The position numbers were made by a program, and so were the translations under genes. 58,409 bases of DNA from Pseudomonadota bacterium (GTDB lineage: Bacteria > Pseudomonadota > Alphaproteobacteria > Rickettsiales > SXRF01): assembly GCA_028873525.1 (NCBI GenBank), contig JAGWIM010000003.1, positions 1-58,409 on the forward strand. The letters are read 5' to 3'. Numbering within the stretch: the first letter of the stretch is position 1; each line of letters begins with the position of its first letter. The notes under the pieces were generated by a model that was not told the origin of the DNA, ran no database searches, and saw nothing but the letters and a program-made list of their open reading frames with translations. Below, one piece after another: positions 1 to 58,409 of this stretch.

Positions 1-2
1 TT

Positions 3-791
3 TCCGTTCCTGACATTACTGGCCGCAAAGGCGGCGCACCGATTGCGGTGCTGACCTGTTACACGGCCGGCATGGCGCGGCTGCTCGACGCGCATGTGGA
101 CATCCTCCTCGTCGGCGATTCGCTCGGCATGGTGGTGTACGGCATGGAAAGTACGCTGCCGGTAACGCTGGACATGATGATCGCGCACGGGCGGGCGGCG
201 GCGGCGCATTCGGCACGGGCGCTGGTGGTGGTGGATCTGCCGTTCGGCAGCTATCAGGCCTCGAGGGAGGACGCCTTCAAGGCCGCGGCGCGCGTGCTGG
301 CTGAAACCGGCGCGCAGGGAGTCAAGCTCGAAGGTGGCAGGGAAACGGCGGAGACCATTTGTTTCCTGACGCAACGCGGCATTCCGGTGATGGGGCATGT
401 CGGCCTCATGCCGCAGCGCGTGCACGCGCTGGGCGGTTATAAATATCAGGGCAGGAATGAAACCGAAGCGGCTGTCATTTTGCAGGATGCGCTGGCGGTG
501 GCCGAGGCGGGCGCGTTCGCCATCGTCATTGAGAGCGTGAAGGAAGAAGTGGCTCGGCACGTTACGGCGCAGGTGAAAATCCCCACCATCGGCATCGGCG
601 CCTCGCCGGCCTGCGACGGGCAGGTGCTGGTGATTGACGACATGCTGGGGCTGTCCGGCCACGCGCCCGGCTTCGTCAAGCCTTACGCCCATCTCGCCGA
701 CATCATCGAGCAGGCGGCGCGCACCTACGCCGAGGAAGTGAGGAACCGGACATTCCCGGGAGCGGAACATTATTTCGGCGGGAAGAAATAA
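3..791 (+). CDS. panB: 3-methyl-2-oxobutanoate hydroxymethyltransferase (5' end runs off the window)
   Basis: [24 protein letters not shown] and TIGIGAS motifs; frame open from position 3. Confidence 0.96.
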
Positions 792-798
792 TTTTCCC

Positions 799-1497
799 TC
801 AGCCGAGAAAACCACCGCCTTCTCTTGTGTCTTTTGATTTTTTCTGATCTTTCACCCACAAATCTTTATAACGCAAAACTACACCAGCTTGCTCCGCTGC
901 GTCATCGAAGGTAAGTGGTGCGCTTGCAGTAACCATGGTATATATGGCTTTTGTAAATTGTTCGACTTCAGGTGCGTAAGCAATATTTGGATCCGATAAA
1001 ATGGTAGTTGCATATTGATTAAGACTAGTGAGAAGGTTTTGAACTTTTTGGGGTGAAGATGTGTCATTAACTGGTCTATTCATTAAGAGATCTTGACCAC
1101 AGCCGGACAATTTGTATATGGCTTCCAGCGAACCCTTTGCTAATCTATGTGTTTCATCGCCGAAAGTCAGGGCGTCTCGTTCTACGTGACGTTGATATTC
1201 CGATCCGGGTTTTTGACCTTTGCGTTTTGGCGTAGATGAACCCTTACTAAAAAGTGTTCTAAACAGCCGGTCTTCTGGTCTATCTCCTTTTTCTTTCCTA
1301 TCGGCATAATCGAGGAAACTGTTAAAATGAGTGCCGGTTGCGTTAGGCATCAATAACACCGATGCTCCGGCTGTGTTAAAACGATGTCTGAGGTCAAAAA
1401 GTTGTCTCCAACCTTCATAATACATTCCCCCAGAATTCATCTCACCCGCATTTATAGGAATAAACTGAGAAGTATCTTTTATGATTTCAAATGGCAT
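799..1497 (-). CDS. hypothetical protein (AT-rich orphan, 232 aa)
   Basis: Long ORF in an AT-rich patch, AAGGA RBS-like sequence upstream; no recognised family. Confidence 0.75.
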   Translation of the reverse strand: MPFEIIKDTSQFIPINAGEMNSGGMYYEGWRQLFDLRHRFNTAGASVLLMPNATGTHFNSFLDYADRKEKGDRPEDRLFRTLFSKGSSTPKRKGQKPGSEYQRHVERDALTFGDETHRLAKGSLEAIYKLSGCGQDLLMNRPVNDTSSPQKVQNLLTSLNQYATTILSDPNIAYAPEVEQFTKAIYTMVTASAPLTFDDAAEQAGVVLRYKDLWVKDQKKSKDTREGGGFLG

Positions 1498-1529
1498 GGT
1501 AAATCCTTAATTATTAATAGATAGTAACA

Positions 1530-2102
1530 TTATCGTAATTTTGCGGTTTTATCAAGCCGGATGATATCGGCCAACTCCCGCCACACTTCCTCTTTCCAAA
1601 ATCTCCGCGCACGGCCCGACGTTGAGCACAGCACATAAAATTGCGTGTCGTTCAGCGTTTCATTTTGCAGCCCGTATTCCACCTTATGGCCGAAATAAAT
1701 TGAGGCGGCGTTTTTGCTGGTGAAGGCGACGAGCTTTGGTTTATAACGGCGGATTTTTTTCTTGAGTGCCTCGCGCTCGAGCGCTTCCGGCGGCAATTCA
1801 TCGTCGTTGCCGGAGCAGGTTTTGCATAAATCGGTCAGTCCGATGCCGAGCGACAGCAGCTTGGGATATTCCTGCGGATGAAAGAGTCGCGGCGTCAGGC
1901 GCACGCGGTGCAGCGCGTGCCAGAACTGGTTGCCGGGATTGGCGTAATAGGCTTTCTCGCGCGCCGAGATGCGGCTTGGCGCCGTGCCGCAGAATACAAG
2001 GCGCAATTCCGATTGCAGTAAATCAGGAACTATAGGTGCTCTGCGCCGGATGTCAGATGTCAGATGCCGGATGTTAGAAATGTGTTTTCTTTTATTTGAC
2101 AT
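1530..2102 (-). CDS. mug: mismatch-specific (G/U) DNA glycosylase; N-terminal ~22 aa are repeat-derived
   Basis: PDLL..LRLVFCGTAPS, YYANPGNQFW, GIGLTDL and LCSTSG motifs. Confidence 0.88.
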   Translation of the reverse strand: MSNKRKHISNIRHLTSDIRRRAPIVPDLLQSELRLVFCGTAPSRISAREKAYYANPGNQFWHALHRVRLTPRLFHPQEYPKLLSLGIGLTDLCKTCSGNDDELPPEALEREALKKKIRRYKPKLVAFTSKNAASIYFGHKVEYGLQNETLNDTQFYVLCSTSGRARRFWKEEVWRELADIIRLDKTAKLR

Positions 2103-2130
2103 CTAACATCTGTTATCTGGCATCCGGCGC
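2043..2130. repeat. heptamer-arm inverted repeat (CAGATGT type) spanning the lhgO stop and mug start
   Basis: gcgccggatgtcagatgtcagatgccggatgttag ... tgacatctaacatctgttatctggcatccggcgc. Confidence 0.85.
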
Positions 2131-3309
2131 GAAGCGGCTTACAATCCACTCGGCAAACGGAAAACTCGAAGTGAAGGCCGGTGAAACGGCATTGAGGACG
2201 TGGACGCTTTTTGCGTCGCCCTCGACGACAAAATCATGCAGCAGCTTCAGCGTGCGCTTGTCGAATAATTGTGCGCGAATGCCGGGGCGCATCCAGGTGG
2301 AAAAGCGTTTGGCATCGAGGTGTTTCACCATCAGTGCCGCCTGCTGCGCCATGTAATGCTTTGAGTATTTTTTCATTTCGCTCATCGCGAGTGAGCGAAA
2401 ATCGGCATTGAGTGCGAACATCATCGCCTCGCGGCCGAGGATTTCCACCATATCGCGCGGGGAAAACCCGTTCACGCCGCGATAATTCTCGCGCCAGAAG
2501 GCGGGAATTGCCGTCGGGCCGATTTTCACCGTGCCGTCCACCGTGACGCTGAAATGCACGCCGAGGAAAGGATTGCGCAAATTCGGCACGGGATAAATGC
2601 AGGGTTTGGCCGGTGTGTCCGCGCCTTCGTATTTGAGATAGACGCCCTTGAACGGGATGATGCCGTAATCGCGGCAAAAGCCGAAATCCCGCGCGATGCG
2701 GTCGGCATAAAGCCCGGCGCAATTGATAATCATCCCGGCCTCGAAGCGTTGCCCGCCGGCGACGATGCCATTGTCGCCGAAGCGGTATTCATAGGCCGTG
2801 CCGGTGAGGATGCTGACACCGTGCGTTTCCATTTCGCGTTTCAGCGTGTTGCATACTTCGATGGGATCGACGACGGCGGTGGTCGGCGAATAAATCGCCT
2901 GGCCGGCGGTTCTGGCGTTCGGCTCGATGGCGGCCAGATCTTTTTCGTCAATGAGCTTCAGCGTTACGCCGTTAGCCTGCCCGCGCCGGTAAAGCTCGCG
3001 CAGCGCTTCCAATTCCTTTTCATTTTTTGCCACCACAATCTTGCCGCAATCGTTGATGCGAAGTTTGTGTTCGGCCACATATGCCCGCAGCGCCTTATTG
3101 CCGTCGCGGCAGAATTTCGCTTTCAGCGAATCGGCGGCGTAGTAAAATCCGGCGTGCAGCACGCCGCTGTTGCGCCCGCTGGCGTGATGGGCCACGCCGC
3201 TTTCTTTTTCAATCAGGGTAATCGAGGCATCCTTATGGCGCGCCCGCAGGCTGCGCGCTACCGCCAGCCCCATGATGCCGCCGCCAATGATGAGGTAATC
3301 GGAATTCAT
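2113..3309 (-). CDS. lhgO: L-2-hydroxyglutarate oxidase family FAD oxidoreductase
   Basis: IIGGGIMG, HASGRNSGVLHAG, PFLGVHF, GIRAQ and NAVSPAFT motifs. Confidence 0.9.
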   Translation of the reverse strand: MNSDYLIIGGGIMGLAVARSLRARHKDASITLIEKESGVAHHASGRNSGVLHAGFYYAADSLKAKFCRDGNKALRAYVAEHKLRINDCGKIVVAKNEKELEALRELYRRGQANGVTLKLIDEKDLAAIEPNARTAGQAIYSPTTAVVDPIEVCNTLKREMETHGVSILTGTAYEYRFGDNGIVAGGQRFEAGMIINCAGLYADRIARDFGFCRDYGIIPFKGVYLKYEGADTPAKPCIYPVPNLRNPFLGVHFSVTVDGTVKIGPTAIPAFWRENYRGVNGFSPRDMVEILGREAMMFALNADFRSLAMSEMKKYSKHYMAQQAALMVKHLDAKRFSTWMRPGIRAQLFDKRTLKLLHDFVVEGDAKSVHVLNAVSPAFTSSFPFAEWIVSRFAPDAR

Positions 3310-3408
3310 CTCAAGACTCTGCTACGCTGGATTAAACCGTTTCGTTTTCTGCGCTTCTTGAAAACCTCGCCCTTAATCTCAGCGTAGCGAGTTTTAAAAT
3401 GAATTCTA
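3302..3408. repeat. MITE-like element with ~33-bp imperfect terminal inverted repeats; contains the lhgO ATG
   Basis: gaattcatctcaagactctgctacgctggattaa ... ttaatctcagcgtagcgagttttaaaatgaattc. Confidence 0.8.
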
Positions 3409-3414
3409 TGTATT

Positions 3415-3888
3415 TTAAACGTAGGCGATCGACAACACTTCGTAGCTTTTCTGGCCGCCGGGCGTACTGACCTCGATGCTGTCGCCTTTTTTCTTGCCGA
3501 TGAGCGCGCGCGCCAGCGGGGCGGTGATGGAGATTTTTTTGGCTTTGAGGTCGGCCTCGTATTCACCGACGATCTGGTAGCTCGTTTCATCGCCGCTTTC
3601 CTCGTCGGCGAGCTTTACCGTCGCGCCGAATTTGACGCTGTCGTTCGTAAGCGATTTGATGTCGATGATTTCGGCGCGCGAGACTTTGTCCTCCAGCTCA
3701 TTGATGCGGCCTTCGGTGAAGGACTGTTTTTCCTTGGCGGCGTGATACTCGGCGTTTTCCGACAGGTCGCCGTGCGCCCGCGCCTCGGCGATGGCGGCGA
3801 TAATGGCCGGCCGCTCTACCGATTTCAGGTTTTTGAGTTCCGCCTCCATGCGGGCGTAACCCGCCGCGGTGATGGGAAGTTTGTCCAT
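3415..3888 (-). CDS. greA: transcription elongation factor GreA
   Basis: [18 protein letters not shown]; start at MDKLPIT gives 157 aa. Confidence 0.97.
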
Positions 3889-3947
3889 AGATTTTACACA
3901 ATAAAAAAAATGCACCCGCGCTTCTGGTGCAGGCATAATATGCAGGC

Positions 3948-3976
3948 AAGCTAGAAAGATATAGCCGATTCGTCAA
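3948..3976 (-). promoter_or_regulatory. putative sigma70 promoter for greA
   Basis: TTGACG-17 nt-TAGCTT on the minus strand. Confidence 0.5.
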
Positions 3977-3998
3977 GGCTTAGAGAGCAAGGTATTGA

Positions 3999-4202
3999 AA
4001 AGATTGTTTAATACAGATAGCCCATTTCAGGCGCCTTCCTGTGATAAAGCATTTGGCTGATTGTGGAGTAGATATTAGTAATAGGCTCTTGCATCAGGTA
4101 ATACATTCGCAACCTGAAACCGCTGAGACGTTGATTCGATGGGGTGCAAGTGTAAAAGGTAGGCGTACTCGGGGCAATAACATAGATGGTCATACGACGT
4201 AG
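3999..4202 (+). pseudogene. ankyrin-repeat-like gene fragment
   Basis: Stop-to-stop frame without ATG: LIQIAHFRRLPVIKHLADCGVDIS / RLLHQVIHSQPETAETLIRWGASVK...IDGHT. Confidence 0.45.
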
Positions 4203-4213
4203 CCAGCATCATC

Positions 4214-7200
4214 CTATAAATCCTTAAACGCTTGCTCATCTTCGTCGGATAGCCATTCCCCGGCCAAGGTTTGCTCCACCGCAGTTAAGTAGTCGCGTTC
4301 TTCAGATTGCTCTGCGAAATAATCCTGTATCGGCTTTACGTCAAGCCCGTCGCTGCTGCTTACGGCTTCGATGGCCTGGGTGCAGGCGCGGGCGCCGGCC
4401 ACCGTGGTGTAATAGGAGATTTTGTTAAGGAGCGCCGTGCGGCGGATGGAGAAGGAATCGGCGATGGATTCGCCGCCCTCAGTGGTGTTGATAACCAGCG
4501 CGATTTTATTGTCTTTCAGCATGTCCACAATGTGCGGCCGCCCCTCGCGCACTTTGTTGACCACCCCGACATCGAGTCCCTGGGTTTGCAGGTAGGCCGC
4601 CGTGCCGCGCGTGGCGACGACCGAAAAGCCCATTGCTAATAATTTTTTGACAGCGGGCGCAACCTGCGGCTTGTCCGATTCCTTGACAGAAACAAATACG
4701 CATCCGCTTTGCGGGATCGTGCCGCCTGCCGAAAGTTGCGACTTGGCAAAAGCGCGCGGGAAATCGCGGTCGATGCCCATTGCCTCGCCGGTCGATTTCA
4801 TCTCCGGCCCGAGGATGACGTCCACCCCCGGAAACCGCGCGAAGGGAAAGACGGATTCCTTCACACTTACGTGTGAAGAGGTTGACAGTTGACAGTTGTC
4901 AGTTGTCAGATCTTTTCCTGTTAGCTGACGACTGATAACTGATAACCGTTCTCCGGCCATCACCCTTGCCGCGATCTTGGCCACCGGAACGCCGGTCGCT
5001 TTAGCCACGAAAGGCACGGTGCGGCTGGCACGCGGATTCACTTCGATGAGGTAAACCTCATTATCCTTGATGGCGAATTGCACATTCATCAGCCCGATGA
5101 CTTTAAGCGCCCGCGCCAGCGCTTTGGTCTGCCGTTTTACTTCGGCAATGATGTCTTCACTCAGCGAGTAAGGCGGCAAGCTGCAGGCCGAATCGCCGGA
5201 ATGGATGCCCGCTTCCTCGATATGCTGCATGATGCCGGCAACGAACACATCCTTGCCGTCTGAGAGGCAGTCGACGTCCAGCTCGGTGGCGTCCTGCAGA
5301 TAGGAGTCGATCAATATCGGCCCGTCGCCGAACATTTTGGCGAGTTCCTCGACATAGATTTCCAGCGACGGCTTGTCGTACATGATTTTCATGGCACGGC
5401 CGCCCAGTACGTACGATGGCCGCACCAGCAGCGGGAAACCAATGTTGTCTGCCTGTTTCACCACTTCCTGCGCAGTGGTGCCTATGGCGCTTTTCGGTTG
5501 CTTCAGTTTCAGCTTGTCGACCAGTTTGCGGAAGCGGTCGCGATCCTCGGCGAGGTCGATGGAATCGGGCGAGGTGCCGATGATGATGTCCTTGCCGAAC
5601 TCTTTTTCCAATGGCCGCGCCAGCTTCAGCGGCGTCTGCCCGCCGAACTGCACGATGACGCCTTTGAGCTTTCCGTTTTTCTTCTCGGTGCGGATGATTT
5701 CAAACACATCCTCCGCCGTCAGCGGCTCGAAATAAAGCCGGTCGGAAGTGTCATAATCGGTAGAGACGGTTTCCGGGTTGCAGTTAACCATGATGGTTTC
5801 GTAGCCCGCCTCTTTGAGCGCATAGGCCGCGTGCACGCAGCAATAATCGAACTCGATGCCCTGGCCGATGCGGTTCGGCCCGCCGCCTAAGATGATGATT
5901 TTTTCCTTATCCGTCGGCTCGGATTCGCATTCGCCATGCTCATAGGTCGAATACATATACGGCGTCTGCGAATCGAATTCCGCCGCGCAAGTATCGACGC
6001 GCTTGTAGACGGGGTGGATGTCCAGCTTGTCGCGCAGCTTGGCAATATCTCCGGTCTTGCAGCCGCATAACCCGGCAATGCGGGCATCAGAAAATCCCAT
6101 GCGCTTCCAACGATATAATTCGTCATTCCCGCGAAGGCGGGGAGCCGGTCGTGAATGGCTTCCCGCCTTCGCGGGAATGACGGCTTTAATTTCTTTTTCC
6201 GTCGCCACAATCTCTGCAATCTGCCTCACGAACCACGGATCATATTTCGTGATGGCGCAGATTTCTTCTACGCCAAGTCCCATGCGCAATGCCTGCGCGG
6301 CGACCAGCAACCGGTCGGGCGTCGGGCGTCCGAGTTTCGAGCGGGCGTCATCCATGTCTTTCAGCGGCACTTCGTCGAGTCCCGTCAGCCCGGTTTCCAG
6401 CGAGCGCAGCGCCTTCTGCAACGACTCCTGGAAATTGCGTCCCATCGCCATCGCTTCGCCCACCGATTTCATGGAGGTGGTGAGAATCGGCTCGGCGCCG
6501 GGGAATTTCTCGAAGGTGAAGCGCGGGATTTTGGTGACGATGTAATCAATGGTCGGCTCGAAGCTGGCGGGCGTGGCGCCGCCGGTGATGTCATTTTTAA
6601 TCTCATCGAGCGTGTAGCCGACCGCCAGCTTGGCTGCCACCTTGGCGATGGGAAATCCCGTGGCTTTACTGGCCAGCGCCGACGAGCGAGACACGCGCGG
6701 ATTCATCTCGATGACGACCATCCTGCCGTCCTTGGGGTTTACGGCGAACTGCACGTTGCTGCCGCCGGTATCGACGCCGATTTCGCGCAAGACCGCGAAC
6801 GATGCGTCGCGCATAATCTGGTATTCCTTGTCGGTCAGCGTGAGCGCGGGCGCGACGGTAATCGAATCGCCGGTATGCACGCCCATCGGGTCGATGTTTT
6901 CAATCGAGCAGACAATGATGCAGTTGTCGGCTTTGTCGCGCACCACTTCCATCTCGTATTCCTTCCAGCCCAGCACCGACTCGTCGATCAACACCTCGCC
7001 GATGGGCGATGCGTCCAGCCCGCTGACTACAATCTGCTCGAATTCCTCGCGGTTATAGGCGATGCCGCCGCCGGCGCCGCCCATGGTGAAGCTCGGGCGG
7101 ATGATGGCGGGAAGCCCCACTCTTTCTAATGCCCTGCGTGCTTCGTCCATGGACTTGACCACGGCGTTTTTGGGAACGCAGAGGCCGATTTTGTTCATCG

Positions 7201-7603
7201 CCCGGTTGAATAATTCGCGGTCTTCGGCCTTGTTGATCGATTCCAGCCGCGCGCCGATGAGTTCGACATTATATTTTCTCAGCACGCCGGATTCGGCCAG
7301 CGCCTTGGCGCAGTTCAGCGCCGTTTGCCCGCCCATGGTGGGAAGCAGTGCGTCGGGTTTTTCCCTGGCGATGATTTTTTCCACCATTTCCGGCGTGATT
7401 GGCTCGATGTAGGTGGCGTCGGCCAGCTCCGGGTCGGTCATGATGGTGGCCGGGTTGGAATTGACCAGCACGACGCGGTACCCCTCGGCCTTCAGGGTTT
7501 TGACCGCCTGCGTACCCGAATAATCGAACTCGCAGGCCTGACCGATGACAATCGGCCCGGCGCCGATGACGAGGATGGAGTTGATGTCAGTTCTTTTTGG
7601 CAT
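4214..7603 (-). CDS. carB: carbamoyl-phosphate synthase large subunit with two in-frame repeat insertions and an extra C-terminal tail
   Basis: [30 protein letters not shown] start, duplicated ATP-grasp domains, MGS domain. Confidence 0.98.
4881..4950. repeat. heptamer-arm inverted repeat in frame in carB ([23 protein letters not shown])
   Basis: gttgaca gttgaca gttgtca gttgtca ... gctgacg actgata actgata accg. Confidence 0.88.
6121..6182. repeat. CGTC-tagged REP-like doublet in frame in carB ([21 protein letters not shown])
   Basis: Perfect 21-bp arms cgtcattcccgcgaaggcggg / cccgccttcgcgggaatgacg; same family at 25972, 30674 and 53855. Confidence 0.95.
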
Positions 7604-8078
7604 GAGCGTCGAAAACAGTAATGGGAGGATTATCTTTCGTCTGCGCCTGCGCCAGCACCTGCTCCAGCACGAGCGTGTCTCCCGATAGCTGGTAACTATA
7701 GGCCAATCGCGGCCCATTCCCTGCATCAATCGAGGTATAGTTGAGCGTCTTCGACACGGTATCAAAATGATAACTCGTCGCCTCGAAGGCGACGCCGCTG
7801 CTCAGGGAAATTTTGCCGGTGGCGGGGTTGTACTCCTGGATGAACAGCGGGTCATACTGCGGCGCGCCGCCGGTGATTTCCACCAGGTCAATGCTATAAA
7901 CATACTGGTAGGCTGCTTTCGATCCGCTGAATATCAGGAAGCGGTTGCCGCCCAGCGCCACCGTCTCCTGCCGCGTGTCGGCCAGCATCGCCTGTTTTTG
8001 CGCCGCGAGATCATGCGCTGATGTGGGCAGGGAGGCGAACGCAACCGCAATGACAATGAATGCCGGTATATTACGCAT
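7587..8078 (-). CDS. hypothetical exported protein between carA and carB
   Basis: Signal-peptide-like N-terminus; overlaps the carA stop and carB start. Confidence 0.75.
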
Positions 8079-9273
8079 GGCGCGTCTCCATCATCTTCAC
8101 AAAATTATCGAACAGATATTGGCTGTCATGCGGCCCCGGCGAGGATTCAGGGTGGTATTGCACGGCGAGGACGGGCTTGTCGGTGCAGCGCAGGCCTTCG
8201 ACCGTGCCGTCGAACAGCGAAACATGTGTGACCTTCACGTTTTTCGGCAGACTTTTTTCGACCACCGCGAAGCCGTGATTCTGGCTGGTGATTTCGACCG
8301 CGCCGGTCTCCAGGTTTTTCACCGGCTGGTTGGCTCCGCGATGGCCTTGCTTCAGCTTCTCCGTTTTGCCGCCGAGCGCCAGCCCCAATAATTGGTGGCC
8401 GAGGCAGATGCCGAATACCGGCGTGCCGGAGGCGATGATTTTTTGCAATATGGGCACGGCGTATTTCCCCGTGGCCGCTGGATCGCCCGGGCCGTTGGAA
8501 AGGAACACGCCGTCCGGCTTCAGCGTCAAAATTTCTTCGGCGGAAGTCTGCGCCGGAACCACCGTCACCTTGCATCCGCGCTCGGCGAGGCTGCGCAGGA
8601 TATTCAATTTTTCGCCGTAATCGATGGCGACCACTCTATATCCCCCTCTCCCTTGAGGGGGGAGAGTTGGGGTGGGGGTGAGATGCCAGAGACCCTCACT
8701 CCATTCATAAGGTTTTTTTGTCGTGACGGTTTTTGCTAAATCTAATCCCGTCATATCTGGATGCGATTTCAACTTGGCCTTAATTTCCGCCAATTCATCC
8801 CCTCCCGGCGCTTTTGCGCCGAACTCCCCCCTCAAGGGGGAGGTGAAAGAAAGGATCGCCGCATTCTGCGCGCCGTGCTTGCGGATGTGCCGCGTCAGCG
8901 CCCGCGTATCGACGCCGCAGATGCCGGGCAAGCGATGGCGCTTGAGCCATTCTTCAAGAGAAATTTGGCTGCGGAAACTCGAGGGCGGGGTAGGGCGCTC
9001 GCGCAGCACCAGCCCGGCGCAGAACGGTCGCACCGCTTCGATATCCTCGTCGTTGCAGCCGATATTGCCGATATGCGGGAAGGTGAAGGTGATGATCTGC
9101 CCGGCGTAAGACGGATCGGTCAGCGTTTCCTGGTAACCGGTCATGCCGGTGTTGAAGCAGATTTCGCCGATGCCCATTTCTTCCGCGCCGATGCCTTGCC
9201 CGGAAAACACCGTCCCATCCGCCAATAATAAACAGGCACTCACATGGTCCGGAATCGGGGGATGGCTGGACAT
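8071..9273 (-). CDS. carA: carbamoyl-phosphate synthase small subunit with two in-frame repeat insertions
   Basis: FNTGMTGYQE, SNGPGDP, GICLGHQ and QYHPE motifs; start supported by the upstream promoter. Confidence 0.97.
   Translation of the reverse strand: MSSHPPIPDHVSACLLLADGTVFSGQGIGAEEMGIGEICFNTGMTGYQETLTDPSYAGQIITFTFPHIGNIGCNDEDIEAVRPFCAGLVLRERPTPPSSFRSQISLEEWLKRHRLPGICGVDTRALTRHIRKHGAQNAAILSFTSPLRGEFGAKAPGGDELAEIKAKLKSHPDMTGLDLAKTVTTKKPYEWSEGLWHLTPTPTLPPQGRGGYRVVAIDYGEKLNILRSLAERGCKVTVVPAQTSAEEILTLKPDGVFLSNGPGDPAATGKYAVPILQKIIASGTPVFGICLGHQLLGLALGGKTEKLKQGHRGANQPVKNLETGAVEITSQNHGFAVVEKSLPKNVKVTHVSLFDGTVEGLRCTDKPVLAVQYHPESSPGPHDSQYLFDNFVKMMETRHA
8641..8682. repeat. C-rich/G-rich palindrome ('PSP' family, my label) in frame in carA (LTPTPTLPPQGRGG)
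   Basis: ccccctctcccttgaggggggagagttggggtgggggtga. Confidence 0.88.
8795..8846. repeat. PSP-family palindrome with internal hairpin, in frame in carA (SPLRGEFGAKAPGGDE)
   Basis: cccctcc cggcgc-tttt-gcgccg aa ctccccc-ctcaa-gggggag gtga. Confidence 0.85.
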
Positions 9274-9318
9274 GTGCTGGTCGCGCGGCTCCCGCTTAAA
9301 GTCAAACAAATTGGCGGG

Positions 9319-9347
9319 ACAATAGGGGGGCAGGGCGGGGGTGTCAA
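9319..9347 (-). promoter_or_regulatory. putative sigma70 promoter for carA
   Basis: TTGACA-17 nt-TATTGT on the minus strand. Confidence 0.65.
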
Positions 9348-9443
9348 GGGTGAAATCCCCGCACAACTCCACACCTGTTGCGGGGGTATTGCGGTGTCCG
9401 GTGTAAACACGCGCCAGGCAATGAACGGTGTAACCCGCTCAAA

Positions 9444-10685
9444 CTATTTATCCATCTTCCCGATAAACTCCACGATAATCGGCACGACATGTTCGCGGAA
9501 TTTACGGCCGTTGAAGATGCCGTAATGACCGACGCCTTTCTGCAGGTGGTGCTTTTTCATCGAGGCGGGCAAGCCGCTGCAAAGTTTCTGCGCCGCCTCG
9601 GTCTGGCCGACGCCGGAGATGTCATCCATCTCGCCTTCCAGGGTCAAGAGCGCCGTCTTGGTAATCGCCTCGGGTTTTACCGGCTTGCCCTTATAGACGA
9701 ATTTGCCTTCCGGCAGCAGGAAGCGCTGGAACACCTGGTCGATGCAATCGAGGTAAAATTCCGCCGGCAGGTCGCACACCGAGAGATATTCGTCGTAGAA
9801 TTTCTTATGGGCGCGCGCCGACTCGCCGTCGCCTGCCACCAGGTGCTTGAACAGATCGGCGTGGGCGTCGAGATGGCGGTCGAGATTCATCATCATGAAT
9901 CCCGTCAATTGCAGGAATCCCGGATAAACGCGGCGCATGAAGCCCGGATAGTTAAACGGTACGCGGGTTACCACGTTGCTTTCAAACCAGCTCATCGGTT
10001 TTTCCATGGAGAGCTGGTTGACCTTGGTCGGGTTGACTCGCGCATCCACCGGCCCGCCGATCAATGTCATTGATCGCGGCGCGTTTTGGTCTTTGCCGGC
10101 GTTCATCACGGCGGCGGCCACCAGCACCGGCACCGACGGCTGGCAGACTGCCATCAGGTGCACATCCGGCCCCAGCTTGCGGGTGAATTCAATCACATAT
10201 GCGATGTAATCCTCCAGCCGGAACTCGCCTTCATACATGGGCACGTTGCGCGCGTCGATCCAGTCGGTGATATAGACATCGAGGAATGGCAGCAGCGCCT
10301 CAACCGTGCCGCGTAAGAGCGTCGAATGATGGCCGGACATCGGCGCGACCAGCAGCAGTTTCGGCTGTTTTATCTTGCCGTATTTTTCAAAATGGACGAG
10401 GCGGCAGAACGGCTTTTCCATCACCGTTTCCTCGTAGATGGTGACCTGCTTGCCGTCCATGGCGGTATGGAGGATGCCGAAATCCGGCTTGCCGTAGCGG
10501 TGCGTGACGCGCTCGATGACCTCGGCGGCGGCGGCAATGGAACGGCCAAAACCCGTATAGGCAATTGGCACCAGCGGGTGGCGATGGAACGCCTTGCTGG
10601 CGTTTGCCAGAAAGTTCAGCGGCGAGATGGCGGCGTAATGCATTTCATGCAGATGGTAGAGCGGGCTGTTTTCGCGGATCATCAT
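9444..10685 (-). CDS. phaZ: intracellular polyhydroxyalkanoate depolymerase
   Basis: LLVAPMSGHHSTLLRGTV, AVCQP, EGEMDDISG and VGHYGIFNG motifs. Confidence 0.93.
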   Translation of the reverse strand: MMIRENSPLYHLHEMHYAAISPLNFLANASKAFHRHPLVPIAYTGFGRSIAAAAEVIERVTHRYGKPDFGILHTAMDGKQVTIYEETVMEKPFCRLVHFEKYGKIKQPKLLLVAPMSGHHSTLLRGTVEALLPFLDVYITDWIDARNVPMYEGEFRLEDYIAYVIEFTRKLGPDVHLMAVCQPSVPVLVAAAVMNAGKDQNAPRSMTLIGGPVDARVNPTKVNQLSMEKPMSWFESNVVTRVPFNYPGFMRRVYPGFLQLTGFMMMNLDRHLDAHADLFKHLVAGDGESARAHKKFYDEYLSVCDLPAEFYLDCIDQVFQRFLLPEGKFVYKGKPVKPEAITKTALLTLEGEMDDISGVGQTEAAQKLCSGLPASMKKHHLQKGVGHYGIFNGRKFREHVVPIIVEFIGKMDK

Positions 10686-10783
10686 CGCCGTGCCTTTCGT
10701 GGTTGAAAAAAGCGGTATAAGGCCTATTGTAAAGGCAATGTGGTGAACAAAGCATTAAAACGGCAGAGATACATAAAATATCC

Positions 10784-11158
10784 ATGAGCATAATTCAGAG
10801 TAACAAATTGAATAACAATGCTATAGATGAAAATTGTTTTCATCGTCTGGCGGATGCGGCGCTGACGGTTTTGTTCGATGCGCTGGAAAAAGCGGACCGT
10901 AACGGGACGCTGGACGTGGAATATGCAGATGGCGTCATGACCATCAGCCTTCCTTCCGGCCAGCAATATATCGTCAACAAGCATATGGCCAGCCGCCAGA
11001 TATGGTTGTCATCGCCAAAAAGCGGTGGGTTGCACTTCAACTATATCCCCCTCCCGCAAGCGGGGGGATTAGAAAATTGGTCGTTGTCCGACGGGCGTGG
11101 ATTGCCGGATGTATTATTTGCCGAACTGCAGGCCGCAACCGGCGAGAAGTTCACATGA
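10784..11158 (+). CDS. cyaY: frataxin-like iron donor CyaY with a short repeat insertion
   Basis: QYIVNKH..SRQIWLSSPKSGGLHF. Confidence 0.9.
   Translation: MSIIQSNKLNNNAIDENCFHRLADAALTVLFDALEKADRNGTLDVEYADGVMTISLPSGQQYIVNKHMASRQIWLSSPKSGGLHFNYIPLPQAGGLENWSLSDGRGLPDVLFAELQAATGEKFT
11045..11069. repeat. minimal PSP-family hairpin in frame in cyaY (IPLPQAGGL)
   Basis: atccccctcccgc-aa-gcggggggat. Confidence 0.7.
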
Positions 11159-12981
11159 GGCGGCGGCGCAATGGGGCAGAAGAAAGCCGGGCCGATCTGA
11201 AGCAGCTTAAATCGCTCAAGCGGTATTTCAGGCCATACCGCGGGCAAATTGCCGCTGCCATAGCCGCGCTGGTCATCACCTCTGGCGCCGTGCTCGGCAT
11301 GGGCGGCGCGCTGCGCTACCTGATTGATGAAGGCATTGGCCGCGGCGACGTGCGTCTGCTCAACCGCTCCTTTATCATCGCGCTGGGCGTGGTGGCGCTG
11401 CTGGCGGTCGCCTCATATGCGCGGCTGTTCCTGGTGGCATGGCTGGGCGAAAAAGTCGTCGCCGACATCAGGCGCGATGTGTACCGCAAGCTGGTCTCCA
11501 TGCATATGGGGTTTTTCGAAAAGGCCAGAACCGGCGAGTTGCTGTCGCGCCTGACCACCGACACCACGCTGCTGCAAACCGTTATCACCGGCTCAGCCTC
11601 GATGGCGCTCAGGAATGCCATCATGCTGTTCGGCGGTTGCGCCATGCTGCTCGTTACCAGCCCGCACCTGACCGCTTATATACTGCTGCTGGTGCCGCTG
11701 GTGGTCGTGCCGATTATTATGCTGGGGCGGCGGGTGCGCCGTCACTCGCGCGAGACGCAGGACCGCGTCGCCGACATCAGCGCGCAGGGCGAGGAAACGC
11801 TCTACGGCATCCGCACCATCCAGGCCTTCGCGCTGGAGGAGTATGAAACCCAGCGGTTCGAGCAGGTGATTCAGCGTGTATTGCGCGCCGGATTTTCGCG
11901 CATCCGCACCAAGGCGCTGCTGACCTCGGTGGTGATTTCGCTGGTGTTCGGTGCCATCATGGGCGTGCTGTGGATGGGCGGGCGCGACGTGCTGGCGGGG
12001 CGCATGACCTCCGGCGATCTTTCCGCCTTCGTGTTTTATTCGGCGATCATGGCCGGCGCCATCGGCGGCTTAAGCGATGTGATGGGCGACTTGCACCGTG
12101 CCGCCGGTTCCGCCGAGCGTCTGGGCGAGTTGCTTTCCATGGAACCGCTTATTGCTTCACCCTCCTCCGTTCGGGGGGAGGGTTGGGGTGGAGGTGGCCC
12201 TGCGCAGGATGCCCCCTCCCTTACCCTCCCCCCCGCAGGGGGAGGGGAAATCGCCTTTTCCCACCTCTCCTTCATCTATCCGGCGCGTCCTGACAAACCG
12301 GCGGTTCATGATTTCAACCTCGATGTCGCCTCGGGGCAGACGATTGCGCTGGTTGGACCGTCGGGCGCCGGAAAGTCCACTATTTTCCAGTTGCTGCTGC
12401 GGTTTTACGATCCGACCGGCGGCACCATTCTCTTAAACGGCATTGATTTGCGCCAGTGGCCTTTGCCGGAATTGCGCGGGTTGATCGGCATTGTGCCGCA
12501 GGACCCGATTATTTTTTCCGGCACGGCGCGTGAAAATATCCGCCTCGGCAACATCCGCGCGACCGACGAGGAAGTGATGCAGGCGGCGCGCGCCGCCTCG
12601 GCGCTGGAGTTTCTGGAAAAGCTGCCGTACGGGCCGGACAGCTATCTCGGCGAGAAAGGCGTGCAGCTTTCGGGCGGGCAGAAGCAGCGCATCGCCATCG
12701 CCCGCGCCGTCATCCGTAACCCGCGGCTGCTCTTGCTCGACGAGGCGACCAGCGCGCTCGACTCCGAGAATGAATTGTACATCCGGCAGGCGTTGGAAGA
12801 ATTGATGCAGGGGCGCACCACTTTCGTTATTGCCCACCGCTTATCCACCATCGTCCGGGCCGACCGAATCGTACTCATGAACGAAGGCTATATCGAGGCC
12901 ACTGGCACGCACCGGGAGCTTCTGGCTGACAGCCCGCTCTACCGCCGTTTGGCGGAATTACAATTCAAAACAGATAGTTAG
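11155..12981 (+). CDS. ABC exporter, fused permease/ATPase (MsbA-like family)
   Basis: TM domain plus GPSGAGKS, LSGGQKQR and LLLDEATSALD; ATG overlaps the cyaY stop. Confidence 0.93.
   Translation: MRRRRNGAEESRADLKQLKSLKRYFRPYRGQIAAAIAALVITSGAVLGMGGALRYLIDEGIGRGDVRLLNRSFIIALGVVALLAVASYARLFLVAWLGEKVVADIRRDVYRKLVSMHMGFFEKARTGELLSRLTTDTTLLQTVITGSASMALRNAIMLFGGCAMLLVTSPHLTAYILLLVPLVVVPIIMLGRRVRRHSRETQDRVADISAQGEETLYGIRTIQAFALEEYETQRFEQVIQRVLRAGFSRIRTKALLTSVVISLVFGAIMGVLWMGGRDVLAGRMTSGDLSAFVFYSAIMAGAIGGLSDVMGDLHRAAGSAERLGELLSMEPLIASPSSVRGEGWGGGGPAQDAPSLTLPPAGGGEIAFSHLSFIYPARPDKPAVHDFNLDVASGQTIALVGPSGAGKSTIFQLLLRFYDPTGGTILLNGIDLRQWPLPELRGLIGIVPQDPIIFSGTARENIRLGNIRATDEEVMQAARAASALEFLEKLPYGPDSYLGEKGVQLSGGQKQRIAIARAVIRNPRLLLLDEATSALDSENELYIRQALEELMQGRTTFVIAHRLSTIVRADRIVLMNEGYIEATGTHRELLADSPLYRRLAELQFKTDS
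12156..12249. repeat. full-length PSP-family doublet in frame in the ABC linker (SPSSVRGEGWGGGGPAQDAPSLTLPPAGGGE)
   Basis: ccctcctccgttcggggggagggttggggtggagg ... ccccctcccttaccctccccccc-gca-gggggagggg. Confidence 0.92.
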
Positions 12982-13064
12982 ATATAATCAGGCGGCTTTA
13001 AGCAAATAGTAACCAACCGCGGATAAAATAGCGTAAAGCCTGTATTCCCAACGCCATAAACAGT

Positions 13065-14117
13065 ATGTCCGGCATATCGTCCACCCAGTTCAACCTGCCC
13101 TGGAACCAGCACGAGAGGTATCGGATAGCCTTGTACGCCAAGGGTGATGGCTTCCCCCCCCCGCTGCTGGCCGTGCTCACAGCGGCAGGGTTGCAGGCGG
13201 CGGACGAACGGACGGTGTCGGTCGAAGCGCCGCGCAACTGGAAGCCGGTGTGGGACGGAATATATGGGCTGCTGGCAAACTCTGGCGCCGTCGCGGCGGT
13301 GGAGGCGTCGGTCACGGCCATGACGGCGATAGCCGACCGGCGGGACAGCCGACCGGTGCCAGCCATTCAACACATCGCAGAAAGCCTGTGGCTGGGCGAT
13401 GCGTTGATCGAGGAACGCATCATGTGCTACCTACAGCCGGTGGTGTCGGCCAGGGAAAAAATTTTCGGCTATGAGTCATTCGCGCGCGTGCGCAGTTCCG
13501 ACGGGAGCGTCATTGCCGGTGACCGCATTGTCGCCGCCAGCCATGCGCTCGGCATCCAGCATGTCATTGATCGCCATCTGCAGGTGCAGGCAATACGGAC
13601 ATTCGTCTCCAGCGAGTTCAACGGCTTTCTCTTCGTCAATTTTTTCCCGGGGTTCATCCAGCGTCCGGCGGTGTACCTCGAAGGACTGAGCGAGACGGCC
13701 AGGAATTTCGGCGTGATTGCCAAACATATCGTTCTTGATTTCACGCGCTCGGAAATGCCGCGCGACATCACACATCTTAAAAGCGTCTGCGAATACGGGC
13801 GCTCGCGCGGCTATTCGATTGCGCTCGACGATGTCGAATCGGTCGAGGTGGCAAAGAAACTACTGCCGGAGATCCGCCCCGATTTCGTCAAGATCGATAT
13901 GCGGCTGGCGCGCCAGGCGGCCGATCCGGCTGCGCGCAACATTATCCGCCGGCTGGTCGAACTGGCGCATGCCGGATCCAGCACAGTCATTGGTGAAGGC
14001 ATCGAAACTGAGGACATCTACCAGGCGCTGCGGCAGCTTGGCGTCGATCTGTTCCAGGGGTACCTGTTCGCGCCGCCCATGCCGATCGAAGCGGCGCTCA
14101 AGCGGTCGGCCGGTTAG
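13065..14117 (+). CDS. EAL-domain protein (c-di-GMP phosphodiesterase fold, variant motifs)
   Basis: LQPVV, GYESFAR, IALDDV, FVKID, EGIET and QGYLF motifs. Confidence 0.88.
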   Translation: MSGISSTQFNLPWNQHERYRIALYAKGDGFPPPLLAVLTAAGLQAADERTVSVEAPRNWKPVWDGIYGLLANSGAVAAVEASVTAMTAIADRRDSRPVPAIQHIAESLWLGDALIEERIMCYLQPVVSAREKIFGYESFARVRSSDGSVIAGDRIVAASHALGIQHVIDRHLQVQAIRTFVSSEFNGFLFVNFFPGFIQRPAVYLEGLSETARNFGVIAKHIVLDFTRSEMPRDITHLKSVCEYGRSRGYSIALDDVESVEVAKKLLPEIRPDFVKIDMRLARQAADPAARNIIRRLVELAHAGSSTVIGEGIETEDIYQALRQLGVDLFQGYLFAPPMPIEAALKRSAG

Positions 14118-15123
14118 CCAGGTAATAGGCAATTGTCTGCCTGAGTCCGTCACGTAAAGATACAGACGGTGTCCAGCCGAGGTGTTTTTTGGCGTTTCCA
14201 ATGTCGGGCACGCGGCGATCGACATCCTGGTAGCCTTTGCCGTAATGCGCTTCGCCGCCCACCGTTGTTATTTTCACCTGCGAGCGCACGTTTTCATATC
14301 CCGGACATGCGCCGACGAGATAAAGCATCATCTCGGCCAGTTCGGCAATCGAGGCTTCGCTGTCCGGATCGCCGATATTGAAGATACGGCCATCGGCGCA
14401 ACCGTTTTTATTGTCGAGGATACTCGCCAATGCGCGGATGGCGTCGTCGATATAAAGGAAGCAGCGTTTCTGCGCGCCGCCGCCGACCAGCACGATGCCG
14501 CGCTTGTGCAGGATATTGCTTAGGAATTGCGAAACAACGCGGCTGGCCTTGCCCTCCTCCCACACGCTGTCAAGCCTGGGGCCGAACCAGTTGAACGGGC
14601 GGAAGAGCGTGAACTGCAAGCCGTGATGCTGGCCGTAAGCGTAAATCACGCGGTCCATCATTTGTTTGCTGCAGGAATAAATCCAGCGCTCCTTGGCGAT
14701 GGGGCCGGTGACGAGGCGGCTGCTTTCTTCGTTATAGGGAATGTCCGGGCTCATGCCGTACACTTCCGAGGTTGAGGGAAACACGATGCGTTTTTTATAC
14801 CTCACGCAGTGGCGCACGATTTCCAGATTGGCCTCGAAATCCAGCTCGAACACGGCGAGCGGATTTTTCACATATGTCGCCGGGTTGGCGATGGCGACCA
14901 GGGGCAGCACCACATCGCATTCCTTCACCTGCGCCTCGATCCATGTGCGCTCTTTGGTGATGTCGCCCTTTTTAAAGGAGAAATGTTTGTGGCCGAGGCA
15001 GTCTTTCAGATGCCCGTCGGACAAATCCATTGCCGCGATGCGCCAGTCGGGGCGATGCTTTAAGATATAATCGCTGGCATGGCTGCCGATGAAGCCGTTA
15101 GCGCCGAGGATGAGCAGCTTCAT
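14098..15123 (-). CDS. arnA: UDP-glucuronate dehydrogenase/decarboxylase (ArnA C-terminal domain only)
   Basis: ILGANGFIG, LPLVAIANPA, FPSTSEVYG, RWIYSCSKQ, YGKGYQDV; no formyltransferase domain. Confidence 0.88.
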   Translation of the reverse strand: MKLLILGANGFIGSHASDYILKHRPDWRIAAMDLSDGHLKDCLGHKHFSFKKGDITKERTWIEAQVKECDVVLPLVAIANPATYVKNPLAVFELDFEANLEIVRHCVRYKKRIVFPSTSEVYGMSPDIPYNEESSRLVTGPIAKERWIYSCSKQMMDRVIYAYGQHHGLQFTLFRPFNWFGPRLDSVWEEGKASRVVSQFLSNILHKRGIVLVGGGAQKRCFLYIDDAIRALASILDNKNGCADGRIFNIGDPDSEASIAELAEMMLYLVGACPGYENVRSQVKITTVGGEAHYGKGYQDVDRRVPDIGNAKKHLGWTPSVSLRDGLRQTIAYYLANRPTA

Positions 15124-16067
15124 TTTGTCTCCAGCACTTCCTTGATCGTGTATTTCGGGCGCTTGCGCACTTCCATGTAGATGCGGCCGACATATTCGCC
15201 AACGATGCCAAGCCCGGTAATCGCCACTGACACCAGCAGGAACAAAATGGCAAACAGCGTGAACACGCCCTGCGCCTCCGGGCCGATGAAGAGGCGCCGC
15301 AGCCCCATGTAAATCACCAGCAGGAAACTCAGAACGGATAAAATCATGCCGGTGATGGTGAACATCTGCAGCGGCACCAGCGAGAAGCCGGTCATCAGGT
15401 CGAAATTATAGCGGATGAGCTTATAGAGATTGTAGTTGGAAACGCCGGCGGCGCGCTCCTCATGTCCAACCTCGATTTCCGCCGGGTTGGCGGCCAACGA
15501 CTGCGACAACGCCGTGACGAACGGCGTGGCGTCGCCGGCCTCGACGATCTGGTCTACGATATGACGGCGGTAGGCGCGCAGCATGCAGCCGTGATCGCGC
15601 ATGTTGATGTTGGTGATGCGGGCGCGCACGATGTTGGAAATTTTCGACACGAATTTGCGCCAGGCCAAATCCTGCCGGTCGCCGCGATAGCCGCCGACGA
15701 CATCGTGCCCCTGCTCAATGAGGTCGAGTATTTTTGGGATGTCTTCCGGCGGGTTCTGCAGGTCGCAGTCGAGCGTTACCGCCACTTCGCCGCGCATGCG
15801 CTCGAACCCGGCCATGATGGCCGGATGCTGGCCGTAATTGCGCATGAACTGCACCGCGCGGATAACATCCGGCCTTTTGGTGAATAATTCCGCCAGCACC
15901 TTTTGCGAATTATCCTTGCTTCCGTCATTGACGAAAATGACCTCATATGGCTTGCCGTACTTGTCCATCACGGGGATAAGCCGCGAGAACAGAATGGGCA
16001 GCGTCAGCTCCTCGTTGAAAACGGGGATGACGATGGAGATGGTGGGAGTGGGCATTAAGTTTTCCAT
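15120..16067 (-). CDS. arnC: undecaprenyl-phosphate glycosyltransferase (ArnC-like GT2)
   Basis: VIPVFNEE, NYGQHPAIMAG, DCDLQNPPE, DHGCMLRAY; two C-terminal TM helices. Confidence 0.88.
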   Translation of the reverse strand: MENLMPTPTISIVIPVFNEELTLPILFSRLIPVMDKYGKPYEVIFVNDGSKDNSQKVLAELFTKRPDVIRAVQFMRNYGQHPAIMAGFERMRGEVAVTLDCDLQNPPEDIPKILDLIEQGHDVVGGYRGDRQDLAWRKFVSKISNIVRARITNINMRDHGCMLRAYRRHIVDQIVEAGDATPFVTALSQSLAANPAEIEVGHEERAAGVSNYNLYKLIRYNFDLMTGFSLVPLQMFTITGMILSVLSFLLVIYMGLRRLFIGPEAQGVFTLFAILFLLVSVAITGLGIVGEYVGRIYMEVRKRPKYTIKEVLETK

Positions 16068-16074
16068 GATTCAA

Positions 16075-16127
16075 GGTGACCCGGATCGCGGGTTGCGTTT
16101 ATTTACGAGCCACGCGACTCTCGACTC
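16075..16127. repeat. degenerate heptamer-arm inverted repeat between arnB and arnC
   Basis: ggatcgc gggttgc gtttattt ac gagccac gcgactc tcgactc. Confidence 0.5.
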
Positions 16128-16130
16128 TAA

Positions 16131-17270
16131 TCACGCCTTTAAGACTTTTTCCATCGCTTTTATCACCCTGTCCTGTTCGGCTTCCGTCATGGTGGGAAAG
16201 AGCGGCAGGCTCGCAATGCTGTTTCCGGCGGCCAAAGCATTTGGAAAATCTTCGGGTTTCCAGTCGTAGCGTTCCTTGTACCAGCTAAACATATGCGCCG
16301 CCTGGTAATGCAGGCCGACACCGATATTTTCCGCCTTCATGGCAGTAATAAAGCCGTCGCGGTCATTAAGCCGTGGCGTAAACAGGTGCCAGGCGTGCGT
16401 ATGCGCGTAGGTGGGGGCCTGCGGCAGGATAAGTTCCGGCCAGTTTTCAAGCGCTTCATAATAACGTTTCACCAGCGCTGCACGTTTTTTGATGAACCCA
16501 TCCAGTTCCGGCAACTGGTGCAGGCCGAGCGCCGCCTGGATGTCCATCATGTTGTATTTGAACCCCGGCAACACGACGTCGTATTGCTGGCTGCCTCCTT
16601 TGGCGAAGCGGTTGAAGGCGTTGCGGTCGATGCCGTGGAACCTTAAGCGCTCGATAGCGGAAATTACTTCTTTATCATCGGTGATGACGGCGCCGCCTTC
16701 GCCGGTCGTCATGTTTTTGTTGGGATGAAAACTCATGACGGCGATGTCGCCGAACGAGCCGAGTTTTTTGCCTTTATATTCTGCGCCGATGGCGTGCGCG
16801 CAGTCTTCCACCACGCGCAGCGAATGTTTTTTTGCCAGCGCATAAATCATATCGAGGTCGCAGGGTAATCCGGCGAAATGCACCGGCATGAGGACGCGGG
16901 TGCGCGGCGTGATGGCCGCTTCGAGCCGCGATACATCCATATTGAGCGTTGCCGGATCAATATCCACCAGCACCGGCGTTGCGCCCGCCAGCGCGATGAC
17001 GTTGAGCGTGGCGGCAAACGTCAGCGGCGTGGTGATGACTTCATCGCCCGTTTCCAATGTCAGCGCCAAGAGCGCCACGTGCAGCCCGGCGGTGGCGGAG
17101 GATAATGCCAAGGCTCTCCTGCCGCCGTGACAGGCCGATAGCATCTCCTCGAACTTCTGCACGCGCGGGCCGGTGGTGATCCAGCCGGAGCGCAGGGTTG
17201 CCACGACTTCTTCAATCGCCGCTTCGCTTAAAGCAGGTCTGGCGAAGGGGAGAAATTCTACATCGGCCAT
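16131..17270 (-). CDS. arnB: UDP-4-amino-4-deoxy-L-arabinose aminotransferase (DegT/ArnB)
   Basis: FLPFARP, SGWITTGP, EDCAHA, SFHPNKNMTTGEGG and GFKYNM motifs. Confidence 0.88.
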   Translation of the reverse strand: MADVEFLPFARPALSEAAIEEVVATLRSGWITTGPRVQKFEEMLSACHGGRRALALSSATAGLHVALLALTLETGDEVITTPLTFAATLNVIALAGATPVLVDIDPATLNMDVSRLEAAITPRTRVLMPVHFAGLPCDLDMIYALAKKHSLRVVEDCAHAIGAEYKGKKLGSFGDIAVMSFHPNKNMTTGEGGAVITDDKEVISAIERLRFHGIDRNAFNRFAKGGSQQYDVVLPGFKYNMMDIQAALGLHQLPELDGFIKKRAALVKRYYEALENWPELILPQAPTYAHTHAWHLFTPRLNDRDGFITAMKAENIGVGLHYQAAHMFSWYKERYDWKPEDFPNALAAGNSIASLPLFPTMTEAEQDRVIKAMEKVLKA

Positions 17271-17274
17271 TTGG

Positions 17275-18984
17275 TTATTCCTTTTCCAACAGCACGTTCC
17301 TGCCATATGAGGCCACCTCGCGCAGCCGGCAGGCAGCGGGCATTTTCAGCGTATCGCGCGTGGTGTTTTTCATCAGCGCGTAAACAGGGTGTTTCGCGTT
17401 CGCGCAGCGCCGCCAGAACTCCTTGTCGGTAATCATCCATTCATGCGTTTCGGGATAATGCGCGTAGCCGAATTCCAGCTCTCCTGTATACCCGGCGACG
17501 CTGACATTGCGGTTTAAGTACACCGGCACGTCCTGGAAATAGCCGCCGTACATCACCAGCATGTCGCCGGGTTTCAGGCGGTCTTTGAGGAAATCGGCCA
17601 GCGGCCTGGCGCTGGCGCGGTCAACGTCGCCGACGATATAATTAGCGCTGAGTCCCACCACTGCGCCGAACAGCGCCAGCGCCATGATGAGTACCTTCGC
17701 GGAATAGCGCCGCAGCGCCACATGGAGAAGCCCGATTAAAGCAAGGGTTAGTGGAATAAGCATCCACGGCAGGATGTCACGCCCCACCGCCAGCTTGCGA
17801 TCCTCGCCGCCCGGCAGCGGCATGATATAATGCAGCACGCCATACGCCGCCAGTAGCGCGCCGAACAGTGCTGCGACGAAGAAGATGTTTCGACGCAGAG
17901 GTTGCGCCGTCACCTGTCCCTGCCAGGCCTCGGCGAGATATTTCCCGATGGCAATGCAAAGCGGCGGGAAAATAGGCAGTATATAGGCCGCCAGCTTGGA
18001 ATGCGACGCCGAGAAAAAGAGCAGCGGCAGAAGAATCCAAAGGAGGAGGAAAAAAGTGTCACCTCGCACTTGCTTGTCCGCCGTAGCTTTAGCGAAGGGG
18101 GATTGCGGAGTCTCTTTCCATGTTACCAGCCCCCGCAATGAATGCGGGGCTGTAAACGTCCACGGCAGGAGGCCGGCCAGCGTGATGGCGATGAAGAACC
18201 ACCACGGCTTGTCGCGCTTGGCCTCGTTGGTCAGGAAGCGCTCGAAATGCTCGTGGACGATATAAAAATCGAAAAACGCCGGATGCGCGCGCATCATAAG
18301 CACGTGCCACGGCACGGCGATAATCAGAAAAATAACCAGGCCGGTGAACAGGCGTGCTTCACGCAAAATACGCCAGCTTTTTGTCGTGGCGATCCATGCG
18401 CTGATGACCAATCCCGGGATGACCATGCCGATTAAGCCTTTGGAGAGTACCGCCAGCGCTGCGGCGGGATACATGAGCAAATAAAAATTTCGCTTTCGTT
18501 TTCCCTCGGTATGCTGTGCTGCCATGAAACAAGCGAGGCAGGCGGTGATGAACAGGCTGACCGGCATGTCCACCATCGCCACGCGGCTTAAGGTATAGCC
18601 GAAAGCGCAGGTCGCCAGCACCAGCGCCGCCTGCAATCCGGCGGGACGCCCGTAAAGCATCCGGCCGGCAGCGAAGGTGATGGTGCAAAGCAGCGCCGCC
18701 ATGATGGCGGTGGTGATGCGCCCGGCGAATTCGCCGGCGCCGAGAAACTGCATGACCGACGCCTGCATCCAGTAAAAGAGCGGCGGTTTTTCAAAGTAAG
18801 GCACGCCGTTGATGCGCGGCGTCAGCCAGTCATGCGTCGCCAGCATTTGCCGCGGCACCTCGATATAGCGCGCTTCGCTGGGCGTAAGGTAAGGCCGCGC
18901 GCCGAGGCCGATGCAGAAAAAAATCAGCGCGGCCAGAAACACCCATGTCATGTCGCGCCGTACGGCGTGTGCTTTATTTTGCAT
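17275..18984 (-). CDS. arnT: aminoarabinose transferase (ArnT/GT83) with a nested repeat insertion
   Basis: EARYIEVPRQML, YFEKPPLFYW, LSKGLIG and SKLAAYILP motifs; multi-TM. Confidence 0.88.
   Translation of the reverse strand: MQNKAHAVRRDMTWVFLAALIFFCIGLGARPYLTPSEARYIEVPRQMLATHDWLTPRINGVPYFEKPPLFYWMQASVMQFLGAGEFAGRITTAIMAALLCTITFAAGRMLYGRPAGLQAALVLATCAFGYTLSRVAMVDMPVSLFITACLACFMAAQHTEGKRKRNFYLLMYPAAALAVLSKGLIGMVIPGLVISAWIATTKSWRILREARLFTGLVIFLIIAVPWHVLMMRAHPAFFDFYIVHEHFERFLTNEAKRDKPWWFFIAITLAGLLPWTFTAPHSLRGLVTWKETPQSPFAKATADKQVRGDTFFLLLWILLPLLFFSASHSKLAAYILPIFPPLCIAIGKYLAEAWQGQVTAQPLRRNIFFVAALFGALLAAYGVLHYIMPLPGGEDRKLAVGRDILPWMLIPLTLALIGLLHVALRRYSAKVLIMALALFGAVVGLSANYIVGDVDRASARPLADFLKDRLKPGDMLVMYGGYFQDVPVYLNRNVSVAGYTGELEFGYAHYPETHEWMITDKEFWRRCANAKHPVYALMKNTTRDTLKMPAACRLREVASYGRNVLLEKE
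18058..18153. repeat. REP-like doublet with a second hairpin (18073-18102) nested in one arm, in frame in arnT
   Basis: gtcacctcgcacttg[cttgtccgccgtagctttagcgaaggggga]ttgcggagtc ... agcccccgcaatgaatgcggggct. Confidence 0.8.
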
Positions 18985-20164
18985 GGCGGTTCCTCTTGTT
19001 TCCTGCCCATCCTACGCCCGCCAGCGCGGCGGCACTGAAAAACGCGCCGGTGAAAAACGTTGCCGCCGGGCTGAGTTGTTCCCACATCTCGCCGGCAATA
19101 ACGCTGGCGGCCAGCATGGCGATGCCGCAGGCGAGGTTGTAGACGCCGTAGGCGGTGCCGCGTATGTGCGCCGGCGCGGTGTCCGTCACCATCGCCGCGA
19201 GCAAGCCTTGCGTAAATCCCATATGGAGCCCCCATAAGCTGACGCCGAGCGCCAGCCACCACAGATTATGGCCGAGGCCAAGCACCATATCGGCTGCCAG
19301 CAGGAAAGCAATACCCATCAGGAGCACCGCCTCGCGGCCAATGCGGTCCGACCATTTGCCCGTCGGGTAAGACGCCAGCGTATAGACAATGTTCATTACT
19401 ACCAGCGTCACCGGCACCCACGCCACCGGCAGCCCGTCCACCTGCGCCTTGAGGATGAGGAAAGCTTCGGAAAAACGCGCCAGCGTCAGCGCGGCGGCGG
19501 CGGCGACCAATTCCCAGTAAGCGCCGCCGGCGCGGCTTATGTCGCGGAGGCGCAGTTTCTCGCCGGTATGTTTCTTCGGCGCGGTTTCCGGCTCGCGGAC
19601 AAAGGCGGTCAGCAGCATCACCGCGATAAAAGCGGGGATGGCGGCGATCCACAGCACGGCGCGGATATGGTCGGCCAGCAGCAGCATGAAGAGAATCGCC
19701 AGCCCCGGCCCGATAACGGCGCCGATGGTGTCGAGCGACTGGCGCAGGCCGAAACAGGCGCCGCGGATGTCAGGCGGCGCAAGATCGCCGATCAGCGCGT
19801 CGCGCGGCGCGCCGCGGATGCCCTTACCGACGCGGTCGATGCAGCGCGCCAGCAGCACCGTCATCATGCTGTGCGCCAGCGGGAACAGCGGCTTGCTGGC
19901 GGCGGCGAGGCCGTAACCCATGAGCGCCAGCAGCTTGCGTTTGCCCAGCCAGTCGCTTAAAGCGCCGGAGAAAATGCGGGTGATGAGCGCCGTCGCCTCG
20001 GCGACGCCCTCGACAATGCCGAGCGACACGGCGCTGAGGCTCAGCGTGGTGATCATGAATACCGGCAGCAGGCTGTGGATCAACTCGGAGGAGCAGTCCA
20101 TGAACAGGCTGACGAAACCGAGCGCCCAGATGCTTTTTGGAATTTTACTCATTGTGTCAGCCAT
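18974..20164 (-). CDS. MFS transporter
   Basis: SGALSDWLGKRK and DRVGKGIRGAPRDALI motifs; 12-TM pattern. Confidence 0.92.
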   Translation of the reverse strand: MADTMSKIPKSIWALGFVSLFMDCSSELIHSLLPVFMITTLSLSAVSLGIVEGVAEATALITRIFSGALSDWLGKRKLLALMGYGLAAASKPLFPLAHSMMTVLLARCIDRVGKGIRGAPRDALIGDLAPPDIRGACFGLRQSLDTIGAVIGPGLAILFMLLLADHIRAVLWIAAIPAFIAVMLLTAFVREPETAPKKHTGEKLRLRDISRAGGAYWELVAAAAALTLARFSEAFLILKAQVDGLPVAWVPVTLVVMNIVYTLASYPTGKWSDRIGREAVLLMGIAFLLAADMVLGLGHNLWWLALGVSLWGLHMGFTQGLLAAMVTDTAPAHIRGTAYGVYNLACGIAMLAASVIAGEMWEQLSPAATFFTGAFFSAAALAGVGWAGNKRNRHAK

Positions 20165-20241
20165 AGCAAAGAATTGATGCGTTGACAAACCGGCGCGGAT
20201 TCACAATAAGGGGACAACATGACATTAAGGGGCGGAAACAT

Positions 20242-20313
20242 CAGGGGATGACCCGTAACCGGATGGCCGGGTTTTTCTGGTCATCAGGTTATCCGGTGAC
20301 GGGTCATCCGCTG
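20242..20313. repeat. long inverted repeat built of 7-8-mers in the ABC operon leader
   Basis: ggatgacccgtaaccggat ... atccggtgacgggtcatcc (18/19 complementary) around a T-rich loop. Confidence 0.8.
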
Positions 20314-20330
20314 TTATAGGGAGGACGGCC

Positions 20331-22109
20331 ATGCAATTTTCCGGCATTCCTGGACGCCTGATTCCGCGCATCGCCAACGTCGGCGTGATTCCGAAACCCG
20401 CACTCGGGCGCCAGCATCTTACTCGTTTCTGGTTCGACGCGCTGGCCTTCTCGCTGGTGCTGGCCTTCTTCGCTTATATTTCGTGGGGCATGAACGAAAT
20501 TTCGGCGCCGCTGACCCACCTGGCGCATACGCCGATCAGCCTTGACGTTCACCGGTTGCCTGAATATGCCATGCGGACGACGCTGCGGATGCTGATCGCG
20601 GTGGTGGTGTCGCTCGCCTTTACCCTCACCTATGCCACCGCTGCCGCCAAGAGTCGCAAGGCCGGGCAGATTCTGATTCCCTTGCTCGACATCCTGCAAT
20701 CGGTGCCGGTGCTGGGCTATATCTCCTTCACCGTTACCGGCTTCATCGCGCTTTTTCCCGGCAGTATGCTCGGCGTCGAATGCGCCGCCATTTTCGCCAT
20801 CTTCACCTCGCAGGCGTGGAACATGGCCTTCTCGCTGTACCAGTCGCTGAAAACCATCCCGCACGATATTGACGAGGCGGCATTCGTCTTCAAGCTCTCC
20901 GGCTGGCAGAAATTCTGGAAGATGGAACTGCCCTACGCCATGCCCGGCCTCATCTGGAACACCATGATGTCCATGTCGGGCGGCTGGTTTTTTGTCGTCG
21001 CTTCGGAAGCGATTACCGTCGGCAACCAGCATATCACGCTGCCCGGTGTAGGTTCCTATATCGCGCTGGCCATCGAGCGGCGCAATCTGCACGCCATCGG
21101 CTATGCCATCGCCGCCATGACGGTGGTGATTCTGCTTTATGACCAGTTGCTGTTTCGTCCGCTGGTGGCGTGGTCGGACAAATTCCGTTATGAAATGACG
21201 GCCGGCGGAGATGCGCCGCGTTCCTGGGTGTTGGAGCTGTTTACCCAAAGCCGCCGCGCGAAGCTACTGCTTATGCCATTCGGCTGGCTGGCCGAATGGG
21301 CGCTGCGCCTCAGGCTTTTCGTGCCGAAGGCCGCGCCTTCGCTGCAATTTTCGCCGCGCGAGGCGCGGCTCTTCGATTATCTCTGGTATGCGTTGCTGGC
21401 GCTGGTGGGAGTAGTGACGGCGCGGCACCTCGTCATCTTCCTTATGGCCAGCGTCAGCCTCAGTGATGCGCTGCAGGTGTCGTGGCTGGCGTTGCTGACC
21501 TTGACCCGCGTCGTCGTGCTGATTGCGCTGGCATCGCTCGTCTGGGTACCGCTCGGCATTTTGATCGGGCTTAATCACCGGCTGGCGCAGATGATTCAGC
21601 CGCTGGCGCAGTTCCTTGCCGCCTTTCCAGCCAACCTTTTATTTCCCGTGGCGGTGATGCTGATCAGCCGCTACGACCTCAATCCCGACATCTGGCTCAG
21701 CCCCTTGATGATACTGGGCACGCAGTGGTATATTTGTTTCAATGTCATCGCCGGCGCCTCGGCATTCCCGAATGATATGCGGGAGGCGGCGCGCAATTTC
21801 CGCGTGCATGGCTGGCTGTGGTGGAAAAAGGTGATGGTGCCGGGGGTGTTCCCGTATTTCCTCACCGGCGCGATTACGGCGTCGGGCGGCGCATGGAACG
21901 CCAGCATTGTCGCCGAGGCGGTGCAGTGGGGCGACAAGAGCTATACGGCCAAGGGACTCGGCGCGTATATTGCCGAGATGACGGCAGCCGGCGATTTCCC
22001 GCACATCGCGCTGGGCGTCGGCGCGATGGCGATCGTGGTGGTGATGTGCAATAAATTCTTCTGGCGGCCGCTGTATGACATGGCGGCGCGGAAGTTGAGG
22101 TTTGATTGA
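20331..22109 (+). CDS. NitT/TauT-family ABC permease with two BPD domains
   Basis: [11 protein letters not shown] and duplicated EAA loops; GGAGGA RBS. Confidence 0.92.
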
Positions 22110-22110
22110 T

Positions 22111-23412
22111 ATGGAAAACGCACTGCTCAGTCTTGACCATGTTTCGCAGATGTTCAAGCGGTCGGAGGGGCGTGACCTCAAGGTGCTTGATGATGTCAAC
22201 CTCTCGCTGAAAGAGGGCGAGATTGTAGGATTGCTCGGCAAGTCCGGCTCCGGAAAATCCACCTTGCTTCGCATCGTCGCCGGCCTGATTGCGCCGTCCT
22301 CCGGCAGCGTTGTCCACAGCAGTGCAGGGGTGGCCGACGGGCAACTCAGCATTGCCATGGTGTTCCAGACTTTCGCGTTGTTCCCGTGGCTCACCGTGCT
22401 GGAGAACGTCGAACTGGGGCTGGAGGCGCTCGGCGTTCCAAGCAAGGAAATGCGGAAGCGTGCGCTGGCCGCCATCGACCTCATCGGCCTCGACGGCTAC
22501 GAATCGGCCTTCCCGCGGGAGCTTTCCGGCGGCATGAAGCAGCGCGTCGGCTTCGCGCGGGCGCTGGTCGTCAACCCGCAGATATTGCTGATGGACGAGC
22601 CGTTCTCGGCGCTCGACGTGCTGACCGCCGAAACGCTCAAAACCGATTTCCTCGATTTGTGGCTTGAACACAAAGTGCCGCTTAAAAGCGTGCTGCTGGT
22701 GACGCACAACATCGAAGAAGCGGTGGTGATGTCCGACCGCATCCTGGTATTCGCTTCCAACCCCGGGCGCATCTTGTCGGAAATCAAGGTCGACCTGCCG
22801 CACCCGCGTGATCGCCAGTCGATGGCGTTTCGCATCATGGTCGACCAGATTTACACGCTGATGACCTCCGGCATGGCAAAGCCCGGTGCCGCCATTGCCG
22901 AAAAATCCGCCGAAGGCACGCTCTACGACAAATTACCGCGCGTCTCGCCCAACCAGATATCGGGCCTGGTCGAAGCGCTGGCCGAGGCGCCGTATCACGG
23001 CCAAGCCGATCTGCCGGCGCTTGACCAGGCACTGGGCCTCGGCACCGAGGACGTGCTGCATCTTGTCGAGGCGCTCAGGATGCTTAAATTCGCCGAGGTC
23101 TCAAGCGGCGACGTCAAACTTACCGCCGCCGGCAAAATGTTCGCCGACGCCGGGACGCAGAAGCGCAAGATGATTTTCGCCGAGCATCTGATTCAGAGCA
23201 TCCCGCTGGCGGCGTTTGTGTATCGTGTGTTGCAAAGCCGCCCCGGGCATCACGCGCCGCGTATCCGCTTCATGACGCAGCTTGAGGACCATATGGCGGA
23301 AGAGGATGCCGAGGAAGCGCTGTCGGCGGTGACGAGTTGGGGGCGCTACGCCGAGCTGTTTGCATATGATGACAATGCGGAGACCTACAGCTTAGAGAAT
23401 CCTTCGGCATAA
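22111..23412 (+). CDS. nitrate/sulfonate/bicarbonate ABC ATPase with C-terminal AAA-associated domain
   Basis: [25 protein letters not shown] and WGRYAELF motifs. Confidence 0.92.
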
Positions 23413-23672
23413 CCGTGGGGGCATTTTTGTGGCATTCTATCCCGAATAAAAAATACCATACAGACCAGAAGCTGATGAAGGAGCATGCGCCAGGCGGCAC
23501 TGCGGACCACCGGCAAAGGCTGGATGGGATGACGCGCTTACTCGCCCGGAATCAAAAGATAATGCTCACCTGGGAACCGGCTGATTCTATCCATGCGCCC
23601 GGACAGGTTATTGCAAAAGGCTACGCGCGTTCTGGAAGTCTCCCCGGTCGCTAAATTCGGATAGAATCCCCC

Positions 23673-23701
23673 TTGCCAACCCTGCCGGGCTGCGCTACAT
23701 A
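23673..23701 (+). promoter_or_regulatory. putative promoter for the cold-shock gene
   Basis: TTGCCA-17 nt-TACATA. Confidence 0.35.
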
Positions 23702-23765
23702 CTCCTGCTGGCGTTGCCGGTTGGCGGCGTTTTATCCATCACTACTGTAATAAGGAGTTAAGGCA

Positions 23766-23969
23766 ATGGCGACTGGCACAGTCAAATGGTACAACCCGGC
23801 GAAGCGTTTTGGGTTCATCAAACCGGATGACGATACGCAGGATGTATTCGTGCATGTTTCGGCGCTGGAGGCGGCGGGCTTGATGACGCTAGATGAGGGT
23901 CAGCGCGTTTCATACGACCTGGCGGAGAACAAGGGCAAAAGCTCGGCGGCCAATCTGAAGCTGATATAA
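23766..23969 (+). CDS. cspA: cold-shock protein
   Basis: GTVKWYN..KRFGFI and DVFVHVSAL motifs. Confidence 0.95.
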   Translation: MATGTVKWYNPAKRFGFIKPDDDTQDVFVHVSALEAAGLMTLDEGQRVSYDLAENKGKSSAANLKLI

Positions 23970-23980
23970 TACTACTGAAT

Positions 23981-24142
23981 TTTCTCCTCTCCCTTGATGG
24001 GAGGGGGCGAATTTTGTTAGCGAATGCAATGAGCTTACAAAATTCGGGAGAGGGTGATCTTTACCCCTCACCCGGTTTTCCTAAGACTTGCTGACGCAAG
24101 ACTTAAGGGAAGCCTCCCTCTCCCGCAAGGGAAGAGGGGAAA
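23981..24142. repeat. composite PSP-family doublet with two internal hairpins, upstream of typA
   Basis: tttctcctctccc-ttgat-gggagg ... ctctccc-gcaa-gggaagaggggaaa; internal stems 24008-24046 and 24074-24114. Confidence 0.88.
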
Positions 24143-24149
24143 TGACATT

Positions 24150-25970
24150 ATGACCGAACTTCGCAACATTGCCATCATCGCCCACGTTGACCACGGGAAG
24201 ACGACGCTGATTGACCAGATGCTGCGCCAGAGCGGTACGTTCCGCGTCGGCCAGCAAGTCGCCGAATGCGTCATGGATTCCGGCGACATCGAGCGCGAGC
24301 GCGGCATCACCATCCTTGCCAAATGCACGTCGGTGAAGCGCGGCGACATCCGCATCAACATCGTCGATACGCCGGGACACGCCGATTTTGGCGGCGAGGT
24401 GGAGCGTGTGCTCTCGATGGTCGATGGCGCGTTGCTGCTCGTCGATGCCGCCGAAGGGCCGCTGCCGCAAACCAAATTCGTGCTTGGCAAAGCGTTGAAA
24501 CTTGGCCTTCGCCCGATTGTAGTTATCAACAAGGTAGACCGCGGCGATGCCCGCCCCGATGCGGTGGCCAACGAAGTGTTCGACCTGTTCGCGGCGCTCG
24601 ATGCCAGCGAGGCGCAGCTCGATTTCCCCATCGTTTATGCATCGGGCCGTGACGGCTGGGCGGCGGAATCGCTCGCCGCGCCACGCGAGAACCTCGATCC
24701 GTTGTTCGACCTCATTATCCGCCACGTCGAAGCGCCGGACGCCGATCCCGAAGCGGCTTTTTCGATGCTGGTGTCAATTCTGGAATATGATTCTTATTTA
24801 GGCCGCATCCTCACCGGGCGCATCTATAGCGGCACGGCGCAGGTCGGCATGCCGATCAAGTCGCTCTCGCTCGACGGCAGGCAGATAGAGCAGGGGCGGC
24901 TGACCAAGCTGCTGGCGTTCGACGGCATCAAGCGCGTGCCGGTGGAAAAAGCGGTGGCCGGTGACATTGTCGCCGTGGCCGGGCTGGAGAAAACCTCGGT
25001 GGCTGACACCATAGGCGATTTGACGGTGACCGGCGCTGTGCCCTCCACGCCCATCGACCCGCCGACGATGGCGATTACGATTTCGGTCAACGATTCACCG
25101 CTGGCCGGACAGGAAGGCAGCAAGGTGACCAGCCGCATGATCCGCGACCGGTTGTTCAAGGAAGCCGAGGGCAACGTGGCTATCCGCGTGAGCGAGGCCG
25201 AATCCAAGGACGCATTCGAGGTGGCGGGGCGCGGCGAGTTGCAGCTTGGCGTGCTGATTGAAACCATGCGGCGCGAAGGCTTCGAGCTTTCGGTGTCGCG
25301 GCCGCGCGTGCTGTTTAAGGAAGAAGACGGCGCCAAAATGGAGCCGATCGAGGAAGTCGTCATTGATGTGGATGACGAGCATACCGGCATTGTGGTGGAC
25401 AAAATTTCACAGAGAAAGGGCGAGATGGTGGATATGCGCCCGTCCGGCGGTCACAAAACCCGCATCGTGTTTTATGTGCCGTCGCGCGGGCTTATCGGCT
25501 ACCAGGGCGAGTTTTTAACCGACACGCGCGGTACCGGCGTCATCAACCGGTTGTTCCACGGCTATGCGCCCACCAAGGGCGATATTGAAGGCAGGCGCAA
25601 CGGCGCGCTGATTTCGACCGACAAGGGCGAAGCGGTTGCCTACGCCATCTGGCAATTGCAGGAGCGTGGCAAGATGTTCATCAACCCGGGCGACAAGGTG
25701 TACGAGGGCATGATCGTGGGCGAACATTCCCGCGACAACGACCTTGAAATCAACGTGCTGAAGGAAAAGCAGCTCACCAACATCCGCACCAAGGCGGCCG
25801 ACGAGGCCATTCGCCTCATTCCGCCGCTTCGCATGACGCTCGAGCAGATGATTTCCTACATCCAGGACGACGAACTGGTGGAAGTGACGCCGAAGTCGCT
25901 CCGCCTGCGCAAGAGCGCGCTCGACGCCAATGAGCGGAAGAAATTGAGTCGGGCGAAGAAGGCGAGTTAA
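24150..25970 (+). CDS. typA: translational GTPase TypA/BipA
   Basis: [30 protein letters not shown] and GRGELQL motifs. Confidence 0.98.
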
Positions 25971-25971
25971 T

Positions 25972-26051
25972 TCGTCATTCCCGCGAAGGCGGGGGTCTAC
26001 TCGCATTAATTTTATATAGCAGACGGCTTCCTGCCCACGCGGGGATGACGA
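25972..26051. repeat. CGTC-tagged REP-like doublet, intergenic
   Basis: tcgtcattcccgcgaaggcggg ... cctgcccacgcggggatgacga. Confidence 0.9.
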
Positions 26052-26096
26052 TTGTACGCCCTTGTGGTGTAACTCTTTGCACCTTATATATAAACC

Positions 26097-28111
<2,015 letters not shown>

Positions 28112-28115
<4 letters not shown>

Positions 28116-29530
28116 TGATTCAAGCCTTCCGCCGAATATTCCGAGGGCACGTAGTGGCCGCGGCGGGCCAGGCGTTCGGTCATGATGGTGTTTTTCATCA
28201 GCAGCGCCGAGATAAAAAACGACGTTGAGCAGGAAAGCAGCAACGGCAGCAGGCTGTTGAACTGGCGGGTGGTTTCAAACGCGAAGATGATGGAGGCAAA
28301 AATCGCCCGCGACGCGCCGGCGAAGCAACTGGCCATGCCGACCAGTGCGGCGACGCGCAAGTCGATACCGGCGGTTGGAAAGAGGTTCGATAGCAATTCG
28401 CCCGTTATCACGCCGATGCCGCCGCCGATGGCAAAAATCGGTGCCAGCGTGCCGCCAGAGGTGCCGCTGCCCAGCGCAATCGACCAGGAGAGGAATTTAA
28501 GAAAACAGAATGTCGCCAGCGCCACGCCGACAAATTTTCCGCTTAGGATTTCATCAATCATGTTATAACCGACGCCAAGCGTGTCGGGAGAAAATACGCC
28601 GATAATGCCGACGGCCACAGCGCCCACTGCCGGCGCCCACATCCAGTGAATAGGAAGATGCTCGAACAGGTCTTCGATGACATAGACCGATTTGGCGATG
28701 ATGACGGCGCAAAGCCCCAGCACGCTGCCTTCCAGTGCATAAGCAAGCAGGGCTGATTGCGACGCGACGGGAATATCCGAGAACGCAAACATTGCTCCGG
28801 TTCCGAAAAATACCGGCCGCAACGCCATCGCCGTGGCGGCAGCGAAGGCAACAGGGATAAAGGAGCGTGGGCGGAACTCAAACAGCAGCAGTTCGATTGC
28901 CAGCAAGACAGCGGAAATCGGGCTGCCGAAAATCGCCGTCATGCCGGCGGCGGCACCCGCTGCCAGTAAGGTTTTGCGTTCGGCGGGAGTAACATGAATA
29001 AGCTGTCCAATTAATGATCCCAGTGCGCCGCCGGTGGCGATGATGGGGCCTTCAGCGCCGAACGGGCCGCCGGTGCCGATGGCAATCGCCGCCGACAGCG
29101 GCTTTAAGAAGGTGATGCGGATGGGGATGTTACTGTCGTTGGTAAGGATTTGTTCCATCGCTTCCGGGATGCCGTGGCCACGGATGGCTTTCGAGCCGTA
29201 GCGCGCCATGATGCCGACGATGACAGCGCCGATCACCGGCACGGCGATGACCCAGTAGCCCAGATGATTGCCGGCGGGCGAGGTTAACGCGCCGGAGAAA
29301 TGGCCATAAAAGGCGATGTTGGTGATCAGCCGAATCAGATAGAGCAGCCCCTTGGCTATGGGCGTTGCCAGCACGGCGATGCCGATGGAAAGCAGGATGA
29401 TAAACGGCGAGCGGCGGTCCAGCACCGTGCGGTGCTGTTTAATGTTAGCCTGCTCGATGGCGGCGCCGAGTGACGGCGAGACCGGAAGTCCGGCGGTGGT
29501 CGAGGCTTTCTCTACTTCATGGTTATTCAT
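28112..29530 (-). CDS. ClC family chloride channel/antiporter
   Basis: GHGIPE, GAEGP and GTSGGTLAP signatures. Confidence 0.92.
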
Positions 29531-30672
29531 ATCTCTTCTATGACAACCTTTCCCGTCGTTGCATCGAGCGATAATTTCAACTTTCCCTCCAGCAGCGCCT
29601 CGGCTTTTTGGCCGAAGATGTCGTAGCGCCAGCCGTGCATGGCGGGCGTATCCTGCTTCAGCGCGATGGCCTCGAGGTCGTCCTTACCCGCGATGATGCT
29701 GGCGGCGATGCCCTCGGCGTCGGCGGTGACTTTGAGCAGCATCTGCAGCATCGGCAGCGCGGCGGTGACGTTCTCCGGCGGCCGGTGGTGGCGCGGCACC
29801 TGCGGATAGTCGGCAGGCGGCAGCGCCAGCGCCGCCTCGACGCATTGCAGAATGGCCGCAACCTTCGCGCCCGACAGGTGCCGGTCCATGCCGCGCATCC
29901 GGCTCAAATCATTTTCCTTGCGCGGCAGCGCGGCGGCGAGTTCCACCAGCGTTTCGTCTTTGACGATGCGCCCGCGCGGCACGTCGGCCTTGCGTGCCTC
30001 GGTTTCGCGCCAGCGTGCCAGCTCGCGCAATGCCGCGAGATGTTTGGGGCGCATGTTACCGAAGCGCAAGCGCTTCCAGGCGTCGTTCGGATCGGCGTTA
30101 TAAATCGCCGGGTCGGTGAGCCGCGCGTGTTCCTCCATGATCCAGCCCATGCGCCCCATCGCTTCGATTTTGTTTTTCAGGTCTTCGTAGATGGTGCACA
30201 GATGCGTGACGTCGGAGAGCGCGTATTTCAGTTGCTTTTCGGACAGCGGCCGCGCCGACCAGTCAGTGAAGCGCGAGCTTTTATCAATCTCGGCGCCGGC
30301 GATTTTATTCACCAGCGATTCATAACTCGCCGATTCGCCGTAGCCGCAGACAGCGGCGGCAATCTGCGTGTCAAAGATGGGGGCGGGGATGTGGCCCGAC
30401 AGTAGGTGGAAAATCTCGATGTCTTGCCGCGCCGCGTGGAAGACCTTGGTGAGCGATTTTTTCTGCATCAGCGCGAAGACGGGCTTAAGGTCGAGGCCGG
30501 GAGCCAGCGGATCGATGATGGCAGCCTCGCCTTGGCCTGCGATCTGCAGCAGGCAGAGTTTCGGGAAATAGGTTTTGTCGCGCAGGAATTCGGTATCGAC
30601 GGTGATGTAATGCCCGCCCTCGACGGCGGCGCAGAATTTTTTAAGTTCCGCTTCGGAGGTGATGGGAGTCAT
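29527..30672 (-). CDS. rnd: ribonuclease D
   Basis: VDTEF, FHAARQD, DTQ, TDWSARPL, YALSDV motifs; HRDC domain. Confidence 0.96.
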   Translation of the reverse strand: MTPITSEAELKKFCAAVEGGHYITVDTEFLRDKTYFPKLCLLQIAGQGEAAIIDPLAPGLDLKPVFALMQKKSLTKVFHAARQDIEIFHLLSGHIPAPIFDTQIAAAVCGYGESASYESLVNKIAGAEIDKSSRFTDWSARPLSEKQLKYALSDVTHLCTIYEDLKNKIEAMGRMGWIMEEHARLTDPAIYNADPNDAWKRLRFGNMRPKHLAALRELARWRETEARKADVPRGRIVKDETLVELAAALPRKENDLSRMRGMDRHLSGAKVAAILQCVEAALALPPADYPQVPRHHRPPENVTAALPMLQMLLKVTADAEGIAASIIAGKDDLEAIALKQDTPAMHGWRYDIFGQKAEALLEGKLKLSLDATTGKVVIEEI

Positions 30673-30673
30673 T

Positions 30674-30780
30674 TGTCATCCCCGCGCAGGCGGGGATCCA
30701 GCAAAGCGCCATGGGCGCGGTATGGTTCTTTCTGCGCCGCAGACGCGGCGCACTGGATTCCCGCTTTCGCGGGAATGACA
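30674..30780. repeat. CGTC-family REP doublet with internal hairpin, abutting the rnd start
   Basis: tgtcatccccgcgcaggcggggatccag ... ctggattcccgctttcgcgggaatgaca. Confidence 0.92.
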
Positions 30781-30842
30781 GTAAGGGAACAAGCAACCAT
30801 GCCGGAGTTATAATGACCCGGCGGCGGAAAGGCCAGCGCTAA

Positions 30843-32252
30843 TCAGCGGCTGGCCGCTGCACCCGCGCCGGCTAGAGCGGCGGCCAAATTTGCGTTGATT
30901 TCGGTTTTTGGCAGAGCGGCGCCGAGCTGCGTCGTATCGGCGATGATTTGGTTGGCGATGGCGGCCGCTTCGCCTGCCGTAGTGGTGACGTTATCCCCCA
31001 CTGCCGCCGTAGCGGTGCAGGTGGCGGTGGCGATGGCAGGGGCCTCGGCCACTGGTGCCGATAAAGCTGCCAATCCTTCCAACATTGACGTCAGTTGTTT
31101 CTCCGTCAGAGATAATCGCATTTCTACGGTATCGTGAGTTTTTGAATCTTTGATGAGTTCAGGCGTTGTTAAATTACGTTCCTTGAATATTTCCGAACTG
31201 AGAATTTTATCGAAGGCTTCTTTTTTGTCGGGATGTTCCGGAAGAATGCGAGCGAATTCCTTGGCGATAGCCGTTTTAAGATCCATCCTACCCGCGACCA
31301 GAGGGAATATCGCCACCGGCTTTTTATCTTTACCAAAAAAGAAGGAACGGGCTATCGCTTTGTGCAATTGCGGATGCGGGTCTTTCTCCGTTATCATATC
31401 TTTCAGGCCATGTAACGGATTAGTGGCACGCAAGGCATCGGCGTTATCAGGCTCTTTAGGGTTATGCGCCTCTTTCACATTGGCGAATGCTGCGATTTGT
31501 TCAGGTGAGCGAATGGTAACAGTAACATGAGCGCTCCAATTCCCGCCGTCATTATTTACAGTAATTTCCAGCTTGGCCATATTGGCGCGCGCATTTTCCA
31601 GTGCCTGTTTTATTTCCGCTTCATTTTTGCCCGCGGCTTTGAGGTTCATTTCCGTATATTTTACGACGCGATCAGTGAGCAGCAGTTTTATTTCAGGCAA
31701 ACGCTGTTTAATGTCGGCTATGAGCTTTTCAGCCAGGGGCTTAGGATCGCTATCTTTGTCGATTGGGATAGACAGGCCAAATTTAAAACCGTAAGAGGAG
31801 CTATTTACATAACTGAGCGCATGTTTTTTATGGGAAGCGCCCCACCCTTTCTTGACAATTTCAGGCTTTAGAACGGGGGGCTCATCAATGAACGCACGAT
31901 TGAAATCGGTACCGGAAATAGCTGCGTTAATATCCTTGACTAGTGATTCGACTACCGTTTCTTCCGGCGTCCATTGCGCAACCGCTTTCATGGGTGCAAG
32001 CGCGCCCAGCTTTTCCTTTACTTCCGCTTTGATGGTTTCCGGTTTGAGGTCACTGTCCGGTACGCGCAGGGTGAGTACGAAATTCGTGTATTTTTCATCA
32101 TCGGTGCCGATTTCTCTTACAACATAACTCCTGTTGTTTACTTCATCTCCGGTAGTGATGTTTACGGATTCCGGCGTTATGTCAAATGCATTGGCAATGA
32201 CAGCTTCGGACTGTTTTATCCGCGGATCAGCTTGGTAAGTGTCAGCACTCAT
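30843..32252 (-). CDS. hypothetical protein (469 aa orphan, Ala-rich C-terminus)
   Basis: Long ORF, GGGAG RBS, upstream promoter-like elements. Confidence 0.82.
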   Translation of the reverse strand: MSADTYQADPRIKQSEAVIANAFDITPESVNITTGDEVNNRSYVVREIGTDDEKYTNFVLTLRVPDSDLKPETIKAEVKEKLGALAPMKAVAQWTPEETVVESLVKDINAAISGTDFNRAFIDEPPVLKPEIVKKGWGASHKKHALSYVNSSSYGFKFGLSIPIDKDSDPKPLAEKLIADIKQRLPEIKLLLTDRVVKYTEMNLKAAGKNEAEIKQALENARANMAKLEITVNNDGGNWSAHVTVTIRSPEQIAAFANVKEAHNPKEPDNADALRATNPLHGLKDMITEKDPHPQLHKAIARSFFFGKDKKPVAIFPLVAGRMDLKTAIAKEFARILPEHPDKKEAFDKILSSEIFKERNLTTPELIKDSKTHDTVEMRLSLTEKQLTSMLEGLAALSAPVAEAPAIATATCTATAAVGDNVTTTAGEAAAIANQIIADTTQLGAALPKTEINANLAAALAGAGAAASR

Positions 32253-32294
32253 AATAAAATCTCCCTATCGGTTGTACACCTTAAATAATGCTCT

Positions 32295-32341
32295 ACTTTA
32301 ACCTCTATAAGTCCCCAAGCCAAATTACAGTTTCATGACAA
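32295..32341 (-). promoter_or_regulatory. Pho-box-like direct repeat plus sigma70-like promoter
   Basis: TTGTCAT-GAAA-CTGTAAT followed directly by TTGGCT-17 nt-TAAAGT. Confidence 0.65.
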
Positions 32342-32368
32342 TTCGCCGACTGATTGCATTACAATAGC

Positions 32369-33136
32369 TTACATGCCCCTTTCCTTCGGCAGTCCTTGCT
32401 GCTCCAGCCGCGCCAGAAAGCTGGTCTGCTGCAGCCGGGTGCGTAGATGCTGCATCACCTCCACCTGCTGCCTTGGCTCCTGCACGCGGACGGCGACGCC
32501 TGCCGCCATCACTGCCGGCACGTCGCCACTTTGCACCATGCCCAGCGCCTGTTCCGGCAACTTTGAAAGATAATGGCAGAGCGCGAGGTTTCCCTGATTC
32601 ATGTCGAGCTGCGGCAACAGGTGCGTATGCACATGGCCGGAGTCGGCTTCCTTGAGCACCCGCGCTGTATCGACCGGGTCGGTCTGGCCGCGCGCGATAT
32701 TCTTATAGGCGGCGATGATTCTGGCGTCCTGCGCCGTGTAGCCGTCCGCTTCGCGCAGTACCTGCGCGGCAACCGGCCCCGGCCCGGCGCCCGCCGTGTT
32801 CAGCCGCTGCGCCAGCTCCAGCCGGTGATGGCCGTCGGCGACGAATACCCGTCCGTCCAGCCGTTCGTGCACCAGGAGCGGGTCGCCGTGCAGGATGGGG
32901 TCCCAGCGGTCGCAGTCGTAGCGGCGGGCGCGGGTGACGCCGTTGCCGTCGCCGCCGGAGCGGAACTGGTAGGTGGCGGCGTCGGTTTCGATGGCGGCAG
33001 GATCGAGCATCACGAGCGCGGACTTCGGCGCATTGCCAATCACCCCGGCGCGTTTAAGGAGTGCGATAACGGTCAGGCGCTGCGCGGCATCGCGCAGGCC
33101 AAATTGATCGAACATGGCTTCCAGTCCGGTGTCCAT
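32369..33136 (-). CDS. ParB/Srx-fold domain protein
   Basis: WDP, LLVHER.DGRVFVADGHHRLELA motif. Confidence 0.7.
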   Translation of the reverse strand: MDTGLEAMFDQFGLRDAAQRLTVIALLKRAGVIGNAPKSALVMLDPAAIETDAATYQFRSGGDGNGVTRARRYDCDRWDPILHGDPLLVHERLDGRVFVADGHHRLELAQRLNTAGAGPGPVAAQVLREADGYTAQDARIIAAYKNIARGQTDPVDTARVLKEADSGHVHTHLLPQLDMNQGNLALCHYLSKLPEQALGMVQSGDVPAVMAAGVAVRVQEPRQQVEVMQHLRTRLQQTSFLARLEQQGLPKERGM

Positions 33137-33141
33137 GCCTT

Positions 33142-33188
33142 ATTCTAACCGTTTGGCGAATCAAGACCTAATGACAGTTTTGTGACAA
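33142..33188 (-). promoter_or_regulatory. Pho-box-like direct repeat plus -10 element
   Basis: TTGTCAC-AAAA-CTGTCAT, then TAGAAT after 23 nt. Confidence 0.7.
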
Positions 33189-33488
33189 TTATCGGGGCAA
33201 TTTCGCCAGTACGTTTTCGTCATGGATTTTCAGCCGTTTATGGCGGGACTGGCCGCCGGAAGCGATCTCCAGCATGGAGGGCGAAACATCCCATTCGCCA
33301 GCCAGGAACCTGATAAGCGCCTTGTTGGCCTTGCCGTCTTCCGGCGCGGCGGCGATTTTCACTTTGAGTGCCCGTTTGCCGTCGGCGCCGGCAACCCAGC
33401 CGACAATCTCGTTTTTCGAGGCTTTGGGAATGACGTGGAGCATAATCCCCGCCCCACGGCGGGGTCCAGTGTGTTTTTGAGTCATCAT
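33189..33488 (-). CDS. yggU: DUF167/YggU family protein
   Basis: VIPKASKNEI, LKVKIAAAPEDGKAN and SGGQSRHK motifs. Confidence 0.9.
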   Translation of the reverse strand: MMTQKHTGPRRGAGIMLHVIPKASKNEIVGWVAGADGKRALKVKIAAAPEDGKANKALIRFLAGEWDVSPSMLEIASGGQSRHKRLKIHDENVLAKLPR

Positions 33489-33553
33489 GATTCCGCTAAA
33501 TTCTTGGCAAACGCCTATCTATCGTTTATAGCCTAACTTTCCTACTAACAAGA

Positions 33554-33582
33554 CTGGATCCCGCGACAAGCGCGGGGATTGA
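33554..33582. repeat. single REP-like arm immediately before the aspS ATG
   Basis: ctggatcccgcg-acaag-cgcggggattga. Confidence 0.6.
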
Positions 33583-33583
33583 T

Positions 33584-35446
33584 ATGCACCCTTACCGAAC
33601 TCATACCTGCAACCAACTCAATAGAAAATTCCTTGAGTCTCCTCCTCTGACAGCGGAGGTAAAACTCTCCGGTTGGGTGCATCGTAAGCGCGATCATGGC
33701 AATTTGCTCTTTATTGACCTGCGCGATCATTATGGCATTACGCAGTTGGTGGTAGATCGTTCAGATCATGCGGCTGATGAAGATAAGCTTATCGAAGACT
33801 TGCAAGCACTACCTCTTGAAAGCGTCATCACCGTCACAGGTACTGTTGTGAACCGCACACCTGACACCATCAACAAAGACTTGCCAACAGGTGATATAGA
33901 AGTTGTCATTGAGAGTTTCGTTCTCGAATCCGCCGCCGAATCGCTGCCGCTGCAAATCAACGCCGAGCGCGATCAACCGGAAGAAACACGGCTCAAATAC
34001 CGCTTTTTGGATTTACGTCGTGAGAAAATTCACAAAAATATTATGCTGCGCTCGCAGGTGATTTCTTCGCTTCGCCGCCGCATGACCGACGCCGGTTTCA
34101 ACGAGTTCCAGACGCCGATTCTGACCGCCAGTTCGCCCGAGGGCGCGCGCGATTACCTGGTGCCTTCGCGTATTCATCCCGGCAAGTTTTATGCGCTCCC
34201 TCAGGCGCCGCAGCAGTTCAAGCAACTCTTGATGGTGTCGGGCTTCGATAGGTACTTTCAGATTGCGCCCTGCTTCCGCGACGAGGATGGCCGCGCCGAC
34301 CGCAGCCCGGGCGAGTTCTACCAGCTTGACATTGAGATGAGCTTTGTGACGCAGGAGGATGTATTTGCAGCGATTGAGCCGATGCTGGAAGGCGTATTCA
34401 AGGAATTCGGCGGTGATAAAAAAGTCACGCCCGCGCCGTTCCCGCGCATGACCTATAAGGATGCGATGCTGAAATACGGCACGGATAAGCCGGATTTGCG
34501 GAATCCGCTGGAGATTGTGGATGTGACGGAGGAATTCAAGGATCCGTCGGTGACGTTCAACGCATTCAAGGGAAAAACGGTGCGTGCGATTCCGGCGCCC
34601 GGCACGGCCACGCAGCCGCGCAGCTTCTTCGACAAATTAAACGACTGGGCCAGGGAAGAAGGCGCACCTGGTCTGGGTTATATTACGTTTGAAATACCAG
34701 CGGTAAATACCGCCGATGGAAAGGTGGAAGGAAATTTAACAGCTAAAGGTCCAATTGCTAAATTTATTCCTTTTCCAATTCAAAAAAAGATTGCAGAAAA
34801 AGTTGGAGTTAAGGAAGGCGACACGGTGTTTTTCTCCGCCAGCGAAAAAGAACTCGACGCTGCGAAGCTCGCGGGCAAAGCCCGCATCAAGCTCGGCGAC
34901 GAACTCGACCTCCTCGAACAAGGCGTGTTCAAGTTCGTGTGGGTGGTGGATTTCCCGTATTTCGAGTTCGACGAGGAAGAAAAGAAAATCATCTTCTCAC
35001 ATAATCCGTTCTCGATGCCGCAGGGCGGGATGGAAGCGCTCACCAGCAAAGAGCCGCTGGAGATTCTCGCCTATCAGTATGACATCGTCTGCAACGGGGT
35101 GGAACTGTCGAGCGGCGCGATTCGCAATCACAAGCCGGAGATCATGTACAAGGCGTTTTCCATCGCCGGATACCCGCCGGGGTTTGTTGATAGTAAATTC
35201 GGCGGCATGATCTCGGCCTTCAGGTTCGGCGCGCCGCCGCACGGCGGGTTGGCGCCGGGCGTAGACCGCATGGTGATGCTGCTGGCCGATGAGCCGAACA
35301 TCCGCGAAGTCATCGCCTTCCCGATGAACCAGAAGGCCGAGGACCTGCTGATGCAGGCGCCTTCGCCGGTCGATGAAAAGCAACTGCGCGAGTTGCATTT
35401 GCAGCTAAGCCCGAAGGCGAAGCAATTGCTGGCGGAGGAGACATAA
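33584..35446 (+). CDS. aspS: aspartate--tRNA ligase
   Basis: YRTHTC, RDHG (His typical of non-discriminating AspRS), [17 protein letters not shown] and PPHGG motifs. Confidence 0.98.
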
Positions 35447-35466
35447 ATGTAAAAGGAGTAACAGTT

Positions 35467-35829
35467 ATGTTGGTTGATTTTTATACTGATAAGAAAATTA
35501 CCTCTGTGCCTTACCAAAGGGACTACGATTGTTGGATGTCTCGGTTAACCGAGGATGAAAAGCAAACTATCCGGCAGACCTTGAATAGTTTGATCGACGG
35601 TGACGAGATTCATACCGCTGGATGGATGCCGGGCAGAGATTGGACTGGCACCCCTTTTCAACCGATATACGAAAAAGCTACTAAACGGAATATTGGGTTG
35701 GCTGCCAAATGCTTTGGTTTGGTGGTATGGGAAGTGTTTATGAAGCGTTCGGAAAAATGGCGTACCGGACGATTTGAGAAAAATGGAGAACCCATTGGTA
35801 GTCTGACATATTTTCGTGTACGGCAATGA
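35467..35829 (+). CDS. hypothetical protein (AT-rich, 120 aa)
   Basis: AAGGAG RBS; stop overlaps the next ATG (ATGA). Confidence 0.8.
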   Translation: MLVDFYTDKKITSVPYQRDYDCWMSRLTEDEKQTIRQTLNSLIDGDEIHTAGWMPGRDWTGTPFQPIYEKATKRNIGLAAKCFGLVVWEVFMKRSEKWRTGRFEKNGEPIGSLTYFRVRQ

Positions 35830-36641
35830 TAATTAAGGTAGCCCTCGTCCAGCTTACAAGCACTGCCGATATGGCGGAGAATATCGCCGGAATTGAGGCG
35901 TTTGTCGCCAAGGCAGCAGGACAGGGGGCGGAGTTGGTCGCGCTGCCGGAGAATGCATTTTACATGCGCGCCGAAGGAGAGGCGCCCGCGCCGCGCTATA
36001 CGCAGGAAGAACATCCGGGTGTTGTAGCCTCGGCGAAAATGGCCAGGCAACGTGGGATTTGGTTGTTGGCGGGGTCGGTGGCGGTCATTGGGAAATCGGT
36101 AGATCATAAAACCTACAATCGCTCGCTTTTATTCAATCCTGAAGGAAGAATCGCCGCGCAGTATGACAAGATTCACCTGTTCGATGTCGATGTCGGCGAC
36201 GGGCAAGCGTATAAGGAATCGGCAAAAATGCTGCCGGGTGAGAAGGCGGTGGTGGCTGAATTGCCATGGTGCAGGCTGGGCATGACCATCTGCTACGACC
36301 TGCGTTTTCCGCAGCTATACCGCGCGCTGGCAAAAGCGGGCGCGCAGATACTCGCCGTGCCGTCGGCCTTCACGCAAACCACCGGTGAAGCACACTGGCA
36401 TGTGCTGCTGCGCGCGCGCGCCATTGAGAACGCCTGTTTTGTTATTGCGCCCGCGCAGACCGGCACGCATCCGGGTGGCCGCAAAACTTACGGCCATTCG
36501 CTGGTCGTCGATCCGTGGGGGAAAGTCCTGGCCGATGGCGGCACGGAAGAAGGCGTCATCCTGGCGGAGGTTGATTTGGATGAGGTCGGGCGCGTACGGG
36601 CGAAGCTGCCGAGTCTGGAGCATGACAGGGAATTTCAATAG
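35826..36641 (+). CDS. carbon-nitrogen hydrolase (Nit1-like)
   Basis: LPEN, YDKIHLFD, ICYDLRFP and LLRARAIE motifs. Confidence 0.95.
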   Translation: MIIKVALVQLTSTADMAENIAGIEAFVAKAAGQGAELVALPENAFYMRAEGEAPAPRYTQEEHPGVVASAKMARQRGIWLLAGSVAVIGKSVDHKTYNRSLLFNPEGRIAAQYDKIHLFDVDVGDGQAYKESAKMLPGEKAVVAELPWCRLGMTICYDLRFPQLYRALAKAGAQILAVPSAFTQTTGEAHWHVLLRARAIENACFVIAPAQTGTHPGGRKTYGHSLVVDPWGKVLADGGTEEGVILAEVDLDEVGRVRAKLPSLEHDREFQ

Positions 36642-36646
36642 CACTC

Positions 36647-37294
36647 TTATTTGCTATTTGATGCACCGGTACGGAAAGCGATTGCTCTGCTAATCACTTC
36701 CTCAGGGAAATTACTTTCCTTTAATACAGCACTAAACTCATCAAAAGAATATCTCGCATATTTACCACATATATTCCTGACCTGTAGCTCTACAGCAGCA
36801 GCTTGTGCCACTTTTGCAAACGCATCATCTGCTACGATAGAAAACCCACCATGATGCTTGACAAAGTATCCTGGTGCTAAGTACCGGCCATTGGGTTGGT
36901 CACTACTGGGAATCTCAGTAGGAACTAATTGTAACTGTGCTACGGCATCACAATCCGGTAACGCTCTTTTTAAAAGAATTTTAGCAGATTCGGGGCCAAT
37001 CTGACCATCGTTATGTCGGCCGTTGTGGCTTACGCTCAATGCAATTTTATCATCGTTGATGTAGGTATGCAGTAATTCAACAGGCTTAAAGTCGCTTTTT
37101 GAGGTTGCATTATGTTCTAATGCAATAAGTTCGGCTATGGGACCAGCAAGGGCAATACAAGCCTCATTATCCTTCCTTATTAAATCATCAAGTTTCTGCT
37201 CCCGAATTTCGTCTTGTTTTGCCCGTGCTTGAGCGGCAGCAATATGAGATTCTCTTTCTTGAAGTATATGTTGTTTGGCCATGTCTTTCTCCAT
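36647..37294 (-). CDS. hypothetical protein (AT-rich orphan, ~215 aa)
   Basis: Long ORF in an AT-rich patch; may start at the second Met after GGAG. Confidence 0.75.
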   Translation of the reverse strand: MEKDMAKQHILQERESHIAAAQARAKQDEIREQKLDDLIRKDNEACIALAGPIAELIALEHNATSKSDFKPVELLHTYINDDKIALSVSHNGRHNDGQIGPESAKILLKRALPDCDAVAQLQLVPTEIPSSDQPNGRYLAPGYFVKHHGGFSIVADDAFAKVAQAAAVELQVRNICGKYARYSFDEFSAVLKESNFPEEVISRAIAFRTGASNSK

Positions 37295-37310
37295 TACATG
37301 TTGTTATTGT

Positions 37311-37356
37311 AGCATAACACAGCAAAACAATTACAAATGTGAAGATTTTATGACAT
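37311..37356 (-). promoter_or_regulatory. weaker Pho-box-like repeat plus -10 element
   Basis: ATGTCAT-AAAA-TCTTCAC, then TATGCT after 22 nt. Confidence 0.45.
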
Positions 37357-37375
37357 TTTTAACCATCTGAAAATT

Positions 37376-38209
37376 TTAAACTTTTTCCCCCGCCACCATA
37401 TAATTTACGCCCAAATCCTTTGCATCTACTCGCCATTGGCCGTCCAGCGGATTAAAAACCATCCCGGTCATTTCGGTGATTTCGATATTATTGCGCCGCA
37501 ACGCATTCACCAACTCGTGCGGGCGCAGGAATTTCTTCCAGTCATGTGTGCCGCGCGGCAGCCAGCGCAACACATATTCGGCGCCGACGATGGCCAGCGC
37601 AAAAGATTTAGCCGTGCGGTTGAGCGTCGAATAAAATATCAGGCCGCCGGGCTTGACCAGCGCCGCGCTCGCAGCCACGAACGCTTCCACATCGGCGACG
37701 TGCTCAATGATCTCGAGGGCGAGAACGATATCGAAAGGAAGTGGAAAGTGGGAGGTGGAAGGTGAATGGTGCGCCGGTTTTTTTTCACCGTCCACTTTCC
37801 AGCGTCCACCGTCCACCATTTCCTCCGCGGTGGTGCATATATAATCAACCTCCAGCCCGGCCTGTCTGGCATGAAGTTTGGCGGCGGCGATGTTTTCCGC
37901 CGAAGCATCAATGCCGGTAACTTCCGCGCCCAGCCGCGCCATCGGTTCGCAGATGAGGCCGCCGCCGCAACCGATGTCCAGAAGGCGGATGCCTTCCAGA
38001 ATTGGCAGTCGGCAATTATCGGTTGTCAATTTTTTTACTGATAACCGTGAACCATCGACTGGTAACTGATTCAATATATATTGAATCCGCACCGGGTTCA
38101 TCCGGTGCAGCGGCGCAAACGCGCCGTGCTCGTCCCACCACTGGTCGGCCAGCCGCGAGAATTTATCGACTTCCACGGCGTCAACGGTTGTATTGTGCGG
38201 TCGTTTCAT
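37376..38209 (-). CDS. ubiG: ubiquinone biosynthesis O-methyltransferase with two in-frame heptamer insertions
   Basis: WWD, LHRMNPVR, LDIGCGGG, LEIIEHV and GTHDW motifs. Confidence 0.96.
   Translation of the reverse strand: MKRPHNTTVDAVEVDKFSRLADQWWDEHGAFAPLHRMNPVRIQYILNQLPVDGSRLSVKKLTTDNCRLPILEGIRLLDIGCGGGLICEPMARLGAEVTGIDASAENIAAAKLHARQAGLEVDYICTTAEEMVDGGRWKVDGEKKPAHHSPSTSHFPLPFDIVLALEIIEHVADVEAFVAASAALVKPGGLIFYSTLNRTAKSFALAIVGAEYVLRWLPRGTHDWKKFLRPHELVNALRRNNIEITEMTGMVFNPLDGQWRVDAKDLGVNYMVAGEKV
37735..37820. repeat. heptamer-arm inverted repeat in frame in ubiG (MVDGGRWKVDGEKKPAHHSPSTSHFPLP)
   Basis: tggaaag tgggagg tggaagg tgaatgg ... T8 ... caccgtc cactttc cagcgtc caccgtc cacc. Confidence 0.88.
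38001..38069. repeat. heptamer-arm inverted repeat in frame in ubiG (QLPVDGSRLSVKKLTTDNCRLP)
   Basis: attggca gtcggca attatcg gttgtca aT7 actgata accgtga accatcg actggta; same subtype as carB 4881. Confidence 0.88.
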
Positions 38210-38245
38210 TTACCTTATCCCTAAGGGAGGGAGGTATTGTAGCGC

Positions 38246-39268
38246 ATGGTTTTGCAAAAGCCGAACGCAAAAAAAACATCGCTGGAGCAATGGGCGCAAG
38301 ATATGGGCGACGGGGTGATGCGCTGGCTGATCGGCCTGACTAGGCACTGGTCAAAGCGCCGTGACATTCTGCGCAACAATTATCGGCTTGGCCATCATTA
38401 CCTCAAGCTTGGCAAGACCAGTGACGCCGTGCTGCGCTTTAAAATAGTCACCTGGATGGACCCGATGCGTCCTGACGGCTGGTATTTTCTCGGTTGCAGC
38501 ACTCTGGCGCACGGTGACCGCGTTGCCGCCGTCTCCGCGTTCACACAGGCATTACGGATTAAGCCGGACTATGAAGAAGCGGCCTATATGCTGGCGATTG
38601 CCAGCGGCAAGGATATGCCGGCGGAGGCGTTGCCGAAGAAAATGCCGGTATCGCTGGCGCAGGGACATTTCGAGGAAATTGCGCCGGGTTTCACCCGTGA
38701 GCAGATCGAGGTTTATCAATATCGCGGTCATACGCTGCTGGCCGAAGCGGTGCGCGCTGCTCTCGTCCCAGGGCGCATCGATCATGTTGTGCTCGAACCC
38801 GGCGTCGGCAGCGGATTATGTGGCGCGTTGCTTCGTGATGTCAGCGCACACCTCACCGGCGTCGATTTTTCGGCGGCCATGTTGACTGAAGCGGTAAAGT
38901 TGCAGGATGCGCAGGGAAAAAAAACCTATGACGCATTGATCAACAGAGAGATACACGAATTTTTGCCGGATATGGCAGATGACGCTTTTGATGTCGTACT
39001 GGCGGCAGGTCTGATCAGTTATGTCGGCGAGGCAGACGCGCTGGTTGCACAGGTGGCACGCGTACTGAAACCAGGCGGGCTATTCGCCTTCACCGCCGAT
39101 GCAATGGACGGGCAGGGCTTTCAGCTCGATACCGCTGCCGGACGCTTTTGCTTCTCCAGGTCATATCTGGAAGGGTTGGCGGCCAATAACAGGCTGACGG
39201 TGCTTAGATTTGAGGAAGCCGAAATCTACCCGGAATATAAGGCGTGGCTGTGTGTCTTCCGTAAATAG
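38246..39268 (+). CDS. TPR-containing SAM-dependent methyltransferase
   Basis: TPR-like helices, then VLEPGVGSGLCG, GVDFS and LKPGGLFAFT. Confidence 0.85.
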   Translation: MVLQKPNAKKTSLEQWAQDMGDGVMRWLIGLTRHWSKRRDILRNNYRLGHHYLKLGKTSDAVLRFKIVTWMDPMRPDGWYFLGCSTLAHGDRVAAVSAFTQALRIKPDYEEAAYMLAIASGKDMPAEALPKKMPVSLAQGHFEEIAPGFTREQIEVYQYRGHTLLAEAVRAALVPGRIDHVVLEPGVGSGLCGALLRDVSAHLTGVDFSAAMLTEAVKLQDAQGKKTYDALINREIHEFLPDMADDAFDVVLAAGLISYVGEADALVAQVARVLKPGGLFAFTADAMDGQGFQLDTAAGRFCFSRSYLEGLAANNRLTVLRFEEAEIYPEYKAWLCVFRK

Positions 39269-39713
39269 CCGGTTTACCATCCGCTTCGCCACAGAAGAAG
39301 ATGCGGGAACGCTTACTAAAATACATCAGGAGTGTTTCATAACTTACTGGAATAAAGAAGCATTTAGTAATTTTTTTTCGGTACAAAATACTTTTGCGTT
39401 TCTGGCGGAGGCGCCTGATCCTGATGGCATGATAGTCTTTCGCGTGTATCCGGATGAGGCTGAAGTCATCACGTTGGCAGTGCGGCCTGCGCGGCGCAGG
39501 CAGGGCATCGGCCGGGCGCTGCTGACAAAAGCCATGAACGGGGCGAAAAACTTCGGTGCGCGGGCGATGTTCCTTGATGTCGAGGATGGTAACAATGCGG
39601 CGCTTACGCTATATGAATCTTATGGATTTACGCAGATAAACCGCCGCAGGCAATATTACCGCCACAAGGACGGAAGCTACACGGATGCGCTTGTATTACG
39701 GGAGAAATTATAA
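39252..39713 (+). CDS. rimI: RimI-like GNAT acetyltransferase (start uncertain)
   Basis: EAEVITLAVRP..RRQGIGRALL, FLDV...N..AL.LY and RRQYY motifs. Confidence 0.85.
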   Translation: MSSVNSRFTIRFATEEDAGTLTKIHQECFITYWNKEAFSNFFSVQNTFAFLAEAPDPDGMIVFRVYPDEAEVITLAVRPARRRQGIGRALLTKAMNGAKNFGARAMFLDVEDGNNAALTLYESYGFTQINRRRQYYRHKDGSYTDALVLREKL

Positions 39714-39784
39714 TAGTGCTTAATGCCCGGTGCTTGGTGTGCAGAAAAAACTTTCAAACCAAAGCATCAGGTACCAGGTACTAA
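39714..39784. repeat. heptamer-arm inverted repeat filling the rimI-lysC spacer
   Basis: tagtgct taatgcc cggtgct tggtgtg ... aaccaaa gcatcag gtaccag gtactaa. Confidence 0.65.
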
Positions 39785-39786
39785 AA

Positions 39787-41016
39787 ATGGCGTTGATTGT
39801 ACAGAAATTCGGCGGCACGTCGGTAGGCGATATCGAGCGCATAAAAAACGTCGCCTGCAAAGTCAAAAAAGAGCGTGACGCGGGCAACCGCGTGGCGGTC
39901 GTTGTCTCGGCGATGGCGGGCGTCACCAACCAACTCGTGGGTTATGTCGAGGCACTGTCGCCGCTCAATTCCGACGAAGCCTGGCGCGAATACGACCAGG
40001 TGGTGTCGTCCGGTGAGCAGGTGACCAGCGGTCTGCTGGCGCTGGCGCTGCATGAGATGGGTGTTCCCTCACGGTCGTTCGCCGGTGGGCAGATTCCGCT
40101 GAAGACCAACCATGTGCACGGCAAGGCGCGCATCGCTGGCATCGATGCGACGGAAATCAAAAAAGCGCTGGATGGCGGCATGGCAGCGGTCGTCGCCGGG
40201 TTCCAGGGCACGACGCCGGATGGTCGCATCGCGACGCTGGGGCGCGGCGGCTCCGATACCTCGGCGGTGGCGCTGGCGGCGGCGCTGAAGGCCGACCGCT
40301 GCGATATTTACACCGACGTGGATGGGGTTTATACCACTGATCCGCGCCTGGTCGAGGGTGCGCGCAAGCTTGATAAAATCACCTGCGAGGAAATGCTGGA
40401 GCTGGCGTCGCTCGGGGCGAAAGTATTGCAGACGCGCTCGGTTGAGATGGCGATGAATCATGGCGTGGTGGTGCAGGTGCGCTCCAGCTTCGCCGACACG
40501 CCCGGAACGTATCTGGTCAATGAGGAGGACATCGTGGAACAAAAGAAAATCACCGGCATCGCCTACAGCCGCGACGAGGCGCGTGTCACCTTAACCGGCG
40601 TCCCGGACAAGCCGGGCGTGGCAGCGGCGATTTTCGGTCCGCTGGCTGACGCCAACATCAACGTCGACATGATCGTCCAGAACGTCGATGAGATCGGCCG
40701 CGTGACCGATATGACGTTTACCGTGAATAAGACTGACCTGGAACGCGCCGTCGCCGCACTCCAAAAAGCCCGTCCGGTGCTGCAATACAAGGAGATGAAC
40801 GCCGATAAAAACGTTGCCAAAATTTCGGTGGTGGGTGTAGGGATGCGCTCGCACGCGGGTGTTGCGCTCGATATGTTCAAAACTCTCGCCGAAAAAAACA
40901 TCAATATCCTCGTCATCTCGACGTCGGAAATAAAAATCAGCGTGCTGATCGCCGAGGAATACACCGAGCTGGCGGTAAGAGCATTACATGCGGCGTTTGA
41001 ATTGGAGAAGGCGTAG
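39787..41016 (+). CDS. lysC: aspartate kinase
   Basis: VQKFGGTSV, TLGRGGSDTSA, YTDVDG motifs; two ACT domains. Confidence 0.97.
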   Translation: MALIVQKFGGTSVGDIERIKNVACKVKKERDAGNRVAVVVSAMAGVTNQLVGYVEALSPLNSDEAWREYDQVVSSGEQVTSGLLALALHEMGVPSRSFAGGQIPLKTNHVHGKARIAGIDATEIKKALDGGMAAVVAGFQGTTPDGRIATLGRGGSDTSAVALAAALKADRCDIYTDVDGVYTTDPRLVEGARKLDKITCEEMLELASLGAKVLQTRSVEMAMNHGVVVQVRSSFADTPGTYLVNEEDIVEQKKITGIAYSRDEARVTLTGVPDKPGVAAAIFGPLADANINVDMIVQNVDEIGRVTDMTFTVNKTDLERAVAALQKARPVLQYKEMNADKNVAKISVVGVGMRSHAGVALDMFKTLAEKNINILVISTSEIKISVLIAEEYTELAVRALHAAFELEKA

Positions 41017-41127
41017 TCTCGTGGCACGCGAAGCGTGAGCACGGGATCCGCACAAAATCTATGACATCATTACAGGACAAAATTACAGGAGAATCCTGCG
41101 CTGGCGCTCCGCGCTCCGCAGGATTGA
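41013..41127. repeat. REP-like doublet whose spacer holds the ATG of the next gene
   Basis: tctcgtggcacgc-gaa-gcgtgagcacggga and aatcctgcgctggcgctccgcgctccgcaggatt. Confidence 0.65.
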
Positions 41128-42149
41128 AAAGCCTCTGGTCTCGCGGCATCGATTTCTTCGGCTGCGAATACGCCATCATGGGCGGGGCGATGTCGTGGGT
41201 GTCGGAGCGCAACTTGGTTGCAGCGCTGTCGAACGCCGGGGCGTTCGGCGTCATTGCCTGCAGCGCCATGACGCCGGAATTGCTCGATAAGGAAATTACG
41301 GAGACGAAGAAGCTGCTTACTTCTCCCTCCCACAAGGGAGGAGGGGATAAGAGGTCTTTCGGCGTCAACCTCATCATCATGCACCCGAAAATGGACGAGC
41401 TGATCGAAGTGTGCAAAAAACACTATGTGTCGCATGTGGTGCTGGCCGGTGGCATTCCGAAGGATAGCTGGATCAAGGCCATCAAAGCATACGGCGCGAA
41501 GGTCATCTGCTTTGCGCCCTCGGCTATTATCGCGCGCAAACTCATCCGCCTCGGCGCCGATGCCATCGTCATCGAGGGAATGGAGGCGGGTGGCCATATC
41601 GGGCCGGTGTCCACCTCGGTGCTGGCGCAGGAGATTCTACCGGTCATCCGCGAAGTGCCGGTGTTTGTGGCCGGCGGCATCGGGCGCGGCGAGGCGATGG
41701 CGGCGTACCTGGAAATGGGCGCGTCCGGCGTGCAGCTTGGCACGCGGTTTGTCTGCGCCACCGAATCCATCGCCCATGCGAAATTCAAAGAGGCCTTCAT
41801 CCGCGCGGCCGCGCGCGACGCGCAGCCCTCGGTGCAGCTTGACCCGGATTTCCCGGTGATTCCGGTGCGCGCCGTCGTCAACAAGGCGACCGATGCGTTT
41901 GCGCGGATGCAGTATGAAGTCATCGCCGAATTCCGCGGCGGCAAGATCGACAAGAAAGAAGCGCAGCTTAAAATCGAGCATTTCTGGGCGGGAGCGCTCC
42001 GTCGCGCCGTCATTGACGGCGATGTCGAGCATGGCTCGGTCATGGCCGGACAGAGCGTTGGTATGGTGATAAAAATTCAGCCGCTTAAGGAAATCCTGGA
42101 GGAGCTGATCGGGCAGGCGGAAGCCTATCTCGACGCCCACCGATCATGA
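41061..42149 (+). CDS. nitronate monooxygenase/FabK-like FMN enzyme
   Basis: GGAMSWVSE, FGVNL, EGMEAGGHIG, VAGGI and LGTRF motifs. Confidence 0.9.
   Translation: MTSLQDKITGESCAGAPRSAGLKSLWSRGIDFFGCEYAIMGGAMSWVSERNLVAALSNAGAFGVIACSAMTPELLDKEITETKKLLTSPSHKGGGDKRSFGVNLIIMHPKMDELIEVCKKHYVSHVVLAGGIPKDSWIKAIKAYGAKVICFAPSAIIARKLIRLGADAIVIEGMEAGGHIGPVSTSVLAQEILPVIREVPVFVAGGIGRGEAMAAYLEMGASGVQLGTRFVCATESIAHAKFKEAFIRAAARDAQPSVQLDPDFPVIPVRAVVNKATDAFARMQYEVIAEFRGGKIDKKEAQLKIEHFWAGALRRAVIDGDVEHGSVMAGQSVGMVIKIQPLKEILEELIGQAEAYLDAHRS
41322..41347. repeat. minimal PSP-family hairpin in frame (SPSHKGGGD)
   Basis: tctccctccc-acaa-gggaggagggga. Confidence 0.75.
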
Positions 42150-42736
42150 GCACGGATTCCTACAGTGACATCGGCAACCTGCTTAGCCACGCCCGCCTTG
42201 AATTTGGATTGAGCGTCGAGGAGGCCGCGCGCCGGCTGCACATCCGCACGCGCTATGTCGAAGCGCTGGAGGAGGGACGGCTGGCCGATCTGCCCGGCGT
42301 GATTTACACCAAGGGATATCTTCAGGCTTATGCCACCTTCCTCGGGTTGGACAAGGAGGAAATCCTGCGCCGGTTCGAGCAGGTGGAAAAATCGTTGGAA
42401 CATCGCGGCCTCTATTTTCCGGGCATCATGAGCCGCGAGAAAGCGCCAAGCCCGCTTATTATCTGGGGTGGGGCGTCGGCGGCGCTGGTGCTTTATTTTG
42501 CCTGGCTGCTGGTCATGCGGCCACCGCTGTCCTCGATTTCCGTGTTTGAGGCGTTCCCGGCGCCGCCGCAAGAGAGGGTGCCGGTGTCGGTTGGGACGAT
42601 GGCGGATGTGGCTTGCCTGCGCCCGCAGAAGGTATATTATCCGCCCTGTACCACGCTGCGGCACGGCTCCAGCCTGTTTTCGCTGTCGGGCCGACTGGTC
42701 ATGGCGATGCCGCCGACAACCACGCAGTTACCGTGA
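42146..42736 (+). CDS. RodZ-like HTH membrane protein
   Basis: [32 protein letters not shown] followed by a TM helix; upstream of ispG. Confidence 0.85.
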
Positions 42737-42738
42737 CG

Positions 42739-43980
42739 ATGCCTGTGTCCCCACAACGCCGCCATTCCTTGAAAACATATATCGGCACCAAAGCCGTGGG
42801 CGGCGACGCGCCTGTCATGGTGCAGGCGATGACCAATACTGACACCGCTGACGTGTCAGCCACCGTGGTGCAGGTGCGCGCGCTCGCCGAGGCGGGATCG
42901 GAAGTGGTGCGGATTACGGTTAACAATGAGGCGGCGGCAAAAGCGGTTCCCGTGATTTATGAAAAGTTATTGGCTGGCGGCACTGCCGTCCCGCTCGTCG
43001 GCGATTTTCATTACAACGGCCATACGTTGCTGAAAAGTTATCCTGAGATGGCGCAGGCCTTGGCCAAATACCGCGTCAATCCCGGCAATGTCGGCTTTGC
43101 GGATAAGCACGATGCGCAGTTTTCCATGATGATTGAGGCGGCGTTACGATATGGCAAGCCGGTGCGGATAGGTGCCAATTGGGGTAGCCTGGATCAGCAG
43201 ATGCTGGCGAAGGTCATGGATGAGAATGCTGCATCGCGGCAGCCCAGGGACGCAGGCGCGGTGGCGCGCGAGGCGCTGGTGCGTTCGGCGCTGGAGAGCG
43301 CCAGACACGCTGAAGACATTGGCATGGCAGCGAACGATATTATTCTCTCCTGCAAGGTCAGCCGTGTGCCGGATTTAATCACCGTGTACCGCGACCTTGC
43401 GTCGCGGTGCAATTTCGCGCTGCATCTGGGCCTCACCGAAGCAGGCATGGGAAGCCGAGGCATTGTGGCGTCAAGCGCGGCGCTGGCCGTGCTGCTCATG
43501 GAAGGCATCGGCGACACCATCCGCATTTCGTTGACGCCGGAACCGAATGGCGATAGGGCACAGGAAGTGCGCGTCGCGCAGGAATTATTGCAGAGCTTGG
43601 GTTTGCGGAGCTTCACGCCGCAGGTCACGGCCTGCCCGGGCTGCGGCCGCACCACCAGCACTACCTTTCAGGAACTGGCCGATAAGATTCAAACATTCTT
43701 GCGGGCGCGGATGCCGCGCTGGAAGGAACACTATGCGGGCGTGGAACGCATGAACGTGGCGGTGATGGGTTGCATCGTCAACGGCCCGGGCGAGAGCAAG
43801 CACGCCGACATCGGCATTTCGCTACCCGGCGCTGGCGAATCCCCCGCCGCGCCCGTCTTCATCGACGGCAAAAAAGCGCTCACCCTTCGCGGCGAGCGCA
43901 TCGCCGAGGAGTTTCAGCAATTGGTGGAGAATTACGTGAAGGAAAAATACGGGCGAGAAGGAAAAAAATATGTCGCCTAA
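42739..43980 (+). CDS. ispG: HMB-PP synthase
   Basis: [25 protein letters not shown] and [11 protein letters not shown] motifs. Confidence 0.97.
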
Positions 43981-45322
43981 ACTCCAGCCTGTCCGTGGTA
44001 CGCACGATATTCTGCCGGAGGAATTCGAGAAATTTCATGCCGTAGTGACGCGCGCGCGCGAACTCGCCACGCTTTATGGTTTTCGCGAAATGGCCACGCC
44101 GATTTTCGAGCAGACGGAAGTATTCTCGCGCTCGATGGGTGAAACCTCCGATGTGGTGAGCAAGGAAATGTTCACCTTTCCAACCAAGGGCGAGGAAAGC
44201 GTTACGCTCAGGCCGGAATTCACGGCGGGAATTGTTCGCGCGTTTTTATCAAACGGGATGCAGCAGCATCTGCCGCTCAAACTCTTTTCCACCGGCCCGC
44301 TGTTCCGCTACGAGCGCCCGCAGAAAGGCCGCCAGCGCCAATTTCATCAGGTGAATTTTGAGTATTTTGGATATGATAGTCCTGCCGCTGATGTTGAAAC
44401 AATCTGCCTTGCCGGACATTTATTATATTCTTTATCCGGAAAGACTGGTTGCACTTTGCTCATTAACACGCTTGGTGATAAAGAAAGCAGAGAAAAATAT
44501 CGTAACGCGCTCGTAGATTATCTTACGCCATATGCTAAGGACATGTCGGAAGACAGCCAACGCCGCCTTGTCAGCAATCCGCTGCGTATTCTCGATTCCA
44601 AGAGCGAGCAGGATAAAAAAATCATTCACGATGCGCCAAAGATCACCGATTATCTAAGCAGCAGTGCAAAAACTCGTTTTGATTTTGTGTGTGAGACATT
44701 AAGCAAAATGCCGGCTATGCAACCTATGAAGGTAAGCCCGTCATTGGTGCGAGGATTGGATTATTATACCGATACCATATTTGAGTTTGTTGCCGAGACA
44801 GGGGAATTAGGTACGCAGAATACGGTACTGGCAGGCGGCAGATACGATGGATTAGTCGAGCAACTGGGTGGAAATTCTGTGCCTGCCATTGGTTTCGCCG
44901 CAGGCATTGAGCGGTTGCTCCTCCTTACTAAAACTCTTGAGTGGGATAATGTACGGCAACTTAAAATCATGATTCTGCCGTTTGAAGCAGTATTGCCGGA
45001 AGCAACGCTTATGATTGCCGCAATTCTGCGCAATGAACTCTACGCGCATCAAAGAAAAACGAATCTGAAATGGAAATTTACTGTAGAGTCTTTATGGCAA
45101 GGCAATCTTAAGAAGCGCATGGAAAGGGCAGCGCAGCGAAATGCGGATTATGTGATTATTTTAGGGCCAGAAGAAGTTTCTCGCGATGCATGCGTTGTCA
45201 AAAATATGAAAACAGGCAAGCAGGAAGAAGTAAGCCTTGCTAACCTTAAAGATGAGAACAAGCTCATCGAGTTATTTAATATAACACAGGATCCCGGCTT
45301 TCGCCGGAATGACGAGAAATAA
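43970..45322 (+). CDS. hisS: histidine--tRNA ligase, AT-rich 3' two-thirds, repeat-derived C-terminus
   Basis: [30 protein letters not shown] and GGRYDGL motifs. Confidence 0.97.
45289..45314. repeat. CGTC-family arm encoding the HisS C-terminus (DPGFRRND)
   Basis: ggatcccggc-tttc-gccggaatgacg. Confidence 0.8.
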
Positions 45323-46393
45323 ATGTCCTTCTCTGACCGGCTCGATACGCTGGTGCGGCGGCATCAGGAATTAAACGATATGCTCTCCGCAGGGCAGGTC
45401 AGCGGTTCTGACTTTGCCAAATATTCCAGGGAATATGCCGATCTCACGCCGTTGGTCGAGACCATCCAGGCCTACCAGAAAGCCAATAGTTCGCTGCGGG
45501 ATGTGAAAGCGATGATCGCTGACCCGGCCTGCGACGCCGAGATGAAAAAAATGGCGGAAGAAGAAATGCATGAGTTGCAGCACACGCTGCCGGCGCTGAC
45601 AAAAGCGGTGCAACTGGCGCTGCTGCCTAAGGACGCGGCGGATGAGAAGAACGCGATTCTCGAAGTGCGCGCCGGTACCGGCGGCGACGAGGCGGCACTG
45701 TTTGCCGCCGATTTATTCCGCATGTACCAGCGCTATGCCGGGAAGCAGGGCTGGAAATTTGAAGTGATGTCTCTCTCCGAATCGGGCATCGGCGGCTATA
45801 AGGATGCGACGGCGGAAATCACCGGCCGCGGCGTCTTCGCCAAGATGAAATACGAGGCGGGCGTGCATCGCGTGCAGCGTGTGCCGAAAACCGAAACGCA
45901 AGGCCGCATCCATACCTCGGCGGCCACCGTCGCCGTGTTGCCGGAGGCCGAGGAGGTGGACATCAAAATCGAAGACAAGGATTTGCGCATCGACGTGTTT
46001 CGTTCGAGCGGCCCCGGCGGGCAGAGCGTCAATACCACCGATTCGGCGGTGCGCATCGTCCATCTGCCGACCGGGCTTATCGTGCAGCAGCAGGATGAAA
46101 AATCGCAGCACAAGAACAAGGCGAAGGCGCTGAAAGTGCTGCGCGCGCGGCTTTATGAAGCCGAGCGCGAAAAGCTGGCCAACGAACGCGCCAGCGCCCG
46201 CAAGGAAATGGTCGGTTCGGGAGACAGAAGCGAGCGCATCCGCACCTATAATTTTCCGCAGAGCCGCGTTACCGACCACCGTATTAACCTGACTACCTAT
46301 ACTATCGATCAGGTGATGAACGGCGAGCTTTCCGAATTCACCGACGCGCTCATCGCTGACGACCAGGCGAAAATGCTGGCGGAATTGAGCTAA
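45323..46393 (+). CDS. prfA: peptide chain release factor 1
   Basis: RVQRVPKTE (PxT) and [13 protein letters not shown] motifs. Confidence 0.98.
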
Positions 46394-46394
46394 A

Positions 46395-47321
46395 ATGGCA
46401 TGTAATTCCCCTTTGCAATCGGCGCCGGTTTCTGCTAGAGAGGCTGTGCGCGACGCGGTGATGGCCCTGCAGCGGGCCGGTGTCGAAACCGCGTCGCTGG
46501 ATGCACGGGTGCTGTTGGAATACGTGCTTGGCGCAAGCCGCGAGGAGTTACTCGCCGCGATGGATGTGCCGATCGATGACAGCCAGAATGCCGCGTACCG
46601 CGAATTGGTGAAAAAACGTGCACGGCGCTGTCCGGTGTCGCAGCTTACCGGTCGGCGGGAGTTCTGGGGGCTGACGTTTAAGGTGACGGCGGATACGCTC
46701 GATCCGCGCCCTGACAGCGAAACGCTGGTCGAGGCGGTGCTCGAAGCCGTGGAGGGTGGAACGTGGAACGTGAAACGAGATAATGTTTTGCCACGCGCCA
46801 CGCGCCATATGCCGCAAACCATTCTTGATTTGGGAACCGGAACGGGTTGCCTGCTGATCGCATTGTTGAGGGAATGTAAAAATGCAGAAGGAATTGGCGT
46901 GGATTTGAGTGATGCAGCAATCGCCGTAGCGCGCGAAAATGCCGCTGCCCTGGGGGTCGGTAATCGTGCCCGCTTCATCGCCGGTAACTGGAACGCGCCG
47001 CTTGACGGGAGATTCGACAGTATACTTTCCAATCCGCCCTATATTCCCACCGGGGAGATTGCCACGCTGGCGCCGGAAGTGGCGCAGCATGAGCCGAAAC
47101 TGGCGCTCGACGGCGGCGCCGATGGGCTGGACGCCTACCGTGCCATCCTGCCGCGACTTTCAGGATTGCTGGCGGAACGTGGCCGCGCATTTCTCGAAAT
47201 CGGCAAGGGGCAGGAGGAAGATGTAATTACGCTGGCGCGGCAGAGTGGGCTTGCCGCCCTTGGCGTGAAACAGGATTTAGGCGGTGTGACGCGGTGCGTC
47301 ATGCTGGCTATGCAAAACTAA
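46395..47321 (+). CDS. prmC: release factor glutamine methyltransferase with an in-frame heptamer insertion
   Basis: PRPDSE, LDLGTGTGC and SNPPY motifs. Confidence 0.96.
   Translation: MACNSPLQSAPVSAREAVRDAVMALQRAGVETASLDARVLLEYVLGASREELLAAMDVPIDDSQNAAYRELVKKRARRCPVSQLTGRREFWGLTFKVTADTLDPRPDSETLVEAVLEAVEGGTWNVKRDNVLPRATRHMPQTILDLGTGTGCLLIALLRECKNAEGIGVDLSDAAIAVARENAAALGVGNRARFIAGNWNAPLDGRFDSILSNPPYIPTGEIATLAPEVAQHEPKLALDGGADGLDAYRAILPRLSGLLAERGRAFLEIGKGQEEDVITLARQSGLAALGVKQDLGGVTRCVMLAMQN
46748..46820. repeat. heptamer-arm inverted repeat in frame in prmC (VEGGTWNVKRDNVLPRATRHMPQ)
   Basis: cgtggag ggtggaa cgtggaa cgtgaaa ... gccacgc gccacgc gccatat gccgcaa. Confidence 0.85.
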
Positions 47322-47342
47322 CCATCAACCAATGGAGTGACA

Positions 47343-47780
47343 ATGCGACGGAGACCCAATAATCAGAATAACGGCGGCAGCTATAACAACCAGAACCGCC
47401 GGCCACGCTATCAGGGCGGCAGCGATCGCCAGCCTCACCATAATTCCGGCGGCGGCCATCGCCCGCGCCGCAATTACGCGCAGGCGCGCGAGAAATATCT
47501 CCTGCAGGCGCGCGACGCGCTGGCGTCCGGCGACCGCGTGCTGGCCGAGAATTATTTTCAGCATGCTGATCACTGTTACCGCATGATGGTGGAAGAAGGG
47601 TATTTCACCCGCCACCAACAGCCTTCGCAGCCTGCGGATACGCAGTCGACGGCGGTGCCATCTGAGGAATTTATTCAAGAAAACACAGACCAGTTACCAG
47701 CGTTTCTTAATGCGCCAGTTGAGCAACAGAAGCCGGTCGACCCGGGGACTATACAGAACTGGGAAGAGCGGGATGCTTAA
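47343..47780 (+). CDS. DUF4167 family protein
   Basis: EKYLLQARDALASGDRVLAENYFQHADH; usual alphaproteobacterial position after prmC. Confidence 0.9.
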   Translation: MRRRPNNQNNGGSYNNQNRRPRYQGGSDRQPHHNSGGGHRPRRNYAQAREKYLLQARDALASGDRVLAENYFQHADHCYRMMVEEGYFTRHQQPSQPADTQSTAVPSEEFIQENTDQLPAFLNAPVEQQKPVDPGTIQNWEERDA

Positions 47781-47807
47781 CCAGCCCCGCCGAATGGCGG
47801 GGGCTGG
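47781..47807 (+). terminator. GC-rich hairpin right after the stop (terminator or REP arm)
   Basis: ccagccccgcc-gaat-ggcgggggctgg followed by T-rich sequence. Confidence 0.5.
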
Positions 47808-48117
47808 ATTTATCCATTTTTAGTTAGGTAAAAATTGTTCAACGGTTTTTCCCGCCAAATCTATTTTTTGTGAATTGATCGGCGAAGCTGGAGAGTTTCA
47901 GGCCTTTTAATACCCCCAATCTGTGAAGTGCTGACTCCCCATCAGCAATTAAAATTGAAAAAAGATTTTACGGCGCTCTCGGTTACTTCTACCGGTACGT
48001 TATTACCTCTGGCTCTCAGTATGCATGTCGATAACTGGAATCGGGAAATACATGAAGTCATTACTTACCTTGAACCGATTGTGACCAATCATATGGGCAG
48101 TATGTCTGTAATGCCTA

Positions 48118-49044
48118 CTAACGCTTTGATCCCATCGCGGAGTTAGGGGCTTGTTTAATCCCCAGCAAACAACTCTCGCCATTCAGGCATTCCTTGGCCA
48201 GCGTGGCGGTGAGCAGGCCGAAGGGCAGCGCCATTTGTAATTTCAATGGCATCAGTTTGGCGTCATCGCTGAAATATATGTAAAGAGTCGGGTCGTCCGG
48301 CCCGAAACCCGCTAATTCCTTCCTGGTGAAACCCGCCAGCGGTTTGCGCCGCGCCGCCACTGCGATGACCGGCAGTTTGCCAGTCCCATAGAAAATAATC
48401 TTTTTGCCGAGTATGATGAAATCGGCCTCGCTTAGCCGGTTGCCGTCATAGACGTTTATAAAAAATTCCTCCCTCCCCCTGTGGGAGGGGGTTAGGGGGC
48501 GGGGGTCTCTTATTGAAGAAGCCCCCTCTCCCCGACCCTCCCCCCCAGGGGTGGAGGGAGCAGTACGCGCTTCCTGCAATTTTTCCCGCGCCTCGATGAT
48601 AAGGCTTAAGGGATCCACCGCGTTTTTCAGTATCGCCGCCGGTACGGCCGGGCGCGTGACGTGGTTCTCCGGCGGGATTTGCGTTTCCTGCACGCGCCCG
48701 TTTTTCCTCACCAGCCGGATGTAGTGTTTTTTGCCTCGCGTCTGGTAATGCGTTTCGTATTCGATGGCCGGATAAATGAAATGCTCTCCGCTGGCTTCTG
48801 TCGTTGAATGGCTCTGGTGCTTGACGAAGAGCCTGAGCAGCCCGCTGGTGGTGATGTCGGCGGCGACGGCGTAATGGCCTGGCGTCTGCTCGATGTCGAT
48901 GCCCATCTTGCCGATGGGGATGCCGGAGAAGGTGCAGATATAGATGCCCTTGAAATTGATCGGGCTTCCCGCCTCGCCGGCTAGGGCAGGGCAGGATAAC
49001 AACATGAGAACGAGGGTGTTGAAAAAATAGTGTTTCATAGCCAT
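48118..49044 (-). CDS. DUF3108-like exported protein with a PSP insertion
   Basis: Signal peptide; AVDPLS, VYDGNR and IYFSDD..LMPLK motifs. Confidence 0.75.
   Translation of the reverse strand: MAMKHYFFNTLVLMLLSCPALAGEAGSPINFKGIYICTFSGIPIGKMGIDIEQTPGHYAVAADITTSGLLRLFVKHQSHSTTEASGEHFIYPAIEYETHYQTRGKKHYIRLVRKNGRVQETQIPPENHVTRPAVPAAILKNAVDPLSLIIEAREKLQEARTAPSTPGGEGRGEGASSIRDPRPLTPSHRGREEFFINVYDGNRLSEADFIILGKKIIFYGTGKLPVIAVAARRKPLAGFTRKELAGFGPDDPTLYIYFSDDAKLMPLKLQMALPFGLLTATLAKECLNGESCLLGIKQAPNSAMGSKR
48466..48560. repeat. full-length PSP-family doublet in frame (PSTPGGEGRGEGASSIRDPRPLTPSHRGRE)
   Basis: ctccctccccctgtgggagggggttagggggcgggg ... ccccctctccccgaccctcccccccaggggtggaggga. Confidence 0.92.
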
Positions 49045-49148
49045 ATATCACTTAATCCTGCGGACGGTGAAGCCTTGGCGCAGGGTCTTTGGCAATGACG
49101 GGATCCTGTGCCCCGCCTATGACTCGCACGGGATTGACAGGATAAACC

Positions 49149-51745
<2,597 letters not shown>

Positions 51746-51749
<4 letters not shown>

Positions 51750-53095
51750 TTTTGCGCTGTATTCATCGCTAACTTTTCCCTGTCGCCCGCCGGCATTGCG
51801 GCAAGCTGTGTTTTGATGTGCGCGACGGCGTGGCGGAAGGCGAGAAGATCGCGGCCGCTCAGCACGTTTCCGGTCTTGAATTTCACGCCGGAGGGATTGA
51901 CCTGGCTGCCGTTTACCAGCACTTCATAATGCAGATGCGGGCCGGTGGCCATGCCGGTGGCGCCGACATAGGCGACGATCTGCCCCTGCTTGACATGCGA
52001 ACCTACGTGAATGCCGGAGGCATAGCGGCTGATATGGGCATAGGCGGTTTCATATTTTGGGCCGTGGCGCAGGCGGAGGTAATTGCCGTAGCCGCCGCGC
52101 CGCCCTTCGATTTCCACCACCCCGTCGCCGGCGGCGTAAATCGGCGTGCCGGTCACCGCGCCGAAATCCACGCCGCGGTGCATTTTTGAATAGCCAAGAA
52201 TCGGGTGTAGCCGCATGCCGTAGCCGGAAGTGATGCGCGCGCCGGGGATGGGCGTGCGAAGCAGCGCCTTGCGGACGCTTTCTCCTTTGGCGTTATAATA
52301 ATCGGCGCGTCCGTGCCGGTCGGCGTAGCGGTAGATTTTTAAGCGCCGGTTTCCTGAAATGAGTTCGGCAAATAATACATGGCCGTGGCCGACGCGACGT
52401 CCCGCGTTGGTTTCCAGCCGGTCGAACAGCACGTCCAGACGGTCGCCGGGCTTGATGTCGCGCTGGAAATCCACATCGTAGCTGTAGGCGGCGATGATTT
52501 CGTCAATCAAGGCGGGAGGAAGCCCGGCGGTATCGGCGGTTTCATACAGGCTGCTGGTGATGCGCCCGCTGACGTGCACGGCGCGGAGTTTAACCGGCAC
52601 GTCCTGTGTTTTCGCCGTAAAGCCGGATCCGTCCTTAAGCCGCGCCAGATCGATATTCACCACCGGCGAGGCGGGAAGCTTCAGGTGCGTGATGACCGGC
52701 GGGCTGCCCGGGATTTCACCTTTGCCAAGTTTCAGCGCTATATTCTCCCCGGCGACAAGCTTGCGCGGATCATAGACTTTCCGCACCGCCGCGACCGCTT
52801 CTCTGGCGTCATCCGGCGCGGCGCCGGCATCGGTGAGTATGCCCATCAGCGTGTCACCGCTTTCGGCTTTGAGTACGAGGGCCAGAGGATACACCGAAGG
52901 TGGCGGGGCAACAGGTGCGGCGTGTGCAGGCGCCGCCGCCACGACCGGAGGCAGGCCGGTCGTGGCCGGGGCTAAGGGAAAAAATACAGCGACAGCAGTC
53001 ACGCCGCAGGTGACGAGGAATGCGCAGGAGAGACGCGACGCCGTCCGCCGCGGGACGACACGGACGGGATAAACCGCACTCTTATCCTGTAACAT
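51746..53095 (-). CDS. M23 family peptidoglycan endopeptidase
   Basis: HRGVDF, TAYAH and GPHLHYE motifs. Confidence 0.93.
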
Positions 53096-53229
53096 CGCGA
53101 TACTTCAACTCCTTGAAGCATTTACTGTAATCATCGGCGAGCCGATGATTTTTCCTAGGCGATTGCCACCGTCATGCCAATCATAAAAACGCCGTCTCCA
53201 TTTTTTTGTTTCCTGTTCGTACTTTTAGC

Positions 53230-53258
53230 TTGACGCGACAGCACGCTGACATTAAGTT
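53230..53258 (+). promoter_or_regulatory. putative sigma70 promoter for the str operon
   Basis: TTGACG-17 nt-TAAGTT. Confidence 0.5.
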
Positions 53259-53447
53259 ACGCGCCTCGCTGATAAGGGCGATACTGCCATTCCAGCCTGT
53301 GTACGCCCAAAAGGTTACTAAAGGCTTAATGGCAAGTCCCCGTATTAGCGGTACTTTTTTTACGTTTCTTTAGTCGGCGGTTGTCGCTCCGCGCTGCGGG
53401 ATGAAGCTGCCTCTTAAAAACGAACCTGAATAGATAAGGACTCTATA

Positions 53448-53819
53448 ATGCCGACCATTAACCAGTTGGTCCGCGGTGGCCGCCGTTCCGTTGCCAGGCG
53501 CGACAAGGTGCCGGCGCTGGAAAAATGCCCGCAGAAACGCGGCGTGTGCACGCAGGTCAAGACCACGACGCCCAAGAAACCGAACTCGGCGTTGCGTAAA
53601 GTCGCCAAGGTGCGTTTTACCAACGGGTTCGAAGCGTTCTGTTATATTCCCGGCGAAGGCCATAACCTGCAGGAACACAGCGTGGTGCTGATCCGCGGCG
53701 GCCGCGTGAAGGATTTGCCCGGCGTGCGCTATCACATCATTCGCGGCACGCTCGATACCCAGGGTGTCAAGAACCGCAAGCAATCGCGCTCGGCTTACGG
53801 CGCGAAGAGACCGAAGTGA
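53448..53819 (+). CDS. rpsL: 30S ribosomal protein S12
   Basis: [10 protein letters not shown] and [10 protein letters not shown] motifs. Confidence 0.99.
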
Positions 53820-53854
53820 TGGTAAATCCCGGCGGCGTGGCCGCTTAGGTTCCC

Positions 53855-53923
53855 GTCATCTCCGCGAAGGCGGGGATCCAGGGAAACAAAAAGGAAATGG
53901 CTTCCCGCCTGCGCGGGAATGAC
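53855..53923. repeat. CGTC-family REP doublet between rpsL and rpsG
   Basis: gtcatctccgcgaaggcggggatcca ... tggcttcccgcctgcgcgggaatgac. Confidence 0.92.
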
Positions 53924-53940
53924 AAGGAAAAGGAAGAATT

Positions 53941-54411
53941 ATGAGTCGTCGCCATGCTGCACAAAAACGCCACGTCCTGCCGGACGCCAAATTCGGCGAT
54001 ATCGTGCTGACCAAGCTTATCAACACAATGATGTATAGCGGTAAGAAGTCCGCCGCCGAAACCATCGCCTATGAAGCGCTCGACATCATCAAGAAGAAAA
54101 CCAGCGCCGATCCGCTCAAATTTTTCCACGACGCGCTCTCCAATATCAAGCCGTCGATCGAAGTGCGGTCACGCCGCGTCGGCGGCGCAACCTACCAGGT
54201 GCCGACCGAGGTGCGCGAAGAGCGCCGCCTGGCGCTTGCCCTGCGCTGGCTGATCGAAGCGGCCCGCGCCCGCAAGGAAAAAACCATGCGCGATCGCATT
54301 GCCAATGAACTGATGGACGCGGCCAACGGCCGCGGCGGCGCGGTCACCAAGCGCGAAAACACGCACAAGATGGCCGAAGCCAACAAAGCCTTCTCGCATT
54401 ACAGGTGGTAG
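53941..54411 (+). CDS. rpsG: 30S ribosomal protein S7
   Basis: [12 protein letters not shown] and [13 protein letters not shown] motifs. Confidence 0.99.
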
Positions 54412-54415
54412 GCAG

Positions 54416-54838
54416 ATGCAATCCTCCGCTGAAACAATGCTGCACGACCACAATCATGGGTTCCAGGATACCGACTATCCGGCCTTACGGAATCTCTATG
54501 CATTGTGGTATGCCCGCTTCCTGCCGCAAGGTGTGCTTGGCAAGATCGGTGCAAACGGCCAGGTTATCGAGCGCACGGTCGAGGGTGAGCGTGCCGGCGC
54601 GCCGCTGCAGGCGCAGGCGACCAACGAATTCGTCAAGATCATGCCGGCACTGCTGATTGCCCGCGAGATGTATGAAACGCGCGACACCGCCGCTCTTCGG
54701 AATCCGGAAACGAAACAGGCGCTGGCCACTGCCATCGGGTTTTTTGTTGCTTGCGGCCACGATCACCATAACACTATCCTCGCCACGCTGGACGCGCTCT
54801 ATCGGCAAGCGCCGCCGCTCGCTGCGGGACGGAGTTAA
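54416..54838 (+). CDS. hypothetical protein between rpsG and fusA
   Basis: 140-codon ORF filling the gap, host-like codon usage. Confidence 0.75.
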
Positions 54839-54840
54839 TC

Positions 54841-56916
<2,076 letters not shown>

Positions 56917-56934
56917 ACGAAGTGAAAGCAATCG

Positions 56935-56960
56935 CGCCGTAGCTCCGAAGGAGCGAAGGC
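56935..56960. repeat. short hairpin of the same family as the element nested in arnT
   Basis: gccgtagct-ccgaagg-agcgaaggc versus gccgtagct-tt-agcgaaggg at 18080. Confidence 0.65.
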
Positions 56961-56985
56961 AGATGGCGAAAGAAAGTAAGAAGTT

Positions 56986-57213
56986 ATGAAAAAAGAATTT
57001 GAGATTGCACTGCAAAATCCCATCAAACCGGACGCAAATCCGGTTCAGATGAAAGCGCGTGTGGATGAAGTGGCTCCAGATGCCAGCACGGCAATTATCG
57101 AAAATCCAACTGTGAAGGATATCAACACGCTGCGTCGTAATTCCGATGTGGTGGTTGTTACGCCTTCTGTTGAGAGACAGATTTCAACTGGTACGACACA
57201 ATTAGGAGCCTAA
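56986..57213 (+). CDS. small hypothetical protein between fusA and tuf
   Basis: 75-codon ORF ending 1 nt before the tuf ATG; contains the tuf RBS AGGAG. Confidence 0.6.
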
Positions 57214-57214
57214 C

Positions 57215-58405
<1,191 letters not shown>

Positions 58406-58409
58406 GGAG

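Follow-up and report, generated by a model that had tools for sequence, protein, structure and literature searches.

The window, i.e. the whole 58,409-nt stretch of DNA analysed here, lies in a Rickettsiales genome (G000) and contains eight sites for which the original prediction had proposed one shared design: imperfect tandem heptamers, an A/T-rich loop and complementary heptamers. RNA folding of all eight sites in comparison with shuffled sequences (z values refer to the plus strand) showed that seven of them form one long hairpin each that is better than the shuffles. Period 7 was the best period in both arms, again at seven of the eight sites (autocorrelation 0.48–0.95), and the proposed design is confirmed. 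Tandem Repeats Finder reported period-7 arrays at 2049, 4881, 4931, 37739, 37786, 46748, and 46790. The plus strand gives the better fold at all eight hairpins, regardless of gene direction, and the elements themselves are assigned to no strand. None of the eight encloses an ORF, whether of the PF05635/TIGR02436 family or any other.

The gene-less hairpin at 2040..2133 lies between two minus-strand ORFs and is built from CAGATGT units, four in the 5′ arm and three in the 3′ arm, around an A/T-rich loop of 32 nt (fold −52.3 kcal/mol, z −9.9; period-7 autocorrelation 0.74/0.65; detector score 24.3). A second gene-less hairpin with GGTGCTT-like units (39712..39786; z −4.0; period 7 0.55/0.55) takes up the whole spacer just ahead of the aspartate kinase start; the aspartate kinase profile begins at residue 20 of ORF 39730–41016, i.e. 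at 39787. Four further gene-less hairpins are located in frame within protein genes: in the minus-strand carB (4881..4952; unit CAGTTGA/T; z −6.9; period-7 autocorrelation 0.95/0.79), at two sites in the minus-strand ubiG, and in the plus-strand prmC (46746..46817; unit GTGGAAC; z −2.6; period-7 autocorrelation 0.86/0.82). In ubiG, site B (37733..37824; z −5.1) has GGTGGAA/C units and an A-run that opens the loop in the sense strand, and site A (37999..38078; z −4.6; period 7 0.50/0.48) has a degenerate CAGTTAC-like unit. NCBIfam profiles confirmed the identity of these genes, with the UbiG match falling in two stretches, and in comparison with orthologues all four elements appear as insertions.

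The remaining two sites depart from the common design in different ways. The site at 16073..16137, also between two minus-strand ORFs, is a doubtful or degenerate member: its period 7 is weak (0.56/0.61), it was missed by the hairpin detector, and its fold is not significant (z −1.5 on the plus and −0.5 on the minus strand, with 19 of 200 shuffles folding equally well). The site at 20240..20312, upstream of a plus-strand ORF, had been named as a possible eighth member and indeed forms a strong hairpin (−44.9 kcal/mol, z −6.9), but has no clear 7-base period (period 7 0.39/0.33, period 8 0.41/0.52). With a period of about 8, or none that is clear, this hairpin may represent a different subfamily.

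Period-7 hairpins and arm-enclosed genes

A scan of the genome revealed 159 period-7 tracts, compared with 6–16 in five order-2 Markov shuffles, and 28 inverted period-7 pairs, compared with 0, 1, 0, 0, and 0 in the same number of such shuffles. The count dropped to 0, 2, 0, 0, 0, and 0 inverted pairs at periods 5, 6, 8, 9, 10, and 11. These results demonstrate a period-7-specific architecture that is much more frequent than expected by chance. A looser detector found 84 hairpins in the genome vs 0, 0, and 1 in three shuffled genomes; this number is an undercount, because the detector recovers just four of the eight named window sites. The short forms consist of arms and an A/T-rich loop of 4–97 nt.

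The suggestion that some period-7 pairs would hold an ORF in place of the loop proved correct, and the ORF is a TIGR02436/PF05635 four-helix-bundle gene. Inverted heptamer arrays enclose two of the three such genes in G000 (C80 and C122, with 121 and 112 bits on TIGR02436 at a cut-off of 24). Counting as arm-enclosed those loci that score above the maximum of the respective control, we found that 24 of 29 four-helix-bundle loci (27 from relatives of the same order and the 2 own ones) exceed the shuffled-control maximum of 21.4. Across phyla, 53 of 79 loci lie above the displaced-control maximum and 61 above its 95th percentile, with a best period of 7 in 46 of the 79 and of 8 in 2. Similarly, 20 of 28 loci on viral contigs exceed the displaced-control maximum, 18 of them with period 7. 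This analysis shows that heptamer arms bracket the four-helix-bundle gene in this genome, in its order, in many phyla, and on viral contigs.

A full cassette is about 420–500 nt long. Its 5′ arm comprises three to five or more tandem heptamers followed by a short purine-rich spacer, then comes the TIGR02436/PF05635 gene of about 120–140 codons, and the complementary 3′ arm follows the gene. The heptamers share the loose consensus YCAG-N-K-G, always with the G-rich strand first, and among units sampled across phyla AG is present in 96 of 130, where 63.8 would be expected. Short forms were found only in those sampled genomes that possess a four-helix-bundle gene: per roughly 200 kb, G002 (a genome of the same genus) has six, G004 seven, and G017 two, while the samples of G012, G008, G007, and G030 have none. 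G015 has seven full cassettes, yet no short form in the 200 kb sampled.

According to the original prediction, the elements would escape BLAST-based grouping. This holds across families with different units but fails within sequence families, the clearest case being 17 gene-less CAGCGGC-type copies. Located at unrelated loci, these copies have common non-repeat termini, consisting of outer AGTTG...CAACT ends and an inner CAGTAA or CAGTGAAGGAAG, and the same outer and inner ends occur in the full cassettes L034 and L036 of two other genomes. In this type, terminal inverted repeats are therefore common to short copies and a longer, gene-carrying element, as in MITEs. The G000 assembly (95.8% complete) contains no full CAGCGGC-type cassette despite its about 17 short copies, and no target-site duplication was seen at these 17 copies or at six filled/absent junctions. 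Comparison of the copies showed that sequence subfamilies with conserved termini are dispersed over unrelated loci.

Occupied and unoccupied sites

Comparison of orthologous loci uncovered the anticipated presence/absence variation, with filled, empty, and absent states all represented. The carB insert lengthens the protein by a net 12 residues compared with orthologues. Of the five genomes examined for it, G000 alone has the insert, which is absent from G002, G004, G007, and G019. As the 69-nt hairpin yields a net gain of merely 36 nt, it replaces or reuses ancestral sequence. The prmC insert (net 15 residues) is absent from the same four relatives; in G003, this position holds an insertion of equal net length built from a different unit, GGTCATG. 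Only a minority of the 30 genomes aligned carry elements at ubiG sites A and B. Site B carries other units in G002, G003, and G019 and a half element in G007, and is unoccupied in the remaining relatives aligned; site A has an element in G002 as well, elements with 8-base units in G003 and G004, and a half element in G014. Furthermore, one metagenome contig has 27 other letters instead of 37994–38077 and thus lacks the site-A element.

Full cassettes also alternate with unoccupied sites. Upstream of carB on the minus strand, the upstream ORF and carB abut at 7606..7611, leaving a gap of 5 nt by flank mapping, and G002 carries a full four-helix-bundle cassette at the matching junction. Cassettes of relatives map in the same way to abutting or overlapping gene junctions of G000 (C90, C91, C8, and window position 7606), and at the C90 and C57 sites, too, the arms of related genomes are made of unrelated units.

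It appears that the window hairpins are gene-less versions of a bacterial cassette that is widespread but little described. More specifically, we consider them to belong to a family of palindromic cassettes of the IVS type, as its members without an ORF, a reading to which we assign a probability of roughly two in three. The enclosed genes, the common termini, and the filled, empty, and absent states support the view of the original prediction that they are mobile or scar elements representing the empty form of four-helix-bundle cassettes. Its scar component is more conjectural, as 18 loops of at least 40 nt contained no gene remnant (best E-value 0.07). The short forms would be internal-deletion, MITE-like derivatives of the cassettes, or would at least spread by the same copying mechanism, presumably at the DNA level.

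Several of these observations would also fit an origin in place, in which heptamers multiply by slippage and become palindromes by fold-back synthesis or arm-to-arm conversion, the hairpins are immobile, and four-helix-bundle genes settle later in the loops or at such sites. Unrelated units at one site with equal net length, as in prmC of G000 and G003 (+15 residues), are not predicted by simple copy-and-paste, and the unrelated units at ubiG sites A and B, the ancestral sequence replaced or reused in carB, and the lack of target-site duplications point the same way. Moreover, shifting the arms by one unit hardly lowers their complementarity (0.731 out of register vs 0.758 in register), and cassette L078, with arms of about 180 nt or roughly 25 units on both sides, documents array expansion. 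We nevertheless regard in-place origin as unlikely. Non-repeat termini shared by 17 copies at unrelated loci, and with full cassettes elsewhere, argue against it, as do cassettes that separate genes with overlapping stop and start codons in the genome lacking the insert. Slippage by single units would break the frame of essential genes, and free local growth would not predict the unit consensus seen across phyla.

Genomic context and strand

Full cassettes mostly lie between co-directional genes in sense orientation, often a few bases from the next start codon; both neighbours are co-oriented in 19 of 24 cassettes of relatives and in 38 of 59 diverse cassettes, and four of five tight junctions tested separate complete, different genes. 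The intergenic short forms have a similar distribution, with 31 of 50 between co-directional and only 2 of 50 between convergent genes. Another 34 of the 84 hairpins fall inside ORFs according to our own rough ORF calls, and these in-gene forms keep the reading frame open. On the sense strand, 22 of 30 in-gene loops are A-rich and 5 are T-rich, compared with a split of 14 to 13 for intergenic loops. Within genes, only in-frame, stop-free copies with hydrophilic loops would survive, and the survivors are probably translated as 12–25 extra surface residues.

This distribution would be expected in part if the hairpins were host regulatory RNA structures maintained by selection on transcripts, such as RNase III sites, mRNA stabilizers, or translational coupling devices, with a secondary link to the four-helix-bundle gene. 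The intergenic copies between co-directional genes often fill the spacer up to the next start codon, two hairpins flank rpsK in a ribosomal-protein operon, and cleavage of an rRNA IVS stem by RNase III has been proven (PMC4990558). However, G-U is not preferred over C-A on the transcribed strand, with sense-strand counts of 78 vs 71 in full cassettes, 90 vs 102 in intergenic short forms, and 78 vs 108 in in-gene short forms. The strand test suggested for G-T pairs revealed no transcription-linked bias in either full or short forms, and G-U pairs follow GC skew in just a weak trend. Similarly, the better plus-strand fold of all eight window hairpins fits compositional skew better than transcript selection. 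About a third of the hairpins reside in coding sequence, orthologous junctions of close relatives work without them, and no Rfam family matches them, with no hit at gathering score in the window. The conserved property is not RNA-level pairing, and a regulatory role as the origin of these hairpins seems very improbable. Finally, G+C-rich stems and T-runs in some loops or flanks bring to mind intrinsic terminators, or palindromes arisen by chance in DNA rich in G+C, an explanation refuted by the 0–1 hairpins in shuffled genomes, the specificity for period 7, and the positions of the hairpins, which are rarely between convergent genes and often inside ORF calls.

Relation to known systems

The closest counterparts are the IVSs of 23S rRNA in Coxiella, Leptospira, and Haemophilus, which measure 428–444 nt compared with 420–500 nt for the full cassettes, and likewise combine a long stem of terminal inverted repeats with an ORF of the same protein family. 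As described in PMC4990558, the Coxiella 23S IVS has 428 nt, an S23p ORF, and a 28-bp stem with two to three GACAGAT heptamers, within which RNase III cuts; the number of tandem heptamers in its 5′ stem differs between strains, and ORF-less IVSs exist in other bacteria. The GACAGAT unit, as given there, fits the CAGATG-type unit of the window element at 2040. Unlike these IVSs, which occupy the tips of helices 9, 25, or 45, the window elements are situated in carB, ubiG, prmC, and intergenic spacers, and ORF-less copies number dozens per genome. The IVS design is therefore already known from rRNA, and what appears here is its occurrence between protein genes and in frame within housekeeping genes. 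No LSU rRNA was found in the G000 assembly, 20 cassette loci gave no LSU match, and the unmasked parts of the partial, partly masked 23S loci of three relatives contained no period-7 or period-8 tracts. The sole Rfam match in the 20 cassette loci was the unrelated Acido-Lenti-1, more than 1 kb away.

REPIN/RAYT systems and MITEs resemble the elements described here in having scattered short, palindromic, non-coding copies that form sequence subfamilies, and a related longer form with a gene between the same inverted ends. They differ in that the gene enclosed here encodes a four-helix-bundle protein, which is not a known transposase of either the HUH/Y1 or the DDE type, in that no target-site duplications were seen, and in the ends, which vary greatly among our subfamilies while the 7-base period is kept. 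No Y1 gene flanked by heptamer arrays was found in the genome. Rickettsia palindromic elements (RPEs) are palindromic repeats that occur in frame in conserved protein genes and are apparently translated; they form sequence families of 100–150 nt and are not known to have tandem heptamer arms or a linked four-helix-bundle gene. This description sets them apart from the present elements, and the in-frame insertions in carB, ubiG (two sites), and prmC match them in behaviour only.

Cyanobacterial STRRs and the TAACTGA repeats of Beggiatoaceae share with our elements abundant tandem heptamers that are mostly intergenic and near start codons. In the available text of PMC4679880, the repeat sets are mostly intergenic, the last repeat of the largest class stops 1 nt before the start codon, and only one inverted repeat set is reported; “four helix”, “S23”, and “intervening sequence” are all missing from its wording. 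STRR and TAACTGA repeats are described as direct, in contrast to the inverted arms seen here. A further connection is provided by Avd, the accessory protein of diversity-generating retroelements (DGRs), which belongs to the same superfamily PF05635. PF05635 is cited in a DGR review. Unlike Avd-containing DGRs, the present elements have inverted tandem heptamer arms, and neither a reverse transcriptase (PF00078) in G000 nor a template/variable repeat pair was seen. Transposases are likewise not tied to the elements, as the sole Y1 match (PF01797) is split over two contig ends and lacks heptamer flanks.

How the cassettes move can be outlined in conditional terms. Our best guess is that the four-helix-bundle protein binds nucleic acid, recognizes the periodicity of the arms, and enlists the replication or repair functions of the host. 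In transcripts, the arms would pair and loop the insert out, which creates an RNase III substrate in rRNA IVSs and may here rejoin the flanking stop and start codons at operon junctions. No RNA run was found to contain the window. More speculatively, the heptamer-armed cassettes might constitute a cross-phylum class of uncharacterized selfish mobile elements, of which ORF-bearing rRNA IVSs would be the first-noticed members. The protein would then be their own mobility or maintenance factor and would recognize the 7-base periodicity of the arms (YCAG-N-K-G) instead of one set sequence. By looping the insert out of DNA or RNA, the arms would make it tolerable in operon junctions, rRNA helices, and even protein-coding frames. 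We put this extension forward as a tentative possibility that is somewhat doubtful at present.

According to PMC4990558, where rRNA intervening sequences come from has been an open question since the 1990s. The routine bracketing by heptamers offers a concrete, testable model for this origin and for the function of TIGR02436/PF05635 proteins, whose cassettes have gene-less derivatives that colonize operon junctions and coding frames. The model would explain a class of lineage-specific inserts of 12–25 residues in housekeeping enzymes, and annotators should be aware that inserts of this kind and genes labelled “four helix bundle protein” would mark one repeat system. Beside integron attC sites, the arms would provide a second example of geometry that is conserved more than sequence. 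TIGR02436/PF05635 proteins are among the commonest bacterial small proteins of unknown function, and the solved structure closest to the enclosed protein is XCC0516 (2GSC, E 5e-22, five chains in the entry).

Heptamer hairpins in the window and the genome

The hairpins of the window are best read as ORF-less members of the same kind of element as the intervening sequences (IVSs) of rRNA, which is close to the empty IVS-type cassettes of the original prediction. At all eight sites, the sequence reads as imperfect units of 7 bases, then a short loop rich in A/T, then complementary units. The claim of one shared design was largely borne out by RNA folding: at seven of the eight sites, a single long hairpin was unmatched by shuffles (z −2.6 to −9.9 on the + strand), while the element at 16073–16137 folded no better than its shuffles (z −1.5, equalled by 19 of 200). 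Period 7 was best in both arms at seven of the eight sites (autocorrelation 0.48–0.95); the hairpin at 20240–20312 folds strongly (z −6.9) and has no clear 7-base period. NCBIfam profiles confirmed the host genes named earlier, carB, ubiG (two matched stretches) and prmC, and placed the true start of the aspartate kinase at 39787, immediately after the element at 39712–39786.

The assembly (2.0 Mb, 156 contigs, 57% G+C), in which the window forms contig C101, contains 159 period-7 tracts, compared with 6–16 in five order-2 Markov shuffles. Inverted pairs of such tracts within 100 nt number 28, against 0, 1, 0, 0 and 0 in the shuffles, and the corresponding counts in the genome for periods 5, 6, 8, 9, 10 and 11 are 0, 2, 0, 0, 0 and 0. 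A more permissive detector, requiring 10 of 14 matches at lag 7 and a stem score of at least 12, finds 84 hairpins, compared with 0, 0 and 1 in three shuffles; this number is a lower bound, since the detector retrieves just four of the eight window sites. Inverted period-7 tracts thus exceed shuffled sequence, in line with the original prediction.

Gene calls came from a home-made codon-bias ORF picker (1712 genes, 84% coding), checked by homology only at carB, ubiG, prmC and five tight junctions, so that the following classes are approximate: 34 of the 84 hairpins lie inside called ORFs (for 30, the ORF start is 60 nt or more away), 31 between co-directional, 11 between divergent and 2 between convergent genes, and 6 at contig ends. 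In fifteen co-directional cases, the hairpin fills the spacer almost wholly. Four of the five tested tight junctions separate complete, different genes, namely the type IV secretion genes VirB11 and VirD4 (C5:1016–3900, with the hairpin at C5:1997–2072), an unnamed ORF and PBP2, a histidine kinase and NtrX, and SdhA and ThrS; the neighbor pair of the fifth gave no family match. These hairpin junctions are therefore not frame-broken genes. Read on the sense strand, 22 of the 30 loops within genes are A-rich and 5 are T-rich, and intergenic loops show no preference (14 A-rich, 13 T-rich). We read the in-gene bias as a filter on the encoded peptide, favoring Lys/Glu/Asn loops over Phe/Leu loops. 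One ORF (C74:59029–59387) contains two in-frame direct copies of one half element (GCCGGGT unit, then A-run), about 330 nt apart.

Cassettes carrying a four-helix-bundle gene

As the original prediction anticipated, some inverted pairs enclose a gene. When the allowed tract distance was widened, contig C80 yielded a pair separated by 434 nt, with an ORF between its members. Matches to PF05635 occur at three places in the genome (131.6, 116.5 and 44.6 bits). The copies on C80 and C122, located upstream of ORFs that resemble, by eye, biotin carboxylase and LeuC, respectively, both lie between inverted heptamer arrays, and their proteins reach 121 and 112 bits against the TIGR02436 model, “four helix bundle protein” (cut-off 24). 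The closest solved structure to the four-helix-bundle protein of this genome is XCC0516 (2GSC, E 5e-22). The third, divergent gene (C8:2809–3117, 44.6 bits) has a downstream tract only and no 5′ arm; the interval that holds it carries a typical armed cassette in the relative G019.

The family is present in 18 of 31 genomes (this one and 30 relatives of the same order). Scanning of 29 of the 30 listed loci (27 from relatives and 2 from this genome; one, cut by a contig end, was left out) gave best stem scores between upstream and downstream flanks of 17.8–38.4, and 24 of the 29 exceeded the maximum of shuffled controls (mean 12.8, maximum 21.4, n = 150). Elements at these loci measure 422–539 nt, except for one of 637 nt. 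A further 80 loci from named genome records, retrieved with a 6-protein alignment, span Acidobacteriota, Bacteroidota, Planctomycetota, Chloroflexota, Clostridia, several proteobacterial classes, Acidimicrobiia, and others. Against a control in which the “gene” position was displaced within the same loci (n = 124, 95th percentile 19.9, maximum 21.4), 61 of the 79 scanned loci scored above the 95th percentile and 53 above the maximum; among those with periodic arms, the best period was 7 in 46 and 8 in 2. In viral contigs, 29 close matches (E up to 8e-24) were taken from 40 loci and one was dropped for its short flank; 20 of the remaining 28 exceeded 21.4, 18 of these with period 7. Given the share of loci above the control maximum in all three sets, the arms-plus-ORF architecture is general.

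Cassettes begin with a 5′ arm whose heptamers are G-rich. A short spacer rich in purines leads to the ORF, the stop of which often overlaps the 3′ arm that follows. The units vary among cassettes around a loose consensus, YCAG-N-K-G; AG is found in 96 of 130 units, compared with 63.8 expected from shuffled units, and 5′ arms contain 38% G and 17% C. One cassette in a Planctomycetota record (L078, around 1300–2100) has arms of about 180 nt, some 25 GGTGGAC units on each side, and a stem score of 162. Units of 8 bases (e.g., GTGGAGAT) replace heptamers, with the overall design unchanged, in L006 (G003) and L013 (G004), both at ubiG site A (see below), and are also found in L061, L048, L097, L110, L112, and L251–L253. 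Full cassettes are co-oriented with both neighbors at 19 of 24 evaluable loci of relatives and at 38 of 59 diverse loci, which fits expression by read-through, as for rRNA IVSs.

Several features connect the gene-less and gene-carrying forms. The units of the two full cassettes of this genome, GGTACTC and GTTGCTG, recur in gene-less copies at C80:5583, C150:5514, C150:3532, and C131:8451. The 17 gene-less hairpins with CAGCGGC units form a sequence family with common ends beyond the repeats (outer AGTTG...CAACT, inner CAGTAA or CAGTGAAGGAAG), and these ends recur in gene-carrying cassettes of two relatives (L034 in G017, L036 in G015). Blastx comparison of 18 elements with loops of at least 40 nt against 29 four-helix-bundle proteins revealed no gene remnant (best E 0.07, mostly in arm translation). 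From the shared ends, we infer that the gene-less forms may have descended by internal deletion. In a small sample of eight related genomes, there is a hint that gene-less hairpins co-occur with the gene: samples of about 200 kb contain 6 in G002, 7 in G004, 2 in G017 and 0 in G015, all of which have the gene, and none were found in samples of G012, G008 (90 kb), G007 and G030, where the gene is missing or a weak match. Two CAGCGGC-type hairpins lie on both sides of an rpsK-like gene (identified by eye) in a ribosomal-protein operon (C100:11580–12230).

Filled, empty and absent states at orthologous sites

Comparison of orthologous loci, the check proposed with the original prediction, revealed filled, empty, and absent states. 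Among the five genomes compared, the carB insert is restricted to this one and is absent from G002, a member of the same genus, and from G004, G007 and G019. The prmC insert occupies the same position with the same net 15 residues in this genome and in G003, of the same genus, and is missing from G002, G004, G007, and G019; its units are unrelated in the two (GTGGAAC and GGTCATG, respectively). The prmC match in G002 (L154, C12:44095–44961) contains one TAA stop. In an alignment of 30 genomes, ubiG site A (37999–38078) is occupied in this genome and G002, in G003 and G004 with 8-base units, and in G014 by a half element. Site B (37733–37824) is occupied in this genome, G002, G003 and G019, with a half element in G007. 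The remaining aligned genomes have short loops at both sites, and an A-run immediately follows the 5′ arm on the sense strand at all occupied ones. One metagenome contig of 85% likeness, which may derive from a related organism, has 27 other letters in place of window positions 37994–38077, precisely the site-A element.

Flank mapping showed the reverse pattern for full cassettes. Where relatives carry them, genes abut or overlap in this genome, at C90:12187–12193 (filled in G019, G025 and G003), window positions 7606–7611 upstream of carB (filled in G002), C91:49515–49521 (filled in G002), and C8:3666–3693 (filled in G004). At the C90 junction, this genome has overlapping stop and start codons; the 3′ arm in G003 and G019 contains the downstream start codon or has it at its end. 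All three states therefore exist. A further junction, filled by a four-helix-bundle cassette in the four relatives G017, G015, G006, and G025, is taken up in this genome by another ORF (C57:8138–8560, about 130 codons), which lacks heptamer arms and, judged by eye, belongs to no obvious family.

The most puzzling observation, the same site with a different unit, could reflect re-insertion at hot spots, or rapid concerted evolution of the two arms within a single old insert. In a tree of 27 cassette proteins (L048 and L050 were left out, one for a wrong reading frame and one as a fusion of 290 residues), only some of the same-site pairs cluster, with 11 of 24 inner branches unresolved. Arm units and protein clades go together in this tree, a pattern that arm recognition by the protein and common descent would explain equally well. 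Unit identity between arms is 0.758 in register, compared with 0.685 with permuted units, the register having been picked for its best fit and unique termini being counted within the arms.

Level of action and related systems

Folding of all eight window hairpins favors the + strand over the − strand by 2–10 kcal/mol, irrespective of gene direction. The test for strand bias of G-T pairs, suggested as a further check, gave no bias tied to transcription. Full cassettes oriented by their ORF have 78 G-U and 71 C-A pairs on the sense strand, and gene-less copies have 90 and 102 when intergenic and 78 and 108 when in genes. There is thus no sign of selection preserving a transcript stem. A search for RNA data sets covering window positions 37000–46999 found none. 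GC skew is positive over the whole window (+0.02 to +0.07), the surplus of G-T relative to A-C pairs tracks local GC skew genome-wide as a weak trend (Spearman 0.20, p 0.064), and pooled wobbles number 225 on the G-rich strand and 183 on the other. Given the lack of G-U bias, the + strand stability regardless of gene direction, the positive skew, and the weak skew trend, arm complementarity seems to be a property of the DNA that ordinary mutation, with a slight strand skew, erodes.

The direct results concern the anatomy, distribution, family relations and site polymorphism of the elements. As ORF-less members of the IVS-type kind, the hairpins would have spread by a putative DNA-level copying process, and hosts would tolerate the inserts because these are looped out by their arms. 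The protein encoded by the element is the obvious candidate for a factor that recognizes the periodic arms. No reverse transcriptase was found in this genome, and no target-site duplication was seen among the 17 CAGCGGC copies or at filled/absent junctions. A RAYT-type transposase was considered as a partner and rejected: one Y1 (IS200/RAYT-type) gene is split over contig ends (C2:1–150 and C142:10326–10472) and is not flanked by heptamer arrays.

Among known systems, the 23S IVS of Coxiella, 428 nt long, sits in helix 45. Its 5′ part holds the GACAGAT heptamer in two or three copies, depending on the strain, with the S23p ORF after them, and its stem is cleaved by RNase III; in IVSs generally, an extended stem-loop takes the place of the tetraloop at the tip of a helix (PMC4990558). 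The elements described here work alike, but lack the defining rRNA location. LSU rRNA gave no match in the assembly itself, the partial, partly masked 23S loci of G002, G004 and G015 contain no period-7 or period-8 tracts, and G017 and G019 gave no 23S match. The elements also behave like MITEs and REPINs, but have neither a transposase partner nor target duplications. They resemble Rickettsia palindromic elements in entering reading frames, and recall the heptamer repeats of cyanobacteria and Beggiatoaceae, for which the text searched (PMC4679880) reports only one inverted repeat set and mentions no link to four-helix-bundle genes. No relevant Rfam family matched the window or 20 cassette loci. 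In the literature, with thin coverage of subscription journals and supplements, heptamers were tied to the four-helix-bundle gene only in the Coxiella paper (PMC4990558), and only within rRNA. Possibly, the cassettes and hairpins represent a broad class of mobile element that has so far gone unrecognised.

The genome also has another repeat family, unrelated to the heptamer elements, with a hairpin of the GTCATTCC / CCCGC-N-GCGGG type; it is found at C74:42079–42246, C139:4872–5039, and in the loop of C23:8842–8972. Genome-wide, CCCGC-N3-8-GCGGG has 162 matches, and the 8-mer and its complement occur 53 and 52 times, respectively.
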